64,000 nucleotides of DNA from Mantamonas sphyraenae STR306 (lineage: Eukaryota; Protista; CRuMs), in the NCBI GenBank assembly GCA_026936335.1, contig JAPMXV010000076.1, positions 109,531 through 173,530 on the forward strand, given 5' to 3'. A program made the translations under genes and the position numbers. Below, piece by piece: positions 1-64,000 of the stretch (the first letter of the stretch is position 1; every line of letters starts with the position of its first letter). The notes under the pieces are model-generated. The model saw nothing but the letters and a program-made list of their open reading frames with translations, was not told the origin of the DNA and searched no databases.

Positions 1-166
1 GTCAACGTGATCACAAGCTGACCATGTGCGTCGCAAATCAACGTCACTTCGTCTCCCGGATTCAGCGGCTCCACGTCGCGCACCATCCTGCCACTCTGCC
101 AAAGTTCCCCCCGTGTGTTCACGCCTATGCCTGCCTTCCCCCCAGAGAATTCGTCTGTCGGATGTG

Positions 167-1999
167 TTAGTGCGTGCCAAACAAACCTCCACTGTCTCTT
201 CCGAACAACTCACACAAAGGGGTTCCTTGGGATGGAAAGCTGCCACGGACGACGCCGATCGTGTTTGCGATCTCAAAGTGTTCACACTTGAACTTGCACG
301 TCATCCCGACTCGCAGCGGTTGTTTTGCGACCCACAGCAAAGGTGTCTCTGACTGCGATGTAACTTTTGCGCCGTCATTGCGAAATTCCCCAAGGTGGTG
401 AGGGACTCGCAATAAATCAACTTGCATCCCTGCGCTCAAGGATGCACGCCACTGGTTGAATACAGGTTGCTGGCCGTCTTGGATCAGTGTGCGATCCTCC
501 AAGGCGTTCATGAGCGTCTCCATCCGCACGTATCTCGTGTCCCAGCGACCTTTCACCTTGAAGGATCGCAGCACATCCCCCGAAAGCAGCCCAAAGCGAA
601 CACATTCGAGCACTCGCCTTCTAACGTCATCACATTGACACGAGTTGTAGCCTTGGGCCATGGCCAACGCCTCATCCTCCGACTCAACATTCAGGATATC
701 CGAGCCGAGAATGACTTGAACGACGCTGCATGGCCAATCTGTGGGGATCTGATTGTCCAACAGGTATGCATGAGCAGCCACGTTCGTACACAGTGTCACG
801 AGCAGGTCGTCATCCAAGTGGTCATTCTGTTGCACCTCGAGGGCGAAACAAAGCATGTCCACATGGAAGGTGTGATCCAAACTGGACATGAGAGCTTCAA
901 TGAAACGAAAATGGAGCTCCGTGCATCGAGAGACCACACTTGGGTGAGAGACATACCCCATCAGAACATGAGCAAGGACGGACTTCGCTCTGTTAGTGTG
1001 TGGGCAGTTGATTCTCATCTTCCTGAACAAGTCGAATGTGTCCATCCACTTCGAGCCGGGGAAAAGCACTTCGACAACCAGCGCACAGAACACATCCGGG
1101 GTCATGAAGCTCAAATCGAACCATGCTTCGTGCACACTCTCGAACATGTTCTCCTTCTGCGCAAGTTGGCGTACGGCATAGTGGTAGATGTTCTCTCCAG
1201 CATCTTGACAATAGCTCGCCACGCGACACATCTCCATGAGATCCTCGACAGAGTGCTCTGCATCCAACCAAATCATCACGTGTTTGGTCAACGCCGGCAT
1301 CCGCCAGTACTGAGCGACAAAGAGGAGAGAAAAGCAAAGGCCCGGATTGTGCACGGGCAGAGGGTGTCCGTAGCACCAAGCCACTGCCTGTCTCATGGCA
1401 CGCATCACAGCCACACTGGTGCTTTCCGCCGACACCACAATCTTTGGCTCGCCTTCCACGTCCAAACAGTCCCTCCAGAACCCGCTGTGCAGACACAGGA
1501 ATAGAGAATGGGCGTCCACGTGTGTGTCCTCGTTTCCATGCGTCGAAGCGTCTGTGTGCGTGAGGGTGTCAGCGCCCGAGTTTTCGTTGTGTGTGGATTC
1601 CATTTCACGCACGCTTTTTTGGTACTCACCGGCGTTGCTGAGTCCCTCAAAGACGATGGTCAGGTCGGTGCGGAACCCCTGCAGAAACAGGTCGTTGTGT
1701 AAATGCGCCAGAGCAGGGCGGTGCGGCAACTGGCCCTGGCTGTTCGTGCTCTGCGGAGTTGCCGGCCCGTACGCCTTGTCGTCCCGATCTATGGACAGGT
1801 ACGCATCCGGTGTCTCGTCCAGCAACTGAGGAATGTCGTTGCGGTTGTCGGCCACGAAGCGCATGAATGTCATACTCCCCCCGGGTGCTTTTCGGTGTGT
1901 GTGGCCCAGGGCACCGTGTTGGCGCTGAGTGGTTTCTATCGCATACATTTTGTCTCTCACACATCCGAAGGAAATGGGCCAACCAAGACTGTGCTTCAC
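167..1999 (-). CDS. BTB/POZ-BACK domain protein (Cullin-3 adaptor-like); real start probably ATG at 1873 or 1948
   Basis: 610-aa ORF. BTB-like segment HVDAHSLFLCLHSGFWRDCL...AVAWCYG...LLFVAQYWRMPALTKHV. BACK-like segment VILGSDILNVESEDEALAMA...VLECVRFGLLS. Confidence 0.75.
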   Translation of the reverse strand: MKHSLGWPISFGCVRDKMYAIETTQRQHGALGHTHRKAPGGSMTFMRFVADNRNDIPQLLDETPDAYLSIDRDDKAYGPATPQSTNSQGQLPHRPALAHLHNDLFLQGFRTDLTIVFEGLSNAGEYQKSVREMESTHNENSGADTLTHTDASTHGNEDTHVDAHSLFLCLHSGFWRDCLDVEGEPKIVVSAESTSVAVMRAMRQAVAWCYGHPLPVHNPGLCFSLLFVAQYWRMPALTKHVMIWLDAEHSVEDLMEMCRVASYCQDAGENIYHYAVRQLAQKENMFESVHEAWFDLSFMTPDVFCALVVEVLFPGSKWMDTFDLFRKMRINCPHTNRAKSVLAHVLMGYVSHPSVVSRCTELHFRFIEALMSSLDHTFHVDMLCFALEVQQNDHLDDDLLVTLCTNVAAHAYLLDNQIPTDWPCSVVQVILGSDILNVESEDEALAMAQGYNSCQCDDVRRRVLECVRFGLLSGDVLRSFKVKGRWDTRYVRMETLMNALEDRTLIQDGQQPVFNQWRASLSAGMQVDLLRVPHHLGEFRNDGAKVTSQSETPLLWVAKQPLRVGMTCKFKCEHFEIANTIGVVRGSFPSQGTPLCELFGRDSGGLFGTH

Positions 2000-3008
2000 C
2001 GAAATCCAGGTGAAGTTCTAACCAGAAACACACTGGCGCAATTTCACTCGGTGGCGCCAGATCCCGTGGCCTGCGTTCTCTCCCCTGCCGAGGGTCACAC
2101 AGGCCTGTAGAAAGCACATGCGCCCCAATCATCCGTGTATACGACCTGTGGAATGTGCCACGTCACCCTCCACATGTCAACAGAGGCCCCACGCGTGAAC
2201 ACGGGCCGGGGAAACCCCCATGGGCCGTGACGTGTGTGGATTCTGACCACCCGTTCCCAGCCGCTGCACCGCGCCACAGACCTCACCACGCCGCCACACT
2301 CTGCATCCGGCCCCGTGTCACAGAGTGGCACCCGTTGCCTGCGTCTCAATTTTGGGTGAAATTTTGGCCAATCCTTTTTGCCATGGGCGATGTCGGCACT
2401 TTTTCCACTCCAAAATGCAACCCCACCTGAAACTTGGTCCATGCGTGGGTTGGCCTTGGAAACCTCGACTTGTTCCTCAGCAGGATCACATGCGCTGTGT
2501 ATGCCGAAAACGGGGAGGTTGTTTGCGTTGTGTTTTTTCCAAGTTGGCCAGCACGGCGCATAGTGCCCAAACGAACAACGTGAATGCAGGAAGCAATGCA
2601 TCCCTTCCAATGGTGACAGAATCACCCACTGCCTGTCCTGCCCGAGTCTGGATTGCGTGTGTGTCCATCCGTTCGCGTTGCATCATCATTTCCAATCAAA
2701 ACCACGGAGCCGGTGGCCATGCGCAGCCCATGATGCGAGACACCCAATCTCGGGATGATCCACTCATCCTCTCCTCCCCTCTCCCTCTCCCCCTCCGCAA
2801 TCCTCTCCATGTCTTCAATCTCCTCCCCGTCGACTCTTGCTGACACCAGGGCCACCATCCCCTCCTTTACCAAGTGCACCGCCGGCGTGATGCACTCCAT
2901 GACCAATCTCCTCCTTGCAGCTTCCCAGGTGGCCATTGCGCTGCAGTTCATTATCCAAAGACATCACGCACTCGCTCTGGTTCAGCAACCACCAGGCATG
3001 CTCTGCTC

Positions 3009-4711
3009 TCATTCTGTGTGAATGATCCATGGTCCCTTGACACCAGCTTCTGGTGAGCATCCATCCTGGAAAGGGTCCCACATGTTCTCCAACCACGCCA
3101 AATGCTCCCCCCACGCGAGCCACGTCCACACCAAGGCAGGCGTCCACATCTCCAGCTGGGTTGGTAAACCTGACGACGACACAGGCGTTGTCAGCGTCTG
3201 CAACCATGCCTCTGTGGCGTCTCGCGTGGGGACACGACCATCGGGAAACATCTGCGTGGTGGCAAGATCGCCTCCACGATGATCATCTCTTCTGCAGACA
3301 CAACGCAGAAGCGAGGCCAACAGCACGCGTGGTTTGAGATACGACAGCACAAAGAACAGTGCAGCGTCTTTCTCCTTCATGGGATCCACCACCGTCGCGG
3401 CAGCAAACGGGTGCACCGCCTGCTGCTTGCGTTTGTTCGGTTGCTGTTGCTGCTGCTGCGTGCGTGTCCACCACGGTTGCGCGAGGCCCACCACCAGTCG
3501 ATCCAAGTTGGCAAAGGCTTGGATTCCTGCAGTGGCAGCAAAGTAGGATTCCAGTCGGTGTGTGAGCAGGACATCGCCACCGGTTGTGTCACACCACGCG
3601 GAGAACCCGATTCCCAGTGGCGTCGGGTGCAGCCATTGACACAAACCAGCCATGGATCCCCAGCGCAATGGTCGTGGGTGACTCCATGCAGCAACACCAA
3701 TGCTCAACCACGCACCAAAGTCATCCTTGTCCTCATCGTCCACGTTGTCACCGTCACCATCACCACCACCACCACCACCCTCAACTCCTTCTTCCTCCAT
3801 CTCATTGTCCATGACGGCTGCAACCAGCACGCCCAAACACAGAGCCTCCAAGTGGGCTTTGGTCTGCGGACGAGCACTTTCGTCTCGCGGCACAATCAAA
3901 CGAATCAGCTGCAGCGCAACCATCTCACGCACCGGCCGTTCCGATTCAATGCACACCAAGTCGTTGTCGTGCACATGAGGAAGCAGCCCGCGGAGCCGAG
4001 TGCATACACGGGGCATAGCGTTGTGATGCAGACGCAATCCTTGCTGGAGGAAAGAGTCCACCATCGCTGTGATGCCCTCTCCCGTCTGTTGCACAAACGA
4101 CTCGCACATGAGCACGTCCAATGGACACACACACAGGTTGCCGCGGGGCACATGTTCGCCCCTGATGTTGCGCATGGTCACACGGACGACAAACGGCTGA
4201 TTGTTCGCAATCACGCCGTTCAACGCCTGCAGCAAGCTGCTACGCCTCAGCAACTCCTCCTCCTCCTCATCTCCATCTTCAGTTGCATCGTCATCACCAT
4301 CACCATAACCACCACCGGCCGTGTTCCTGCCGCCGGGTTGGTTGCGCATTGTGATGATGCCCGTGCGTGCCTGCCGAATCCCACGCGTGAGCTCGTCACG
4401 CACTTGGGTCAAAGGCAGCCGGCCCAACGAGCGCAACGTCATCAGTTCCACGGCCAGGACGTACTGTTGCTCGTCCGTGATGATCTCCCGAATGGTGTTG
4501 CCCCCATCGCTGGGACGCAGGGGCCCATTGGTGCGTTTGTCCATGGCACCCAAGAACGGGTGCAGCTGCGGTTGCCCATGCGGTGGCAGCTGTGGCCACT
4601 CGTGTGCACACTCCGCGCTCAGCTGCTTCTCGACCACGAGTCGTACCACAGTCGCACCGTCGTAATCGTCACGCACGTAGTTGTCACGCTCTGTGTGCGG
4701 GAAGTTGCCAT

Positions 4712-4759
<48 letters not shown>

Positions 4760-5180
4760 AGAGGGAGAGCGGTGGTGGGTGGCGTGTGTGTTGTGTGTGT
4801 GGAGTGTGGGGTGTGCCACCCTTTTCCTCACCTTCCCGAACGACGACGACAGTGTCATTGGTGACGTGACTCTCCTCCTCTTCTGTGCCCTTTGCCATCG
4901 TCTGTTCCACACAGAGGCGCTTCGACGCCCTTCCATGCACCACTGCCACTCGGTGGTCCGCACGATCATTCCAATCCTCCTCCTCCTCCTCCTCCTCCAA
5001 TTCCACAAACACATCGAATTCACGTCTGCGACGTCGTTGACGTGGACGCTTGATCAGTCCCAGTTTCTTCATCATAGTTTCTCGGCGTGGGCTTGCATGA
5101 GACACACGCGAGTTGCCTCTGCTGCTGCGGCGCATCATCATTTCTTCTGTGCCCACCCCCACCCCCTGTTCCTGCTCCAT
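3009..5180 (-). CDS. Large orphan protein (Y[LV][KR]PR-motif family member A); in-frame 141-nt intron 4691-4831; C-terminus may continue to 2622
   Basis: Long ORF (3009..5327), likely start MEQEQG at 5180. On the minus strand, a donor GAAG|GTGAGG at 4831 and acceptor CACACAG| at 4691 remove the CA/CT microsatellite in frame. Acidic/basic low-complexity N-terminus and globular C-half. Confidence 0.6.
4712..4770. repeat. Compound (TG)n(AG)n microsatellite inside intron
   Basis: Directly visible tgtgtg...gagagaga run. Confidence 0.9.
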
Positions 5181-8111
5181 CGACTCTGTAGGGGTAATCA
5201 ACGACCACTGACGGGTGCCCAACACCATGGCAATGCATTGCATGTGGTTTGTGTGAGTGTGCATACCAGCGTAGAGCGCACACCCACAACGGCTCTTTTT
5301 GCAGCGCAGTGGCGTGTACACACGCAACCACAGATGGACTCACCTCTTGCACATCGTACGGTGGTGCTTCCGGCCCATACCCCTGTGTGTGTGTCCTGGT
5401 TGTCATGACAAGGTGAAAAACCAAGCGAGGAGTGGGGATGGTGTGGGACACTGTGCGCATCGTCGTCCACCCTCCCACCGTTGTTCCCTATTTGGTCGTT
5501 TGCCAAAACGGAATTCCCTCCTTGCCCTCCGTCTGGGGTTTGGTTGGGCACTGTATGGTGTGTCCGAACGACAACGACGCAGAACACCACTCACACACAC
5601 ACCACACACACACAAACGAATGTGGCACACATGCACCGGCGCCCATGCGCAAGCGGATGGGTGAAAGATGATGCCGCTGTGTGGAGGGTCCCTCAATGTG
5701 AGGGTGGGTGGTGCACAGGCACAGGCGCCCCAGGCGGAAAACGCCATCATCACACACACCCCCACACCACGCAACATACGCGTCTCCTACTCCTTCCCAA
5801 ACGAGCCTGGACATTGGATGCCATCATCGAAAGAGGAGGGGTTCCTACACGACGGCAGCGAGTGTCGTCCACGCCCCCTCCCGTGGTCCCAAAGGCCAGG
5901 CTGGGTGTGTTGGAGGAGGATGCCAAATCGCACGGCGGCAAAAGAGAGAGGAGTTTCTCCAACATGACGGCAGCAAGGCGTCGTCCACGCTAACCCAGTG
6001 GTGTCCTATGCGGCGTATGCGTTGAGTGGCACATGCGCAGAGAGGAAAGGCGACGGGAATGCAAAGCTTTTTGGTTGTTGTGGTTTGGCTGGTTTGACCA
6101 GCGTGTGGTGGGATGGACTCATCGCTCCCGTCCTCCCCAATCAACAAGAGTCTGTGTCGCAACAGAGCACACCCACAATGCACACGGGTTGTGTGTGTGT
6201 CCATAAACTACCCCCCATGAGCCGATGCAGCCTACGCAGGCTACCAAGTACTGACGTCGTCCTGCACCACCCTACACAATGTGGCACTAGAGGGGATCTG
6301 ATGCGGACTATGGTGAGGGAGGAGTGCATGCACACTCACTGCACACACCGACAAGCCAAGTGTCTGTCGCGGAAGCAATCCACACTCACAACCAGACCAA
6401 AGCGGGCCCACTAAAAGCGGCTGGACCCTTTCTGACACTGTCTTGGGACGGCATGGGCCGGTCTGAACACACGTCGCAAGACGGCGAAAAGGACCGCAAA
6501 ATTTAGTTCAAAAGTGAATTGTGAATTTTGATTGAGCGCAAAATTCCGTTCGGGTTTCGAAAATACACATTCATGTATGAATCAAAATTTCCACCAACGC
6601 TTCCATCATGATTTCGTGACTTTATTGCCCGTTCCCAATTCACCCGTCTCCGCCACATCCGTGTCAAAACAGACCGAGATGCGTCCAAGCGGCCTCTTGC
6701 ACCCATCCCCCGTGGCCTCGGCTTGGTGCTCCTGACGCCAACTCCTCAATGCTCTTTGCACCGCCGCCCCGCCAACACACCGCTTGCCCTACCAAAAGAC
6801 CACCACCACCAGGCGTATCACCAAGTGCTATACGCACCAACGGACGAGCACACGCATCCGCTGGTGATTGCTGATGGTTGTGCACTCTGTGGGCGGTCCC
6901 AGCGGGCATTGTGCAACATCCGCGTCGTGAAGCGCGAGAGGCGATACCCAACACAGGCACGAAACAGGTGTAGATGGGCGTCCAAGCGTGGTTTCAAGTG
7001 AAACACGTCGAAACCAGTCCGTACAGGGGAGTGATGGTCAGCCCGTGAGTGTGGTGGATAGATGATGTTGGATCCCCCCCGAAACTGCCCTCCATCAACC
7101 AGCTCCATCCGTTCCAAAAGCATGCCACCAAGGCTTTCAAGTGCCCTCCACCCCCCTGCGTCGCCCACATCGTCTGGCGATGTGTCTGCGTGAGTCGGCA
7201 AGGCCCCACCGAAATCTCGCGGACGACCAGTGTACACACGAAGGAGAAACGAGACGCCAACCCGCCAAAACCCGCCCACACCTTCCCACGATGTCCAGGG
7301 ACCCTTGTATGCACCACGGACGAGCCCTTGCGTGTTTGTACGGACGTTGGACAAGCAGCCGAGGCGATCCTCCCCAGCATCCCCCGAAACACATCCAATC
7401 GTCTCCAAACGCCCCCACAACGTTAATTCCAACGTCAATCAAATTTTGGCGGGAAATGTGACCGTTGCCAGCGACATGGCGCCACCATGGCGCGGTTTTT
7501 GGAGGTGGTGTCCCCAAAACCATGTCCTCCGCTCGATGTACACGGGCGCATATGCATCACACATACCATGGACATGCGTACATGGGTACAGGACCCCGTT
7601 TGGTACGCTTCACGTGGCCCCACAACGCATCTCTGCTCGTTTCGGGGGCGACGAGATTGGTGGTGATGATCTCCCGAGCAGTGCAGGGCCCTCTCGTCAC
7701 GGCGTTGCCTTTGCAAGCGGGCCCACGTGCGTGCATCGTGCCAATGCGACACTAACCACTCCGTAGAAACCCACCATGTGCAATGTGGCGTGCCCAGCAT
7801 GGGTGGCGGGCGAGCAGTGGAACCCCGAGTTGATTTGCAGATCCAGCTGCTGCTGGCACCGCACAAGGCACGGAGAGTCTACGTGCTCACCCTAACCATG
7901 CATAATGGCTGTGTGGCACCAACCTCGAGCAGGTGCACGTGACACCAGTGCTGAATGCGACTCATGCGTGGACGTTCAGGACAACCAAAAAGTTGACTGG
8001 GGGAGGGCATCTTTCCCACTCCCCAAATCACATGCCAAAATTGAAAATGACAAGCTTCCAACATAGCACACGTGTTCACAAGCCATGAACCCAGTGGGAG
8101 GTGGCAAATTT

Positions 8112-9092
8112 TGCTGGGTTGTGTCGTTTGCCTCGCCGTCTTCTTCGGACCCCTCCATCCCTGAGCTGGTCATCCACTCTGAGTTGCTGGAGATGGACCG
8201 TGGTTCACAGTGGCCAAAGTTCAGGAACATCAGGTCTTCCATGTCACCGGTGTCATGTGAGTGTGTGCTGGTCTGCGGCGTCGTCGTCGCTGTGTGAAAT
8301 CTGCCGTATGGCCTGGTGGGAGGAACACGACGATGTGGTGGTGGATGTGGTCCGTGTGATGCCGACAAATGCAGGGCTGATGCGTTTGGGGACGCCGTTG
8401 TGGTTTGTGGTGGGTTGTGCAGGCGGACGTTGCAACGGAGTTTGAGCAAAGTGCAGCTGGGCGGTTTGTCGCGGCTGAGGAGGCGGCGGAGGAGGGTAGA
8501 AGTAGTATGTATGACCCTGGTGAGCATATGGGTGGTGCTGCTGGGTGTGGGTGTTGACAGGGACTCAGATGATGGGTGGTTGTGGGTACTGGTACGGGTT
8601 TTGTACGACGGGGACGGGCCGCATGTTCGGAAACGGCTGGGCAGCCATGGGAGGGACCATGTACCCGTAGCTGTGTGGAGACGGGAGGGGGATGGACGGG
8701 GTGGGAACGGTGAGCGAAAGGCGGAATGGACGCCGTCAGGGCGGAAGCGGGGGTGAAGGGAGGCTGGAACGAGCAGGGAGGAAACTGAGCGAGGAGGTCT
8801 GGAAAAGGAAACTGGCAACGGGAAGGGCAGTGACAGGGGAGAGGGGATCGGAGAAGAGCGGAGGAGGCAGCAGAGATGGTGATGGGGAAGTGGCGATGCA
8901 GGGGAGGAGTGCAGAGAAGCGAGGGAGACATGGAGGAGGCATGGAAGCGGGAGAAGCGGGCAGTCAGAAAAACGGAGTGGAAGGCAGAACGCACGCTGGG
9001 TAGGTGTTGGGTGTGTGTTGTTGCTTCGGAATGCTTGAATAGTCGTTGTCCATGGTGGTGGTACCGGAGTGGATGTGGATTGTGTTGGACTG
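8112..9092 (-). pseudogene. Truncated, disrupted duplicate of the 5' part and upstream region of the telomere-adjacent gene (62661-63642)
   Basis: Same-orientation ~1 kb match. ATG at 8660 gives MVPPMAAQPFPNM...PPII*, a TGG>TGA change relative to the paralog. A frameshift near 8255 (DQHTLT* vs DQDTQTHDTGD) follows, and similarity ends near 8112. Confidence 0.85.
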
Positions 9093-9150
9093 GACTGGAG
9101 GGTGTTGGCAATCGAGTGGACAGAGCTGCGTCCCTGTGCCCACAGTGACC

Positions 9151-9810
9151 ATGTTTCTTTTTCTCCTTGACGCCGACCCCCACAAGATCGGAAGTCTGCT
9201 CGAACCCACGCACGTGACCAGTATGATCCTGGAGGCGACCCAAATGTTGGTGAACAGCCACCACGTGCTGTGTTCGAGGTGCAGTCTCCGCCACTCTGGA
9301 CAGGTTCTGCCAACAGTGAACCGCCTGCACCAGCCCTGGACGATCTGGGTCAGGAGCAGTGTCGAAAACTACGAATACACCGTCACTCTGGCACTTGCGC
9401 TGGTGGAACACCAGGGTGGACACGCGTATCAAGGCCTGCTGGAAACGCTGCGGCAAAACCGGCCCCCGTTTCAACGCAAACGCAGCGTCAGCAAGTTCAC
9501 GTTCTACACAAAGCATGACGAGGTTCGCTACGTCAATGGTCGTGCTATTGCAGTGCACCGCTCCCACCAGGTCTTGCGCAGACGCCTGAGTGGTGCCACG
9601 CCCCTGCCGCTGCTCCCTGTCCCGTTGCCACGTGAGTCGGATCCGTTGGCCAAGATGCACAGCGTGAAGCCAGCTGTTGACATCATGAATGAGTACTACG
9701 ATAAGCACAAGAGAGCACCAAGCGAAAACGAGGCGAACCCAAATCCTTTCAATCGCGCAAACGCCAGCGCGTTAGCTAACACGCTCCAGCATGATTCGCC
9801 TCAAGGTTGA
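9151..9810 (+). CDS. Pyrimidine-dimer DNA glycosylase / endonuclease V-like protein (phage/giant-virus/bacterial type)
   Basis: MFLFLLDADPHKIGSLLEPTHVTSMILEATQML...HQPWTIWVRSSVENYEYTVTLALAL follows the family pattern MNIFxLDxDP..HVVKMILESAQLL..HPCxIWVRxSxxNYxW. Intronless. Confidence 0.75.
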   Translation: MFLFLLDADPHKIGSLLEPTHVTSMILEATQMLVNSHHVLCSRCSLRHSGQVLPTVNRLHQPWTIWVRSSVENYEYTVTLALALVEHQGGHAYQGLLETLRQNRPPFQRKRSVSKFTFYTKHDEVRYVNGRAIAVHRSHQVLRRRLSGATPLPLLPVPLPRESDPLAKMHSVKPAVDIMNEYYDKHKRAPSENEANPNPFNRANASALANTLQHDSPQG

Positions 9811-10992
9811 GATTGAACTTGTGTACCAATCCCTCCACCTGGTAACGTCCCCACTCGTGTCCTGCGCCAGTTCTGCGACGCGCTCTATTTTGGAGCGGAT
9901 CTCCCGGTCCCAGCGGGCGCCGCTGCGGCTCAAATCCACCACTTTCTCCTTACCCCACCCCAAACCATTGAACAGAGCGTACAGATCTTCCTCGGAGCGG
10001 TGACTCTTCCTCCACGCAGCCACGGCCGACTGCTCCCCGTCCCCAACCGCCTGCTTCGTTCCCAGTCGCAGTGCAGCGAGCTCTCTGCGACCCAAATTGA
10101 ACCTCTTCCACCTCTCCTCCAAATCCTCTGGTGGTTTACCCAGGTGGGTGTCCACCACGGTGTCCACAAGCTCGGCAAAATGCTTGAACTCTGCCCGTTG
10201 CCTGTCTTCCTCGGTCACCCTTTGTCGTTTCAACGCCTGCACCGCTTTGCTATTCATGGCCTCCGGTTCTTGTTGTTCCACTCCGTGTGCACTGTTGATA
10301 TTGGACCCGTTGTCCGCCACGTCATCCCACACACGCTTCCGTGCGTGCCTGACTCGCTGTGCTTGCTTCACGTCGGGGGCAAAGGTCACCGATTCGCAGG
10401 CAAACAGTCGCTCCACCGCCGCAGCGATGCCCATGCCATCATCCCTGATGTACTCTTCGTAGGTTGCAATCACGTGATCCTTCATGACGAGCATGCTATC
10501 CCGGGCAGTGCGGGCCAGCGCTGGTACATCCCGTTTCTCCCCGAAGAACATGGAGTATGCAGTCCCTACGGAGTACTTGAACGACTGGACGAGCAGCCCC
10601 CACCAGGGAGGACTGCTATCGGCGTTCATCTTGTTGATGTGGTCGATTGCACTCTCTGCAAACGCCTCTGCTTTTTCTGAAGCACAGCCCAGCGAATCCT
10701 TGAACCCCTCGCAAAGATCTCTTTGCCCCAGCGCCCACGCTGTGGTGGTAACATTGTCTGGACGGTTGCCATATCCAGTGAGAAACACGCCACGGAGCCC
10801 AAGGTAGTACCGCTGAGCCTCAGAGTATCCACAGCGCTGGCGGTAGACGGCAGCAAAGGGGCACGCATCTGGGACGGTGGAGGAGGCCAACGGAGGGGGG
10901 TCCTGCGGCTCGACGTCCTCATCCAGACGCGGGTCGATGTCATTGGGGGAGGTGGTGGTTGTTGTGTTGGGTGTGGAGGGGTCTTCGTCCAT
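9772..10992 (-). CDS. Orphan helical protein (~406 aa) with KRQRV NLS-like motif
   Basis: ORF 9772..11169, likely start MDEDPST at 10992. Protein-like composition. 3' end overlaps the glycosylase gene by 39 bp. Confidence 0.65.
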   Translation of the reverse strand: MDEDPSTPNTTTTTSPNDIDPRLDEDVEPQDPPPLASSTVPDACPFAAVYRQRCGYSEAQRYYLGLRGVFLTGYGNRPDNVTTTAWALGQRDLCEGFKDSLGCASEKAEAFAESAIDHINKMNADSSPPWWGLLVQSFKYSVGTAYSMFFGEKRDVPALARTARDSMLVMKDHVIATYEEYIRDDGMGIAAAVERLFACESVTFAPDVKQAQRVRHARKRVWDDVADNGSNINSAHGVEQQEPEAMNSKAVQALKRQRVTEEDRQRAEFKHFAELVDTVVDTHLGKPPEDLEERWKRFNLGRRELAALRLGTKQAVGDGEQSAVAAWRKSHRSEEDLYALFNGLGWGKEKVVDLSRSGARWDREIRSKIERVAELAQDTSGDVTRWRDWYTSSISTLRRIMLERVS

Positions 10993-13900
10993 TGGGGAAG
11001 GGTTTAGGGGGCGGGCGCAGGTGTGGTGACGCAAAAGTCCCGGTTTCACATAAGGTCGCCGGGCGCTGGTTCCTGAAACCGTCTGTGTCACGGGGCTCTG
11101 GGCGGCTTCACAGGCATCCATTCCTGAGTAGAATGTCGATATAACCCTAACCCCAACTGTAGCTTCCACATGGTACGTGTGTCAACATCCCTAACCCATA
11201 CATCATTGCCCAGCAGGCGCTCGACGACTCAAGGCAAACGCGCGAGGACACAACAGCCATCCACGATGCTGTGGGCATACAATGGTCGACGAGACCGCCT
11301 TGTTCATTGACCCTGTGTGTGAAGCTGCACACCAACATCCTCTTCAACTGCGCTACACTCCTCCACAGGCCCTGTTGTCTCGCAAGTGGCGAGGCCCCGA
11401 GCGCTGGTTGCTTCTTGCTTGCCCCGCAGGGCCGCTCCACACTGCCGTATGCCACAAACGCCCTCTGAGGCCCTTTCCTGCACATTGGATGAGCAAACCT
11501 TGCGCTCCATGGCCACCCACAGATGAGTTTCCGGCGTGTGGGGGGCCGGGAAGGCTGGGGCGACAAATACCCGTTCTGGTCGCGTAACCAACGTTGTCTC
11601 TTGGGCGTCCCCAGTCGCTATCATTGCCACTGCTGCCCTTTGTACCCATCTGCTGGCCATTGTGTCCCCACCACTTCAACCCTGAGCCTTTTTGGGCCAC
11701 CTTTCGCGGGTGGGAACGACGCGCTCCCGGATCACCGCATCCCCCGCAACGGCGAACCGTCTCCCTACTCGCAGGCACCCCTGCGATCCACTGCTTCGTC
11801 GACACATGCTCTCTGCATCCTCTACACTCTACCCGTACTGGACACTGCTCTCTCACATGCTCCCCTGTCCCCCCAAGTGCGCGTTTGTGCTCGGCGCTTC
11901 CCGCTCCTGCTCTGGGTTCCCTCTGCTCCTCCGACTTTCCAATCCCACATGTGGCTGGCTGACCAACACACCCCCCAGCACACACACACAGCACACCCTT
12001 CTCCGTGCATGCATCTGCATCTGGTACGCACTTGTCGACCTGCGCAACCCAAACACGCCTTCCTCACGCCCCTGCGAGTGGTTGTGTTTTTTTGGTGCCA
12101 AACCACGTCCTTTTCGCGCGCTTTCTTCCTTCCTTAAGTGTGCATGCACGCCCACGCCCCCCACTATTGCGTATTCCCACCCGGGTGCGGTGGTCCTACG
12201 GCCAGCACGCACAGAGCGCCTTTCACCACACAAGACACACCCGCAAACACAGCCCCGCGCACACCTCTTTGCATGCGTGCACGTCAGCCTCCCGTCCGTT
12301 CTATGTCCCACAGACCTCCCTTGCCGTGTTAACGGGCGCCAGACTTTGCGGGCGTCCAGCTGCTTGTGTTACACGCACCCGCAATACACCCACACTCCCC
12401 CCGTGTCTGTTGCTATTCCTCCATCCGTGTTGTCGTCTCACCCATGCCCATACACTGTGTACGTGTTTCGTGTTCCGAAGGTTGATTGCCATGGTGTGAG
12501 ACGCAGGGCAGGCGCGAGGGTCAACCCAACCCTCCAACCCGGCCTGAAGTCCAAGTACATCCACTCAGAGACCCCCTCACGCCACATCCAACACGTCCAT
12601 TACACTCTACATGGACTTCCAATCCATTTGCATGTGTCTGTTGGCCAGTTTTGTGCCACACAGGCTGGTCACCGGCGTCCTTCCCACCTTTTGCCCCGCA
12701 GGGCCGCTCAGCGCTTTCGATGCCACACACGCCCTCAAAGACACCCTTTCCTGTACGTGGTATGTCCTTTCCATGCGGCGTATGACCGTGTTAGCCGCCG
12801 CCAGGGCCCACCCTCAGCACATATGCCTCCCAATATTCTCCTCCCACTCACTCTGTTTGCTCTGCCCACCCACAATCATCTCAGGCGCCCCTACCCCTCG
12901 TCTATGCCTCGTCCACACCAACGCACACCGATCCCCTTTGTGCCGTTGCCCTCACATCGACGTGGTCACGCGCAGAGAGCGACCACGCACATATCCGCCG
13001 CCTCTCAGCCGCGTCTCTCCCCTCTCCCCACCCCCTTAGGCATCCCCACGACTCCTGGCCGCGTCCACGCATGCTCTACATGTTCTACCCTCCATCCGTA
13101 CCGGTCATCATCCTCAAGCATGCTCTCTTTGCCCTGGCGAGCCCTCGCCGTACCCGCTGCTCCACTTTCGCGCCAAAACTCGCGTCACGCGCGCCTCTGC
13201 TCACCCTCCCTGATGCCCGTGACCATTCCCTGCCCATCCAACACACTCATCCACCACCACATCATCACCCCGTGCGTCGCACATGCCCCTTCACCCGACT
13301 TCCCGCTCGCCAACACCCAACACACCCCTCCCAAACACGCTGCGTCCCACCTTTCCTCGCCTTTTTTTGGCGCCAAAATCATGTCTCCACCGCCCCTTTT
13401 TTGTGTGCATGGACCTCCGCCTTCTCCGCCTTCTCCCTTCCCCGTGTGTGCTCCAGGTGTTACCCCAGGTGTTGCGACGCCCCTGCACCCCACCACACAC
13501 ACACATGCCGCTTGAAACCCCGCGCATGTGCCTCTTTGTGTGACCTCTCCGCGTTGAGCTGTGGCCACGCTGCGCCCATGCCTGTGTGCCAGCCACAAGG
13601 CGTCAAGAAGCGCACTGGCGGCCGTCCTTTGCGCCAACTCGCTCCCGGGTTCCAACGGTCCATCGTGGCAAAAGGGTGCACGGGGGTAGCAAACGCGGTG
13701 GCGACCACTGCGTCAATGCGTGGGCAGGGCCACACAGGACGGCAAAGAGCCGGGCCCAGCTCTCCACAACGAGGCTGGCACACATATGGCTGGATTGCCC
13801 TTTGCACGCTGCTGTTCGTATGCCAGTGGCACTGTGTGTCGTTGCACAGTTTCAATGTATCCGATTCTCCATCCTTTCTTCCTTCCAGGTCGACTCTGCC

Positions 13901-14999
13901 GCGACAACACCCGCGTCCCCGCCCCACCCACGCAAACGCAAACACAGACCATCCCCACGCCATCGGCGTCCCCACACACTCCCATGCACAGCCACAACCT
14001 GTGCATGCCATCATGACCCTGCACACCCCGCAACCACCTCACTCCTGTTGTCTCAGCAACAATTTCCTCTTTGGCCCCCGCGGGCCTCCTGGGAGCAAAA
14101 TTCCCCCAAAAAACCCTTTCGCAGGGCTATTTTCGCTATTGGCAACCAATCAATGGTCAACGCTACCACAACACAGCCACAAAACTTACCCAGCACCCAC
14201 ACCACCTCACCCAGCGCCCGTTCCTCAACATTCCCGACCTCTCTCTCGCGTGGCCCTCTCTCTGCCCCTTGCCCATGAGCCACCCATTCGACCCTGTCTA
14301 AGCACCGCCAGCCCCATTCTCACTCGTCTGCCGCCCTTCTCCCGCCTCCGCCTGAACACCCAACCAACTTTTCCCCATGCCCCACCCTCCCGCCCCTGCT
14401 CCACTGTCTCTTTGTTATCCATGGCATATGTCTCGTCCGCGCACCCACACACGTGATGCTGGTGCCCATACCATCGTACGATCGTACAGCGCCCGCCACC
14501 ACTCCCCCCCCCCCACACTCCCTACCACACTGCTTCTCTGCACAACCCCAACCACGCACCCATATGACCACTGTGGCCCCGTTCTGTATCGTTACTGCAT
14601 GCATTGAGCCCCTCCTGGCCCCCCTGCACGCACTCTGACCCCGACGACCCCCCTCGTCCGCCCTTCTGCCCAGCACAGCACCCTTTCCCCCCTCACCGTC
14701 CATACCACACATCCATCCACATTACAATACACCTACTCAACGCCCTTTCCACCCTTCCTCTGTGTCCTTCCCTGCACACGCGGAGCTCGGCAACCGACCT
14801 TCCCGTGTCTCTCCCCCCACACACCGCAATCATCATCAGCGTCCTCTACAACTCCCCCCACACATTTTCCAATACAGCTAAACACCCCTCCTCCATTATC
14901 ATGACCCAACATCACCTTACTGGCGAGATCCAGTGTGATCAAATTTCGGTCCCCATCCTGCCCAACATCCAACCAAACTCCGCAACCACACACGCGAAC

Positions 15000-15090
15000 T
15001 AGCCGTTAGGTTACCGTTATCCATTTTACCGCCATATCTTATCCAAACGGCTTGACAGGTAGCCGTTACACCGCCGGGACGGGTTCAAAT
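15000..15090. promoter_or_regulatory. Cluster of MYB/MSA-like CCGTTA sites plus TTCAAA (CHR-like) upstream of gene at 15139
   Basis: CCGTTA at 15003, 15014 and 15063; AAACGG at 15045; TTCAAA at 15084. Confidence 0.3.
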
Positions 15091-15138
15091 AGAAACGTTG
15101 CCGTCGCGCCGCCGGATCCAACACAACCCCAAACACCC

Positions 15139-17875
15139 ATGTCAAACCCCCGTCGCCGGAGCAGACACGTGTATGAGGAGGATGATTACTTCATGGACAA
15201 CAGCATGGACAGCATGGACAGCATGGACAGCATGGACAGCTTGGAAGAGGACGCTCCGCCGTCTGCCCGCCAGCGTGTTGCGGACGGTGACGGCCACCAT
15301 GACCTGTCCGCAGAGACGTCGTCTTTCATGGCCTCTTTAACGCGCAACACGGATCCAGATCCAACCCCGGACGATTCCTCTGAGTATGAAGCAACGCAGT
15401 TGGTCTCCACGCAAGACCGTCTGAGGATGTGTCATCTCAGCCTTTTCGACTCCCCCACCACACGTTAGTGCTTACTGCAACGGGTTTTCCACCAGCTCCA
15501 GGGCTCTACTCACACTCACAACACACGCACACACACGCACGCCAGTGGCCAACCTCAGCCCCGCCAAGGCTGATGAGCACCTTGCGAGCGTTCTGCCACT
15601 CAATGCAGACGCAGCAGAGGCGTCGGCGACATGTCTTTCAAAGCGTGTCCCTGCCCCCATCACCTCCTTGGACACGTCTGGCCTCGTTGGGGGGGATGAC
15701 GTGCATGCGCTCGTTGCCCAGTCGATCGGCCGCCTGCCATGGCTTCACTTGGTAGATGTGCTTGGTGCCTACATGCACATTCGCCTTGTGCATGCGCCTA
15801 CGCACAACCGGTCGATTCAGATTCGGCGAGGAGACCATGTGGTGCTCTCCGTCTCACCCGCGGACATGTACCGTGCCGAGCTGCGCTGGGCAAAGGCGAT
15901 GGACGACACGACTTTCTTCAAACGCTACCTGGACGAGCTGTGGACAGCCAAGATTTGCGTGCAGTACGTGGTGGGCAGCGATGCCCGGGACGTGTTTGTC
16001 GACGCACTTGTCACCCACAGTCCACACTCCATCGCCATGGCCCACCTGCTCGTCACCCAGTGGTCCCGAGAGCAAGCACTTGTGTCTGCACAAGAGCACG
16101 CTGGTGAGACATCCAACTCGCGCCGTGCTCTGGCTCTCTCGGTCTGCGTGTTTTCGATGCTGTTTGGTGACCACGACGCGGACCACGTCTACGACCCATA
16201 CTACCTCCACTCGGACTCCCAATACCCGCTCCTGCAACCCTTTATGTGTGTGCCGCCCGACGCCACCCTGGCCCACGATGCCACCAACCTTGTGTGGCCC
16301 ACCTCCTGGCCCACGATGCCGGGATCAGCCTCAGACCTGAACGCCGCCCACTTCTTCGCCTCGAATGCCTTTAAGCACATCGACCAGTGGCTGGCGAACG
16401 CCAAGGACAATGCCATGCTCTTCCTCTACCCCATCCGTGGCATCCGGGCCAGATCTCGCGCCCCAGTCCCGTTGCGAGATGCTCCTTACGCCCGTCGCGT
16501 GGCCCTGTTTGCCATCGCCTACGTTCGTCCACGCATGCAGCAGCTGCTTGCACAACATCTGCAAGAGGAGGAGACTGTGGAGGGGACGACCGTCCATGAC
16601 CTGCTGGTGGACCTCGTTGGCCAACATGGTCGCAGCAAGCTCCTGGGAGGTGTCAACGACTTGCCCCACATCCCCATTGACGCCTCTGTGTCCCGACGTC
16701 TGCGCACAGACTATGACCATTGCCCGTGGCACGGCTACGGGAATCGCACAGATGCTGTTGCGCACTTTCTCCGTCCATTGCTGACGTTTGCAGAGGCGGT
16801 GGAGTGTGTTATGCCCAACACCATCGACTGGCTTGCCGATGACATTTCTCAGCTCAAGGATCTGCCTCCTGACCTGGAATACGTGGATGCCGCTGCCACA
16901 TCGCGCAGACGCAAAGAGGCGCGTCACATGCTCAGCAACTTCAGCAGCAGCCCTCGAGGCAGCCTCGGCAGGCACGAAGGCACAGCCCAGCTACGCCATG
17001 AAAATGGCATTGGGAGTCACCCTCGTGCTCAACGCTCTCTTTTTGGCGCCACTTCCGAGGCATTTCAGCGCCAAAGAGTGTCCCGTGTGGCCACTCTGTG
17101 GGATCTCGACAAGCTAGGATACTTGGTGAAAGGGTGCATGTCGGATGCGGTGGAGGAGGCGCAGAAGGTGGTCAACGAGTGGGATGCAGGCCCAGGCCAT
17201 GGAACACCGGTCCTTGTCACTCAAGTGGAACTGATGGATGACAATGCCATCGGCTTGTTCAACGTCCAGGGGCACCAGTTCGTACTGCTTGTCATGTGGC
17301 AGCATGTGTGCGCCGTTGTGGCAACTGGTGATGATCAGCTGGGTGTTGTACGCAGGCTGTTGGACACTGTGAGTGTGGGTGGATCGCGCATTACGCGTAC
17401 TGTGTGCCCCAGCTTGCAGGTTGCTGTGATGGAGGTGGTGTCGGCATGGTACAAGGCGAACGTGCCGACGACCACGAGCTCAAGCTCAAGCTCAAGCTCA
17501 AGCAGCTCGGGTTCGTCTGCGGATGGCTGGCACGCCTTGGAGGGTGTGGTGACGCTGTGGATGGGTCTGGAAAGGGTATTCCGCAACCTTCGACCACCAT
17601 CTACCATGCATCTGGTCACGGAATGGGCGAAGGCCAGCAGCCAGGGCGCTGTGTTGTGTTTTCAGGTCGGACAGACATGCGGTGTGGGTTTCAACGAGAT
17701 TGTGTTTCTGCAGCAGCTGGACGGGAGCATTCCAGGGCTCCACGAGCAGTATCAGCTTCTCAGGGGCTGCCTCAGCGAGAACGTCGAGCTGCGGGTGAAG
17801 GATGTCGAGAAGGCATTGTGCGAGATTGTGGATCAGGAGAGAGAAGCACAGCGAAATGCAGAGCTGGTGTTTTGA
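15139..17875 (+). CDS. Orphan protein ~884 aa, two exons 15139-15463 and 15546-17875 (Y[LV][KR]PR family member B)
   Basis: A phase-1 intron (C|GTTAGT ... CTCAC ... CCAG|TG, 15464-15545) joins ORF 15052..15468 to ORF 15545..17875 in frame. Has an (ATGGACAGC)n MDS repeat and a poly-Ser tract. Confidence 0.75.
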
Positions 17876-18064
17876 GTGCCGTTTCGCCCTTGTTGTCAAA
17901 CTCGTCCACCTCAAATCCAAGCCCTCGACAAGTTGCCCAGAGTGCTGGTCCCTGGTCGAGCTTGACCAACTAACCCAAGATGTTGGTCAACTTTCCCACA
18001 TTTCTGGTCACAGAAGTCCCAATCAGGAGGCGAAGGCGAAGTGGGGACCCAACGCAAGTGCGCC

Positions 18065-18400
18065 GCCTTTGTTGTCAAGCTTGACCAACGCCACCCTTGT
18101 TGTCAAGCTCGACCAACGCCACCCTTGTTGTCAAGCTCGACGAACGCCACCCTTGTTGTCAAGCTCGACGAACGCCACCCTTGTTGTCAAGCTCGACGAA
18201 CGCCACCCTTGTTGTCAAGCTCGACGAACGCCACCCTTGTTGTCAAGCTCGACGAACGCCACCCTTGTTGTCAAGCTTGACCAACGCCACCCCTTTTTCG
18301 TCAAGCTCGACCAACGCCACCCTTGTTGTCAAGCTTGACCAACGCCACCCCTTTTTCGTCAAGCTCGACCAACGCCACCTTTGTTGTCAGGCTCGACTAC
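18065..18400. repeat. 28-bp tandem minisatellite, ~12 copies (cccttgttgtcaagctcgacgaacgcca), palindromic core GTCAAGCTTGAC
   Basis: Period 28 measured (18171 to 18199). No spacers. Degenerate outliers near 17885 and 17955. Confidence 0.95.
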
Positions 18401-18939
18401 CCCAAATGCCTTCGACAAGTTGCTCAGCGGCATCCAACGAGTGTCAAGTCGGATGAACCATATTTGATGTTTTGGCACGGGGTGTCACATTCGCCGAACT
18501 TCTCTCGTGCTCCACCTCGTCACTCACCTGTCCCCACAGTCCCCTGCATCCTCCAGTATCTATCCTTTCCTCCAATTGTCTGCTATCTGTTATCTTGACT
18601 GGAGACCAAACCCCTGGTCGCGTCAAAAGAGGTGACTACCGTTTTTGTCAAATCTGGCCGCAAAACTCTAGCCCACTCAGTCATCCCTTGCATCACCATG
18701 TTCACTAGGGGGTCACCATCACCGTGTTGGTGCGTGTGCTCGGTCTCTAGCCATTCGGCAAACGCTCACTTGTCAGATTCGTCAAGCAACCTTCTGCTCT
18801 CGAGTCTTTGATACGCTTCACAACGTTCATACGCCTTGGCCCATTGTTCCCGCCTCCAACATTGGTTCTCTTCAACCCACACATGTTGTGACGTCATGCG
18901 CAGCCGTAAGCACCAAAATCAAACCCAACTGCACGCAAC

Positions 18940-21006
18940 ATGTCTCTCAAACGCGTCTCCTTCGACACAGGCAGCAATCCTGAACTGGGTGACGAGTCTC
19001 ACACCATGGTAGGTTCATTGCTTCTGCTGGCCTGTGGCGTATGTGCTTCCCGTCACACAAAACTAGCCGTTCCTTTCGCCGCTCTGCGTTGTTGCCTCCT
19101 GCCGCTTCCTTGCATGCTCTCGCGCCGCACTCACCCCATCAACACCGTCCAACAGAGTGCCAGTACCATCTCTGCGCCTTTCCTGACAATGGCCGCCACG
19201 CGTACGCCGCCCAGAGGCGCGAGAAGGCAGGTCGCAGTGCGGGCCCGCGTTGACACCTCCGCCAAGTCCCCAGCTGTACTCGCACAACACACCACCTCCT
19301 CCTCAGCCCTGAACAACCATGCACCTGAGGAGTCCTGTGCGCCCGACTACAAGCGCCAGCGTGTGGCACATGCGCCGCACGCGCAGTCGTCGTCGTCGTC
19401 GTCCTCGTCGTCCTCCTCGTTCTTTGAGGCCTGCGCCACCATGGTGTCGAGCACCGACACGGCGACACTGGTATGCCACGACGCAAACATGCCTTGCCCA
19501 TCGGGCACCCACGTCTGCACCGTTGAGCTCCCGGAGCCTCTCTCTCTGCAGGGCGCAACCACACTGTTCGGTCCGGCCTCCCCGTTCCTGTCCCCGCTGG
19601 CCACTCGCCACGCCCAGTCCCTGGGCATGCTCGAGACCGATTCCATCAGCTTTCCACACAGCCCGGCTCCCATCCGGATCCTCTTTGTGCTGCTGGCCCT
19701 TGGACGCGTCCCGATCAAGCATCTGATGGGTATGTGCCACAACCACAAAACCCCGTACGCCATCCTCACTGCCCTCCTGGGCAACCGGTGTTGCGAGGTC
19801 TCCGTCTCATTCAACGTGTCCGATTGCCTGTCGCCCTTCACTGTGGTTTGGCACGCCACTCCGTACGCACTGCTCTGTGCAGAGGTGGACTTGGCCGTCA
19901 CGCATGGAAGCACCGAGTCGCTGCGTTTCCTGATCGAGTGGTGGTCGCCCGGCCTTCCCGGCCCCTACCTTCCTCGCACCCTCCACGCCATGCGAATGGT
20001 GCACCGCAGCCTGCTCGTGGCCCTCAGATACCCGTCCCAAGCCACCTCCAGCGTGGCCTTGTTGTTGTCCGACTTTCGTGCTCCGGTGACGTCCACCTAC
20101 ACACGCAGCACCAGTGATTTGGTCGCCATCGAACGGCGGGTCTCCGTTGCCACTGCGTTTCTGAGCTGGCGCACCTGTGGCGCATCCACCAAGCCATCCA
20201 CCATCCCATCATGCACCCTCGCCAGCGTTGTGGACAACCCTCTGTTTCTGCTGTCGTCCCACGTCCCCGAACCCGTGCTCCGCAGCCGCTCCTCCGTGCT
20301 GGACATCCCCGCCGACAGCGACGTGTGGCAGCACCCGCTGTGGACGACGCTGGACTCGCAGCTCCTTAAGCTTGTTCCGTCGGCCCCACGGGATGGCAGG
20401 GCACGTGTCTGTGTGACCGAAGATCTCGTGAGGAACCCACCCGTGCTCCCTGCATGGACCCAAGTGGTGGTGGTGGCCAGTGGCGAGGAGGGTGGGTGGA
20501 TGTCGGACCGCCAGCTGCACCATGGCTTGCGTGTGTTTGTCTCTGCCTACCTGCGTCCTCGGCTGCTTGCCCTCTTCTGGCAGGTGGCATGCTCGTCTGC
20601 TTACGGGACAACCCCACTCGAGGTCACCATGGCCCACAGCGGCTGTGCCGTGTTTGAGCGTCACAACGCCGACAAGGCCAACTTCCACCGCATCCTGGTA
20701 CGAAACCACACGGGTGCCGCGTGCAATGACGCCCGTCTGTGGGAAGCAACCGTGCGCAATCAGTGTCTGAGAGCCCACTTCCTGTGCCGATGGATGGCCA
20801 TCCTGCCTGTGGAAACCGATTGGATGGACGTGGGTGCCCACGTGTCTGTGCTCCATCCCGACACTGTGTCGGCACGTGACACTCCCTCTGCTCCACTCGG
20901 TGCCCTTCCTGCCGCCTTGTCCTTTCTCACCGCCTACGATGACCGCGAGGCTCCACGCAACGACGGTGACCACACAGAGCTTCCGCAGGCTTGGGACGAA
21001 CAGTAG
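18940..21006 (+). CDS. Orphan protein (Y[LV][KR]PR family member C); possible in-frame intron 19009-19155
   Basis: 688-aa ORF. ATG|GTAGGT donor and AACAG| acceptor are both in phase 0. Contains KRQRV and poly-Ser. Confidence 0.7.
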   Translation: MSLKRVSFDTGSNPELGDESHTMVGSLLLLACGVCASRHTKLAVPFAALRCCLLPLPCMLSRRTHPINTVQQSASTISAPFLTMAATRTPPRGARRQVAVRARVDTSAKSPAVLAQHTTSSSALNNHAPEESCAPDYKRQRVAHAPHAQSSSSSSSSSSSFFEACATMVSSTDTATLVCHDANMPCPSGTHVCTVELPEPLSLQGATTLFGPASPFLSPLATRHAQSLGMLETDSISFPHSPAPIRILFVLLALGRVPIKHLMGMCHNHKTPYAILTALLGNRCCEVSVSFNVSDCLSPFTVVWHATPYALLCAEVDLAVTHGSTESLRFLIEWWSPGLPGPYLPRTLHAMRMVHRSLLVALRYPSQATSSVALLLSDFRAPVTSTYTRSTSDLVAIERRVSVATAFLSWRTCGASTKPSTIPSCTLASVVDNPLFLLSSHVPEPVLRSRSSVLDIPADSDVWQHPLWTTLDSQLLKLVPSAPRDGRARVCVTEDLVRNPPVLPAWTQVVVVASGEEGGWMSDRQLHHGLRVFVSAYLRPRLLALFWQVACSSAYGTTPLEVTMAHSGCAVFERHNADKANFHRILVRNHTGAACNDARLWEATVRNQCLRAHFLCRWMAILPVETDWMDVGAHVSVLHPDTVSARDTPSAPLGALPAALSFLTAYDDREAPRNDGDHTELPQAWDEQ

Positions 21007-22403
21007 CGAAATGAAACCAACCATGGGATTCCGTGTTTGGAAGGTGTTGGGGACCAGTGGGACGTGTGGGATGGTGTGTGGGTTGTGGGTTGTGGGTTGC
21101 CTCTGCCCACTCGCCCCCGCCCCTACCCCTCGAACCTTTGCTCTTTTGGTGTCGTTACCACGATAGTTGACACCACACACACGTGTTGCCATACAATCCA
21201 TGTCCTCTGTCTGTTGCTTCCCGTTCGGATGAGGTGGGGACAGCGTGTGGGTGCATGCGTGCCCACCTTTAGTTGTGACGGCGGCAGAGGCACGGGTGAC
21301 GGCGGCTTGGGGCGTTCAAGTGGCACCCACACGTGCAGACTGACTGACTGCCACCATGAGCGACATCACTGCCACCGCCATGCGTGGTCATGGGACGAGT
21401 CGTGGCACTGGGGCGCATGCTTTGGGTACGTTCGGTCCACACACGTCGCTGGGCGGCGGCAAAACCAGGGAGCGGTGAGCGCGCCAAAACGCGGGACGCG
21501 CGGCCCCCGTCGTCGTTGTGGTCGTCGTCCGGGCGAAAGGAGGGTCAGACATGCACACATGTGCGATGACTGGAAGAAGCATTGGCTGGGTGGGGGGCAT
21601 CCACCTGCGCCATCTCCCACAGGAGGGAGAAGGTGGGTGGTGGGAGAGAAGCCAACCCAGCCAGGCGCGTCTGCGGTGCTTGCGGCGGCCCCCGTTTTCC
21701 CCTCAGTGGAAGGGAGGGTGGTGGGTGGGTGGGTGACATGTGTCCCACATGGTTGTGCGAATGCCCATGGTGGGGGGATTCCGGGTGGTGTCGTGACACC
21801 GTAGAGAGAGAGAGTGTGTGTGTGTGTTGTCCACGGACGTGTGTGTGTGGTCGTGCACGTCACACTGGGTTGGTTCACACACGATCACCCACTGCCACGA
21901 GAGTTCCTTGTATCCAAGGTGGTGAGGTCAAGTTGACGGGTGTGCATCATGGTGTAGGCAGGGTCTGGTCCACACCCGAGAGTGCACGTGGTGGTCCTCC
22001 TGGCGCAGTTGCTGTTGGATGAGGTGGATCAGAGAGAAGCAGAAGAACAGAGGGATTGATAAAAGAGGGGCTGCAATGGAGGATGGTGCCTTAACCCCGG
22101 CATCGTTGATGGTGGACACATCTGCAGGTGGGCAGGTTGGGTGCAGCTGCGTGGGTGTATGTGTGTGCGTGTGTGTGCTACCTGCAAGTTCTCGTGGGTG
22201 GAAATGTCCTTTCCATGTTCGATGGAGTGGTTCAGGTGCGCTTCAAAGGCCAGTGGACCACACAGTGGGGTCGAGGGCGTGCGTTTGTCGAAGCAGGACA
22301 AACGCTACAGACGCAAAGTGGACCGACAAGGTGGGTTGATGTCATAGTGGGTGTCTTGTTTGTTGGCAATTGTGGTGGGGGGGCTGCGTTCAATCTGCTT
22401 TCG

Positions 22404-22437
22404 TTTTGGCGGGAAGAAGGAGGCCAGTTGGCGCCAA
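22404..22437 (+). promoter_or_regulatory. Paired E2F-like sites TTTTGGCGGGAA + TTGGCGCCAA (repeated upstream of most array genes)
   Basis: Exact copies at 22404/22428, 25051/25075 and 28171/28195. Variants at 31326/31350, 36120, 46752 and ~50262-50294. Confidence 0.4.
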
Positions 22438-22802
22438 GAACAAAGTGTCACACGAACGACATGCTGCCTCTGCCCGCAAGCACCACAGCGGGCGAACGCT
22501 GGGCGATCGATCTGTTGTGTGGCTGTGTGATACGTGGGACGGTGCATCGCATCGCACACTGGGACGCCGGAGGGAGGCGTGGAGAGGGAAGGAGTGTGTG
22601 GTACTCGGCAAGCACAGCAGCAGCAGCATGCAACGCAGCTAACAACCATCACGTTCCTACAGACTCTGAAGGTGGGTGGATTGTGTGGTCATGAGACCAT
22701 GTGGGACGGACTGGTGGTGGAGAGGAAGAAAGGGGGTGGAGAGGTAGGAGCTTCAGGAAGTTGCTTCGTGTGCACGCGCTCACAAGGGGCAATGCAGACG
22801 AT

Positions 22803-24569
22803 ATGAGCTGGGGGGAGCCAAAGACAGTTGATTGGTTGGCCTTGCTGCAAAGCGGGGACCATGTACAGATTCGCAGTGCACTGGAGGCAGCGGGAGAGGT
22901 GGGCTGGGACCGGGACGCAGGGGAGGCGTAAAGGGCATCCACGGAGTGTGTGCTGACACGTTCTGCGCAGAATGTGAACATTCAAGGGCGAGGGCTAGGA
23001 TACAATGAGGTAGTAGCGCTTGCCGAGGCTTTGGGGGATGAGAGCACCTTGAAGACACTGCGGCTCCGCCACAGCAGCATCGGGGCAGAAGGAGCAGCGG
23101 CATTAGCGCAGATACTGTGTAAGAACAGTAGCTTGCAGATGGTGGACCTTGGTTCCAACAGCGTCGGAACAGAGGGGGCAGCAGCACTGGTGCAGGCACT
23201 GGGGAACAACAACAGCTTGCAGACATTGGACCTTGGTTCCAACAGCATCGGAGCAGAGGGGGCAGCAGCAGTTGCGCAGATGCTGGAACAGAACAGCAGC
23301 TTGCAGACACTGCGCCTCCGCCTCAACAGAATCGGGGCAGAGGGGGCAGCAGTACTCGCACAGGTGCTGGAAGAGAACAGCAGCTTGCAGACCCTGAAGC
23401 TCGTTTACAACAGCGTCGGGGCAGAAGGGGCAACAGCACTTGCGCAGGCACTGAGGAAGAACAGCGGGTTGCAGACGTTGGACCTACAGATGAACAACAT
23501 CGGGGCAGAGGGGGCAGCAGCACTTGCGCAGGCGTTGAGAAGCAACAACAGCTTGCAGACATTGGACCTCGGTTCCAACAGCATCGGAGCAGAGGGAGCA
23601 GCAGCACTGGTGCAGGCACTTGAGGAGAACAGCAGCTTGCAGACGCTGGACCTCCGCAGCAACAGAATCGGGGACGAAGGAGCAGCAGCACTGGCGCAGG
23701 TCCTGAGTCACACCGACTACCTTCGGACACTGGACCTCCGCAGCAACAGAATCGGGGCAGATGGAGCCGCAGCACTGGCCAAGTCACTTGAGGAGAATAC
23801 CAGTCTGTGGACACTGAGCCTTGGGACCAGCAGAATCGGGGACGACGGGGCAGTAGCACTGGCCAGGGCACTGGAGAAGAACAACAGCTTGCAGACACTG
23901 GACATCGCCTTCAACGGTATCAAAGTTAAAGGGGCAATAGCACTGTCGAAGGCCATGGAAGGCAACCGGTCCTGCTGGAAGATCCAGGGCGTTCGCAATG
24001 ACGATTTGGTGTCGCTGTTGGAGAGGAACAGGAAGCAGCATGTGGAGTTTGTGCAGTGTGGGGACGTGGAGACGATGGCTGCATTGAAGGAGTGGGGTGT
24101 GCCTGTGGACACGTTTGCAGGGGGTGGAGGGAAAGAGACTGCGCTGGAGCGAGCAGTGAAGCGTGGTGATGAGAGGATTGTGGAGATGTTGCGAGCGTGG
24201 GGTGCGACGCCGAGGATGGAAACGGGGACGATGGTGAGGAAGGCAGGGTGGAGGAAAGCGTGGCATTGGATTGGATGGGATGGACAGGTGGATGAGGCGA
24301 TGGAGGTGGCGTTGGTGATGAACGGGGAGGAGAGGGAGACGATGTTTGAGTGTGGGGGGATGGAGGAGTATGTGGAGGAGGGAGGGTGGGAAGGATGGGT
24401 GACACTGCCAGATGAGGTGATGGAGAGGGTGATTGGGTGGGTAGCGAAGGGTGCTGCACCGGCAATGGTCGCTGTGGGGAGGTCAGGGGAGACGAGAAAG
24501 CAAGAGAGAGATGAGCTGGAAGAGGTGGTGGAAGAAGTGGAGAAGAGACAACGTGTGGAAGAGGAGTGA
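22803..24569 (+). CDS. LRR-ANK-F-box-like protein 1 (11 RI-type LRRs); exons 22803-22898, 22971-24569
   Basis: Phase-0 intron GAG|GTGGGC...GCTGAC...GCAG|AAT. 28-aa LRRs (NSSLQTLDLxxNxIGAEGAAALAQAL), ankyrin TALERAVKRGDERIVEMLRAWGA, LPDEVMERVIGWV, tail KRQRVEEE. Confidence 0.9.
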
Positions 24570-25454
24570 GCAGAATCGCGTGTGGGGTGGATGGGGTGGA
24601 GGCGCAGGAGGGAAAGACGACCCTTGCGGCGCGGTGAGAGTCAGGCGAGGAAGCGAACGAGGAGGAAGCAGCTTGAGGAATCAGGAAGAGCAGGGAAAGA
24701 GGTGAATGGTGCACACGTGCGATGGCCTCGGGGACGAGATTGTCGATCGGTATCGGGAAGACATTGGAAGTGACGTGTAAGGGGAGTTGAGAGACGGGTC
24801 ACTGGCAGGGGCAATCGAATGCAGTCCATAGCTACCTGCAGGTTCTCGTGGGTGGAAATGTCCTTTCCATGTCCGATGGATGGGTTCAGGTGTGCTTCAA
24901 AGGCCAGTGGACGGGTCGATAGCGTGCGTTTGTCGAAGCAGTACAAACGCGACAGACGCAAGCCGTGGACCGACAAGGTGGGTTGATGACATAGTGGGTG
25001 TCTTGTTTGTTGGCAATAGTGGTGGGGGGGCTGCGTTCAACCTGCTTTCGTTTTGGCGGGAAGAAGGAGGCCAGTTGGCGCCAAGAACAAAGTGTCAAAC
25101 GAACGACGTGCAGCCTCTGCCCGCACGCACCACAGCGGGCGAACGCTGGGCGATCGATCCGTGTGTGGCTGTGCGATACGTGGGACGGTGCATCGCATCG
25201 CACAGTGAGACACCGGAGAGAGACGTGGGGAGGGAAGGAGCGTGTGGTGCTCGTGGTACCCGGCAAGCACAGCAGCACCATGCAACGCAGCTAACAACCA
25301 TCACGTTCCTACAGACTCTGAAGGTGGGTGGATTGTGTGGTCATGAGACCATGTGGGACGGACTGGTGGTGGAGGGGAAGAAAGAGGGTGGAGAGGAAGA
25401 GGCTGCGAGAAGTTGCTCCGTGTGCACGCGCTCACAAGGGGCAATGTAGACGAT

Positions 25455-27560
25455 ATGAGCTGGGGGGAGCCAAAGACGGTTGATTGGTTGGCCTTGCTGC
25501 AAAGCGGGGACCATGCACAGATTTGCAGGGCACTGGAGGCAGCGGGTGAGGTGGGCTGGGACCGGGACGCAGGGGAGGCGTGAGGGGCATCCACGGAGTG
25601 TGTGCTGACACGTTCTGCACAGGATGTGAACATTGATAGGCGGGAGCTAGGAGACAATGGGGCAGTAGCGCTTGCCGAGGCTTTGGGGCAGAAGAGCACC
25701 TTGAAGGTACTGCACCTCCGCCACAACAGCATCGGGGCAGAAGGAGCAGCGGCATTAGCGCAGGCACTGAGTGAGAACAGTAGCTTGCAGGCGTTGGACC
25801 TCAGTTCCAACAGCATCGGGGCAGAGGGGGCAGCAGCAGTTGCGCAAGTACTGAGTGAGAACTGCAGCTTGCAGACACTGAACCTCAGCCGCAACAGAAT
25901 CGGGTCAGAAGGAGCAGCGGTGTTTGCGCATGCACTGAGAAACAACAACAGCTTGCAGACACTGGACCTCGAACACAACAACATCGGGGCAGAAGGGGCA
26001 ACAGCACTGGGGCAGGCACTAAGGAACAACAACATCGTGCAGATATTAGACCTTGGTTCCAACACCATCGGAGCAGAGGGGGCAGCAGCACTCGCGCAGA
26101 TGCTGGAAGAGAACAGCAGGTTGCAGACCCTGAAGCTCGTTTACAACAGGATCGGGGACGAAGGGGCAACAACACTGGGGCAGGCGCTGAGGAACAACAA
26201 CAGCTTGCAGACATTGGACCTACAGATCAACAACATCGGAGCAGAGGGGGCAGCAGCACTTGCGCAGGCGTTGAGAAGCAACAACAGCTTGCAGACATTG
26301 GACCTCGGTTCCAACGGCATCCGAGCAGAGGGGGCAACAACTCTGGCCAAGGCACTTGAAGAGAACAGCAGCTTGCAGACCCTGTACCTCGATTACAGCA
26401 GGATCGGGGCAGAAGGGGCAACAACTCTGGCCAAGGCACTTGAGGAGAACACCAGCATGCGGACACTGAGCCTTTGGAATAACGAAATCGGGGATGAGGG
26501 GGCAGCAGCACTGGCGCAGGCCCTGAGTCACACCGGCTATCTTCGGACACTGGAACTCGGAGGCAACAGCATCGGGGCAGAAGGGGCAACAACTCTGGCC
26601 AAGGCACTTGAGGAGAACACCAGTCTGTGGACACTGGGCCTTTGGGACAACAAAATCGGGGACGAAGGGGCAGCAGCACTGGCGCAGGCCCTGAGTCACA
26701 CCGGCTATCTTCGGACACTGGAACTCGGAGGCAACAGCATCGGGGCAGATGGGGCAACAATTCTGGCCAAGTCACTTGAGGAGAACACCAGTCTGTGGAC
26801 ACTGAGCCTTTGGAATAACGAAATCGGGGACGAAGGGGCAGTGGCACTGGCCAGGGCACTGGGCGAGAACAACAGCTTGCAGACACTGAAAGTCACTCGC
26901 AACAGTATCAGTGCTGAAGGGGCAGCAGCATTGTCGAATGCCATGGAAGGCAATCGGGCGTGCTGGAAGATCGAAAGCGGGGTTGATAGTGTGGCGTTGA
27001 AGTCGCTGTTGGATCGGAACAGGAAGCAGCATGTGGAATTTGTGGAGTGTGGGGATGTGGAGAAGATGAGAGAGTTGAAGGAGTGGGGTGTGCCTGTGGA
27101 CACGTTTGCAGGGGATGAAGGGGAGATGACTGCGCTGGAGCGAGCAGTGAAGCGTGGGGATGAGAGGATTGTGGAGATGTTGCGAGCGTGGGGTGCGACG
27201 CCGAGGATGGAAACGGTGACGATGGTGAGGAAGGCAGGGTGGAGGAAAGCGTGGCATTGGATTGGATGGGATGGACAGGTGGATGAGGCGATGGAGGTGG
27301 CGTTGGTGATGAATGGGGAGGAGAGGGAGGCGATGTTTGAGTGTGGGGGGATGGAGGAGTATGTGGAGGCAGGAGGGTGGGAAGGATGGGTGACACTGCC
27401 GGATGAGGTGATGGAGAGGGTGATTGGGTGGGTAGCGAAGGGTGCTGCACCGGCAATGCTCGCTGCAGTGGGGTCAGACGAGACGAGGAAGCAAGAGAGA
27501 GATGAGCTGGAAGAGGTGGTGGAAGAAGTGGAGAAGAGACAACGTGTGGAAGAGGAGTGA
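25455..27560 (+). CDS. LRR-ANK-F-box-like protein 2 (15 LRRs); exons 25455-25550, 25623-27560
   Basis: Same architecture. Internal 168-bp two-LRR duplication (26525/26693). Confidence 0.9.
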
Positions 27561-28571
27561 GCAGAATCGCGTGTGGGGTGGATGGGGTGAAGGCGCAGGA
27601 GGGAAAGACGACCCTTGCGGCGCGGTGAGAGTCAGGCGAGGAAGCGGAGGAGGAAGCAGCTTGAGGAATGAGGAAGAGCAGGGAAAGGGAGTGAATGGTG
27701 CACATGTGCGATGGCCTCGGGGACGAGATTGTCGATTGGTATCGGGAAGACATGGAAGTGGCGTGTGGTGGTCCTCCTGGCGCAGTTGCTGTTGGATGAG
27801 GTGGATCAGGGAGAAGCAGGAGAACAGAGGGATTGATAAAAGAGGGGCTGCAATGGAGGATGGTGCCTTGAACACTGGCATCGTTGCAGATGGACACATC
27901 TGCATTGGGTGCAGCTGCGTGGGTGTATGTGCGTGTGTGGTTGCTACCCGCAAGTTCTCGTGGGTGGAAACGCCCTTTCCATGTTCGATGGAGTGGTTCA
28001 GATGTGCTTCAAAGGCAAGTGAACCACACAGTGGGGTCGAGGGCGTGCGTTTGTCGAAGCAGGACAAACGCTACAGACGCAAAGCGGGGACCGACAAGGT
28101 GGGTTGATGACATAGTGGGTGTCTTGTTTGTTGGCAATTGTGGTGGGGGGCTGCGTTCAACGTGCTTTCGTTTTGGCGGGAAGAAGTAGGCCAGTTGGCG
28201 CCAAGAACAAAGTGTCACACGAACGACGTGCTGCCTCTGCCCGCACGCACCACAGCGGGAGGGCGCTGGGCGATCGATCTGTTGTGTGGCTGTGTGATAC
28301 GTGGGACGGTGCATTGCATCGCACAGTGAGACACCGGAGGGAGGCGTGGGGAGGGAAGGAGCGTGTGGTACTTGTGGTACTCGGCACAGCAGCAGCATGC
28401 AACGCAGCTAACAACCATCACATTCCTGCAGACTCTGAAGGTGGGTGGATTGTGTGGCCATGAGACCATGTGGGACGGACTGGTGGTGGAGAGGAAGAAA
28501 GAGAGTGGAGAGGAAGAGGCTGCGGGAAGTTGCTTCGTGCGCACGCGCTCACAAGGGGCAATGCAGACGAT

Positions 28572-30791
28572 ATGAGCTGGGGGGAGCCAAAGACAGTTGA
28601 TTGGTTGGCCTTGCTGCAAAGCGGTGACCATGTACAGATTCGCAGTGCACTGGAGGCAGCGGGTGAGGTGGGCTGGGACCGGGACGCAGGGGAGGCGTAA
28701 AGGGCATCCACGGAGTGTGTGCTGACACGTTCTGCGCAGAATGTGAACATTCAAGGGCGAGGGCTAGGAGACAATGAGGTAGTAGCGCTTACCGAGGCTT
28801 TGGGGGATGAGAGCACCTTGAAGACACTGCGCCTCCGCCACAACAGCATCGAGGCAGAAGGAGCAGCGGCATTAGCGCAGATACTGTGTAAGAACAGTAG
28901 CTTGCAGATGGTGGACCTTGGTTCCAACAGCGTCGGAACAGAGGGGGCAGCAGCACTGGTGCATGCACTGGGGAACAACAACAGCTTGCAGACATTGGAC
29001 CTTGGTTCCAACAGCATCGGAGCAGAGGGGGCAGCAGCAGTTGCGCAGATGCTGGAACAGAACAGCAGCTTGCAGACACTGCGCCTCCGCCTCAACAGAA
29101 TCGGGTCAGAAGGAGCAGCTGTGTTGGCGCATGCACTAAGGAACAACAGCAGCTTGCAGATATTGGGTCTCAGTTTGAACAGCATCGGAGCAGAAGGAGC
29201 GGCAGCACTGGGGCAGGAGGCACTGAGTAAGAGTAGCTGCTTGAACACACTTGACCTCAGCTCGAACAGCATCGGGGACGAAGGAGCAGCAGCACTGGCG
29301 CAGGCACTGAGTATGAGCAGCAGTGTACACACACTGGACCTCGACAACAACCGCATCGGGGCAGATGGAGCCGCAGCATTGGCGCAGACGCTGTGTAAGA
29401 ACAGTAGAATGCAGAAATTGGTCCTCCGCTGGAACAGCATCGGAGCAGAGGGGGCAACAGCACTGGGGCAGGCACTGAGGAACAACAACAGCTTGCAGAC
29501 ATTGGACCTTGGTTCCAACAGCATCGGAGCAGAGGGAGCAGCAGTACTCGCGCAGATGCTGGAAGAGAACAGCAGCTTGCAGACCCTGAAGCTCGCTTGC
29601 AACAGCGTCGGGTCAGAAGGAGCAGCAGCACTGGGGCAGGCACTGAGGAACAACAACTGCGGGTTGCAGACGTTGGACCTACAGATCAACAACCTCGGAG
29701 CAGAGGGGGCAGCAGCACTTGCGCAGGCGTTGAGAAGCAACAACAGCTTGCAGACATTGGACCTCGGTTCCAACAGCATCGGAGCAGAGGGAGCAGCAGT
29801 ACTCGCACAGATGCTGGAAGAGAACAGCGGCTTGCAGACCCTGAACCTCGCTCGCAACAGGATCGGGGCAGAAGGGGCAACAACTCTGGCCAAGGCACTT
29901 GAGGAGAACACCAGCCTGCGGACACTGAGCCTTTGGAATAACGAAATCGGGGACGAAGGGGCAGCAGCACTGGCGCAGGCCCTGAGTCACACCGGCTACC
30001 TTCGGACACTGAAACTCGGAGGCAACAGCATCGGGGCAGATGGAGCCGCAGCACTGGCCAGGGCACTTGAGGAGAACTCCAAGCTGCGGACACTGGGACT
30101 TTGCAACAACAAAATTGGGGACGAAGGGGCAGTGGCACTGGCCAGGGCACTGGAGAAGAACAACTGCTTGCAGAAACTGGAAGTCACTCGCGGTATCAAA
30201 GCTGAAGGGGCAACAGCACTGTCAAAGGCCATGGAAGGCAATCGGTCCTGCTGGGAGATCCAGGGAGTTCGCAATGACGCGTTGAAGTCGCTGTTGGAGA
30301 GAAACAGGAGGCAGCATGCGGCTTTTGTGGAGTGTGGGAATGTGGAGAAGATGAGAGAGTTGAGGGAGTGGGGTGTGCCTGTGGACACGTTTGCAGGGGA
30401 TGAAGGGGAGATGACTGCACTGGAGCGAGCAGTGGAGCGTGGGGATGAGGAGATTGTGGAGGTGTTGCGAGCGTGGGGAGCGCAGCCGAGGATTGAAACG
30501 GTGGCGATGGTGAGCGGAAAAGGGTGGAGGAAGGCGTGGCATTGGATTGGGTGGGGTGGACAGGTGGATGGGGCGATGGAGGTGGCGTTGGTGATGAATG
30601 GGGAGGAGAGGGAGGCGATGTTTGAGTGTGGAGGAATGGGGGAGTATGTGGAAGAGGGTGGGTGGGAAGGATGGGTGACACTTCCAGATGAGGTGATGGA
30701 GAGGATGATTGGGTGGGTGGGGAGGGGTGCTGCACCGGCAAGGGTCACTGTGGGGAAAGTCAGGGGATACGAGGAAGCAGGAAGGAGATGA
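28572..30791 (+). CDS. LRR-ANK-F-box-like protein 3 (17 LRRs; tail frameshifted); exons 28572-28667, 28740-30791
   Basis: Same architecture. The KRQRV tail is present but out of frame at 30790-30846. Confidence 0.88.
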
Positions 30792-31724
30792 GTTGGAAGA
30801 GGAGGTGGAAGAAGTGGAGAAGAGACAACGTGTGGATGATGAGTGAGCAGAATCGCGTGTTAGGTGGATAGGGTGGAGCCAGGAGGGAAAGACGGCCCCC
30901 TTGCGGCGCGGTGAGAGTCGGACGAGGAAGCAGCTGGAGGAATGAGGAAGAGCAGGGAAAGGGAGTGAATGGTGCACATGTGCGATAGCCTCGGGGACGA
31001 GATTGTCGATCGGTATCGGGAAGGACATGGAAGAGGCGTGTGAGGTGGAGTTGAGAGACCGGACACTGGTAGGGGCAATCGAATGCAGTCCATAGCTACC
31101 TGCAAGTTCTCGTGGGTGGAAATGTCCTTTCCATGTCCGATGGATGGGTTCAGGTGTGCTTCAAAGGCCAGTGGACGGGTCGATAGCGTGCGTTTGTCGA
31201 AGCAGGACAAACGCTACAGACGCAAAGCCGTGGACCGACAAGGTGGGTGGATGTCATAGTGGGTGTCTTGTTTACTGGCAATGGTGGTGGGTGGGTGCGC
31301 TGCGGCTGCGTTCAACCTGCTTTCGTTTTGGCCGGAAGAAGGACGCCGGTTGGCGCCAAGAACAAAGTGTCAAACGAACGACGTGCAGCCTCTGCCCGCA
31401 CGCACCACAGCGGGAGGGCGCTGGGCGATCGATCTGTTGTGTGGCTGTGTGATACGTGGGACGGTGCATTGCATCGCACAGTGAGACACCGGAGGGAGGC
31501 GTGGAGAGGGAAGGAGCGTGTGGTACTCGGCGAGCACAGCAGCAGCAGCATGCAACGCAGCTAACAACCATCACGTTCCTGCAGACTCTGAAGGTGGGTG
31601 GATTGTGTGGTCATGAGACCATGTGGGACGGACTGGTGGTGGAGAGGAAGAAAGGGGGTGGAGAGGTAGGAGCTTCAGGAAGTTGCTTCGTGCGCACGCG
31701 CTCACAAGGGGCAATGCAGACGAT

Positions 31725-33753
31725 ATGAGCTGGGGGGAGCCAAAGACGGTTGATTGGTTGGCCTTGCTGCAAAGCGGGGACCTTGTACAGATTCGCAGTG
31801 CACTAGAGGCAGCGGGAGAGGTGGGCTGGGACCGGGACGCGAGTGAGGCAAGAGGCGTGAAGGGCATCCACGGAGTGTGTGCTGACACGCTCTGCACAGG
31901 ATGTGAACATTGATAGGCGGGGGCTGGGAGACAATGAGGCACTAGCGCTTGCCGAGGCTTTGGGGCAGGAAAGCACCTTGAAGGTACTGCACCTTCGCGA
32001 CAACGGGATCGGGGCAGAAGGAGCAGCGGCATTAGCGCAGATGTTGTGTAAGAACAGTGGCTTGCAGATGTTGAACCTCCGCTGGAACAGCATCGGGGCA
32101 GAGGGGGCAGCCGCACTGGGGCAGGCACTGTGCAAGAACAGTTGCTTGCAGACACTGGACCTCGGTGCCAATGGCATCGGGGCAGAGGGAGCAGTAGCAT
32201 TGGCGCAGGCACTGAGTGAGAACGGTGGCTTGCAGACACTGGAACTCGGTGCCAATGGCATCGGGGCAGATGGGGCAGCAGCGCTGGGGCAGGCACTGTG
32301 CAAGAACAACAGCTTGCAGACAGTGGACCTCCGCTGGAACAGCATCGGGGCAGAGGGGACGACAGCACTGGGACAGGCACTGGGAAACAACTGCACTTTG
32401 CAGGAACTGGACCTCCGCTGGAACAGCATCGGTGACGAAGGAGCAGCAGCGCTCGGGCAGATACTGGAAGAGAACAGTGGCTTGCAAAGCCTGACCCTCA
32501 TTCACAACAGTATCGGGGCAGAGGGGGCAACAGCACTGGCCAAGGCGATGAAGCAAAACAACAGTTTGCATACGATGGACCTAAGGATAAACAGCATCGG
32601 AGCAGAGGGGGCAGCAGCAGTGGCGCAGGCACTGTGTGAGAACAGCAGCTTGCAGATACTGCACCTCGGCGAGAACAGGATCGGGAGCAAAGGAGCAGAA
32701 ACACTGGCGCAGGCAATGTGTGAGAGCAGCAGCTTGCAGATTTTGAACCTCGAGAACAATGGCACCGGTAACGATGGAGCAGTAGCACTGGCGCAGGCAT
32801 TGTGTGAGAACAGTAGCTTGCGAACACTGGGTCTCAGCCGCAACAACATCGGTGACGAAGGAGCAGCAGCACTGGCGCAGGCCCTGAGTCATACCGGCAA
32901 CTTGCGGGCACTGGACCTCGGAAACAACAGCATCGGGGCAGATGGGGCCGCAGCACTGGCGCAGGCACTTAAGGAAAACACAAGCCTGCGGACACTGAGC
33001 CTTTGGAACAACAAATTCGTGAACACAGGGGCAGTAGCACTGGCCAAGGCACTGGAGAAGAACAACAGCTTGCAGAAACTGAACGTTGCCCGCAACGGAA
33101 TCGGAGCTGAAGGGGAAGCAGCACTGTCGAGGGCCATGGAAGGCAATCGTTCGTGCTGGAAAATCGAAAGCGGGGTTGATAGTGGGGCGTTGAAGTCACT
33201 GTTGGATCGGAACAGGAAGCAGCATGTGGAATTTGTGGAGTGTGGGGATGTGGAGAAGATGGCTGCATTGAAGGAGTGGGGTGTGCCTGTGGACACGTTT
33301 GCAGGGGATGGAGTTGAGGAAACTGCGCTGGAGCGAGCGGTGAGGCGTGGGGATGAGAGGATTGTGGAGGTGTTGCGAGCGTGGGGAGCGCAGCCGAGGA
33401 TGGAAACGGTGGGGATGGTGAGGAAGGAAGGGTGGATGAAGGCGTGGCATTGGATTGGGTGGAGGGGTCAGGTGGATGAGGCGGTGGAGATGGCGTTGGT
33501 GATGAATGGGGAGGAGAGGGAGGCGATGTTTGAGTGTGGAGGGATGGAGGAGTATGTGGGGGAGACAGGGTGGGAAGGGTGGGTGACACTGCCGGATGAG
33601 GTGATGGAGAGGGTGATTGGGTGGGTGGGGAGGGGTGCTGCACCGGCAAGGGACACTGTAAGGAGGTCAGGGGAGACGAGGAAGCGAGAGAGAGATGAGT
33701 TGGAAGAGGAGGTGGAAGAAGTGGAGAAGAGACAACGTGTGGAGGAGGAGTGA
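31725..33753 (+). CDS. LRR-ANK-F-box-like protein 4 (14 LRRs); exons 31725-31820, 31900-33753
   Basis: Same architecture and intron position. Confidence 0.9.
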
Positions 33754-36517
33754 GTAGAATCGCGTGATGGGTGGATGGGGTGGAGCCAGGAGGGAAAGAC
33801 GGCCCCCTTGCGGCGCGGTGAGAGTCGGACGAGGAAGCAGCTGGAGGAATGAGGAAGAGCAGGGAAAGGGAGTGAATGGTGCATACGTGCGATAGCCTCG
33901 GGAACGAGATTGTCGATTGGTATCGGGAAGGACATGGAAGTGGCGTGTAAGGGGAGTTGAGAGACGGGTCACTGGTAGGGGCAATCGAATGCAGTCCATT
34001 GACATGTTTTCTAGCGTGTGTGATGGAAATGCGGGATGGGGAACCATCGTACTGTGACGCGTCGTGAAAGTGCAGGATTGGGAGAGAGAGTCTGGTTTGT
34101 GCGCGCGTGGCCGCCCGCGCTCCGACGAAAACGCGGACGGGCACGGCGAAGCGCTGCTCAACCATCCTGTGGCACATGCCAGATTGCCCTGGATTGGACC
34201 AGTATTGACCATGGTGGAGTCAGGTTATGTGAAACGGGTGGCATTGGGCGTGCTGGAGGGCGTTTTCTCGTGAGCAGGAAAAGGGCGCGTGGAAGGCGCC
34301 TTTTCACGCGTGTCACCGGGTGGCCCACGGGCATGGCACTGGTGGCTTGGTGGCCAGCACACACAGGCCGATGTGCGACGTAACATCGGCAACAGCATTG
34401 GCATCGGGTGTACAGTGAGGCTGTCACAAACGGGGAACGGGCAGGCGGAGGTGGCCGTGGTGAGTGTTGGGTGTGCCACTGTGTGCCTGGCGTGAGACAA
34501 CACACGTACCAACACGCACTGAAGAACACACACACGCTGTGCTGGTGGGGCGTATGCCATTGGGGAGGGTGGGATGCCATGGACGAGTGCATGGTGGCTG
34601 TGGTGGATGGACAGCCAGCCTCGTGTGTGTGTGCGTGGGTGTGGAGGGGGGCCAAGGACGACGGCCGAGAACACTCGTGTGTCCATGCACATGGTCAGCA
34701 GATGGCCATGATGGTTCGCAATGGCTGCTCATGACCCAACCGGTGGACCCGAGACATTGGGTCTGTTCCCTGTGGATGCAGGTCTGGAAAAAGGAGGGTG
34801 TCCTTGCTGCTGAAGTGTGGTGTGCTGCAAAAGGGGGCCGGCCCAACGACGATCACCGGAGGTTGGGTGGTGACACGACCATGGCTATCACACTGTACGC
34901 TCCTTTTCCGTGCAATCTGAACGCTGGAGAAGGTGGCCATGGGGGATGGGATGGGATGGCTGTCGAGAGAGAGAGGTGGGCTTTTTGTGGGCAATGGGTG
35001 GTGTGGAGTCGAGAATGTGGCGCAGGAGGGTGTGTACGGCGTGGATGCAGTGGGGAGTGCTGGTTGCTGCCTGTGGCTGATGTGGGTACTGGTGCGAAGC
35101 AAGGTGGGTTGCTGGTCGAGTGGTGGTGTATGCTCTCATTGGGACCATGTGGGGACGGAGGAGATCGTGGCGTGGGCTTGTGCAGCCATCTCGTCTCGGG
35201 GAAGCAGAGACACGGGCAACGCAGACGAGTTCCCGGGAACCCGAGTGGCAGGCCGACACCGTTGTCGCCCAGGGGGCATTGGGGTTAAGGATGGGCACAG
35301 TATTGGGAGATTGAAGGCAAAGTGGACACCAGTGGGGAAGGGAAGATGGTAAGGGAGGAGGTGTTTGGTCGACGCGGGCAGTCTGTGTTTGCCAAGGTGG
35401 GCAAAGGGGTGTTTGGAGGAGACAGGGAAGGGTGGATGAGTGAGACGACGAAGGACGGTGGGTGACATGTGCACTGCTACGGTGGGCGACTGTCGGTCGA
35501 TTGGGTGTCGTGTCGTGAGCTTGTGCGTGTGTTCGTGTGTGTGTTGGTGACGCCGTCCGCAGACGTGTGTTCAAACCCATCTTCACATCACACCGGGTTG
35601 ATCCACGCCACCACACACACTGTCCATGGAGAGATCGTGGTATCCATGGTGTGTGCTATGACAGGGATGCATCGTGGTGGGGCAGGGGTTGGGTTCACAC
35701 CCACCAAACCTCCTCCCGTGCCATGGTTGCATCAGAGGGAACAGAGAGAAGGAGAGGAGGAGAGTATCATGGACTAAACAGGGGCTGCCAGGGAGGATGG
35801 TGACATTAAACGTGGCATGGGTGATGAGGGGCGCATCCACTGCTGGTTGGTTGCCGCTGCGGTGGTGTGTGTGCATGTGGGTGGATGGCTGGGTCACTCC
35901 GGTCAATGCCGTGGGTGGAGTGCTCTGGCCATGTCGGATGGACGGGGGTTGGGGAGGCATTCAGGTGTGCAGCAGCAGGCAGTGGAGTGGGAGAGAGTGC
36001 GCTTGTCACAGCAGGACAAAACAAGGTGGGTTGATGCTAAAGTGGGTTTGGGGGTGTCGATATGCCAATGGTGGGTGCTGGGTGTGGTGCTGGGGCTGCG
36101 TTCAACCAGCTTCTTCCGTTTTTGGCGGGAAGAAGGAGGCCGGTTGGCGCCTGAGAACAAAGTGGCAAAGGAACGTCGCGTGCTGCCCCCCACGCACACC
36201 AGAAGTCCAGGCCTCGGCAATCCATACATTGTTTGACTGTGCAATGCGCTGGACGACGCATCGAGCAGTCAGCACACACTGGGACGTCAGGGCTGGGAAG
36301 GGAAGGGACTGGGGGGTGCACAGCGTACTTGGCAAGCACAGCAGCAGCAGGCAACGCATCTAACAACCATCAGATCCTCACAGAATCTGACTCTGACTCT
36401 GAAGGTAGGTAGATTGGGTGGATGGAGAACATGCAGAGTGGAGGAGGAGGTCGGCTGCTGAAGGGAAGGAAGCGGCAAGCTGGTGCACAAACGCTCACAA
36501 CAGGCAAAGCAGACGAA

Positions 36518-37866
36518 ATGAGCGCGCTGAATATGAACGATTGGTTGGAACTGCTGCAGAGTGGGGATCACGAACGGATTTGCAGTGCACTGGAGGCGGA
36601 GGGAGAGGTGGGTTGGGACTGGAACGCGCAGGGACGTGTTTCATGTCAAGAAGTGGAAGAAGGGCAACAATGGAGTATGCGCTGACAAGCGAAGCAAAGC
36701 GGTTGTACGTTTACCCTCCCATTCTAGGTGACGATGAGGCAGCAGCGCTGGCGCAAGCACTTTGTGAGAACAGCAGCTTGCAGACGCTGAACGTCTGCGA
36801 GAACAGTATCGGGGCAGAGGGAGCAACAGCGCTGGCGCATGCACTGTGTGAGAACACGAGCTTGCAGACACTTGACCTTGGTGGCAACAGGATAGGGGCA
36901 GAAGGAGCAAAAGCACTGGCGCAAGCACTGCGCGAGAACAGCAGCTTGCAGAGACTGGACCTCGGCGAGAACAACATCGGGGCAGCAGGAGCAAGAGCAA
37001 TGGCGCAGGCATTGTGTGAGAACCGCGGCTTGCAGACACTGGACCTCTGCCACAACAGCATCGGGGCAGAAGGCGCAGCAGCCTTGGGGCAGGCATTGTG
37101 CGAGAACAGCACCTTGCAGAGACTGTACCTCGGCAGCAACAGCATTGGGGACCAGGGAGCAGCAGCACTGGGGCAAGGACTGAGTAAGAACAGCAGCTTG
37201 CAGAGGCTGAACCTCTGGAACAGTAACATTGGGGACAAAGGAGCAGCAGCCCTGGCGCAGGCACTGAGAGAGAACAGCAACTTGCAGTCTTTGTACCTCC
37301 GCAGAAACAGCATCGGGGAAGAAGGTGCAGCAGCACTGACCAAGGCAATGGAAGTCAATCGGTCGTGCTGGAACCTCCCGGGCGATTTCGATGACGCTTT
37401 GGAGTCGTTTTTACAGAGGAACAGGAAGCGTCATGCGGAGTTTGTGGAGTGTGGGGATGTGGAGAAGATGGCTGCATTGAGGGAGTGGGGTGTGCCTGTG
37501 GACACATCTGCAGAGGGGCGAGAGTATGAGAGGTCTACGGCGCTGGAGCGAGCTGTGAAGCGGGGGGACGAGAGGATTGTGGAGGCTTTGCGAACATGGG
37601 GTGCGACGCCGGGGATGGAAATGGTGGAGATGGTGAGGAAGGAAGGGTGGAGGAAGGCGTGGCATTGGATTGGATGGGATGGACAGGTGGATGAGGCGAT
37701 GGAGGTGGCGTTGGTGATGAATGGAGAGGAGAGGGAGACGATGTTTGAGTGTGGTGGGATGGAGGAGTATGTGGGGGAGGGAGGGTGGGAAGGATGGGTG
37801 ACACTGCCGGATGAGGTGATGGAGAGGGTGATTGAGTGGGTTGGGAGGGGTGCTGCACCCAGGTGA
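36518..37866 (+). CDS. LRR-ANK-F-box-like protein 5 (7 LRRs, no acidic tail); exons 36518-36607, 36700-37866
   Basis: First exon MSALNMNDWLELLQSGDHERICSALEAEGE. AAG acceptor in frame. Confidence 0.85.
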
Positions 37867-39062
37867 GACGAGAAGCGTTCGGGGTGTCTGTGGGACGAGG
37901 GATGTGTGGGTGAAGGGGGCTGCGGAGTCGGGAGGTTGGCGCAGGAGGGAGTGTGATGGGTGGTGGGAAGCAGGGTGGATTGCTGGTCGAGGAATGGTGT
38001 GTCCACTTGTGTGGGACCATTTGGGAAGGGGTTGATCCTGGCGTGGACTTGTGGGCCATCACGGGGAGTGGAGACAAGGTGGAGGAGACGAGTTCCCGGG
38101 AACGCCGGTGGCAGGCCAACGCCGTCGTCGCCCAGGAGGCATTGGGGTCAAGGATGGGCACAGGATTGGGATGTTGAAGGCAAGTTGGACACCATCGGGG
38201 AAGGGAGGATGGTAAGGGAGGAGGTGTTTGGTCGACGCGGGCAGTCTGTGTTTGCCAAGGTGGGCAAAGGGGTATTTGGAGGACACCAAGGTGATTTTCG
38301 GGGGATCATAGTCCCGGTGTCGACAGTGGGAATGCACAAGGCTGATGCGGTGTGCTCTCGTGCGATAACTCGATGGTCGGGAAGGAGCAACCGGAGCTGG
38401 TTGTGTGGTTGAGTGGGAGTTGGAGTTGAGCGCAGGGACGGAAGGGGAGATCGACATGGGAGGACGCTGTGGAGAGGAACGAAGGCAGCGGCTGGGATGC
38501 ACACTTTGAGACTGGCAGAGGGGCTCTGTGGTTGCGAGAGAGTGGGCATGCACAGGACAGGCAGGCAAGGAGGAGGAGGACCTGTGTATGGGAAGAGTGT
38601 GGTGGAGGACGGATCCGCAGGGCAGGTGGTCGTTGTGGAGAGATACCATCAATACATTGCGTGTGTGACTACTGTGTGTCGGGTTGTGCGTCCAGTTGGG
38701 CGAGGGAGACGACGGGTGTGTGGATGGCCACATGGAAGGATATCGCATCGAACTGGTGCATGGTGGGGTTGGTTGCCTGCTAGGCGGGTGGTCACTTCAG
38801 GGGCTGGGTGGGACGCACGCAAACCATGCACAGTTGGGGAGAGAGGGACCTGCAGAGGCATGGGCAGAGAGTCGGCTTGCGCAACAGCATGCAACGCATC
38901 TTGGAACAGTCACATTGTAAAGGAAATCTCAGGGTAGGTGGGTTGGATGGATGGACAATGCGCGGGATGAACTGTGGCCGTGGAGAGGGGAGAGGAGGGG
39001 AAGGCGGCAGCCACAGCTGCAGGCGCGCTCACACTCACACTCACAAAGGCAGGGCAGACACA

Positions 39063-40740
39063 ATGAGCTCAATGGATGCGGATGACTGGTGTGCCTTGCT
39101 GCGTGATGGGGATCATGCACGGGTGTGTGCTGCACTGGAGGCAGAGGAAAAGGTGGGCTGGGACGGGACGAACGCAGGTTGACGCTTGGTACGTCAAGAA
39201 GCGATGGTGGCAAAGGGTACCAACGGGGTGAGTGCTTACACGCGGGGCACAGGAGTTGGTTATTTATGGCAAGATGCTGGGAGGCCAAGAGGCAGCAACA
39301 CTGGCCATGGCGCTGGGGAAGAACAAGAGCCTGCAGACTCTGGTCCTCAGCCGCAACAGTATTGGGGCCAAAGGAGCAGCAGCACTCGCGGAGGCACTGA
39401 GCGAGAACGACAGCTTGCAGACCCTTGTCTTGGGCAACAACATGATCGGGGCAGAAGGAGCAGCGGTAATGGCGCAGACGCTGTGTGTGAACAGAGGCCT
39501 TCTGGTGCTGAACGTCAGCCAGAACAGAATGCAGGACAAGGGAGCAATGGCATTGGCCAAGGCGTTGGGTGAGAACAGTAGCTTGCAGAAGCTGAATCTC
39601 AGCTTCAACAGCATCGGGGACAAAGGAGCAATAGCACTGGGGCAGGCACTGAGCGAGAACAGCAACTTGCAAACTCTGGAGCTCGGGAACAACGGTATTG
39701 GGGCAGAAGGAGCAGCAGCATTTGCGCAGGGACTGAAGGTGAACAGCTGCTTACAGAAGTTGGACCTCGAGAGGAACAACATTGGGGCAGAAGGAACAGC
39801 AACGCTGGCGCAGGCTCTGAAGGAAAACAGCAACGTGCAGGAACTGAACCTCAGCAGGAACAGCCTCGGGGCAGAAGGAGCAGCAGCAATGGCACAGGCA
39901 TTGGGTGAGAACAGTACCTTGCAGAATCTGGACCTCAGCGGCAATGTAATCGATGTGGAAGGAGCAGAAGCGCTGGCGCAGGCACTGAGGAAGAACAGCA
40001 GCTTGCGGACTCTGGACCTCCAGTCCAACCGGATCGGGGCAGAAGGAGCAGCAGCATTGGCCAAGGCATTGGGTGAGAACAACAGCCTGCAGACACTGGA
40101 CCTCCACATCAACCAGGTCGGGGCAGAAGGATCAGCCGCCCTGGTCAAGGCCTTGCGTGAGAACAGCAGCTTGCAGACACTGTTCCTCGGCTGGAACAGC
40201 ATCGAGGACGAAGAAGCAGCAGCGCTGTCAAGGGCCATGGAAGTCAATCGGTCGTGCTGGAACATCAAAAGGATTGACAATGACGCGTTGAAGTCGCTGT
40301 TGAATCGGAACAGGAAACAGCATGTGGAGTTTGCGGAGTGTGGGGATGTGGAGACGATGAGAGAGTTGAGGGAGTGGGGTGTGCCTGTGGATACGTTTGC
40401 AGGGGGTGGGGGCGGTGAAACTGCGCTGCAGAGAGCCGTGAAGCGAGGGGATGAACGGATTGTGGAGGTGTTGCGGGCATGGGGTGCGAAGCCGAGGATT
40501 GAAACGGTGGCGATGGTGAGGAAGGAAGGGTGGAGGAAGGCGTGGCATTGGATTGGGTGGGCTGGACGGGTGGATGAGGCGATGGAGGTGGCGTTGGTGA
40601 TGAACGGGGAGGAGAGGGAGGCGATGTTTGCGTGTGGAGGGATGGAGGAGTATGTGGATGAGGGAGGGTGGGGAGGGTGGGTGACATTGCCAGATGAGGT
40701 GATGGAGAGGGTGGTTGAGTGGTTGGGGAGGGGAAGGTGA
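39063..40740 (+). CDS. LRR-ANK-F-box-like protein 6 (11 LRRs, no tail); exons 39063-39152, 39253-40740
   Basis: First exon MSSMDADDWCALLRDGDHARVCAALEAEEK. CAG acceptor in frame. Confidence 0.88.
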
Positions 40741-42880
40741 TGATGGCGTGGCGGAAGGAAGAGCTGACGGGGACAGGGAGGAGAAGGCGAGTTGCTTGAG
40801 TGTGTGGTTGTGTGGTTGTGAGGGAAAGGGGCAAGGAATGAAGCAGCAGCATGAGGAGTAAAAGGCGGTGCTACACACGCGTGTTTGTTGTTCACCACGA
40901 GTACAGACAGGAGAGTCCCAGTAACTGCGTTCCGGGCACAACCGGCGAGTCCTCTTGCTTGGTAGTATCGTCACTGCACATGCAAAGCAGGTTCCTCATT
41001 TGGACACCCACACACCATGCGCGGTCACTCGTGTTCCATGGCGGGATTGTCCTCTTCTGAGTCTGCCCTCCACCGTCCTCCGTCCCCGTTGTTGGGTGAG
41101 GGAGGGTCGTTGGGATGGGATGGGGGGTTACCCACCCTCCACCATGCCCCTTCCACGTACCCAGTCCCATTTTCTTCGTTGTCATTGTCGTTGTGTTGTC
41201 GTTGCAACTTGGCGCGTTGCACGTCGACGTGGCCTCCACCTGCCTGCTGCTACGGTTGTCTCCCCCTTTCATCCTCCAACCAGCGCCTCCATGCTGCGTC
41301 CGCTTCTGGCTTGCCAAAGCCCATGGCCGATGGACACTGGAACGGACCCACAGAACACGTCCCCCGGGGGAGAGGGGGGGTTCCTGGAGACGCGCCCACA
41401 CTCCTACGCACTGCTCCACACACACTCGCACCCTCCTCACGTCCACCACGCAAACACCCTGTGTTTCTCTTCATGGGTGGATCCACACGTTCTGCGGTTT
41501 GTCCATCCCTTTGTTCTCCCTCTGCGGCGACTTCTCTCTCCTTGGGTCGGGGCGAGCAGCGCCTTTTTCACGCGCGTACTTTCCGCGTGTCACACACACG
41601 CCTGTGCGTGCGTGGCTTCCCTTTGGCTTCGGACTGGGTTGACCTATCTTTGTCCCAACTGATCATGAGGTTGTTCTCGCGGGCGTGCGAGTTGTGTCTG
41701 CAGCCACAGAGGCGACGTGAGGGTGCGTCTGAAGCGCGAGAACACGCTGGAGCGCACGGGCCGCCAAAAGCGTGACGTGTGCCACGGAGGACATACGAGG
41801 CACGACTGGGGATGGTGCCACAGGCCCCTCAGACGTGGGATTGGTGCATCTGTCCGGTTCCAAGGTGTGCTAAGGCGCCCATGGTGTTGAACGTGGCCTC
41901 GGTTGCCGGTCGTGTCGACGGGCGCCTTGGTCGCCGTCTGCCAGAATCCCATCACAGAGGCAGGGAGGACATTCGAACCGACTTTGACGACAGTACGCCA
42001 CCGCACATGTGTTGGTGCATGTGTTGGTGCAACGTCATTCTCACTACTGTTCCACGATGTTGGAGGGAGGGCAGGAACTCTGGTGGGTGCAAAGGCGCAA
42101 CTCGGCGGGTGGGTGTGTGCATGTGTCCCCAGGACCACAACTTCAGTGTGGGTGCACACACATACACGGGTATCCCAATGGACGAAGCTGGTGATGTGCG
42201 TTCCCATCTGCGACTCCGGCTTGGTCGGGGTGGAAGAACACCTCGCTTTTTGGACCCACCTGTGGATGATTGAGAACGTGTGGGCGGCAGAGGCGCCACC
42301 AGTGGGGTCGTGACGGATGAACGGGTCATGCAAGGCGGTGCTTTGGTCTCTGTTGAGTCTCACGTACAGCTACGGGATTTTCCTGACTCGAAGAGGTGGA
42401 GAAAAAAGAACGCCGTTCACATTTTGGGAACGGATGATGGACCCCGAACATTCTGAGTCAACCCGAAGGTAGCAGCCAAAAGCGCAACTCAACGGAGGAG
42501 GAGGACCAACGTGTCAGACAAGAATTTTCTGCCTAGTCTATCACGTGTGTCATGGGTGACATGGTGGACATGGATGTACAGAGGGGGATGCAGGATTCCC
42601 AGAGGAGTGGGAGTTGGGCGTGTGCAGCGTACGAGGAGAGGATATTGGGCGGGAGAAACGGAGCGTGGCGGTGAAGGCGCGGAACGACGCAACGCATCTT
42701 GGAATTGGTGGCATCGAACAGGAATATCTCAGGGTAAGTGAGGTGGCTGGGTGGAGAACACACGGGTGGTGGGCTGTTGAGGGGAGGAATGGAAGGGGGG
42801 CGGTCGCTGTGGGAGGGAGAGTGGGCGGGTGGTGCCCACGACGCTCACAACGTCCACACAGACACAGATTGGGCACACAG

Positions 42881-44413
42881 ATGTTTACCGATTGGATTGA
42901 TCTGCTGAAGAACGGGGACCATGCGCAGATCTGTAGTGCACTGGAGGCACGGGGACAGGTAGGCTGGACCGGAACGCAAAGAGAGAGCGGGAGGGACGTG
43001 TGGCTCGTGGGTGAAGGGCAACAGTGGAGTGTGTGCTGACATGGCATACATGGGGTACAAAAGCTGCGTATTAGTCACCAGCAGTTAGAAGACAATGTGG
43101 CAGTAGCGCTGGCCAAGGCGCTGGGGAAGAACAGCAGCCTACGGTCGCTTCGCCTCGAGAACAACAACATCGGGGCAGAAGGAGCACCAGCACTGGGGCA
43201 GGCACTGAGTGAAAACAGCAGCTTGCAGACACTGTACCTCATGAACAACGGCATCGGGGACGAGGGAGCAGCAGCACTGGCGCAGGCACTGAGAGTCAAC
43301 AACACCTTGCAAACTTTGGATCTCAGCATCAACGGGATCGAGGCAGAAGGAGCTGCAGCACTGGCGCAGGCACTGAGTGAGAACAGTAGATTGAAGGAAC
43401 TGGTGCTTGGTCACAACAGCATCGGTGACAAAGGTGTATCAGCTCTGGCACAGGCACTGAGAGAGAACAGTAGCCTGCAGAGGCTGAACCTTTGCGACAA
43501 CAGGATCGAGGACGAAGGAGCAGCAGCACTGGGGGAGGCACTGAGCGCAAACAGCAGCTTGCAGACACTGGAACTCAGAAGCAACAGCATCGGGGCAGAA
43601 GGAGCAGCAGCACTGGCGCAGGGACTGAAGGGGAACCGCAGCTTGCAGTTACTTGACCTCGGACAGAACGACGTTGGAGCACAAGGAGCAGCGGCCATGG
43701 CACACGTTCTGGGTGCAAACGGCAGCTTGCAGACTCTGGACCTCTGGAACAACAACATTGGGGATCGGGGAGCTGAAGCACTGGCTAAGGGTCTAAATGA
43801 TAACAGCAGCTTGCAGATGCTGGACCTCGATGACAACAGCATATGGGAAGAAGGGGCCGCTGCTCTGGCCATGGCAATGGAAAGAAATCGGGCTTGCTGG
43901 AAAATCAAAGGCGTCAACGCTGAAGCGCTGCAGCGGTTGTTCAAGAGGAACCAGAAGCAACATGAGGTATTTGTGGAGTGTGGAGATGTGGAGAAGATGA
44001 GAGAGTTGAGGGAGTGGGGTGTACCCGTGAACACGTTTGCGGGGAAAAGAGGGACGAAGACTGCGCTGCAGCGAGCAGTGAAGGGTGGGGACGAGAGGAT
44101 TGTGGAGGTGTTGCGAGCGTGGGGCGCAAAGCCGAGGATGGAAACGGTGGAAATGGTGAGGGAGGAAGGGTGGAGGAAGGCGTGGCATTGGATTGGATGG
44201 GTTGGACAGGTGGATGAGGCAATGGAAGTGGCGTTGGTGATGAACGGGGAGGAGAGGGAGGCAATGTTTGAGTGTGGAGGGATGGAGGAGTATGTGGAGG
44301 TGGGAGGGTGGGAAGGGTGGGTGACACTGCCAGATGAGGTGATGGAGAGGGTGATTGGGTGGGTGGGGAGGGGTGCTGCACCCAGGCGAGGCGAGGAAGC
44401 AAGAGGGAGATGA
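42881..44413 (+). CDS. LRR-ANK-F-box-like protein 7 (9 LRRs; tail frameshifted); exons 42881-42958, 43064-44413
   Basis: First exon MFTDWIDLLKNGDHAQICSALEARGQ. AAG acceptor in frame. Confidence 0.85.
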
Positions 44414-47101
44414 GGCTGAAGAGGAGGAGAAAGGAGAGATGGAGAAAAGGCAACATGTGGAGGAGTGACGATTGGGGTGTGATCCGCAGGAGGAATGGAC
44501 GTTCCTTTGAAGCAGGAAGGAGGGTGACTTGGTGGGTTTGGAGGAAAGGGAGGGTGAGGGGATAGCCAGGGAGCGAGTGTCGCATGTGGGGGCAACCATG
44601 GCAACGATTGTGTCGATGCGAGATGTGGGGACACGGCACAGGCGTGTGAAGGGGCGGAAGAAGAGGACGAGGAGCTTCAGATGGCGCAGTGAGTGGCAAG
44701 TGAATGCAGTGCATGGCCATGTTCACTGCCTGTGTGATGGAGGTGTTGATTGGGTAAACATTGCACAGTGGCACTTTGTGTACAATGCGGGAATAGAGAC
44801 GGGAGGCTGGGTCGCGGGGACGGTGCAGCGAACGGAGAGGAAGCACGGGCTGAACACATCGATGCGCTGTCCAACCGTCCATTGATGCATACGCGATCAT
44901 GCAGAGTGGAGCTGGTATTGACCACAGTGGACCCATGATGTGTGAAAAGGGGCGCATGGGGCGTGGTGGAGGGTGTTTGTTGGCGGGAAGGAATATGGCG
45001 CGTGGAGGCGCCGTAGTCAGCAAGGTGTCACTGTGTCTCTGGGGACATGGCAGTGGACAGGGTGATCAGCCCAGGCTGGAGTGCTTTTGTAAAGTGGGCA
45101 ACGCCCCGTTTGGCAGTGGGTGCACAGGGGGTTGGTTGTGTGCAAGGTGGCCAACGGGAACCAGGAGGCGGTGGTTCTTGGGTGCGTGTTGCACCCACTG
45201 TGTGCGCTTGAGGCGTACCAAGGTACTGAGGAAACACACACACACTGTGGTGGTGGATACAAGCAGTGGGATTGGGATGCCATGGGAGGGTGCATGGTGG
45301 TTGTGGTGGATGGGCGGCCAACGTCGGGGTGGAGGCAAGAACCGTGGCCGAGGACGCACGTTTGTCGACGCTCATTGTCAGAGGGTGTCCACAATGGTTT
45401 GCAATGGCTGCTCGGGATGCATCTGATGGACTGGAGACCAGGGCATGCTGCCTGTGGATGCAGGTGTGAGTGAGTGAGGGTGTCGATACTGGTGAAGGGC
45501 GGTTTACTGCAAAGCAAGGGCAACAACGACCACACCAACGGGGATGGAGGTTGACATGGCCATGGCCATCCCATTGTGAACCCATTCTGGTGCACACTGG
45601 TGTTTGTGGGCAAGGAAGAGGGGGTCGGGGTGTCTGTGGGACGGGGGATGTGTGGTTGGAGGGGGCTGTGGAGTCAAGTGGTTGGCGCAGGAGGGAGTGT
45701 GACGGGTGGTGGGAAGCAGGGTGGGTTGCTGGTCGAGGAATGGTGTGTGCACTTGTGTGGGACCATTTGGGAGGAGGTGATCCTGGGGTGGACTTGTGGG
45801 CCATCACGGGGAGTGGAGACAAGGTGGAGGAGAGGAGTTCCCGGGAACTCGAGTGGCAGGCCAACGCCATCGTCGCCCAGGAGGCATTGGGGTCAAGGAT
45901 GGGCACAGGATTGGGAGGTTGAAGGCAAGTTGGACACCAGCGGGGAAGGGAGGATGGTACGGGAGGAGGTGTTTGGTCGACGCGGGCAGTCTGTGTTTGC
46001 CAAGGTGGGCAAAGGGGTGTTTGGAGGAGACATGGAAGGGTGGATGAGTGAGACGACGAAGCACGGTGGGTGACATGTGCACTGCTACGGTGGGCGACTG
46101 TCGGTCGATTCGGCGTTGTGTCGTGAACGTGTGCGTGTGTGCGTGAACGTGTTGGTGACGCCGTCCGCAGACGTGTGTTCAGGCCTATCGTCACATGAAA
46201 CCGGGTTGGTCCACGCCACCACACATCATCCATGGAGAGATCGTGGTGTCCATGGTGTGTGCTATGACGGGGTGTGCATCGTGGTGGGCAGAACCACAGC
46301 TCCTCCTCCCGTGCCTTGGTTGCACCCGATTGGACAGAAAGAAGGAGAAGGAGAGGAGAAGGGACTTAACAGGAGCTGCAAGGGAGGGGAGGGGTTGACA
46401 TTAAACTTGGTGTGAGGGTGATGAGAAGCGCATCCACAGCTGGTTGGTTGCCTCTGCGCGTGGTGTGGTGGGTGTGACTGCAGTCGATGTCGTGGGTGAA
46501 CGTGGGTGAAGTGTCCTGCCCATGTCGGATGGGCGGGATCGGGGAACCATTCAAGTGTGTTGCAGCAGCCTCTGGGGTGGGAAAGGGCGCTTGTCAAGGC
46601 AGGACAAACACAGAACAAGCGACGCAACGAGATGGACAGCCACGGTGGGTTGACGACATAGTGGGTGTCTCGGTTTTGCCAATGGTGGTTGCTGGATGCG
46701 CTGGGGCTGCGTGCAACCGCTTTTCCGTTTAGGCGGGACGAAGGAAGCCGGTTGGCGCCAAAGGACAAAGTGGCGAACGCACTCGCGCTGCCCCGTACGC
46801 ACCACAGCAGGCCAAGCGTCGGCGGTCCATCCAGTGCCTTGCTGTGCGATGCGTATGACGACGCATCGGGCAGTCAGCAAACAATGGGACGTCGGGGCAG
46901 GGAGGAAGGGACTTGGGGGTGCAGGAGACACTTGGCAAGCGCAGCAGCAGCATGCAACGCGTCTGACAACCCGTACATCCTCACAGAATCAGAATCAGAA
47001 GGTAGGTATATTGGATGGATGAAGGAGTGGAGGAGGAAGGCGCCGGCAGAAGAGTGAGGTATGGCTGGTGCGCACACGCTCACAACAGGCAAGCAGACGA
47101 A

Positions 47102-48972
47102 ATGAACGCGCTGGAAATGGATGAATGGGTCGAACTGCAGCAGACTAGGGATCAAGAACGGATTTGCAGTGCGCTGGAGGCAATGGGAGAGGTGGGTTGG
47201 AACTGGGTCGCAGAGGGATGTTTGTCGCGTCAGGAAACCAGTGGAGGGGATCAGTGCATAGTTTGCTGACGCGTGTGGCACAGAACACAAGCTTGCAGAC
47301 GCTGGAACTCAGCAGCAGCAACATCAGGGACAATGGTGCAGCAGCACTGGCGCAGGCTCTGAGTTTGAACAGCAGCTTGCAGACACTGAATCTCTACAAC
47401 AATTGGATCGAAGCAGAAGGCGCAGCAGCACTGGCGCGGGCACTGAGTGCGAACAGCAGCTTGCAGACGCTGGACCTCAGAAACAACAGGATCAGGGACA
47501 ATGGTGCAGCAGCACTGGCGCGGGCACTGGGTGCGAACAGCAGCTTGCAGACACTGGACCTCGAAAACAACAGCATCGGGGACGAAGGAGCAGCAGCACT
47601 GGGGCAGGGAATGAGTGAGAACAGCAGCGTGCAGACGCTACTCCTCGGGAACAACCTCATCGGGGCAGAAGGCGCAGCAGCACTGGCGCAGGGGTTGAGT
47701 ACGAATAGCAGCTTGCAGACACTAACCTTCGGCTTCAACAAGATCAGGGATGAAGGAGCAGCAGCCCTGGCGCAGGCACTGAGTGAGAACACCAGCGTAC
47801 GGACTCTGGACCTCAGGCTCAACAGCATCGGGGCAGATGGAGCAGCTGCACTAGGGCAGGCGCTGAGTGAGAACAGCAGCTTGCAGACACTGACCCTCTT
47901 AGGCAACATCATCGAGGCCGAAGGTGCAACGGCACTGGCCAAGGCACTTTGTGTGAACAGCAGCTTGCAAAAACTGGACCTCGCAGACAACAGCATCGGG
48001 GCAGAGGGAGCAGCAGCACTGGCACAGGCACTGAGTGAGAACAACAGCTTGAAGACACTGAACCTCAGCCGCAACGGTATGGGGGGAAAAGGTGCAGCAG
48101 CACTGGCGCAGGCACTGCTTGAGAACAGCAGCTTGCAGACACTGGACCTCAGGTGCAACAGGGTCGGCGACGAAGGAGCAACAGCACTGGCGCAGGCACT
48201 GAGTGAGAGCGGCAGCTTGCAGACGCTGACGCTCGACTTCAACAACATCGGGGACAATGGTGCAGCAGCACTGGCGCGGGCACTGAATGGGAACTGTAGC
48301 CTGCAGTCACTGGTCCTCGGAAACAACAGCATCGGGGACGAAGGAGCAGCAGCCCTGGCCATGGCAATGGAAGGCAATCTTTCCTGCTGGAACATCGAAG
48401 GCGTCCGCAATGACATTTTGGAGTCGCTTTTGAAGAGGAACAGGAAGCAACATGTGGAGTTTGTGGAGTGTGGGGATGTGGAGAAAATGGCTGCGTTGAG
48501 GGAGTGGGGTGTGCCTGTGGACACGTTTGCAGGGGATGAAGGTGAGGAGACGGCGCTGGAGAGAGCAGTGAAGCGAGGGGATGAGAGGATTGTGGAGGTG
48601 TTGCGGGCGTGGGGAGCGACACCGAGGATGGAGACAGTGGCGATGGTGAGGAAGGCAGGATGGAGGAAGGCGTGGCATTGGATTGGATGGGGTGGACAGG
48701 TGGAGGAGGCGATGGAGGTGGCATTGGTGATGAATGGGGAGGAGAGGGAGGCGATGTTTGCGTGTGGAGGGATGGAGGAGTATTTGGAGGAGAGAGGGTG
48801 GGAAGGGTGGGTGACACTGCCAGATGAGGTGATGGAGAGGGTGATTGGGTGGGTGGGGAGGGGTGCTGCACCGGCAAGGGTCGCTGTGGGGAGGTCAGGG
48901 GAGACGAGGAAGCGAGAGAGGGATGAGGAGGAAGGAGAGGTGGAAAAGAGGCAACGTGTGGAGGAGGAGTGA
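47102..48972 (+). CDS. LRR-ANK-F-box-like protein 8 (13 LRRs); exons 47102-47191, 47284-48972
   Basis: Same intron. Lacks the divergent N-cap repeat seen in the others. KRQRVEEE tail. Confidence 0.88.
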
Positions 48973-50857
48973 ACAGTGGGCGCTGCCTGGGAACGAACTG
49001 GTGGATCAGTCTGCACTCTGTACACAACAGCAACGTGGATGGATGTCTGTAGGACCTTGTCGCGCCACACCGAGGTCTGTGGTCAACCACGAGGAGGCCA
49101 CAGTGATGGCTGTGGGACGGAGTGGGCGTCAAGAGAGTGCCTGTGTGGGTGAAAGGCGGTATGGGGTCGAGATGTTGGTTCAGGAGGCAGTTTGAAGCAT
49201 GGTGTGCTGGTTGTGTCGACCGTGGCAAAGTTGATGGATGGAGAAGCAGGGTGGATTGCTGGTCGATGAATGGTGTGTGCACTTTGTGGGACCATGTGGT
49301 GGGGAGGGGGTGATGCTGGCGTGGACTTGTGGGCCATTACGGGGAGTGGAAGCACGGAGGAGGAAAGGAGTTCCCGGGAACCCAAGTGGCAAGCCGACGC
49401 AGTCGTCTGGGGTCAAGGAAGGGCACACAAGTGGCATGTTGAAGGCAAAGTGAACACCGGCAGGGAAGGATGGGGTGAGGAAGGAAGCAAGGAGGTGGGG
49501 AGTTTGGTTGACGGGGCCAGTCTGTGTTTGCCAAGGTCGGCAAGGGGTGTTTGGGGAACTCAGGGAGCGAGACGACGGTGGGCTTGCTCACAGGTGGAGT
49601 GGTTTGGTAGGAAGGACCGTGGGTGACGGTGTGCACGTCACGTGGGGCGACTGTTGGTCGATCTGGTGCATGTCATGACCCGCTGTGTGAGTGTGTTTGT
49701 GGCGCCAGACGCGAACCTGTTCTGGCCCATCATCGCATCACAGCGGGGTGGTCGACACCATCACACACTGTCCATGGAGAGATCCTCGGGTCATGGTGTG
49801 CTTTGACGGGGATGTGCATCGTGGTGGGCAGGACCACAGCTCCTCCTCCTGTGCCATGGTTGCATCAGATGGAATAGAGAGAAGGAGAGGAGGAGAGTAG
49901 AAAGGAGTAAGCAGGGGCTGCAAAGGGGGAATGGTGACATTAAACTTGGTGTGGGTGATGAGGGGCGCATCCAGTGGTGGGTGGTTGTCGCAGTGCGCGG
50001 TATGTGTGGGTGGATGTGTGGGTGTGACTGCAGTCGATGTCGTGGCTGGAGTGTCCTGGGCCTGTTGGATGGACGGGGGGTGGGGAGGCATTCAGGTGGG
50101 CAGCAGCCGAGTGTGGTGGGAGAAAGGGCGCTTGTCAAAGCAGGACAAACAAGTGACTGAAGGAGATGTCCAGGCAAGGTTGGTTGATGACATAGTGGGT
50201 GTCTCGGGTTGACAATGCCGGTTGGTGGGTGCGCTGGGGCTGCGTGCAACCGGCTTTTCCGTTTGGGCGGGGAGAAGGAGGCTGGTTGGCGCCAGCAACA
50301 AAGTGGCAAAAAGGCACGTCGTGCTGCCGCCCCACGCACCACAGACGGCCAACACTTGGCGACCATTCCAGAGTCTGACTGTCCGATGCATGGGACGACG
50401 CATCGGGCAGTCGGCACAACAACGGGACGCCGGGGGCTGGGTGGGGAAGGGACTTTGGGCCCGCGGGGTGCAAGGGAGTCTTGCCAACCGCAGCAGCAGC
50501 ATGCAACGCATCTCACACAACCCGCATATTCTCACAGATTCATACTCCGGCGACGGTAAGTGACTGGGTGGATGGAGAACGTGTGTGTTGGGCTGGTGGT
50601 TGAGAGGGAGGAGGAAGGCGGGTGCAGGGGGTGCACGTCAAGCGCAGCAGCACTTGCAACGCCGTCTAACAACCCGTCCGTCCTCACAGAATGGGAATCA
50701 GAACCAGAATCAGAACCAGAAGGCAAGTAAAGTGGATGGATGGAGAACGTGCGGGTTGGGCTGGTGGTGGAGAGGGAGGGGGAAGGTGGACGCAGAAGTT
50801 GGAGAGAGGGAAGGGTGGTGAACACACACGCTCACATCTGGCAAATCAGACGATTTT

Positions 50858-52376
50858 ATGCCACCGAGGAAGGTTGATTGGATGGAACTGCTGGAGGGCG
50901 GGGATCATGAACGGATTTGCATCGCACTGGAGGCAAAGGGAAAGGTGGGTTGGGACCGGACTCAGAGAGGGGCGTCGTGCACGTCAAGAAGTGGATGAAG
51001 GGCAACAATGGAGTGCGCTGACACGTGGAGCACAGTACTTGGATCTTACTAACGAGGAACTAGGTGACAAAGAGGCAGTAGCGCTGGCCAAGGCGCTGGG
51101 GAAGAACTGCAGCTTGCAGAAACTGAACCTGCAGATCAACAGCATCGGGTACAAAGGAGCAACAGCAGTGGCGCAGGCACTGAGTGAGAACAACAGCTTG
51201 CAGACTCTGATCCTACGAAGCAATGAGATCGGGGATGAAGGAGCAGCAGCAATGGCGCAGGCTCTGAGTAAGAACAGCAGCTTGCAGGAACTGAACCTCA
51301 GCGACAACAGCATCGAGGACAAGGGCGCAGCAGCACTGGCGCAGGGACTGAGTGTGAACAGCAGCTTGCAGGAACTGGACCTCGGCACCAATAGCGCCGG
51401 GGACAAGGGCGCAGCAGCAATGGCGCAGGCACTGAGTAAGAACAGCAGCTTGCAGGAACTGGACCTCAGCGCCAATAGCGTCGGGGAAAAGGGCGCAGCA
51501 GCAATGGGGCAGGCTCTGAGTAAGAACAGCAGCTTGCAGACACTGTACCTCGGCACCAACAGCATCGGGGACGATGGAGCAGCATCACTGGCGCAGGCTC
51601 TGAGCACGAACAGGAGCTTGCGGACGCTGGACCTCTACTGGAACAGGATCGATGACAAAGGTGCAGCAGCACTGGCGCAGGCACTGAATGAGAACAACAG
51701 CTTGCAGACACTGAACCTCAGCTGGAACAGGATCGGCAACAAAGGAGCAGCAGCACTGACAAAGGCGATGAAAGGCAATCGGTCGTGCTGGAACATCGAG
51801 GATGTCCAGGATGGAGCTTTGCTGTCGCTTTTGGAGAGGAACAAGAAGCAGCATGTGGAGTTTGTGGAGTGTGGGGATGTGAAGCAGATGAGAAAGTTGA
51901 GGGAGTGGGGTGTGCCTGTGGACACGTATGCAGGGGATGAAGGGCGGAAGACTGCTCTGGAGAGGGCAGTGAAGGGAAGGGATCACGAGATAGTGGCAGT
52001 GTTGCGGGCATGGGGTGCAAAGCCGAGGATGGAAACGGTGGAGATGGTGAGGGAGGCAGGGTGGAGGAAGGCGTGGCATTGGATTGGATGGGGTGCGGAG
52101 GTGGATGAGGCGGTAGAGGTAGCGTTGGTGATGAACGGGGAGGAGAGGGAAGCGATGTTTGAGTGTGGAGGGATGGAGGAGTATGTGGAGGAGAGAGGGT
52201 GGGAAGGATGGGTGACATTGCCGGATGAGGTGATGGAGAGGGTGATTGGGTGGGTGGGGAGGGGTGCTGCACCGGCAAGGGTCCCCTGGTGGCTGAGAGC
52301 ACGGGAGACGAAGAAGCGAGAGAGGGATGAGGAGGAAGAAGAGGTGGAAAAGAGGCAACGTGTGGAGGAGGAGTGA
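50858..52376 (+). CDS. LRR-ANK-F-box-like protein 9 (8 LRRs); exons 50858-50944, 51036-52376
   Basis: First exon MPPRKVDWMELLEGGDHERICIALEAKGK. KRQRVEEE tail. Confidence 0.88.
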
Positions 52377-52919
52377 ACAGTGGGGGTTGATCAGCAGCAG
52401 GAATGGACGTTCTTTGAAGCGATCGGTTTCGGGCGCATGAGAGGCGGAGCGGGAGGGAGAGGGGACGGACAGGAAGCCAGTGGTGCATGTATGGGTAACT
52501 ATGAAAACGGCTGTGTCGATGTGAGGTATGAGAATATGGCACAGGCGTGTGAAGGGGCGGAAGAAGAAGGTGACGAGCTGGAAGTGGCGCGGTGAGTGGC
52601 AAACGAATGCAATGCATGCCATGCTCACTGCCTGTGTGATGGAAGTGTTGATTGGGTAAACAGGGCACGGTGGCACTTTGTGTACAATGCGGGAATGGGA
52701 GACGGGAGGCTGGGTCGCGGGGACGGTGCTGCGAAGGGAAAGGAAGCACGGGCTGAACACATCGATGCGCTGTCCAACCGTCCATTGATGCATACGCAAT
52801 CATGCAGAGTGGGACTGGTATTGACCACAGTGAAACCATGTTGTGTGAAAATGGACACATGGGGCTTGGTGGAGGGTGTTTGTTGGCGGGAAGGAATATG
52901 GCGCGTGGAGGCGCCACAC

Positions 52920-55900
52920 GTCACGTCAAAGGAAGCCCACGCTGCTAAAACGTTTGCTAGAGCGCTACGAGGGGAGGCGGAAACCCTTCTTCAGGACCTC
53001 ATTGCCAGCATTGAACACGACCTGGTGGTGGGTTGCGCCAAGGGCGCTCCGCCGCTGTTGGCAAGGCCGTGAAGCTGGCCAAGGACGAGGTGTTGGGCGC
53101 AGTGCGCACTGTGTTTGCCGCCATCCTTAAGCACGAGGGCATGGCCGTGGAGGCCGTCACGTTTGCACAAACGCAGAAGGACGAAAAGGGGCAGAAGAAC
53201 CTGAACGTGTGGACAAGCAGGCCGTCAAGGTTGTGCACAGGGTGCAGACGCAGTGCCAGACGAAGCTGAGCGCCAACACGGACGTAGAGGACGACGCCGA
53301 GCTGGAGGACAAGGACCAAGGTGGCCACGGCAGTACAAGAAGCACGCGGAGGAAGTGACGGAGAAGGCCAACTTCCTCACTCTGGGCTCTGCACCCAGCT
53401 CCCACCGCGTCAACGCTCTGCCTGCACGCAGCGTGCAGACAACACGGACCACTGCCGCCGGCGCCCTGGGACGGAGCTGCAGTCTGTTTGGCTGTTCCCG
53501 GCAGCCCGAAGCTTTGCGGCAGGTTGGGCAGTGGGAGGAACAAAGGTGAACGGACGCCAAAGGAGGCGATGAGGAGCCTGAAAGGAGATGATGAAGGAGC
53601 GCATGCAGCAGCTGAAGGGCCTGAGCGACGACGTGGACACGGTGGCTGTGTCCAAGAGCGTGCTGAGTTTTGTGCGTTGTGAAGGACAAGCTGACGCAAG
53701 CTGTGCTGCGCAAGGCAGGTTTCGAGGCTGTGTTGAAGCTGCTGGGCTCGCCCGCTGTGAACGACAGCGTGTCCGAAGAGGGGGCAAGGACGTGTACCTG
53801 AAGAGGAGCCAGACGTCTGCGGTTGATGGCCGACACGTTTGAGACGCGCGTGGAGAACGTGGAGAGCGCAAGCCCTGGCCAGAAGGAGGAGTACAACCAC
53901 TTGGGCATCGTGCACTCCCTGCAGGGCGTGGACGCGTGCGGCATCGAGCTCAACTCCAAGGTGGCCACAGCTGCAAACAACCTGCTGCAGTCGCTGGAGG
54001 ACTCCATCCGCTCGATCTACCAGCCGCAGGGACGCGTGGCTTTCGGAGGCAGCGAGCTGGACGCCCTCGCCGTGGGCCTCAAGGCCATGTGCGTGGACTA
54101 CAGCGACAAAGACTCGCAGTGCCTGAACGACATCGAAGGTGCTGGGAGCGCTGTACCCGGTTTCCTTTCGTTTGAGGGCGATCTGGAGTGCGAGCAGGTC
54201 ACACGGGATCTGCGTGCCGAGCGCGCGACGTCGCCCAAAAAGGAGGGCAGCATGAAGAAGGTGAAGGAGGCGCAGCCCAAGTTGGACGAATGGGAGAAGC
54301 TGAACGAATCAGCTGCAGGACATCCCAGGGGCATCGTTCTCTGTGGCGATGTTTGGCGCAGGCGACGTGGTGGGCATCGGCCGCGACTACAACAATCGTG
54401 AGGTGTTTGTGACCCAAGAGAACCTGGTCGCGCAATTCAGCGAGCCGTGGGGCGCCATGTGGGGTGACGGGATGACGCAGGGCAAAGGCGTGTCCTTCAA
54501 CGTGAACAACGGTGACGCAGTGCGCTACAACGTGGATTCGCACGTGTCGTCGTTCGAGGGCTCGCTGTTCAAGTTGCAGCGTGGTGCGCAGTTTAACGCG
54601 TGTACACGGAGGAGGAGGCATTGGCCACCATTGAGCTGAAGATCGACAAGGTGGACGGCCGAGATTTCTCGGGCGAGCTGAGCTGGCCGTCGGAGGAGAC
54701 GGTGGTGAAGATGGAGGCTGAACTGGGTGTGCACAACAGCCTTGTGTTCCGCGAGGTGGACGTGGGGCGAGTACAAGTGCACGACCGACGCCGATGGCAA
54801 CAACCAGGGGACTTTGGACAGGGCGGGCGAGAAGACGGTGGAGCTGGCACGCTTTGGGCGTGGCGTTGCGGTGGACTTTCGCAGCGAGGAGCACGCCTGT
54901 GTGGACCTGGGCGGCGGATCGAAGGTGAGGATGTCTGTGGAGATGTGGGTCAAGTGTGACGGCATGCCGGGCGAGAACGAGGCCCAGTACTCGCTGACGG
55001 GCGGCACGAAGCACGACGACCGCTTGTTCGTTGTGAGCGTCGCGAAGCGTGAGCTGCAGTGCGGCACGTCGCGTCCGTCGAAGAAGTGCTTTGTGGAGAC
55101 GGGGGACATGCTGGCGGAGGAGGATGTGGCCGCGTGGATGTGCCTGGGTGCCGGCTACGACGTGGAGAGCGGCACGTGGAAGCTGTACGTGAACGGCTAG
55201 CTCAAGGGCGAAGCCAAGGCGGACAACGAGCTGGACAAGATCAAGGATCAGCGCTGGGTCGTGGGTGCATATATCTTTGTGGGTTTCGTTCACCACACCC
55301 TCACCACTCCAGCCATCCTCATCCACCCTCACCTCCGGCGCCCTCCAAACTGAGCCCGTGCGGCACTTCTGCGCACCCCAAGTCGCGCTTTGTAAGGAGC
55401 AGTTTTCACCACAACCACCATCCAAACCACCACCATCCCTCCGCCAGCACCCATTGCTATCGGAATCACACCAGCCGGCGTCACCTTCCCCCCTCCACCC
55501 TCACCTCCGGCGCCTCCCAAACAGGCCCCGTGCGGCACTCTTGCGCACCCCAAATCGCGTTAACCCCTGTACAACCATTTTCCCCACCACCATCCAAACC
55601 ACCACCATCCCTTCACCAGCACCCATTGCTATCGGAATCACACCAGCCAGCGTCACCTTCCCCCTCCACCCTCACCTCCGGCGCCTCCCAAACTGAGCCC
55701 GTGCGGCACTATTGCGCACCCCGAGTCGCGTTTGTAAGGAGCGTCCTTCCCCACAACCACCATCCAAACCACCACCATCCCTTCACCAGCACCCGAAGAA
55801 GACGTACAGCGACTTGACGGACAAGATGGTGGACGCAGGGGTGAGTCTGTACTCGCCGAACGACAAGGTGACGTTCCCGCGCGTGGGCGGCGCCGGAGGC

Positions 55901-57413
55901 GGTGGCGAGTCTGGCAACAAGACGTACGGCTCGCCGGAGCTTATCCGCAAGGCGCGTGTGAACAATCTGCGTGCGCTGGGCTTTGGCCAGGCGGCAGCGG
56001 AGAAGGCGCTGGACGAGGTGTGCCCCGACGTGGGCGACGAGTTTGACGTGGAGGGCGTGATTGCGTGGATGGTCGAAAGGAGCGTGGAGCTGGAGAACGT
56101 GGAGGACCCGACGGCGCAGGCGGAGGAGGAGGACGCGCAGGAGGACCTTGTGTTTGACCTGGGCAGCCTCGGATCGATGGGCGAGAACCAGGCGTTTGCG
56201 GTGCTGGACGCACCGGGCCAGAGCAGGAAGAAGAAAGAGGGCAAACAGTACCCGACGCTGACCAAGAGTTTGAATGCAGGCGGACCTCTGTGGAGGACTG
56301 TGCTGCTGTCGCAGTTTGCAAGCTCGACCGAGGCACTGTGCGCCGTATTTGCGCGCCGGACGTTCTTTTCGCTGATGAAGAACTGGCCGAGCGCACACAC
56401 GTTCAGCATGGAGAAGCTGGGTGGCGTGAGCACGTTTTCACATCTGCTGAAGCTGAACGCGGCGGCCTACGAGGACGACCCGGAAATGGGCGACAAGGAG
56501 ATGGCGCAGTCGACATCGCCGATTGTGCTTCTGCGCAACAAGCTGGTGGAGGTTCTGCCGAGCGAAGACGCAAACGCGATGAAGGTGAAGCAGGCGATTG
56601 TGCTGGAGATTGTGAGCAGCCTGATGAAGCTGATCGAGGCCCAGAGCGGCGCCACGGAGACCCAGATCAAGAACGACAAGGACGTGCTGGAGAAGCCGAA
56701 TGCCGCACTTGCGTGCTGGCTGGCCGAGACGCGGTTCTCGCGAAGGAGTCCAACAAGGTGGCTCCGGAGGATGCACGCCGCGTGGTGAGCGTGCTCTTTA
56801 CGTTCCTTGCACACGGCAGCAACAACATGGGCACACGCATCATGCGCCTGCTTGCAGTTGTATTGCGCAGCGTGACGGGTGAGATCGACCTTTCCGCGAA
56901 CAAGCAGCTGCGCAAGGCCATGTTTGAGCTGTACAAGGAGAAGGGCCCCAAGCCGGGCGCCAAGACGTTCACGCTGCCGCCTGCACACCTGCAGGTGCTG
57001 GTGGAACTGATGGTGAGCACACGCCATTTGGCCACGGGCAGCAAGAAGACGGCACCCGCAGATGTGAAGGGCAAGGGCAAGGCCAGCGAGAGCGAGGCCG
57101 AGGTGGAGGTTGTGGAAGTGGAGGTCGAAGGCGGTGAAGGCGCAAGCAGCGGCGGTGCAAGCAGCGAGAGCAAAGAGAAGCCGAGCAGCAGCAGCTCTAG
57201 CAGCAGCTCTAGCAGCAGCAGCGGCGACGACGACGAGACGCAGACGTGGTTTGAGGACGTGGGCGAGGTGGCCGACTTTTTGCACGGGTCGCTGAACAAC
57301 AAGCCGCTGTCGGAGACGGCGGTGGCCAAGGTGCTGATGAGGACGGACACGAGCAACAGCAAGACGTGTGAGAGCGCGCGCACAAGAAGGCTCGCAAGGG
57401 CAAGAAGATTTCG
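52920..57413 (+). pseudogene. Degraded 5' portion of a giant HERC/HECTD-like E3 ligase (SPRY-like, LamG/ConA-like and UBA-like fragments)
   Basis: Strong coding bias split across frames. FGAGDVVGIGRDYNNREVF (SPRY-like); SVEMWVK...YDVESGTWKLYVNG* (LamG-like, TAG at 55198); NLRALGFGQAAAEKAL (UBA-like). Frameshifts near 54350, 54600, 54760, 56730 and 57380. Confidence 0.75.
55290..55795. repeat. ~171-bp tandem repeat (~2.8 copies), C-rich, inserted in the HECT pseudogene
   Basis: ccctcacctccggcg recurs at 55326, 55498 and 55669. Confidence 0.9.
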
Positions 57414-59774
57414 ATGGAGCAGGTGACGAGCGTGAGCGTGACGCTGGACGAGAAGTGCAAGGTCGCGGAGAGCGACTACATCTTCTTCACGCGCGACGAG
57501 GAGGGCAAGGACATGCTGGGCATGTGGACGAACCCACCGGATGACCACGACGAGGAGAAGAAGAAGGCCGGTCGCACGTTTGAGTTTGACACGGGCAAGT
57601 TCTACTGGGTGTTCCCGTGCAAGCCGACGGTGCTGTTTGACAAGAGCACGGCACACAACGCACTGCGTGTGAGCGACGACCTGAAGACGCTGGGGGCAGA
57701 CGAAAGCTACTGCACGTGGCGCTCGATCATGTGCAAGACACCTGCGCGTGGACGCTTCAGCTTCATTTGCGAGATTGAAAAGTGCCAGAGCGGCAACATC
57801 ATGCTGGGCGTGAGCGAGCAGGGCCATGAGCCGAGCTACTGGATTGGCCAGACGTCGTCGACGCAGGCATGGTCGTACTATGGCTGCAGCTACAAGTACC
57901 ACGACGGAAGCAGCTCGTCGTACGGTGGCAGGATGAACAGCGGCGACACGATCACGGTGACGGTGGACGTGGACGAGGGCTGGATCTCGTTCAAGCACAA
58001 CGACACGGACTACGGCAAGGCGTACGAGGATCTGCCCACGGACAAGGACCTGTTCCCTGCGATCTCCCTGTACGACGCCGGAGACAAGGTGATCTTCAAG
58101 CCGGCGAGCCTGGGCAAGGAGAACAAGAGCGAGAGCGGCAGCGCCAAGGAGTGGGGCGTGAGCTTCACGGTGAACCCGACTGGTTACACGAAGGAGGGCG
58201 CTTTGGCGGCCATGGAGAACATGAAGGGCGAGTTTGACGCGTTCCAGGAGCGCCACAGCGCGTTTGGCAAGACGGAGGACCAGCAGCTGGTGGAGGTGGC
58301 GACAAACTTTGTGCGCAAGAGCAAGCCCGACGGTGACCCGAGCGACATCAAGGAGGTGACGTCGTTTGCACCGAGCAAGGAGGAGCTGCTTGGCTACCGC
58401 GCCCTGTCGGACATGGACACGTCGTTGCTGCAGGAGCGCCTTGTGGTGCTGCAGCAGATCAACGGCTCGATGAACGTGTTCCTGCCTCTTGTGGACCCGA
58501 CGCAAATCGACACGCGCTTCAGCCTGGCAAACGACTTTTCGCGTGCGCGCGGCCTTGTGTTTACGGCACCGAAGTTGCAGCTGTGGCAGCAGGGTATGGA
58601 CGGCACGTACTGCCGCGACTATCGCCCAGAAATCACGATCAACCGCCAAAAGACGGTGGATCTGTGGGACCAGGAGCCGAGCGAGGAGACGCTGACGGGC
58701 AGTGTGTTTGGCCAGATTGCGGCAGCTCTCAAGACGCACGTGAAGAACCTGCGCCAGAGGCCGAGCAGCCAGGCGTGGCACGTGGACTTTACGGGCGAGT
58801 CGTCGATCGATGCAGGCGGACCGTACCGTGAGACGTTCTCGCAGATGATCCGCGAGATCCAGTCGCCGCACATCGACCTGCTTGTGCATGTGGGCAACTT
58901 TAAGAGCGACAACGGTATGCACCGTGACACGTTTGTGCCGAACCCGAGCGGCAAGGGCCAGGTGTACAAGGACCACTACCAGTTCCTGGGCAAGCTGATG
59001 GGCGTGGGTCTGCGCCAGAACATGACGATGGAGCTTGCGATGTCGCCTGTGTTCTGGAAGAAGCTGGTGCAGTTCCCGGTGACGCGTACGGATCTGGTGG
59101 CCATGGACACGATGTGCGTGCAGTGCAACGACGCCATCGTGGACATTGACAAGAAGGGCGTGACGTCGGAGATGTTTGGCGACATGATTGACGAGACGTT
59201 CACGACGCATCTGACGGACGGCACGGAGGTGGAGCTTGTGGAGGGTGGCAAGCACAAGAAGGTGACGTTTGAGAACCGCCTCGAGTACGTGCGCCTTGTG
59301 GAGCAGGCTCGTCTGACCGAGTTTGACACGCAGGTGGGCTGGATCCGCGAGGGTCTGGCGTGCATGGTGCCGGTGCGCCTGTTTTCGCTGTTTACGTTGC
59401 AGGACATCCAGCTGCGCATGTGCGGTGTTGCCGACGTGCCGGTGGAGCTGCTGAAGAAGCACACGTACTACAGCGGGTACACGAAGGACAGCGAGACGGT
59501 GAAGATGTTCTGGGAGTGCATGGAGAACTACACGCCGGAGGAGAGGCAGCTGTTCCTGCGCTTTGTGTGGGGCCGATCGCGTCTGCCGTTGGGCGAGGAC
59601 GCGAGCTACACGTTTACGCTGAGCACGGCGTACCGCAACACCGAGACTGCTCTGCCCGAGTCACACACGTGCTCGTTCCAGCTGGATCTGCCGAGCTCGT
59701 ACGGCACCACCGAGGTGATGTCGCAGCGTCTGGCGTACGCGTTTTACAACTGCGCGGATGTGGACAACGACTAA
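57414..59774 (+). CDS. SPRY/B30.2 + HECT E3 ubiquitin ligase (intact C-terminal 786 aa)
   Basis: SPRY: YGGRMNSGDTITVTVDVDEGWISF...LFPAISLY. HECT: FTGESSIDAGGPYRE, FLRFVWGRSRLP, LPESHTCSFQLDLP with the catalytic Cys. Confidence 0.88.
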   Translation: MEQVTSVSVTLDEKCKVAESDYIFFTRDEEGKDMLGMWTNPPDDHDEEKKKAGRTFEFDTGKFYWVFPCKPTVLFDKSTAHNALRVSDDLKTLGADESYCTWRSIMCKTPARGRFSFICEIEKCQSGNIMLGVSEQGHEPSYWIGQTSSTQAWSYYGCSYKYHDGSSSSYGGRMNSGDTITVTVDVDEGWISFKHNDTDYGKAYEDLPTDKDLFPAISLYDAGDKVIFKPASLGKENKSESGSAKEWGVSFTVNPTGYTKEGALAAMENMKGEFDAFQERHSAFGKTEDQQLVEVATNFVRKSKPDGDPSDIKEVTSFAPSKEELLGYRALSDMDTSLLQERLVVLQQINGSMNVFLPLVDPTQIDTRFSLANDFSRARGLVFTAPKLQLWQQGMDGTYCRDYRPEITINRQKTVDLWDQEPSEETLTGSVFGQIAAALKTHVKNLRQRPSSQAWHVDFTGESSIDAGGPYRETFSQMIREIQSPHIDLLVHVGNFKSDNGMHRDTFVPNPSGKGQVYKDHYQFLGKLMGVGLRQNMTMELAMSPVFWKKLVQFPVTRTDLVAMDTMCVQCNDAIVDIDKKGVTSEMFGDMIDETFTTHLTDGTEVELVEGGKHKKVTFENRLEYVRLVEQARLTEFDTQVGWIREGLACMVPVRLFSLFTLQDIQLRMCGVADVPVELLKKHTYYSGYTKDSETVKMFWECMENYTPEERQLFLRFVWGRSRLPLGEDASYTFTLSTAYRNTETALPESHTCSFQLDLPSSYGTTEVMSQRLAYAFYNCADVDND

Positions 59775-60014
59775 AGCAGTCGTGTTGACGAGTGACGTGA
59801 TGGCAATGGGTTCAAAGTGCTTGCTTTGCGACTTGCATGCCGACATGCTGCGGGCGCGGGTTTGTGGGGAGCGAATGCCGGGTCGGGTGTGTCGGGTTTT
59901 GGTTTGCAAGGGAGCGGGTGCGTGAGGAATGTGAATGGAAGGACCGTTTTGCCGACGAGGGGGATGGTTGTGTAGTGGGTGGGGAGGGGAGGAGTGTTTG
60001 AGTGGAGGGATGGT

Positions 60015-63000
60015 TCATTCGAGACGCTGGCGTTTGGAGGAGGAGGAGGAGGAGGAGGAGGAGGAGGAGGAGGAAGGGTCTTTGCGCTTGGGGAGGGTGA
60101 AGGAGGGGATGGGGTAGGCGTTGACGAGTGCGATGGTGGTGGGACGTGTGGTGATGTGGGGTGTGATGCGGTCGATGAGGGTGTGGAGGAGGGTGTGCAG
60201 TGTGGCGTCGCTGGGTTTGGGGTTGTCAAGCCAGGCGATCTGGAGGGAGAGGGAGGTGACGCCACGCGTGAGGGTTTTGCTGATGGCACTTTGCACCTGC
60301 AGGCTGGTGAGTCGTGGTCTGAGGAGGCGGACAAAGAAGGCCAGGTCGACAGGCGGCACGGCAACGTTGCCCAGCGCCAGGATGATGTGTCGCACAAGGG
60401 ACCGCAGGTCGCAGTTGTTGATCAGCTCACGCAGTGCCTGGTTCTCATTTGCGTGCTGATGGCGAGGGTGCTTGGCTGCGCGTGCCTTCATGTGTGCCAG
60501 CAGCGTCAGGAACTCCCGCGCCGTGCAGCTGCCACGCTCGTCGCTGGGAGTTCCCGTGCTCCAGCCACTGCGCACAGACTCAGGATGCCACTTTTCCACC
60601 TCGGCGGTAGCGAGGTGGTGGTCGTAGTCGCATTGAGTCCAGTGTGGGTCGCTGTCGTTGTCAGCAGGGCGTCGTGCTTCCTGCAGCCACAGCTGGGTCT
60701 GCTTGTGCTCCTTCCAGGTGGTGGGATGGGGCCTGTCGCCGAGGGTGTCCATCTCTGTCATGATGAGGTGGAGGAGGGCGTAGTTGGGGTCGCCGTGGTC
60801 GTGCGGCTCCTCCAGCCAGCACACCTTCAACCCAGCCTTTGTCACACCCCTGGCCAGACCAGCGTTGGGGATGGCACTGCCGCACGCCTGTTGATCCATT
60901 TCACGGCCGAGAAGGGTGAGGCAGAAGGCCATGTCGCCCTGGGAGAGGGGACTGTTCCCCAGAGCGAGCTGAATCTGTCGGACCAGCGTGTTCGTGGAGC
61001 CATGGCAGACCACAACACGCGCTTGCAGGGTCATGAGGTCTGGGATGTCGTCGATGGGATGCTCGTTGGCCAGGGTGTGCATGTGGTTCAGCAGTGCCGT
61101 GTGTTCCTTCTTGTTGCTGTGGCTGCGCTCGCTCTTGCGCCAATACGTCCAACCACTGCGCACAACGCCATCTGGCAATCCATCCTCCACGGCCATCTTC
61201 TCCTCCTTGGTGGGCTCGGGAAGAACAAGCTCGGGGATGTCAAGGGCGTTGACGAGAGCGGGAGTGGTGGGGCGAGTGGCGATGTGGGGTGTGATGCGGT
61301 CGATGAGGGTGTGGAGGAGGGTGTGCAGTGTGGCGTCGCTGGGTTGGGGGTTGTCGAGCCAGGCGATCTTGAGGGAGAGGGTGGTGACGCCACGCGTGAG
61401 GGTGGCGCTGATGGCACCTTGAACTTGGTTGTAGGTGAGTTGTGGCCTGAGGAGGCGGACAAAGAAGGCCAAGTCGACAGGCGGCACGCCAACGTTGCCC
61501 AGCGCCAGGATGATGTGTCGCACCAGGGACATCAGGCTGCCGTTGTCGATAAGCGCCCGCAGTGCCTGGTTCTCGTGTGCGTGCTGGTGGTGAGGGTACT
61601 TGGCTGCGAGTGCCTTCATGTGTGCCAGCAGCGTCTGGAACTCCCGCGCCGTGCAGCTCCCTCGCTCGTCGTTCGGACCAGTGCTCCAACCACTGCACAC
61701 AGACTCAGGATGCCACTTGTCCACCTTGGTGGTGGTGAAGTGGTGGTCGTAGTCGCATTGAGTCCAGTGTGGGTCGCTGTCGTTGTCAGCAGGGCGTCGT
61801 GCCTTCTGCAGCCACAGCCGGGTCTCCTCGTGCTCCTTCCAGGTGGTGGGATGGGCTCTGTCGCCGAGAGTGTCCATCTCTGTCATGAGCAGGTGGAGGA
61901 AGGTGTAGTTGGGGTCGCCGTGGTCGTGTGGCTCCTCCAGCCAGCACACCTTCAACCCAGCCTTTGTCACACCCATGGCCAGACCAGCGTCATGGATGGC
62001 ATTGCTGCATCCACTCTGATCCATGTTACCGACGAGAAGGGTGAGGCAGAGTGCCATGTCGCCCTGGGAGAGAGGAATGTTGCCCAGAGCGAGCTGAATC
62101 TGTCGGACCAGCGTGGTCGTGGTGCCATGGCAGACCACAACACGCGCCTGCAGGGTCATGAGGTCGGGCATGTCGTCGATGGGATGCTCGTTGGCCAGAG
62201 TGTGCATGTGGTTCAGCAGTGCCGTGTGCTCCTGTTTGTTGCTGTGGCTGCGCTCGTTCCTGCGCCAGTTATGCGACCACCCTTTGCGCACAACACCATC
62301 TGGCAACTTGTTCTTCTTGTCCACGCCTGCATTCTTCCGTGCGCCGTTGTCTCCGTTCTTGGATCTCCTTGCCCGTGTGCTCGACGTTCCTGTCTCTGTG
62401 CCACTGCCAGCCGTGACCCTGAGCCTGCGCTGTCCGCTGCCTTTCATCCTTTGTGGACCAGTACGACGGCTGTTGTGGCCTCTTCGTCGTTGTGAGTGGC
62501 CTCTACCTGTGCGTGTCGGCTGCCATTCGTCCGTGTCCTCCTGCTTCATATCGTCTGCGTCGTCGTCGCTGTCGTCTTGCGGCATGTACTCCTCATCCAT
62601 GAAATCATCAGTGTCTGCAAAGCTGAAGGTACCCTGTGTTTCCAACTCGTCGTCCACGTGCTGCTGGGTTGCGTCGTTTGCCTCGCCGACTTCGTCGTAC
62701 GCCTCCATCCATGAGCTGGCCATCCACTCTGAGTTGTTAGAGGTTGTCCGTGGTTCACGGTGGCCGAAGTTCAAGAACATCAGGTCTTCCACGTCGCCGG
62801 TGTCATGTGTTTGTGTGTCCTGGTCTGCGTCGTCGTCGTCGCTGTCTCCAGTCTGCCGTGTGGCCTGGTGGGAGGAGGACGACGATGTGGTGGTGGATGT
62901 GGTCCGTGTGATGCCCACAAAGGCAGGGCTGATGCGTTTGGGGACGCGGTTGTGGTTTCCGGTGGGTTCAGCAGGCGGAGGGTGCAACGGAGGCTGAGCG

Positions 63001-63212
63001 AAGTGCACCTGGGCGGTTTGTCGCGGCTGAGGAGGCGGCGGAGGAGGGTAGACGTAGTATGGGTGGCCCCGATGAGCATATGCGGGATGCGGCTGGGGGT
63101 GGGTGTTGACAGGGACCCAAATGATGGGTGGTTGTGGGTGCTGGTACGGGTTTTGCACGCCAGAGACGGGCAGCATGTTCGGAAACGGCTGGGCAGCCAT
63201 GGGAGGGACCAT
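60015..63212 (-). CDS. Telomere-adjacent orphan, 1065 aa: Pro/acidic N-terminus, 2 x 376-aa repeat (4 x ~150-aa domain), poly-Ser and KRQRLE end
   Basis: Uninterrupted ORF. DNA repeat period 1128 bp (60121/61249; 61161/62289). Confidence 0.85.
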   Translation of the reverse strand: MVPPMAAQPFPNMLPVSGVQNPYQHPQPPIIWVPVNTHPQPHPAYAHRGHPYYVYPPPPPPQPRQTAQVHFAQPPLHPPPAEPTGNHNRVPKRISPAFVGITRTTSTTTSSSSSHQATRQTGDSDDDDADQDTQTHDTGDVEDLMFLNFGHREPRTTSNNSEWMASSWMEAYDEVGEANDATQQHVDDELETQGTFSFADTDDFMDEEYMPQDDSDDDADDMKQEDTDEWQPTRTGRGHSQRRRGHNSRRTGPQRMKGSGQRRLRVTAGSGTETGTSSTRARRSKNGDNGARKNAGVDKKNKLPDGVVRKGWSHNWRRNERSHSNKQEHTALLNHMHTLANEHPIDDMPDLMTLQARVVVCHGTTTTLVRQIQLALGNIPLSQGDMALCLTLLVGNMDQSGCSNAIHDAGLAMGVTKAGLKVCWLEEPHDHGDPNYTFLHLLMTEMDTLGDRAHPTTWKEHEETRLWLQKARRPADNDSDPHWTQCDYDHHFTTTKVDKWHPESVCSGWSTGPNDERGSCTAREFQTLLAHMKALAAKYPHHQHAHENQALRALIDNGSLMSLVRHIILALGNVGVPPVDLAFFVRLLRPQLTYNQVQGAISATLTRGVTTLSLKIAWLDNPQPSDATLHTLLHTLIDRITPHIATRPTTPALVNALDIPELVLPEPTKEEKMAVEDGLPDGVVRSGWTYWRKSERSHSNKKEHTALLNHMHTLANEHPIDDIPDLMTLQARVVVCHGSTNTLVRQIQLALGNSPLSQGDMAFCLTLLGREMDQQACGSAIPNAGLARGVTKAGLKVCWLEEPHDHGDPNYALLHLIMTEMDTLGDRPHPTTWKEHKQTQLWLQEARRPADNDSDPHWTQCDYDHHLATAEVEKWHPESVRSGWSTGTPSDERGSCTAREFLTLLAHMKARAAKHPRHQHANENQALRELINNCDLRSLVRHIILALGNVAVPPVDLAFFVRLLRPRLTSLQVQSAISKTLTRGVTSLSLQIAWLDNPKPSDATLHTLLHTLIDRITPHITTRPTTIALVNAYPIPSFTLPKRKDPSSSSSSSSSSSSSKRQRLE

Positions 63213-63866
63213 GTACGCGTAGCTGCGGGGACAAGGGGAGGGGCAGGGTGGGGAGGGGCCGGTGAGCGGAAGGTGGAATGGATGCCGTCAGGGCAGAGAC
63301 GGGAGGCTGGAACGAGCAAAGAGGGGAAAACGAAGGAGATTGGCAGACGGGGAAACCGGCAACGGGGAGGGCAGTGACAGGGGACAGGGGATCGGAGAAG
63401 GGTGGAGGTGGCAGCAGCGGTGGGGATGGGGAACTGGAGATGCATGGGAGGAGTGCAGGGAAGCGACGGAGGCATGGAGGAGGCAAGGAAGCGGGAGGAG
63501 CGGGCAGTCAAAAAACGGAGTGGAAGGCAGAACGCACGCTGGGTAGGTGTTGGGTGTGTGTTGTTGCTTCGGAGTGCTTGAGTAGTCCTTGTCCATGGTG
63601 ATGGTGGTGATACTGGAGTGTATGTGGATTGTGTTGGACTGGTGGAGGAAGTTGTGGGTGTTGGTGATACTTTGGTTGAAGGCGGATGGGCAGTGCTGAC
63701 TGCGCGGCGTTGCAGGACGACGGCCTCTCACCAGCGACATTTCCACACCCACTCATTGCCCACTGCCCCATGTTACCACCCAACTCAGCCACCCCACCAG
63801 CAGACACAAGCACATCTCAACCTACTTAGACCAGACACTTACTATATCAAGGGGAGGAGGGTATTG

Positions 63867-64000
63867 TTAGGAATAGGACTAGGGTTAGGGTTAGGGTTAG
63901 GGTTAGGGTTAGGGTTAGGGTTAGGGTTAGGGTTAGGGTTAGGGTTAGGGTTAGGGTTAGGGTTAGGGTTAGGGTTAGGGTTAGGGTTAGGGTTAGGGTT
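63867..64000 (+). repeat. Telomere (TTAGGG)n with three in-register degenerate hexamers at the junction
   Basis: TTAGGA ATAGGA CTAGGG, then 19 perfect TTAGGG from 63885 to the window end. Confidence 0.99.

Follow-up and report, generated by a model that had tools for sequence, protein, structure and literature searches.

The described systems closest to the gene array considered here are the NOD2/NLRC3-type NLRs of animals, including the 'NLRC3-like' expansions of corals and other organisms. The array genes share with them the 28-residue LRR_6 class of LRRs, a presumably intracellular location and a multiplicity of copies. Unlike the NLRs, they lack NACHT or any other nucleotide-binding domain, and their LRRs are N-terminal and followed by ankyrin repeats and an orphan Trp-rich block that is seen in none of the relatives. 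Another point of comparison is offered by the ankyrin-PRANC proteins of poxviruses, Orientia and Wolbachia, which likewise form multi-copy families near genome ends and carry a C-terminal LPxE(I/V)xxx(I/V) helix after their ankyrins. The array differs from these in giving no PRANC or F-box profile match, in having only 1–2 ankyrins with a 60-residue Trp-rich block before the motif, in varying in its LRRs rather than in ankyrins, and in belonging to the cellular genes of a free-living protist. FBXL proteins, such as Skp2, combine an N-terminal three-helix F-box of ~40–50 residues with cysteine-containing LRRs of 26 residues. The array similarly couples an LRR solenoid to a short, putatively helical motif that could in principle bind an adaptor, but this motif is C-terminal and comprises one helix, and the LRRs are of the 28-residue ribonuclease-inhibitor (RI) type. 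The VLRs of jawless fish are secreted or membrane-anchored and are somatically assembled from cassettes; they resemble the array in concave-face diversity, variable LRR number, an invariant C-terminal part and the cassette-like exchange of sequence, whereas the array consists of nine complete germline copies, in whose translations no signal peptide is seen by eye.

Tandem clusters of LRR genes that are specific to individual species have also been described in Tetrahymena, in subtelomeric and pericentromeric regions, where they evolve rapidly and unequal crossing-over has been proposed as the source of their length variation (PMC6564038). Here too young tandem LRR genes lie at a chromosome end of a free-living protist, but the Tetrahymena genes are made up of 90-bp repeat exons with phase-2 introns (PMC6564038), whereas the 84-nt units of the array all reside in one exon. 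A further difference is that every member of the array bears the same orphan C-terminal module. Given such precedents for subtelomeric LRR expansion, the array is interesting but not exceptional.

Mantamonads branch near the base of Amorphea and are free-living bacterivores; to our knowledge, almost nothing is known of how such organisms recognize microbes or viruses. The compact array provides a tractable case for the generation of LRR repertoires outside animals and plants, and for the nature of a putative output module that operates without NACHT. If its constant tail does bind a cullin adaptor, the one-helix F-box, so far poxviral, would extend to a cellular family; if it does not, a new domain would be defined. 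The explanation that we favor, and regard as probable though far from assured, is a lineage-specific, subtelomeric, recombination-diversified repertoire of intracellular binding proteins that share a presumed output module without recognizable relatives.

The gene array

The window, a 64-kb stretch of one Mantamonas sphyraenae genome, contains nine tandem paralogs on the + strand from 22803 (the ATG of g1 exon 1) to 52376 (the final stop-codon base of g9), as placed by ORF coordinates and tblastn. Queries with the constant domain and with the LRR region each recovered nine copies in the window, with no additional fragments of the family, which bears out the nine paralogs of the first-pass annotation. 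The features are as follows:

g1, 22803..24569, + strand: exon 1 22803-22898, intron 22899-22970, exon 2 22971-24569; 11 LRR units; constant module from 23952; LPDEVMER motif from 24405; charged tail intact
g2, 25455..27560, + strand: exon 1 25455-25550, exon 2 25623-27560; 15 LRR units; constant module from 26940; LP motif from 27396
g3, 28572..30791, + strand: exon 1 28572-28667, exon 2 28740-30791; 17 LRR units; constant module from 30228; LP motif from 30681; tail frameshifted relative to the other copies
g4, 31725..33753, + strand: exon 1 31725-31820, exon 2 31900-33753; 14 LRR units; constant module from 33133; LP motif from 33589
g5, 36518..37866, + strand: exon 1 36518-36607, exon 2 36700-37866; 7 LRR units; constant module from 37345; LP motif from 37804; stop 7 residues past GWV
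g6, 39063..40740, + strand: exon 1 39063-39152, exon 2 39253-40740; 11 LRR units; constant module from 40234; LP motif from 40687; stop 4 residues past the motif helix
g7, 42881..44413, + strand: exon 1 42881-42958, exon 2 43064-44413; 9 LRR units; constant module from 43874; LP motif from 44327; tail short and decayed
g8, 47102..48972, + strand: exon 1 47102-47191, exon 2 47284-48972; 13 LRR units; constant module from 48364; LP motif from 48817; charged tail intact
g9, 50858..52376, + strand: exon 1 50858-50944, exon 2 51036-52376; 8 LRR units; constant module from 51765; LP motif from 52218; charged tail intact
Trp-rich block (example from g1), 24231..24455, + strand: ~75 residues, closing with the LPDEVMERVIGWV helix
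Telomere, 63880..64000, + strand: (TTAGGG)n, ~20 copies, up to the window end

All nine genes are predicted, from sequence signals and conservation alone, to have two exons with intact frames and splice signals: a conserved exon 1 of 26–32 residues is separated from exon 2 by a phase-0 GT..AG intron of 72–105 nt. The spliced models served for frame checks and for the placement of LRR units; searches and folding used the exons separately. The string LTRSAQ, a candidate for a conserved N-terminal peptide, was rejected, as it corresponds to the intron's 3' end, with its CTGAC branch site and CAG acceptor. No hidden N-terminal domain or F-box was detected by Pfam in the upstream ORFs, the gap ORFs or exon 1 alone, and the window gave no matches in Rfam and tRNA scans.

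Relationships and variation of the LRRs

The LRR regions are built of tandem repeats with a period of 84 nt (TRF), and in the corresponding 28-residue register g1 to g9 contain 11, 15, 17, 14, 7, 11, 9, 13 and 8 units, reproducing the earlier counts in every gene. Unit length, profile and fold, with a consensus drawn from 104 units, identify them as ribonuclease-inhibitor-type LRRs. Pfam LRR_6 is matched by 8–15 stretches with E-values of 1e-45 to 1e-77, and the AF2 model of the LRR part displays a strand-helix pattern at a pLDDT of ~90. The best fold matches in the PDB (Foldseek) are NOD2 (39–40% identity), axonemal LRR proteins, tropomodulin, ribonuclease inhibitor and NLRP1, with tropomodulin/leiomodin and CARMIL also among the matches. 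The closest sequence relatives are NACHT+LRR_6 'NLRC3-like' proteins of 45–56% identity, which align only over the LRR 60–67% of the query; RanGAP appears as the source label of some sequence relatives. The LRRs of the array are of the NOD2/NLRC3 type, without NACHT: Pfam recovered neither NACHT nor NB-ARC in the four full ORFs scanned, and the upstream and gap ORFs were likewise devoid of Pfam matches.

Variation within the repeat is concentrated at positions 5, 7, 8 and 10, which fall in the strand/loop segment LxxLxLxxNx and have entropies of 2.6–3.7 bits; framework positions are below 1 bit. The dN/dS ratio is 1.41 (bootstrap 1.06–1.84) at these four codons, compared with 0.43 at the remaining 21, by a simple Nei-Gojobori count over non-independent nearest-neighbor unit pairs with near-saturated codons, which is not a formal site test. 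A ratio above 1 at these positions is suggestive of diversifying selection.

The genes are recombination mosaics, with unit duplications inside individual genes and block swaps between neighbors. The nearest paralog of g1 shifts along its length: g4 is closest upstream (0.97), g3 in the stretch made up of exon 1 and the leading LRRs (0.98), and g2 within the Trp-rich block (0.98). In g3, the first three units match g1 at 96–100% identity, and those at aa 341–425 match g2 at 94–98%. Modules of two units are duplicated within g2, g3 and g9, that of g2 lying at aa 311/339 and 367/395 with 90–96% nt identity. The initial description of variable LRRs joined to a constant module is strengthened by the entropy focus, the dN/dS of the variable codons and this mosaicism.

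The constant module and the alternative readings of the array

The constant C-terminus (~170 residues) aligns over 167–170 columns in the nine copies with a mean column identity of 86%, and is made up of an LRR cap, two ankyrin repeats, one solid and the other weak, and the Trp-rich block. Its earlier characterization as almost invariant is accurate for the final 55 columns (94% mean column identity) but not for the first 95 (dN 0.125). The ankyrin repeat noticed at first reading is authentic: TALERAVKRGDERIVE.LRAWGA (module residues 62–85) scores 22–32 bits with a unit HMM trained on 1932 natural repeats, and the matches in the PDB and the best 150 of 1194 matches among 1.84 billion proteins are to ankyrins only, with DARPin/ankyrin PDB chains covering profile positions ~28–93. 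Pfam Ank_4 barely exceeds its cut-off in g2 (23.3 vs 22.7 bits) and falls below it in the other copies; the second ankyrin is a weak half-repeat (shuffle p 0.018). No segment of the repeat unit is as conserved as the Trp-rich block (89–98% nt identity in 36/36 pairs), identity elsewhere being 0.6–0.7 in the LRRs and 0.4–0.75 just downstream of the block. Third positions vary in 28 of its 75 codons, while GWRKAWHWIGW, ALVMNGEERE and WVTLPDEVMER show no amino-acid differences; the block is conserved as amino acids despite synonymous changes. Intact frames and splice signals, the framework dN/dS of 0.43 and a dN/dS of ~0.3 in the constant module together indicate that the genes are constrained. 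Synonymous divergence declines toward the 3' end (dS 0.66, 0.36, 0.22), so that part of the constancy may be due to gene conversion and not to selection at the protein level.

A profile search of 1.84 billion representative proteins with the constant module returned, in the best 150 of 1194 matches, multi-ankyrin proteins aligned at positions ~28–93 only, none of them with an E-value below 1e-30; weak matches to the Trp-rich half may lie further down the ranking. No relative emerged when residues 335–500 were searched by word seeding against 5.8 billion clusters, and of the pattern matches in metagenome contigs (two scans) and viral contigs (one scan), none was confirmed by tblastn as a relative. 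Among PDB sequences the whole module retrieved ankyrins only and its last 55 columns nothing. The Trp-rich block is thus without recognizable relatives in the databases searched, and the constant half being matchless in representative proteins, clusters, metagenome and viral contigs and the PDB, the initial impression that the architecture belongs to no named family holds. In the structural check suggested for the constant domain, AF2 gave a low-confidence model of the module alone (pLDDT 44), for which Foldseek found no match below E 0.4, and in a model with four LRRs the pLDDT was ~90 for the LRRs, 46–60 for the ankyrins and 31–44 for the Trp-rich block, whose range over both models is 31–45.

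The terminal motif had been interpreted as a PRANC-type F-box helix ending the protein. WVTLPDEVMER is indeed present and invariant in 9/9 copies, but the protein does not terminate there: a charged tail of 35–40 residues extends beyond it in 5/9 (g1, g2, g4, g8 and g9), that of g3 is frameshifted, and g5–g7 are truncated. That the LPDEVMERVIGWV helix serves as a minimal F-box-like (PRANC-like) element at the C-terminus, recruiting Skp1-Cul1, with the array encoding variable-LRR substrate receptors, strikes us as distinctly unlikely, even though its 13-residue hydrophobic pattern fits F-box helix 1, its conservation is complete in the paralogs, and the loose LP motif is uncommon, its frequency across 272 unrelated proteins being 6 per 100,000 residues and that of a stricter form 0.4 per 100,000. 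NLRC3-type LRRs also occur with ubiquitin-ligase modules elsewhere (F-box-like and LRR_6 in P0254; LRR_6, kinase and U-box in P0196), and poxviral F-boxes are C-terminal, follow ankyrins and are truncated, CP77 being reported to bind Skp1 with an F-box cut down to helix 1 (PMC4353913). Set against this, the motif was found post hoc, and an F-box/PRANC profile match to the LPDEVMER segment, which had been named beforehand, beside Skp1 binding, as a test, was not obtained: Pfam F-box, F-box-like, PRANC and SOCS-box all failed to match the isolated C-terminus at E ≤ 10, the F-box families PF00646 and PF12937 were without matches on the whole proteins at E ≤ 1, and hhalign against a natural F-box-like+LRR_6 protein gave a probability of 0.2%. 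The PDB includes solved F-box proteins, such as Skp2, and the motif-block profile matched none of its chain sequences at E ≤ 10. Rather than the ~40–50 residues of a three-helix F-box starting from L-P, just 13–16 residues past LP are conserved, beyond which nt identity falls to 0.41–0.75; given this and the frameshifted or truncated tails of 4/9 copies, F-box helices 2 and 3 cannot be present. PRANC proteins have 4–10 N-terminal ankyrin repeats as their substrate-binding part; the array proteins have one strong repeat and one weak half-repeat, and the PRANC profile (PF09372) is unmatched; of the PRANC features, only the placement of the motif, C-terminal within the conserved region, is shared. 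The window contains no Skp1 gene. With no profile match and with conservation stopping after LP, what is left of the SCF-receptor idea, unsupported by these tests, is the one-helix motif. A SOCS_box of the ASB type, which follows ankyrins, was not listed at E ≤ 10 either, and TLPDEVMERV would conform to the loose BC-box spacing only with Val accepted in place of the Cys.

The Trp-rich block could instead represent two further, very degenerate ankyrins, with LPDEVMERVIGWV as the outer helix of the capping repeat of a four-repeat domain. Alignments by hhalign to natural ankyrin arrays do reach columns 122–142 with a probability of 72–81% and set GW..AWHW on the G.T.LH position, and DEVMERVIGWVG is similar by eye to DERIVEVLRAWGA of the true repeat; yet the ankyrin unit HMM leaves residues 94–129 unmatched and gives -1.8 bits for 126–167 and -2.1 for 148–172, scores not above those of shuffled sequences (p 0.39 and 0.58), where the true repeat attains 32.7, and AF2 assigns, at low confidence, strands and not a pair of helices to WRKAWHWIGW and GWEGWVTL, all of which makes this reading improbable. 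A somewhat more credible, if still minor, contender is an ordinary young tandem family without any repertoire role, such as structural or regulatory LRR proteins (axonemal, tropomodulin-like or RanGAP-like), whose variation would stem from repeat instability and relaxed constraint at a chromosome end. The fold matches to axonemal LRR proteins, tropomodulin/leiomodin and CARMIL, the RanGAP labels of some relatives and the decayed tails of g3 and g5–g7 would suit such a family, and subtelomeres in general gather fast-evolving duplicates (PMC6564038). Relaxed constraint is, however, at odds with the intact frames and splice signals of 9/9 copies and with the dN/dS values of the framework codons and the constant module, and the variation is uneven, centering on four strand/loop positions where dN exceeds dS.

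A candidate intracellular binding repertoire

Under the favored explanation of a recombination-diversified binding repertoire, the NOD2/NLRC3-type solenoid, variable in length, would be the variable recognition surface, and the concave face of the LRRs would bind diverse ligands. The constant module would presumably link all members to one shared partner or output, with a transmitting or localizing role. The proteins are probably cytosolic or nuclear, the translations revealing by eye nothing like a signal peptide or membrane segment. The immune or effector role that was originally proposed for the array is something we only infer. It is doubtful, but conceivable, that the array represents a NACHT-less NLR-type sensor repertoire at CRuMs chromosome ends, with the orphan tail as a new signaling or ligase-recruiting module, possibly a one-helix Skp1/Elongin-type adaptor site; this would constitute an innate-immunity-like system independent of the animal and plant NLRs.

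The chromosomal location may favor recombination that generates new variants. The G-rich strand of the terminal (TTAGGG)n tract reads outward, and the tract begins 11.5 kb past the end of the array, confirming the subtelomeric position that had been suggested. The M. sphyraenae genome has a GC content of 59.19% and contig ends of TTAGGG (PMC10492846). A neighboring ORF of HECT-SPRY type shows 56% identity to a Mantamonas plastica protein.

Organization of the array and of its genes

The telomere lies within the window, where (TTAGGG)n fills the sequence from 63880 to its final base, G-rich strand outward, marking a chromosome end. TTAGGG repeats were reported at the ends of most contigs of the published M. 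sphyraenae genome, which has a GC content of 59.19% (PMC10492846); the GC content along the window is 0.55-0.62. The nine paralogs (g1 to g9) are all encoded on the + strand and oriented toward the telomere, with the last one 11.5 kb from it, and the start (22803) and end (52376) of the array in the first-pass annotation coincide with the ATG of g1 and the stop of g9. Searches with tblastn recovered exactly nine copies each of the constant C-terminal domain, the LRR region and exon 1, and no stray fragments of any of these in the window.

The mechanical ORFs of the paralogs lack an ATG and share a conserved 'LTRSAQ' start because each gene consists of two exons. In all nine genes the predicted exon 1 encodes 26-32 aa that conform to DWxxLLxxGDHxxIcxALEAxGe, an intron of 72-105 nt (phase 0, GT..AG) comes next, and a single large exon 2 carries the whole LRR set and the constant part. 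Such two-exon models, derived from sequence alone and used to check frames and to place the LRR units, are open from ATG to stop in 9/9 cases. The apparent peptide 'LTRSAQ' is really the CTGAC branch site and CAG acceptor of the intron, read in frame. Every copy also displays a conserved element, GCAGCAGCA-T/G-GCAACGCATCT, about 140-240 nt 5' of the ATG (e.g. 22625-22690, 36340-36420, 46950-47010 and 50660-50720). Behind it come a branch-site/CAG acceptor, 9-33 nt of 6-nt repeats and a GT(A/G)GGT donor, and a second acceptor, CTCAC...CAG, is situated 0-8 nt 5' of the ATG. Together, these elements resemble a 5' UTR that is spliced and includes a micro-exon.

Features around and within the array. 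Long ORFs are of 690-1065 aa and gave no match in Pfam at E<=0.001; antisense ORFs are of 400-560 aa; none of the tandem repeats is related to the LRRs.
3009-5327, - strand: long ORF
15200-15245: tandem repeat, 9-nt unit, 5 copies
15545-17875, + strand: long ORF
18061-18397: tandem repeat, 28-nt unit, 11.9 copies, 92% matches
18940-21006, + strand: long ORF
32969-34177, - strand: antisense ORF across LRR genes
33977-36517: long gap preceding g5
35090-35423: copy of the ~330-415-nt gap element
37871-38286: copy of the ~330-415-nt gap element
39264-40898, - strand: antisense ORF across LRR genes
43411-44634, - strand: antisense ORF across LRR genes
44692-47101: long gap preceding g8
45617-46031: copy of the ~330-415-nt gap element
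47394-49070, - strand: antisense ORF across LRR genes
49232-49554: copy of the ~330-415-nt gap element
49243-50583: long gap preceding g9
55322-55794: tandem repeat, 172-nt unit, 2.8 copies
57414-59774, + strand: intact ORF of 786 aa with SPRY and HECT domains (ubiquitin ligase), between array and telomere
60015-63212, - strand: long ORF

The duplicated unit also takes in intergenic DNA. The long gaps preceding g5, g8 and g9 are mutually homologous (72-74% over 1.3-2.6 kb), contain 1.5-2.5 kb of extra conserved DNA and enclose no ORF with a Pfam match. The element found in four inter-gene gaps, in which no Pfam-recognizable ORF was detected, may have been left over from the duplicated unit, or it may be a small mobile element; its copies at 37871-38286 and 45617-46031 are 93.5% identical to each other and 79-83% identical to the other two. 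The antisense ORFs mirror the repeats and are rich in Ser, Pro and Ala; most likely they arise as a by-product of coding sequence that is GC-rich and repetitive, and are not genes. The best relative of the HECT-SPRY ORF is a protein from the EukProt transcriptome of Mantamonas plastica (56% identity). Over 1-20 kb the GC skew is negative for the most part, with one positive 2-kb bin; from 22 kb on it is strongly positive, and AT skew is positive too. The purine-rich strand coincides with the one that encodes the array. This pattern suggests a switch in the direction of transcription near 21-22 kb.

Diversification of the LRR arrays

An 84-nt period was detected in every gene by TRF, and Pfam LRR_6 matches have E-values of 1e-45 to 1e-77. 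In a 28-aa register g1 to g9 contain 11, 15, 17, 14, 7, 11, 9, 13 and 8 units, identical in 9/9 genes to the counts first proposed. Exon 2 of g8 matches NACHT+LRR_6 proteins, such as coral 'NLRC3-like' proteins, at 45-56% identity, with the similarity spanning 60-67% of the query, i.e. the LRR region and nothing beyond it. When the last four LRRs were modelled with AF2 together with the constant part, the LRRs reached a pLDDT of ~90, and the best fold matches of the model in the PDB were NOD2 (39-40% identity), axonemal LRR proteins, tropomodulin/leiomodin, ribonuclease inhibitor, NLRP1 and CARMIL. The LRRs are of the NOD/NLRC3 (RI-type) class; neither in the genes nor in the upstream ORFs did Pfam searches identify a NACHT or any further domain.

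Across 104 units in register, entropy is below 1 bit at the framework positions L1, L4, L6, N9, I11, G15, A16, L19, L23 and N26, and reaches 2.6-3.7 bits at positions 5, 7, 8 and 10 and 2.2-2.8 bits at positions 24, 25 and 27. In RI-type LRRs, the beta-strand and the loop after it carry the x positions of LxxLxLxxNx, which are situated on the concave ligand-binding face. Nei-Gojobori comparison of 83 nearest-neighbour unit pairs yielded dN/dS of 1.41 (bootstrap 95% 1.06-1.84) for codons 5, 7, 8 and 10, 1.03 for codons 24, 25 and 27, and 0.43 for the remaining 21 codons. Since the pairs are non-independent and the hot codons near saturation, we take the value above 1 as suggestive, and not as proof, of diversifying selection at codons 5, 7, 8 and 10.

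Recombination changes both the length and the content of the LRR arrays. Duplications inside genes include a 2-unit module in g2 (aa 311/339 and 367/395, 90-96% nt identity) and single units in g3 (284/369, 96%) and g9 (140/168, 93%). Units 1-3 of g3 are 96-100% identical to g1 and its units at aa 341-425 are 94-98% identical to g2, and the nearest paralog of g1 changes along the whole repeat unit from g4 upstream (0.97), through g3 over exon 1 and the first LRRs (0.98), to g2 in the Trp-rich block of the constant part (0.98).

The constant C-terminal module

The constant part comprises 167-170 aligned columns with a mean identity of 86% and can be divided into four pieces: (i) columns 1-32, capping the last LRR; (ii) two ankyrin elements, the first a weak half-repeat (about residues 34-49, shuffle p 0.018) and the second a solid repeat (residues 62-85) that reaches 22-32 bits with a unit HMM made from 1932 natural repeats, which were taken from the matches of a profile search of 1.84 billion proteins; (iii) a ~75-aa Trp-rich block, GWRKAWHWIGW ... 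ALVMNGEERE ... GWEGWVTLPDEVMERVIGWV; and (iv) a charged tail, RKRERDE...EVEKRQRVEEE, which is intact in g1, g2, g4, g8 and g9 but carries a frameshift in g3 and has been truncated or has decayed in g5-g7. The Trp-rich block is the most conserved piece of the whole repeat unit, with nucleotide identity of 0.89-0.98 in 36/36 pairs, compared with 0.6-0.7 in the LRRs and 0.41-0.75 directly 3' of the block. It has synonymous differences at 28/75 third positions, long invariant amino-acid stretches and a dN/dS of 0.29. Toward the 3' end dS drops from 0.66 through 0.36 to 0.22, and therefore gene conversion probably adds to purifying selection.

The window's own proteins are absent from the protein collections, as neither the 5.8-billion-cluster search nor the search with exon 2 of g8 gave a self-match. 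Profile searches of the PDB and of the 1.84 billion proteins retrieved ankyrin proteins only, at profile positions ~28-93 (in the latter, among the best 150 of 1194 matches). Relatives of the Trp-rich block were absent from a 5.8-billion-cluster search, from metagenome and viral contigs and from PDB sequences, and the best 150 of 1194 matches in the representative library were likewise ankyrin only. Less probably, the constant part might be a degenerate ankyrin domain of four repeats, and hhalign against two natural ankyrin arrays does extend to columns 122-142 with a probability of 72-81%; against this, the Trp-rich block scores no better than shuffles with the ankyrin unit HMM. AF2 could not model the block (pLDDT 31-45, no usable model), making a fold search of the constant-only model meaningless.

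The first-pass annotation had seen in the end of this module an F-box-like, PRANC-type element that could recruit Skp1-Cul1. The hydrophobic residues of LPDEVMERVIGWV indeed agree with the pattern of F-box helix 1, and there is no variation in WVTLPDEVMER; the relaxed form of this motif is uncommon, at about 6 occurrences per 100,000 residues of unrelated proteins, though the fit, having been found post hoc, is weak evidence. Profile comparisons did not bear the proposal out: Pfam listed no F-box, F-box-like, PRANC or SOCS-box for the isolated C-terminus even at E<=10, the profile of the Trp-rich block matched no PDB chain at E<=10, and hhalign against the F-box-like region of P0254, a natural F-box+LRR_6 protein, returned a probability of 0.2%. 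Furthermore, conservation stops 13-16 residues past the LP, and therefore F-box helices 2 and 3 cannot exist. Nevertheless, the C-terminal F-boxes of poxviral ankyrin proteins are reported in a review to be without helix 3 and to make most contacts through helix 1 and the preceding loop, and CP77 is reported there to need little more than helix 1 for binding Skp1 (PMC4353913). We accordingly assign a low probability to the terminal motif being a Skp1-binding F-box-like element, and likewise to the family being Skp1-Cul1 substrate receptors. RI-type LRRs are coupled to ubiquitin-ligase modules elsewhere in nature, as exemplified by NLRC3-type arrays of other organisms that are fused to a protein kinase and U-box (P0196) or follow an N-terminal F-box-like domain (P0254).

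A candidate repertoire of intracellular binding proteins

Within the one 64-kb window of one genome that forms our evidence base, the best-supported reading is that of a germline repertoire of intracellular binding proteins. Units have been duplicated, segments have been exchanged between genes, and both LRR number and LRR residues have changed. Under this reading, unit duplication and deletion, along with exchange between neighbouring genes, would keep altering LRR number and concave-face residues, with the subtelomeric position likely favouring such recombination. The LRRs would bind ligands, and the C-terminal module, kept constant by selection and probably also by gene conversion, would connect every variant to the same partner. 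Less probably, the family is devoid of repertoire function and evolves under relaxed constraint. Intact reading frames in all nine genes, a dN/dS of 0.3-0.43 at positions other than the hot ones and the focusing of the variability argue against simple decay.

In terms of known systems, the family lacks NACHT and is hence not an NLR, and its members are neither FBXL nor PRANC proteins. They start at the N-terminus with a short conserved exon and continue with RI-type LRRs, 1-2 ankyrin repeats and the orphan Trp-rich block, an architecture absent from every collection searched. Species-specific tandem LRR clusters at chromosome ends have been described in Tetrahymena (PMC6564038). We place the family among the diversifying LRR families, a known kind, and the Trp-rich block is probably a new domain.
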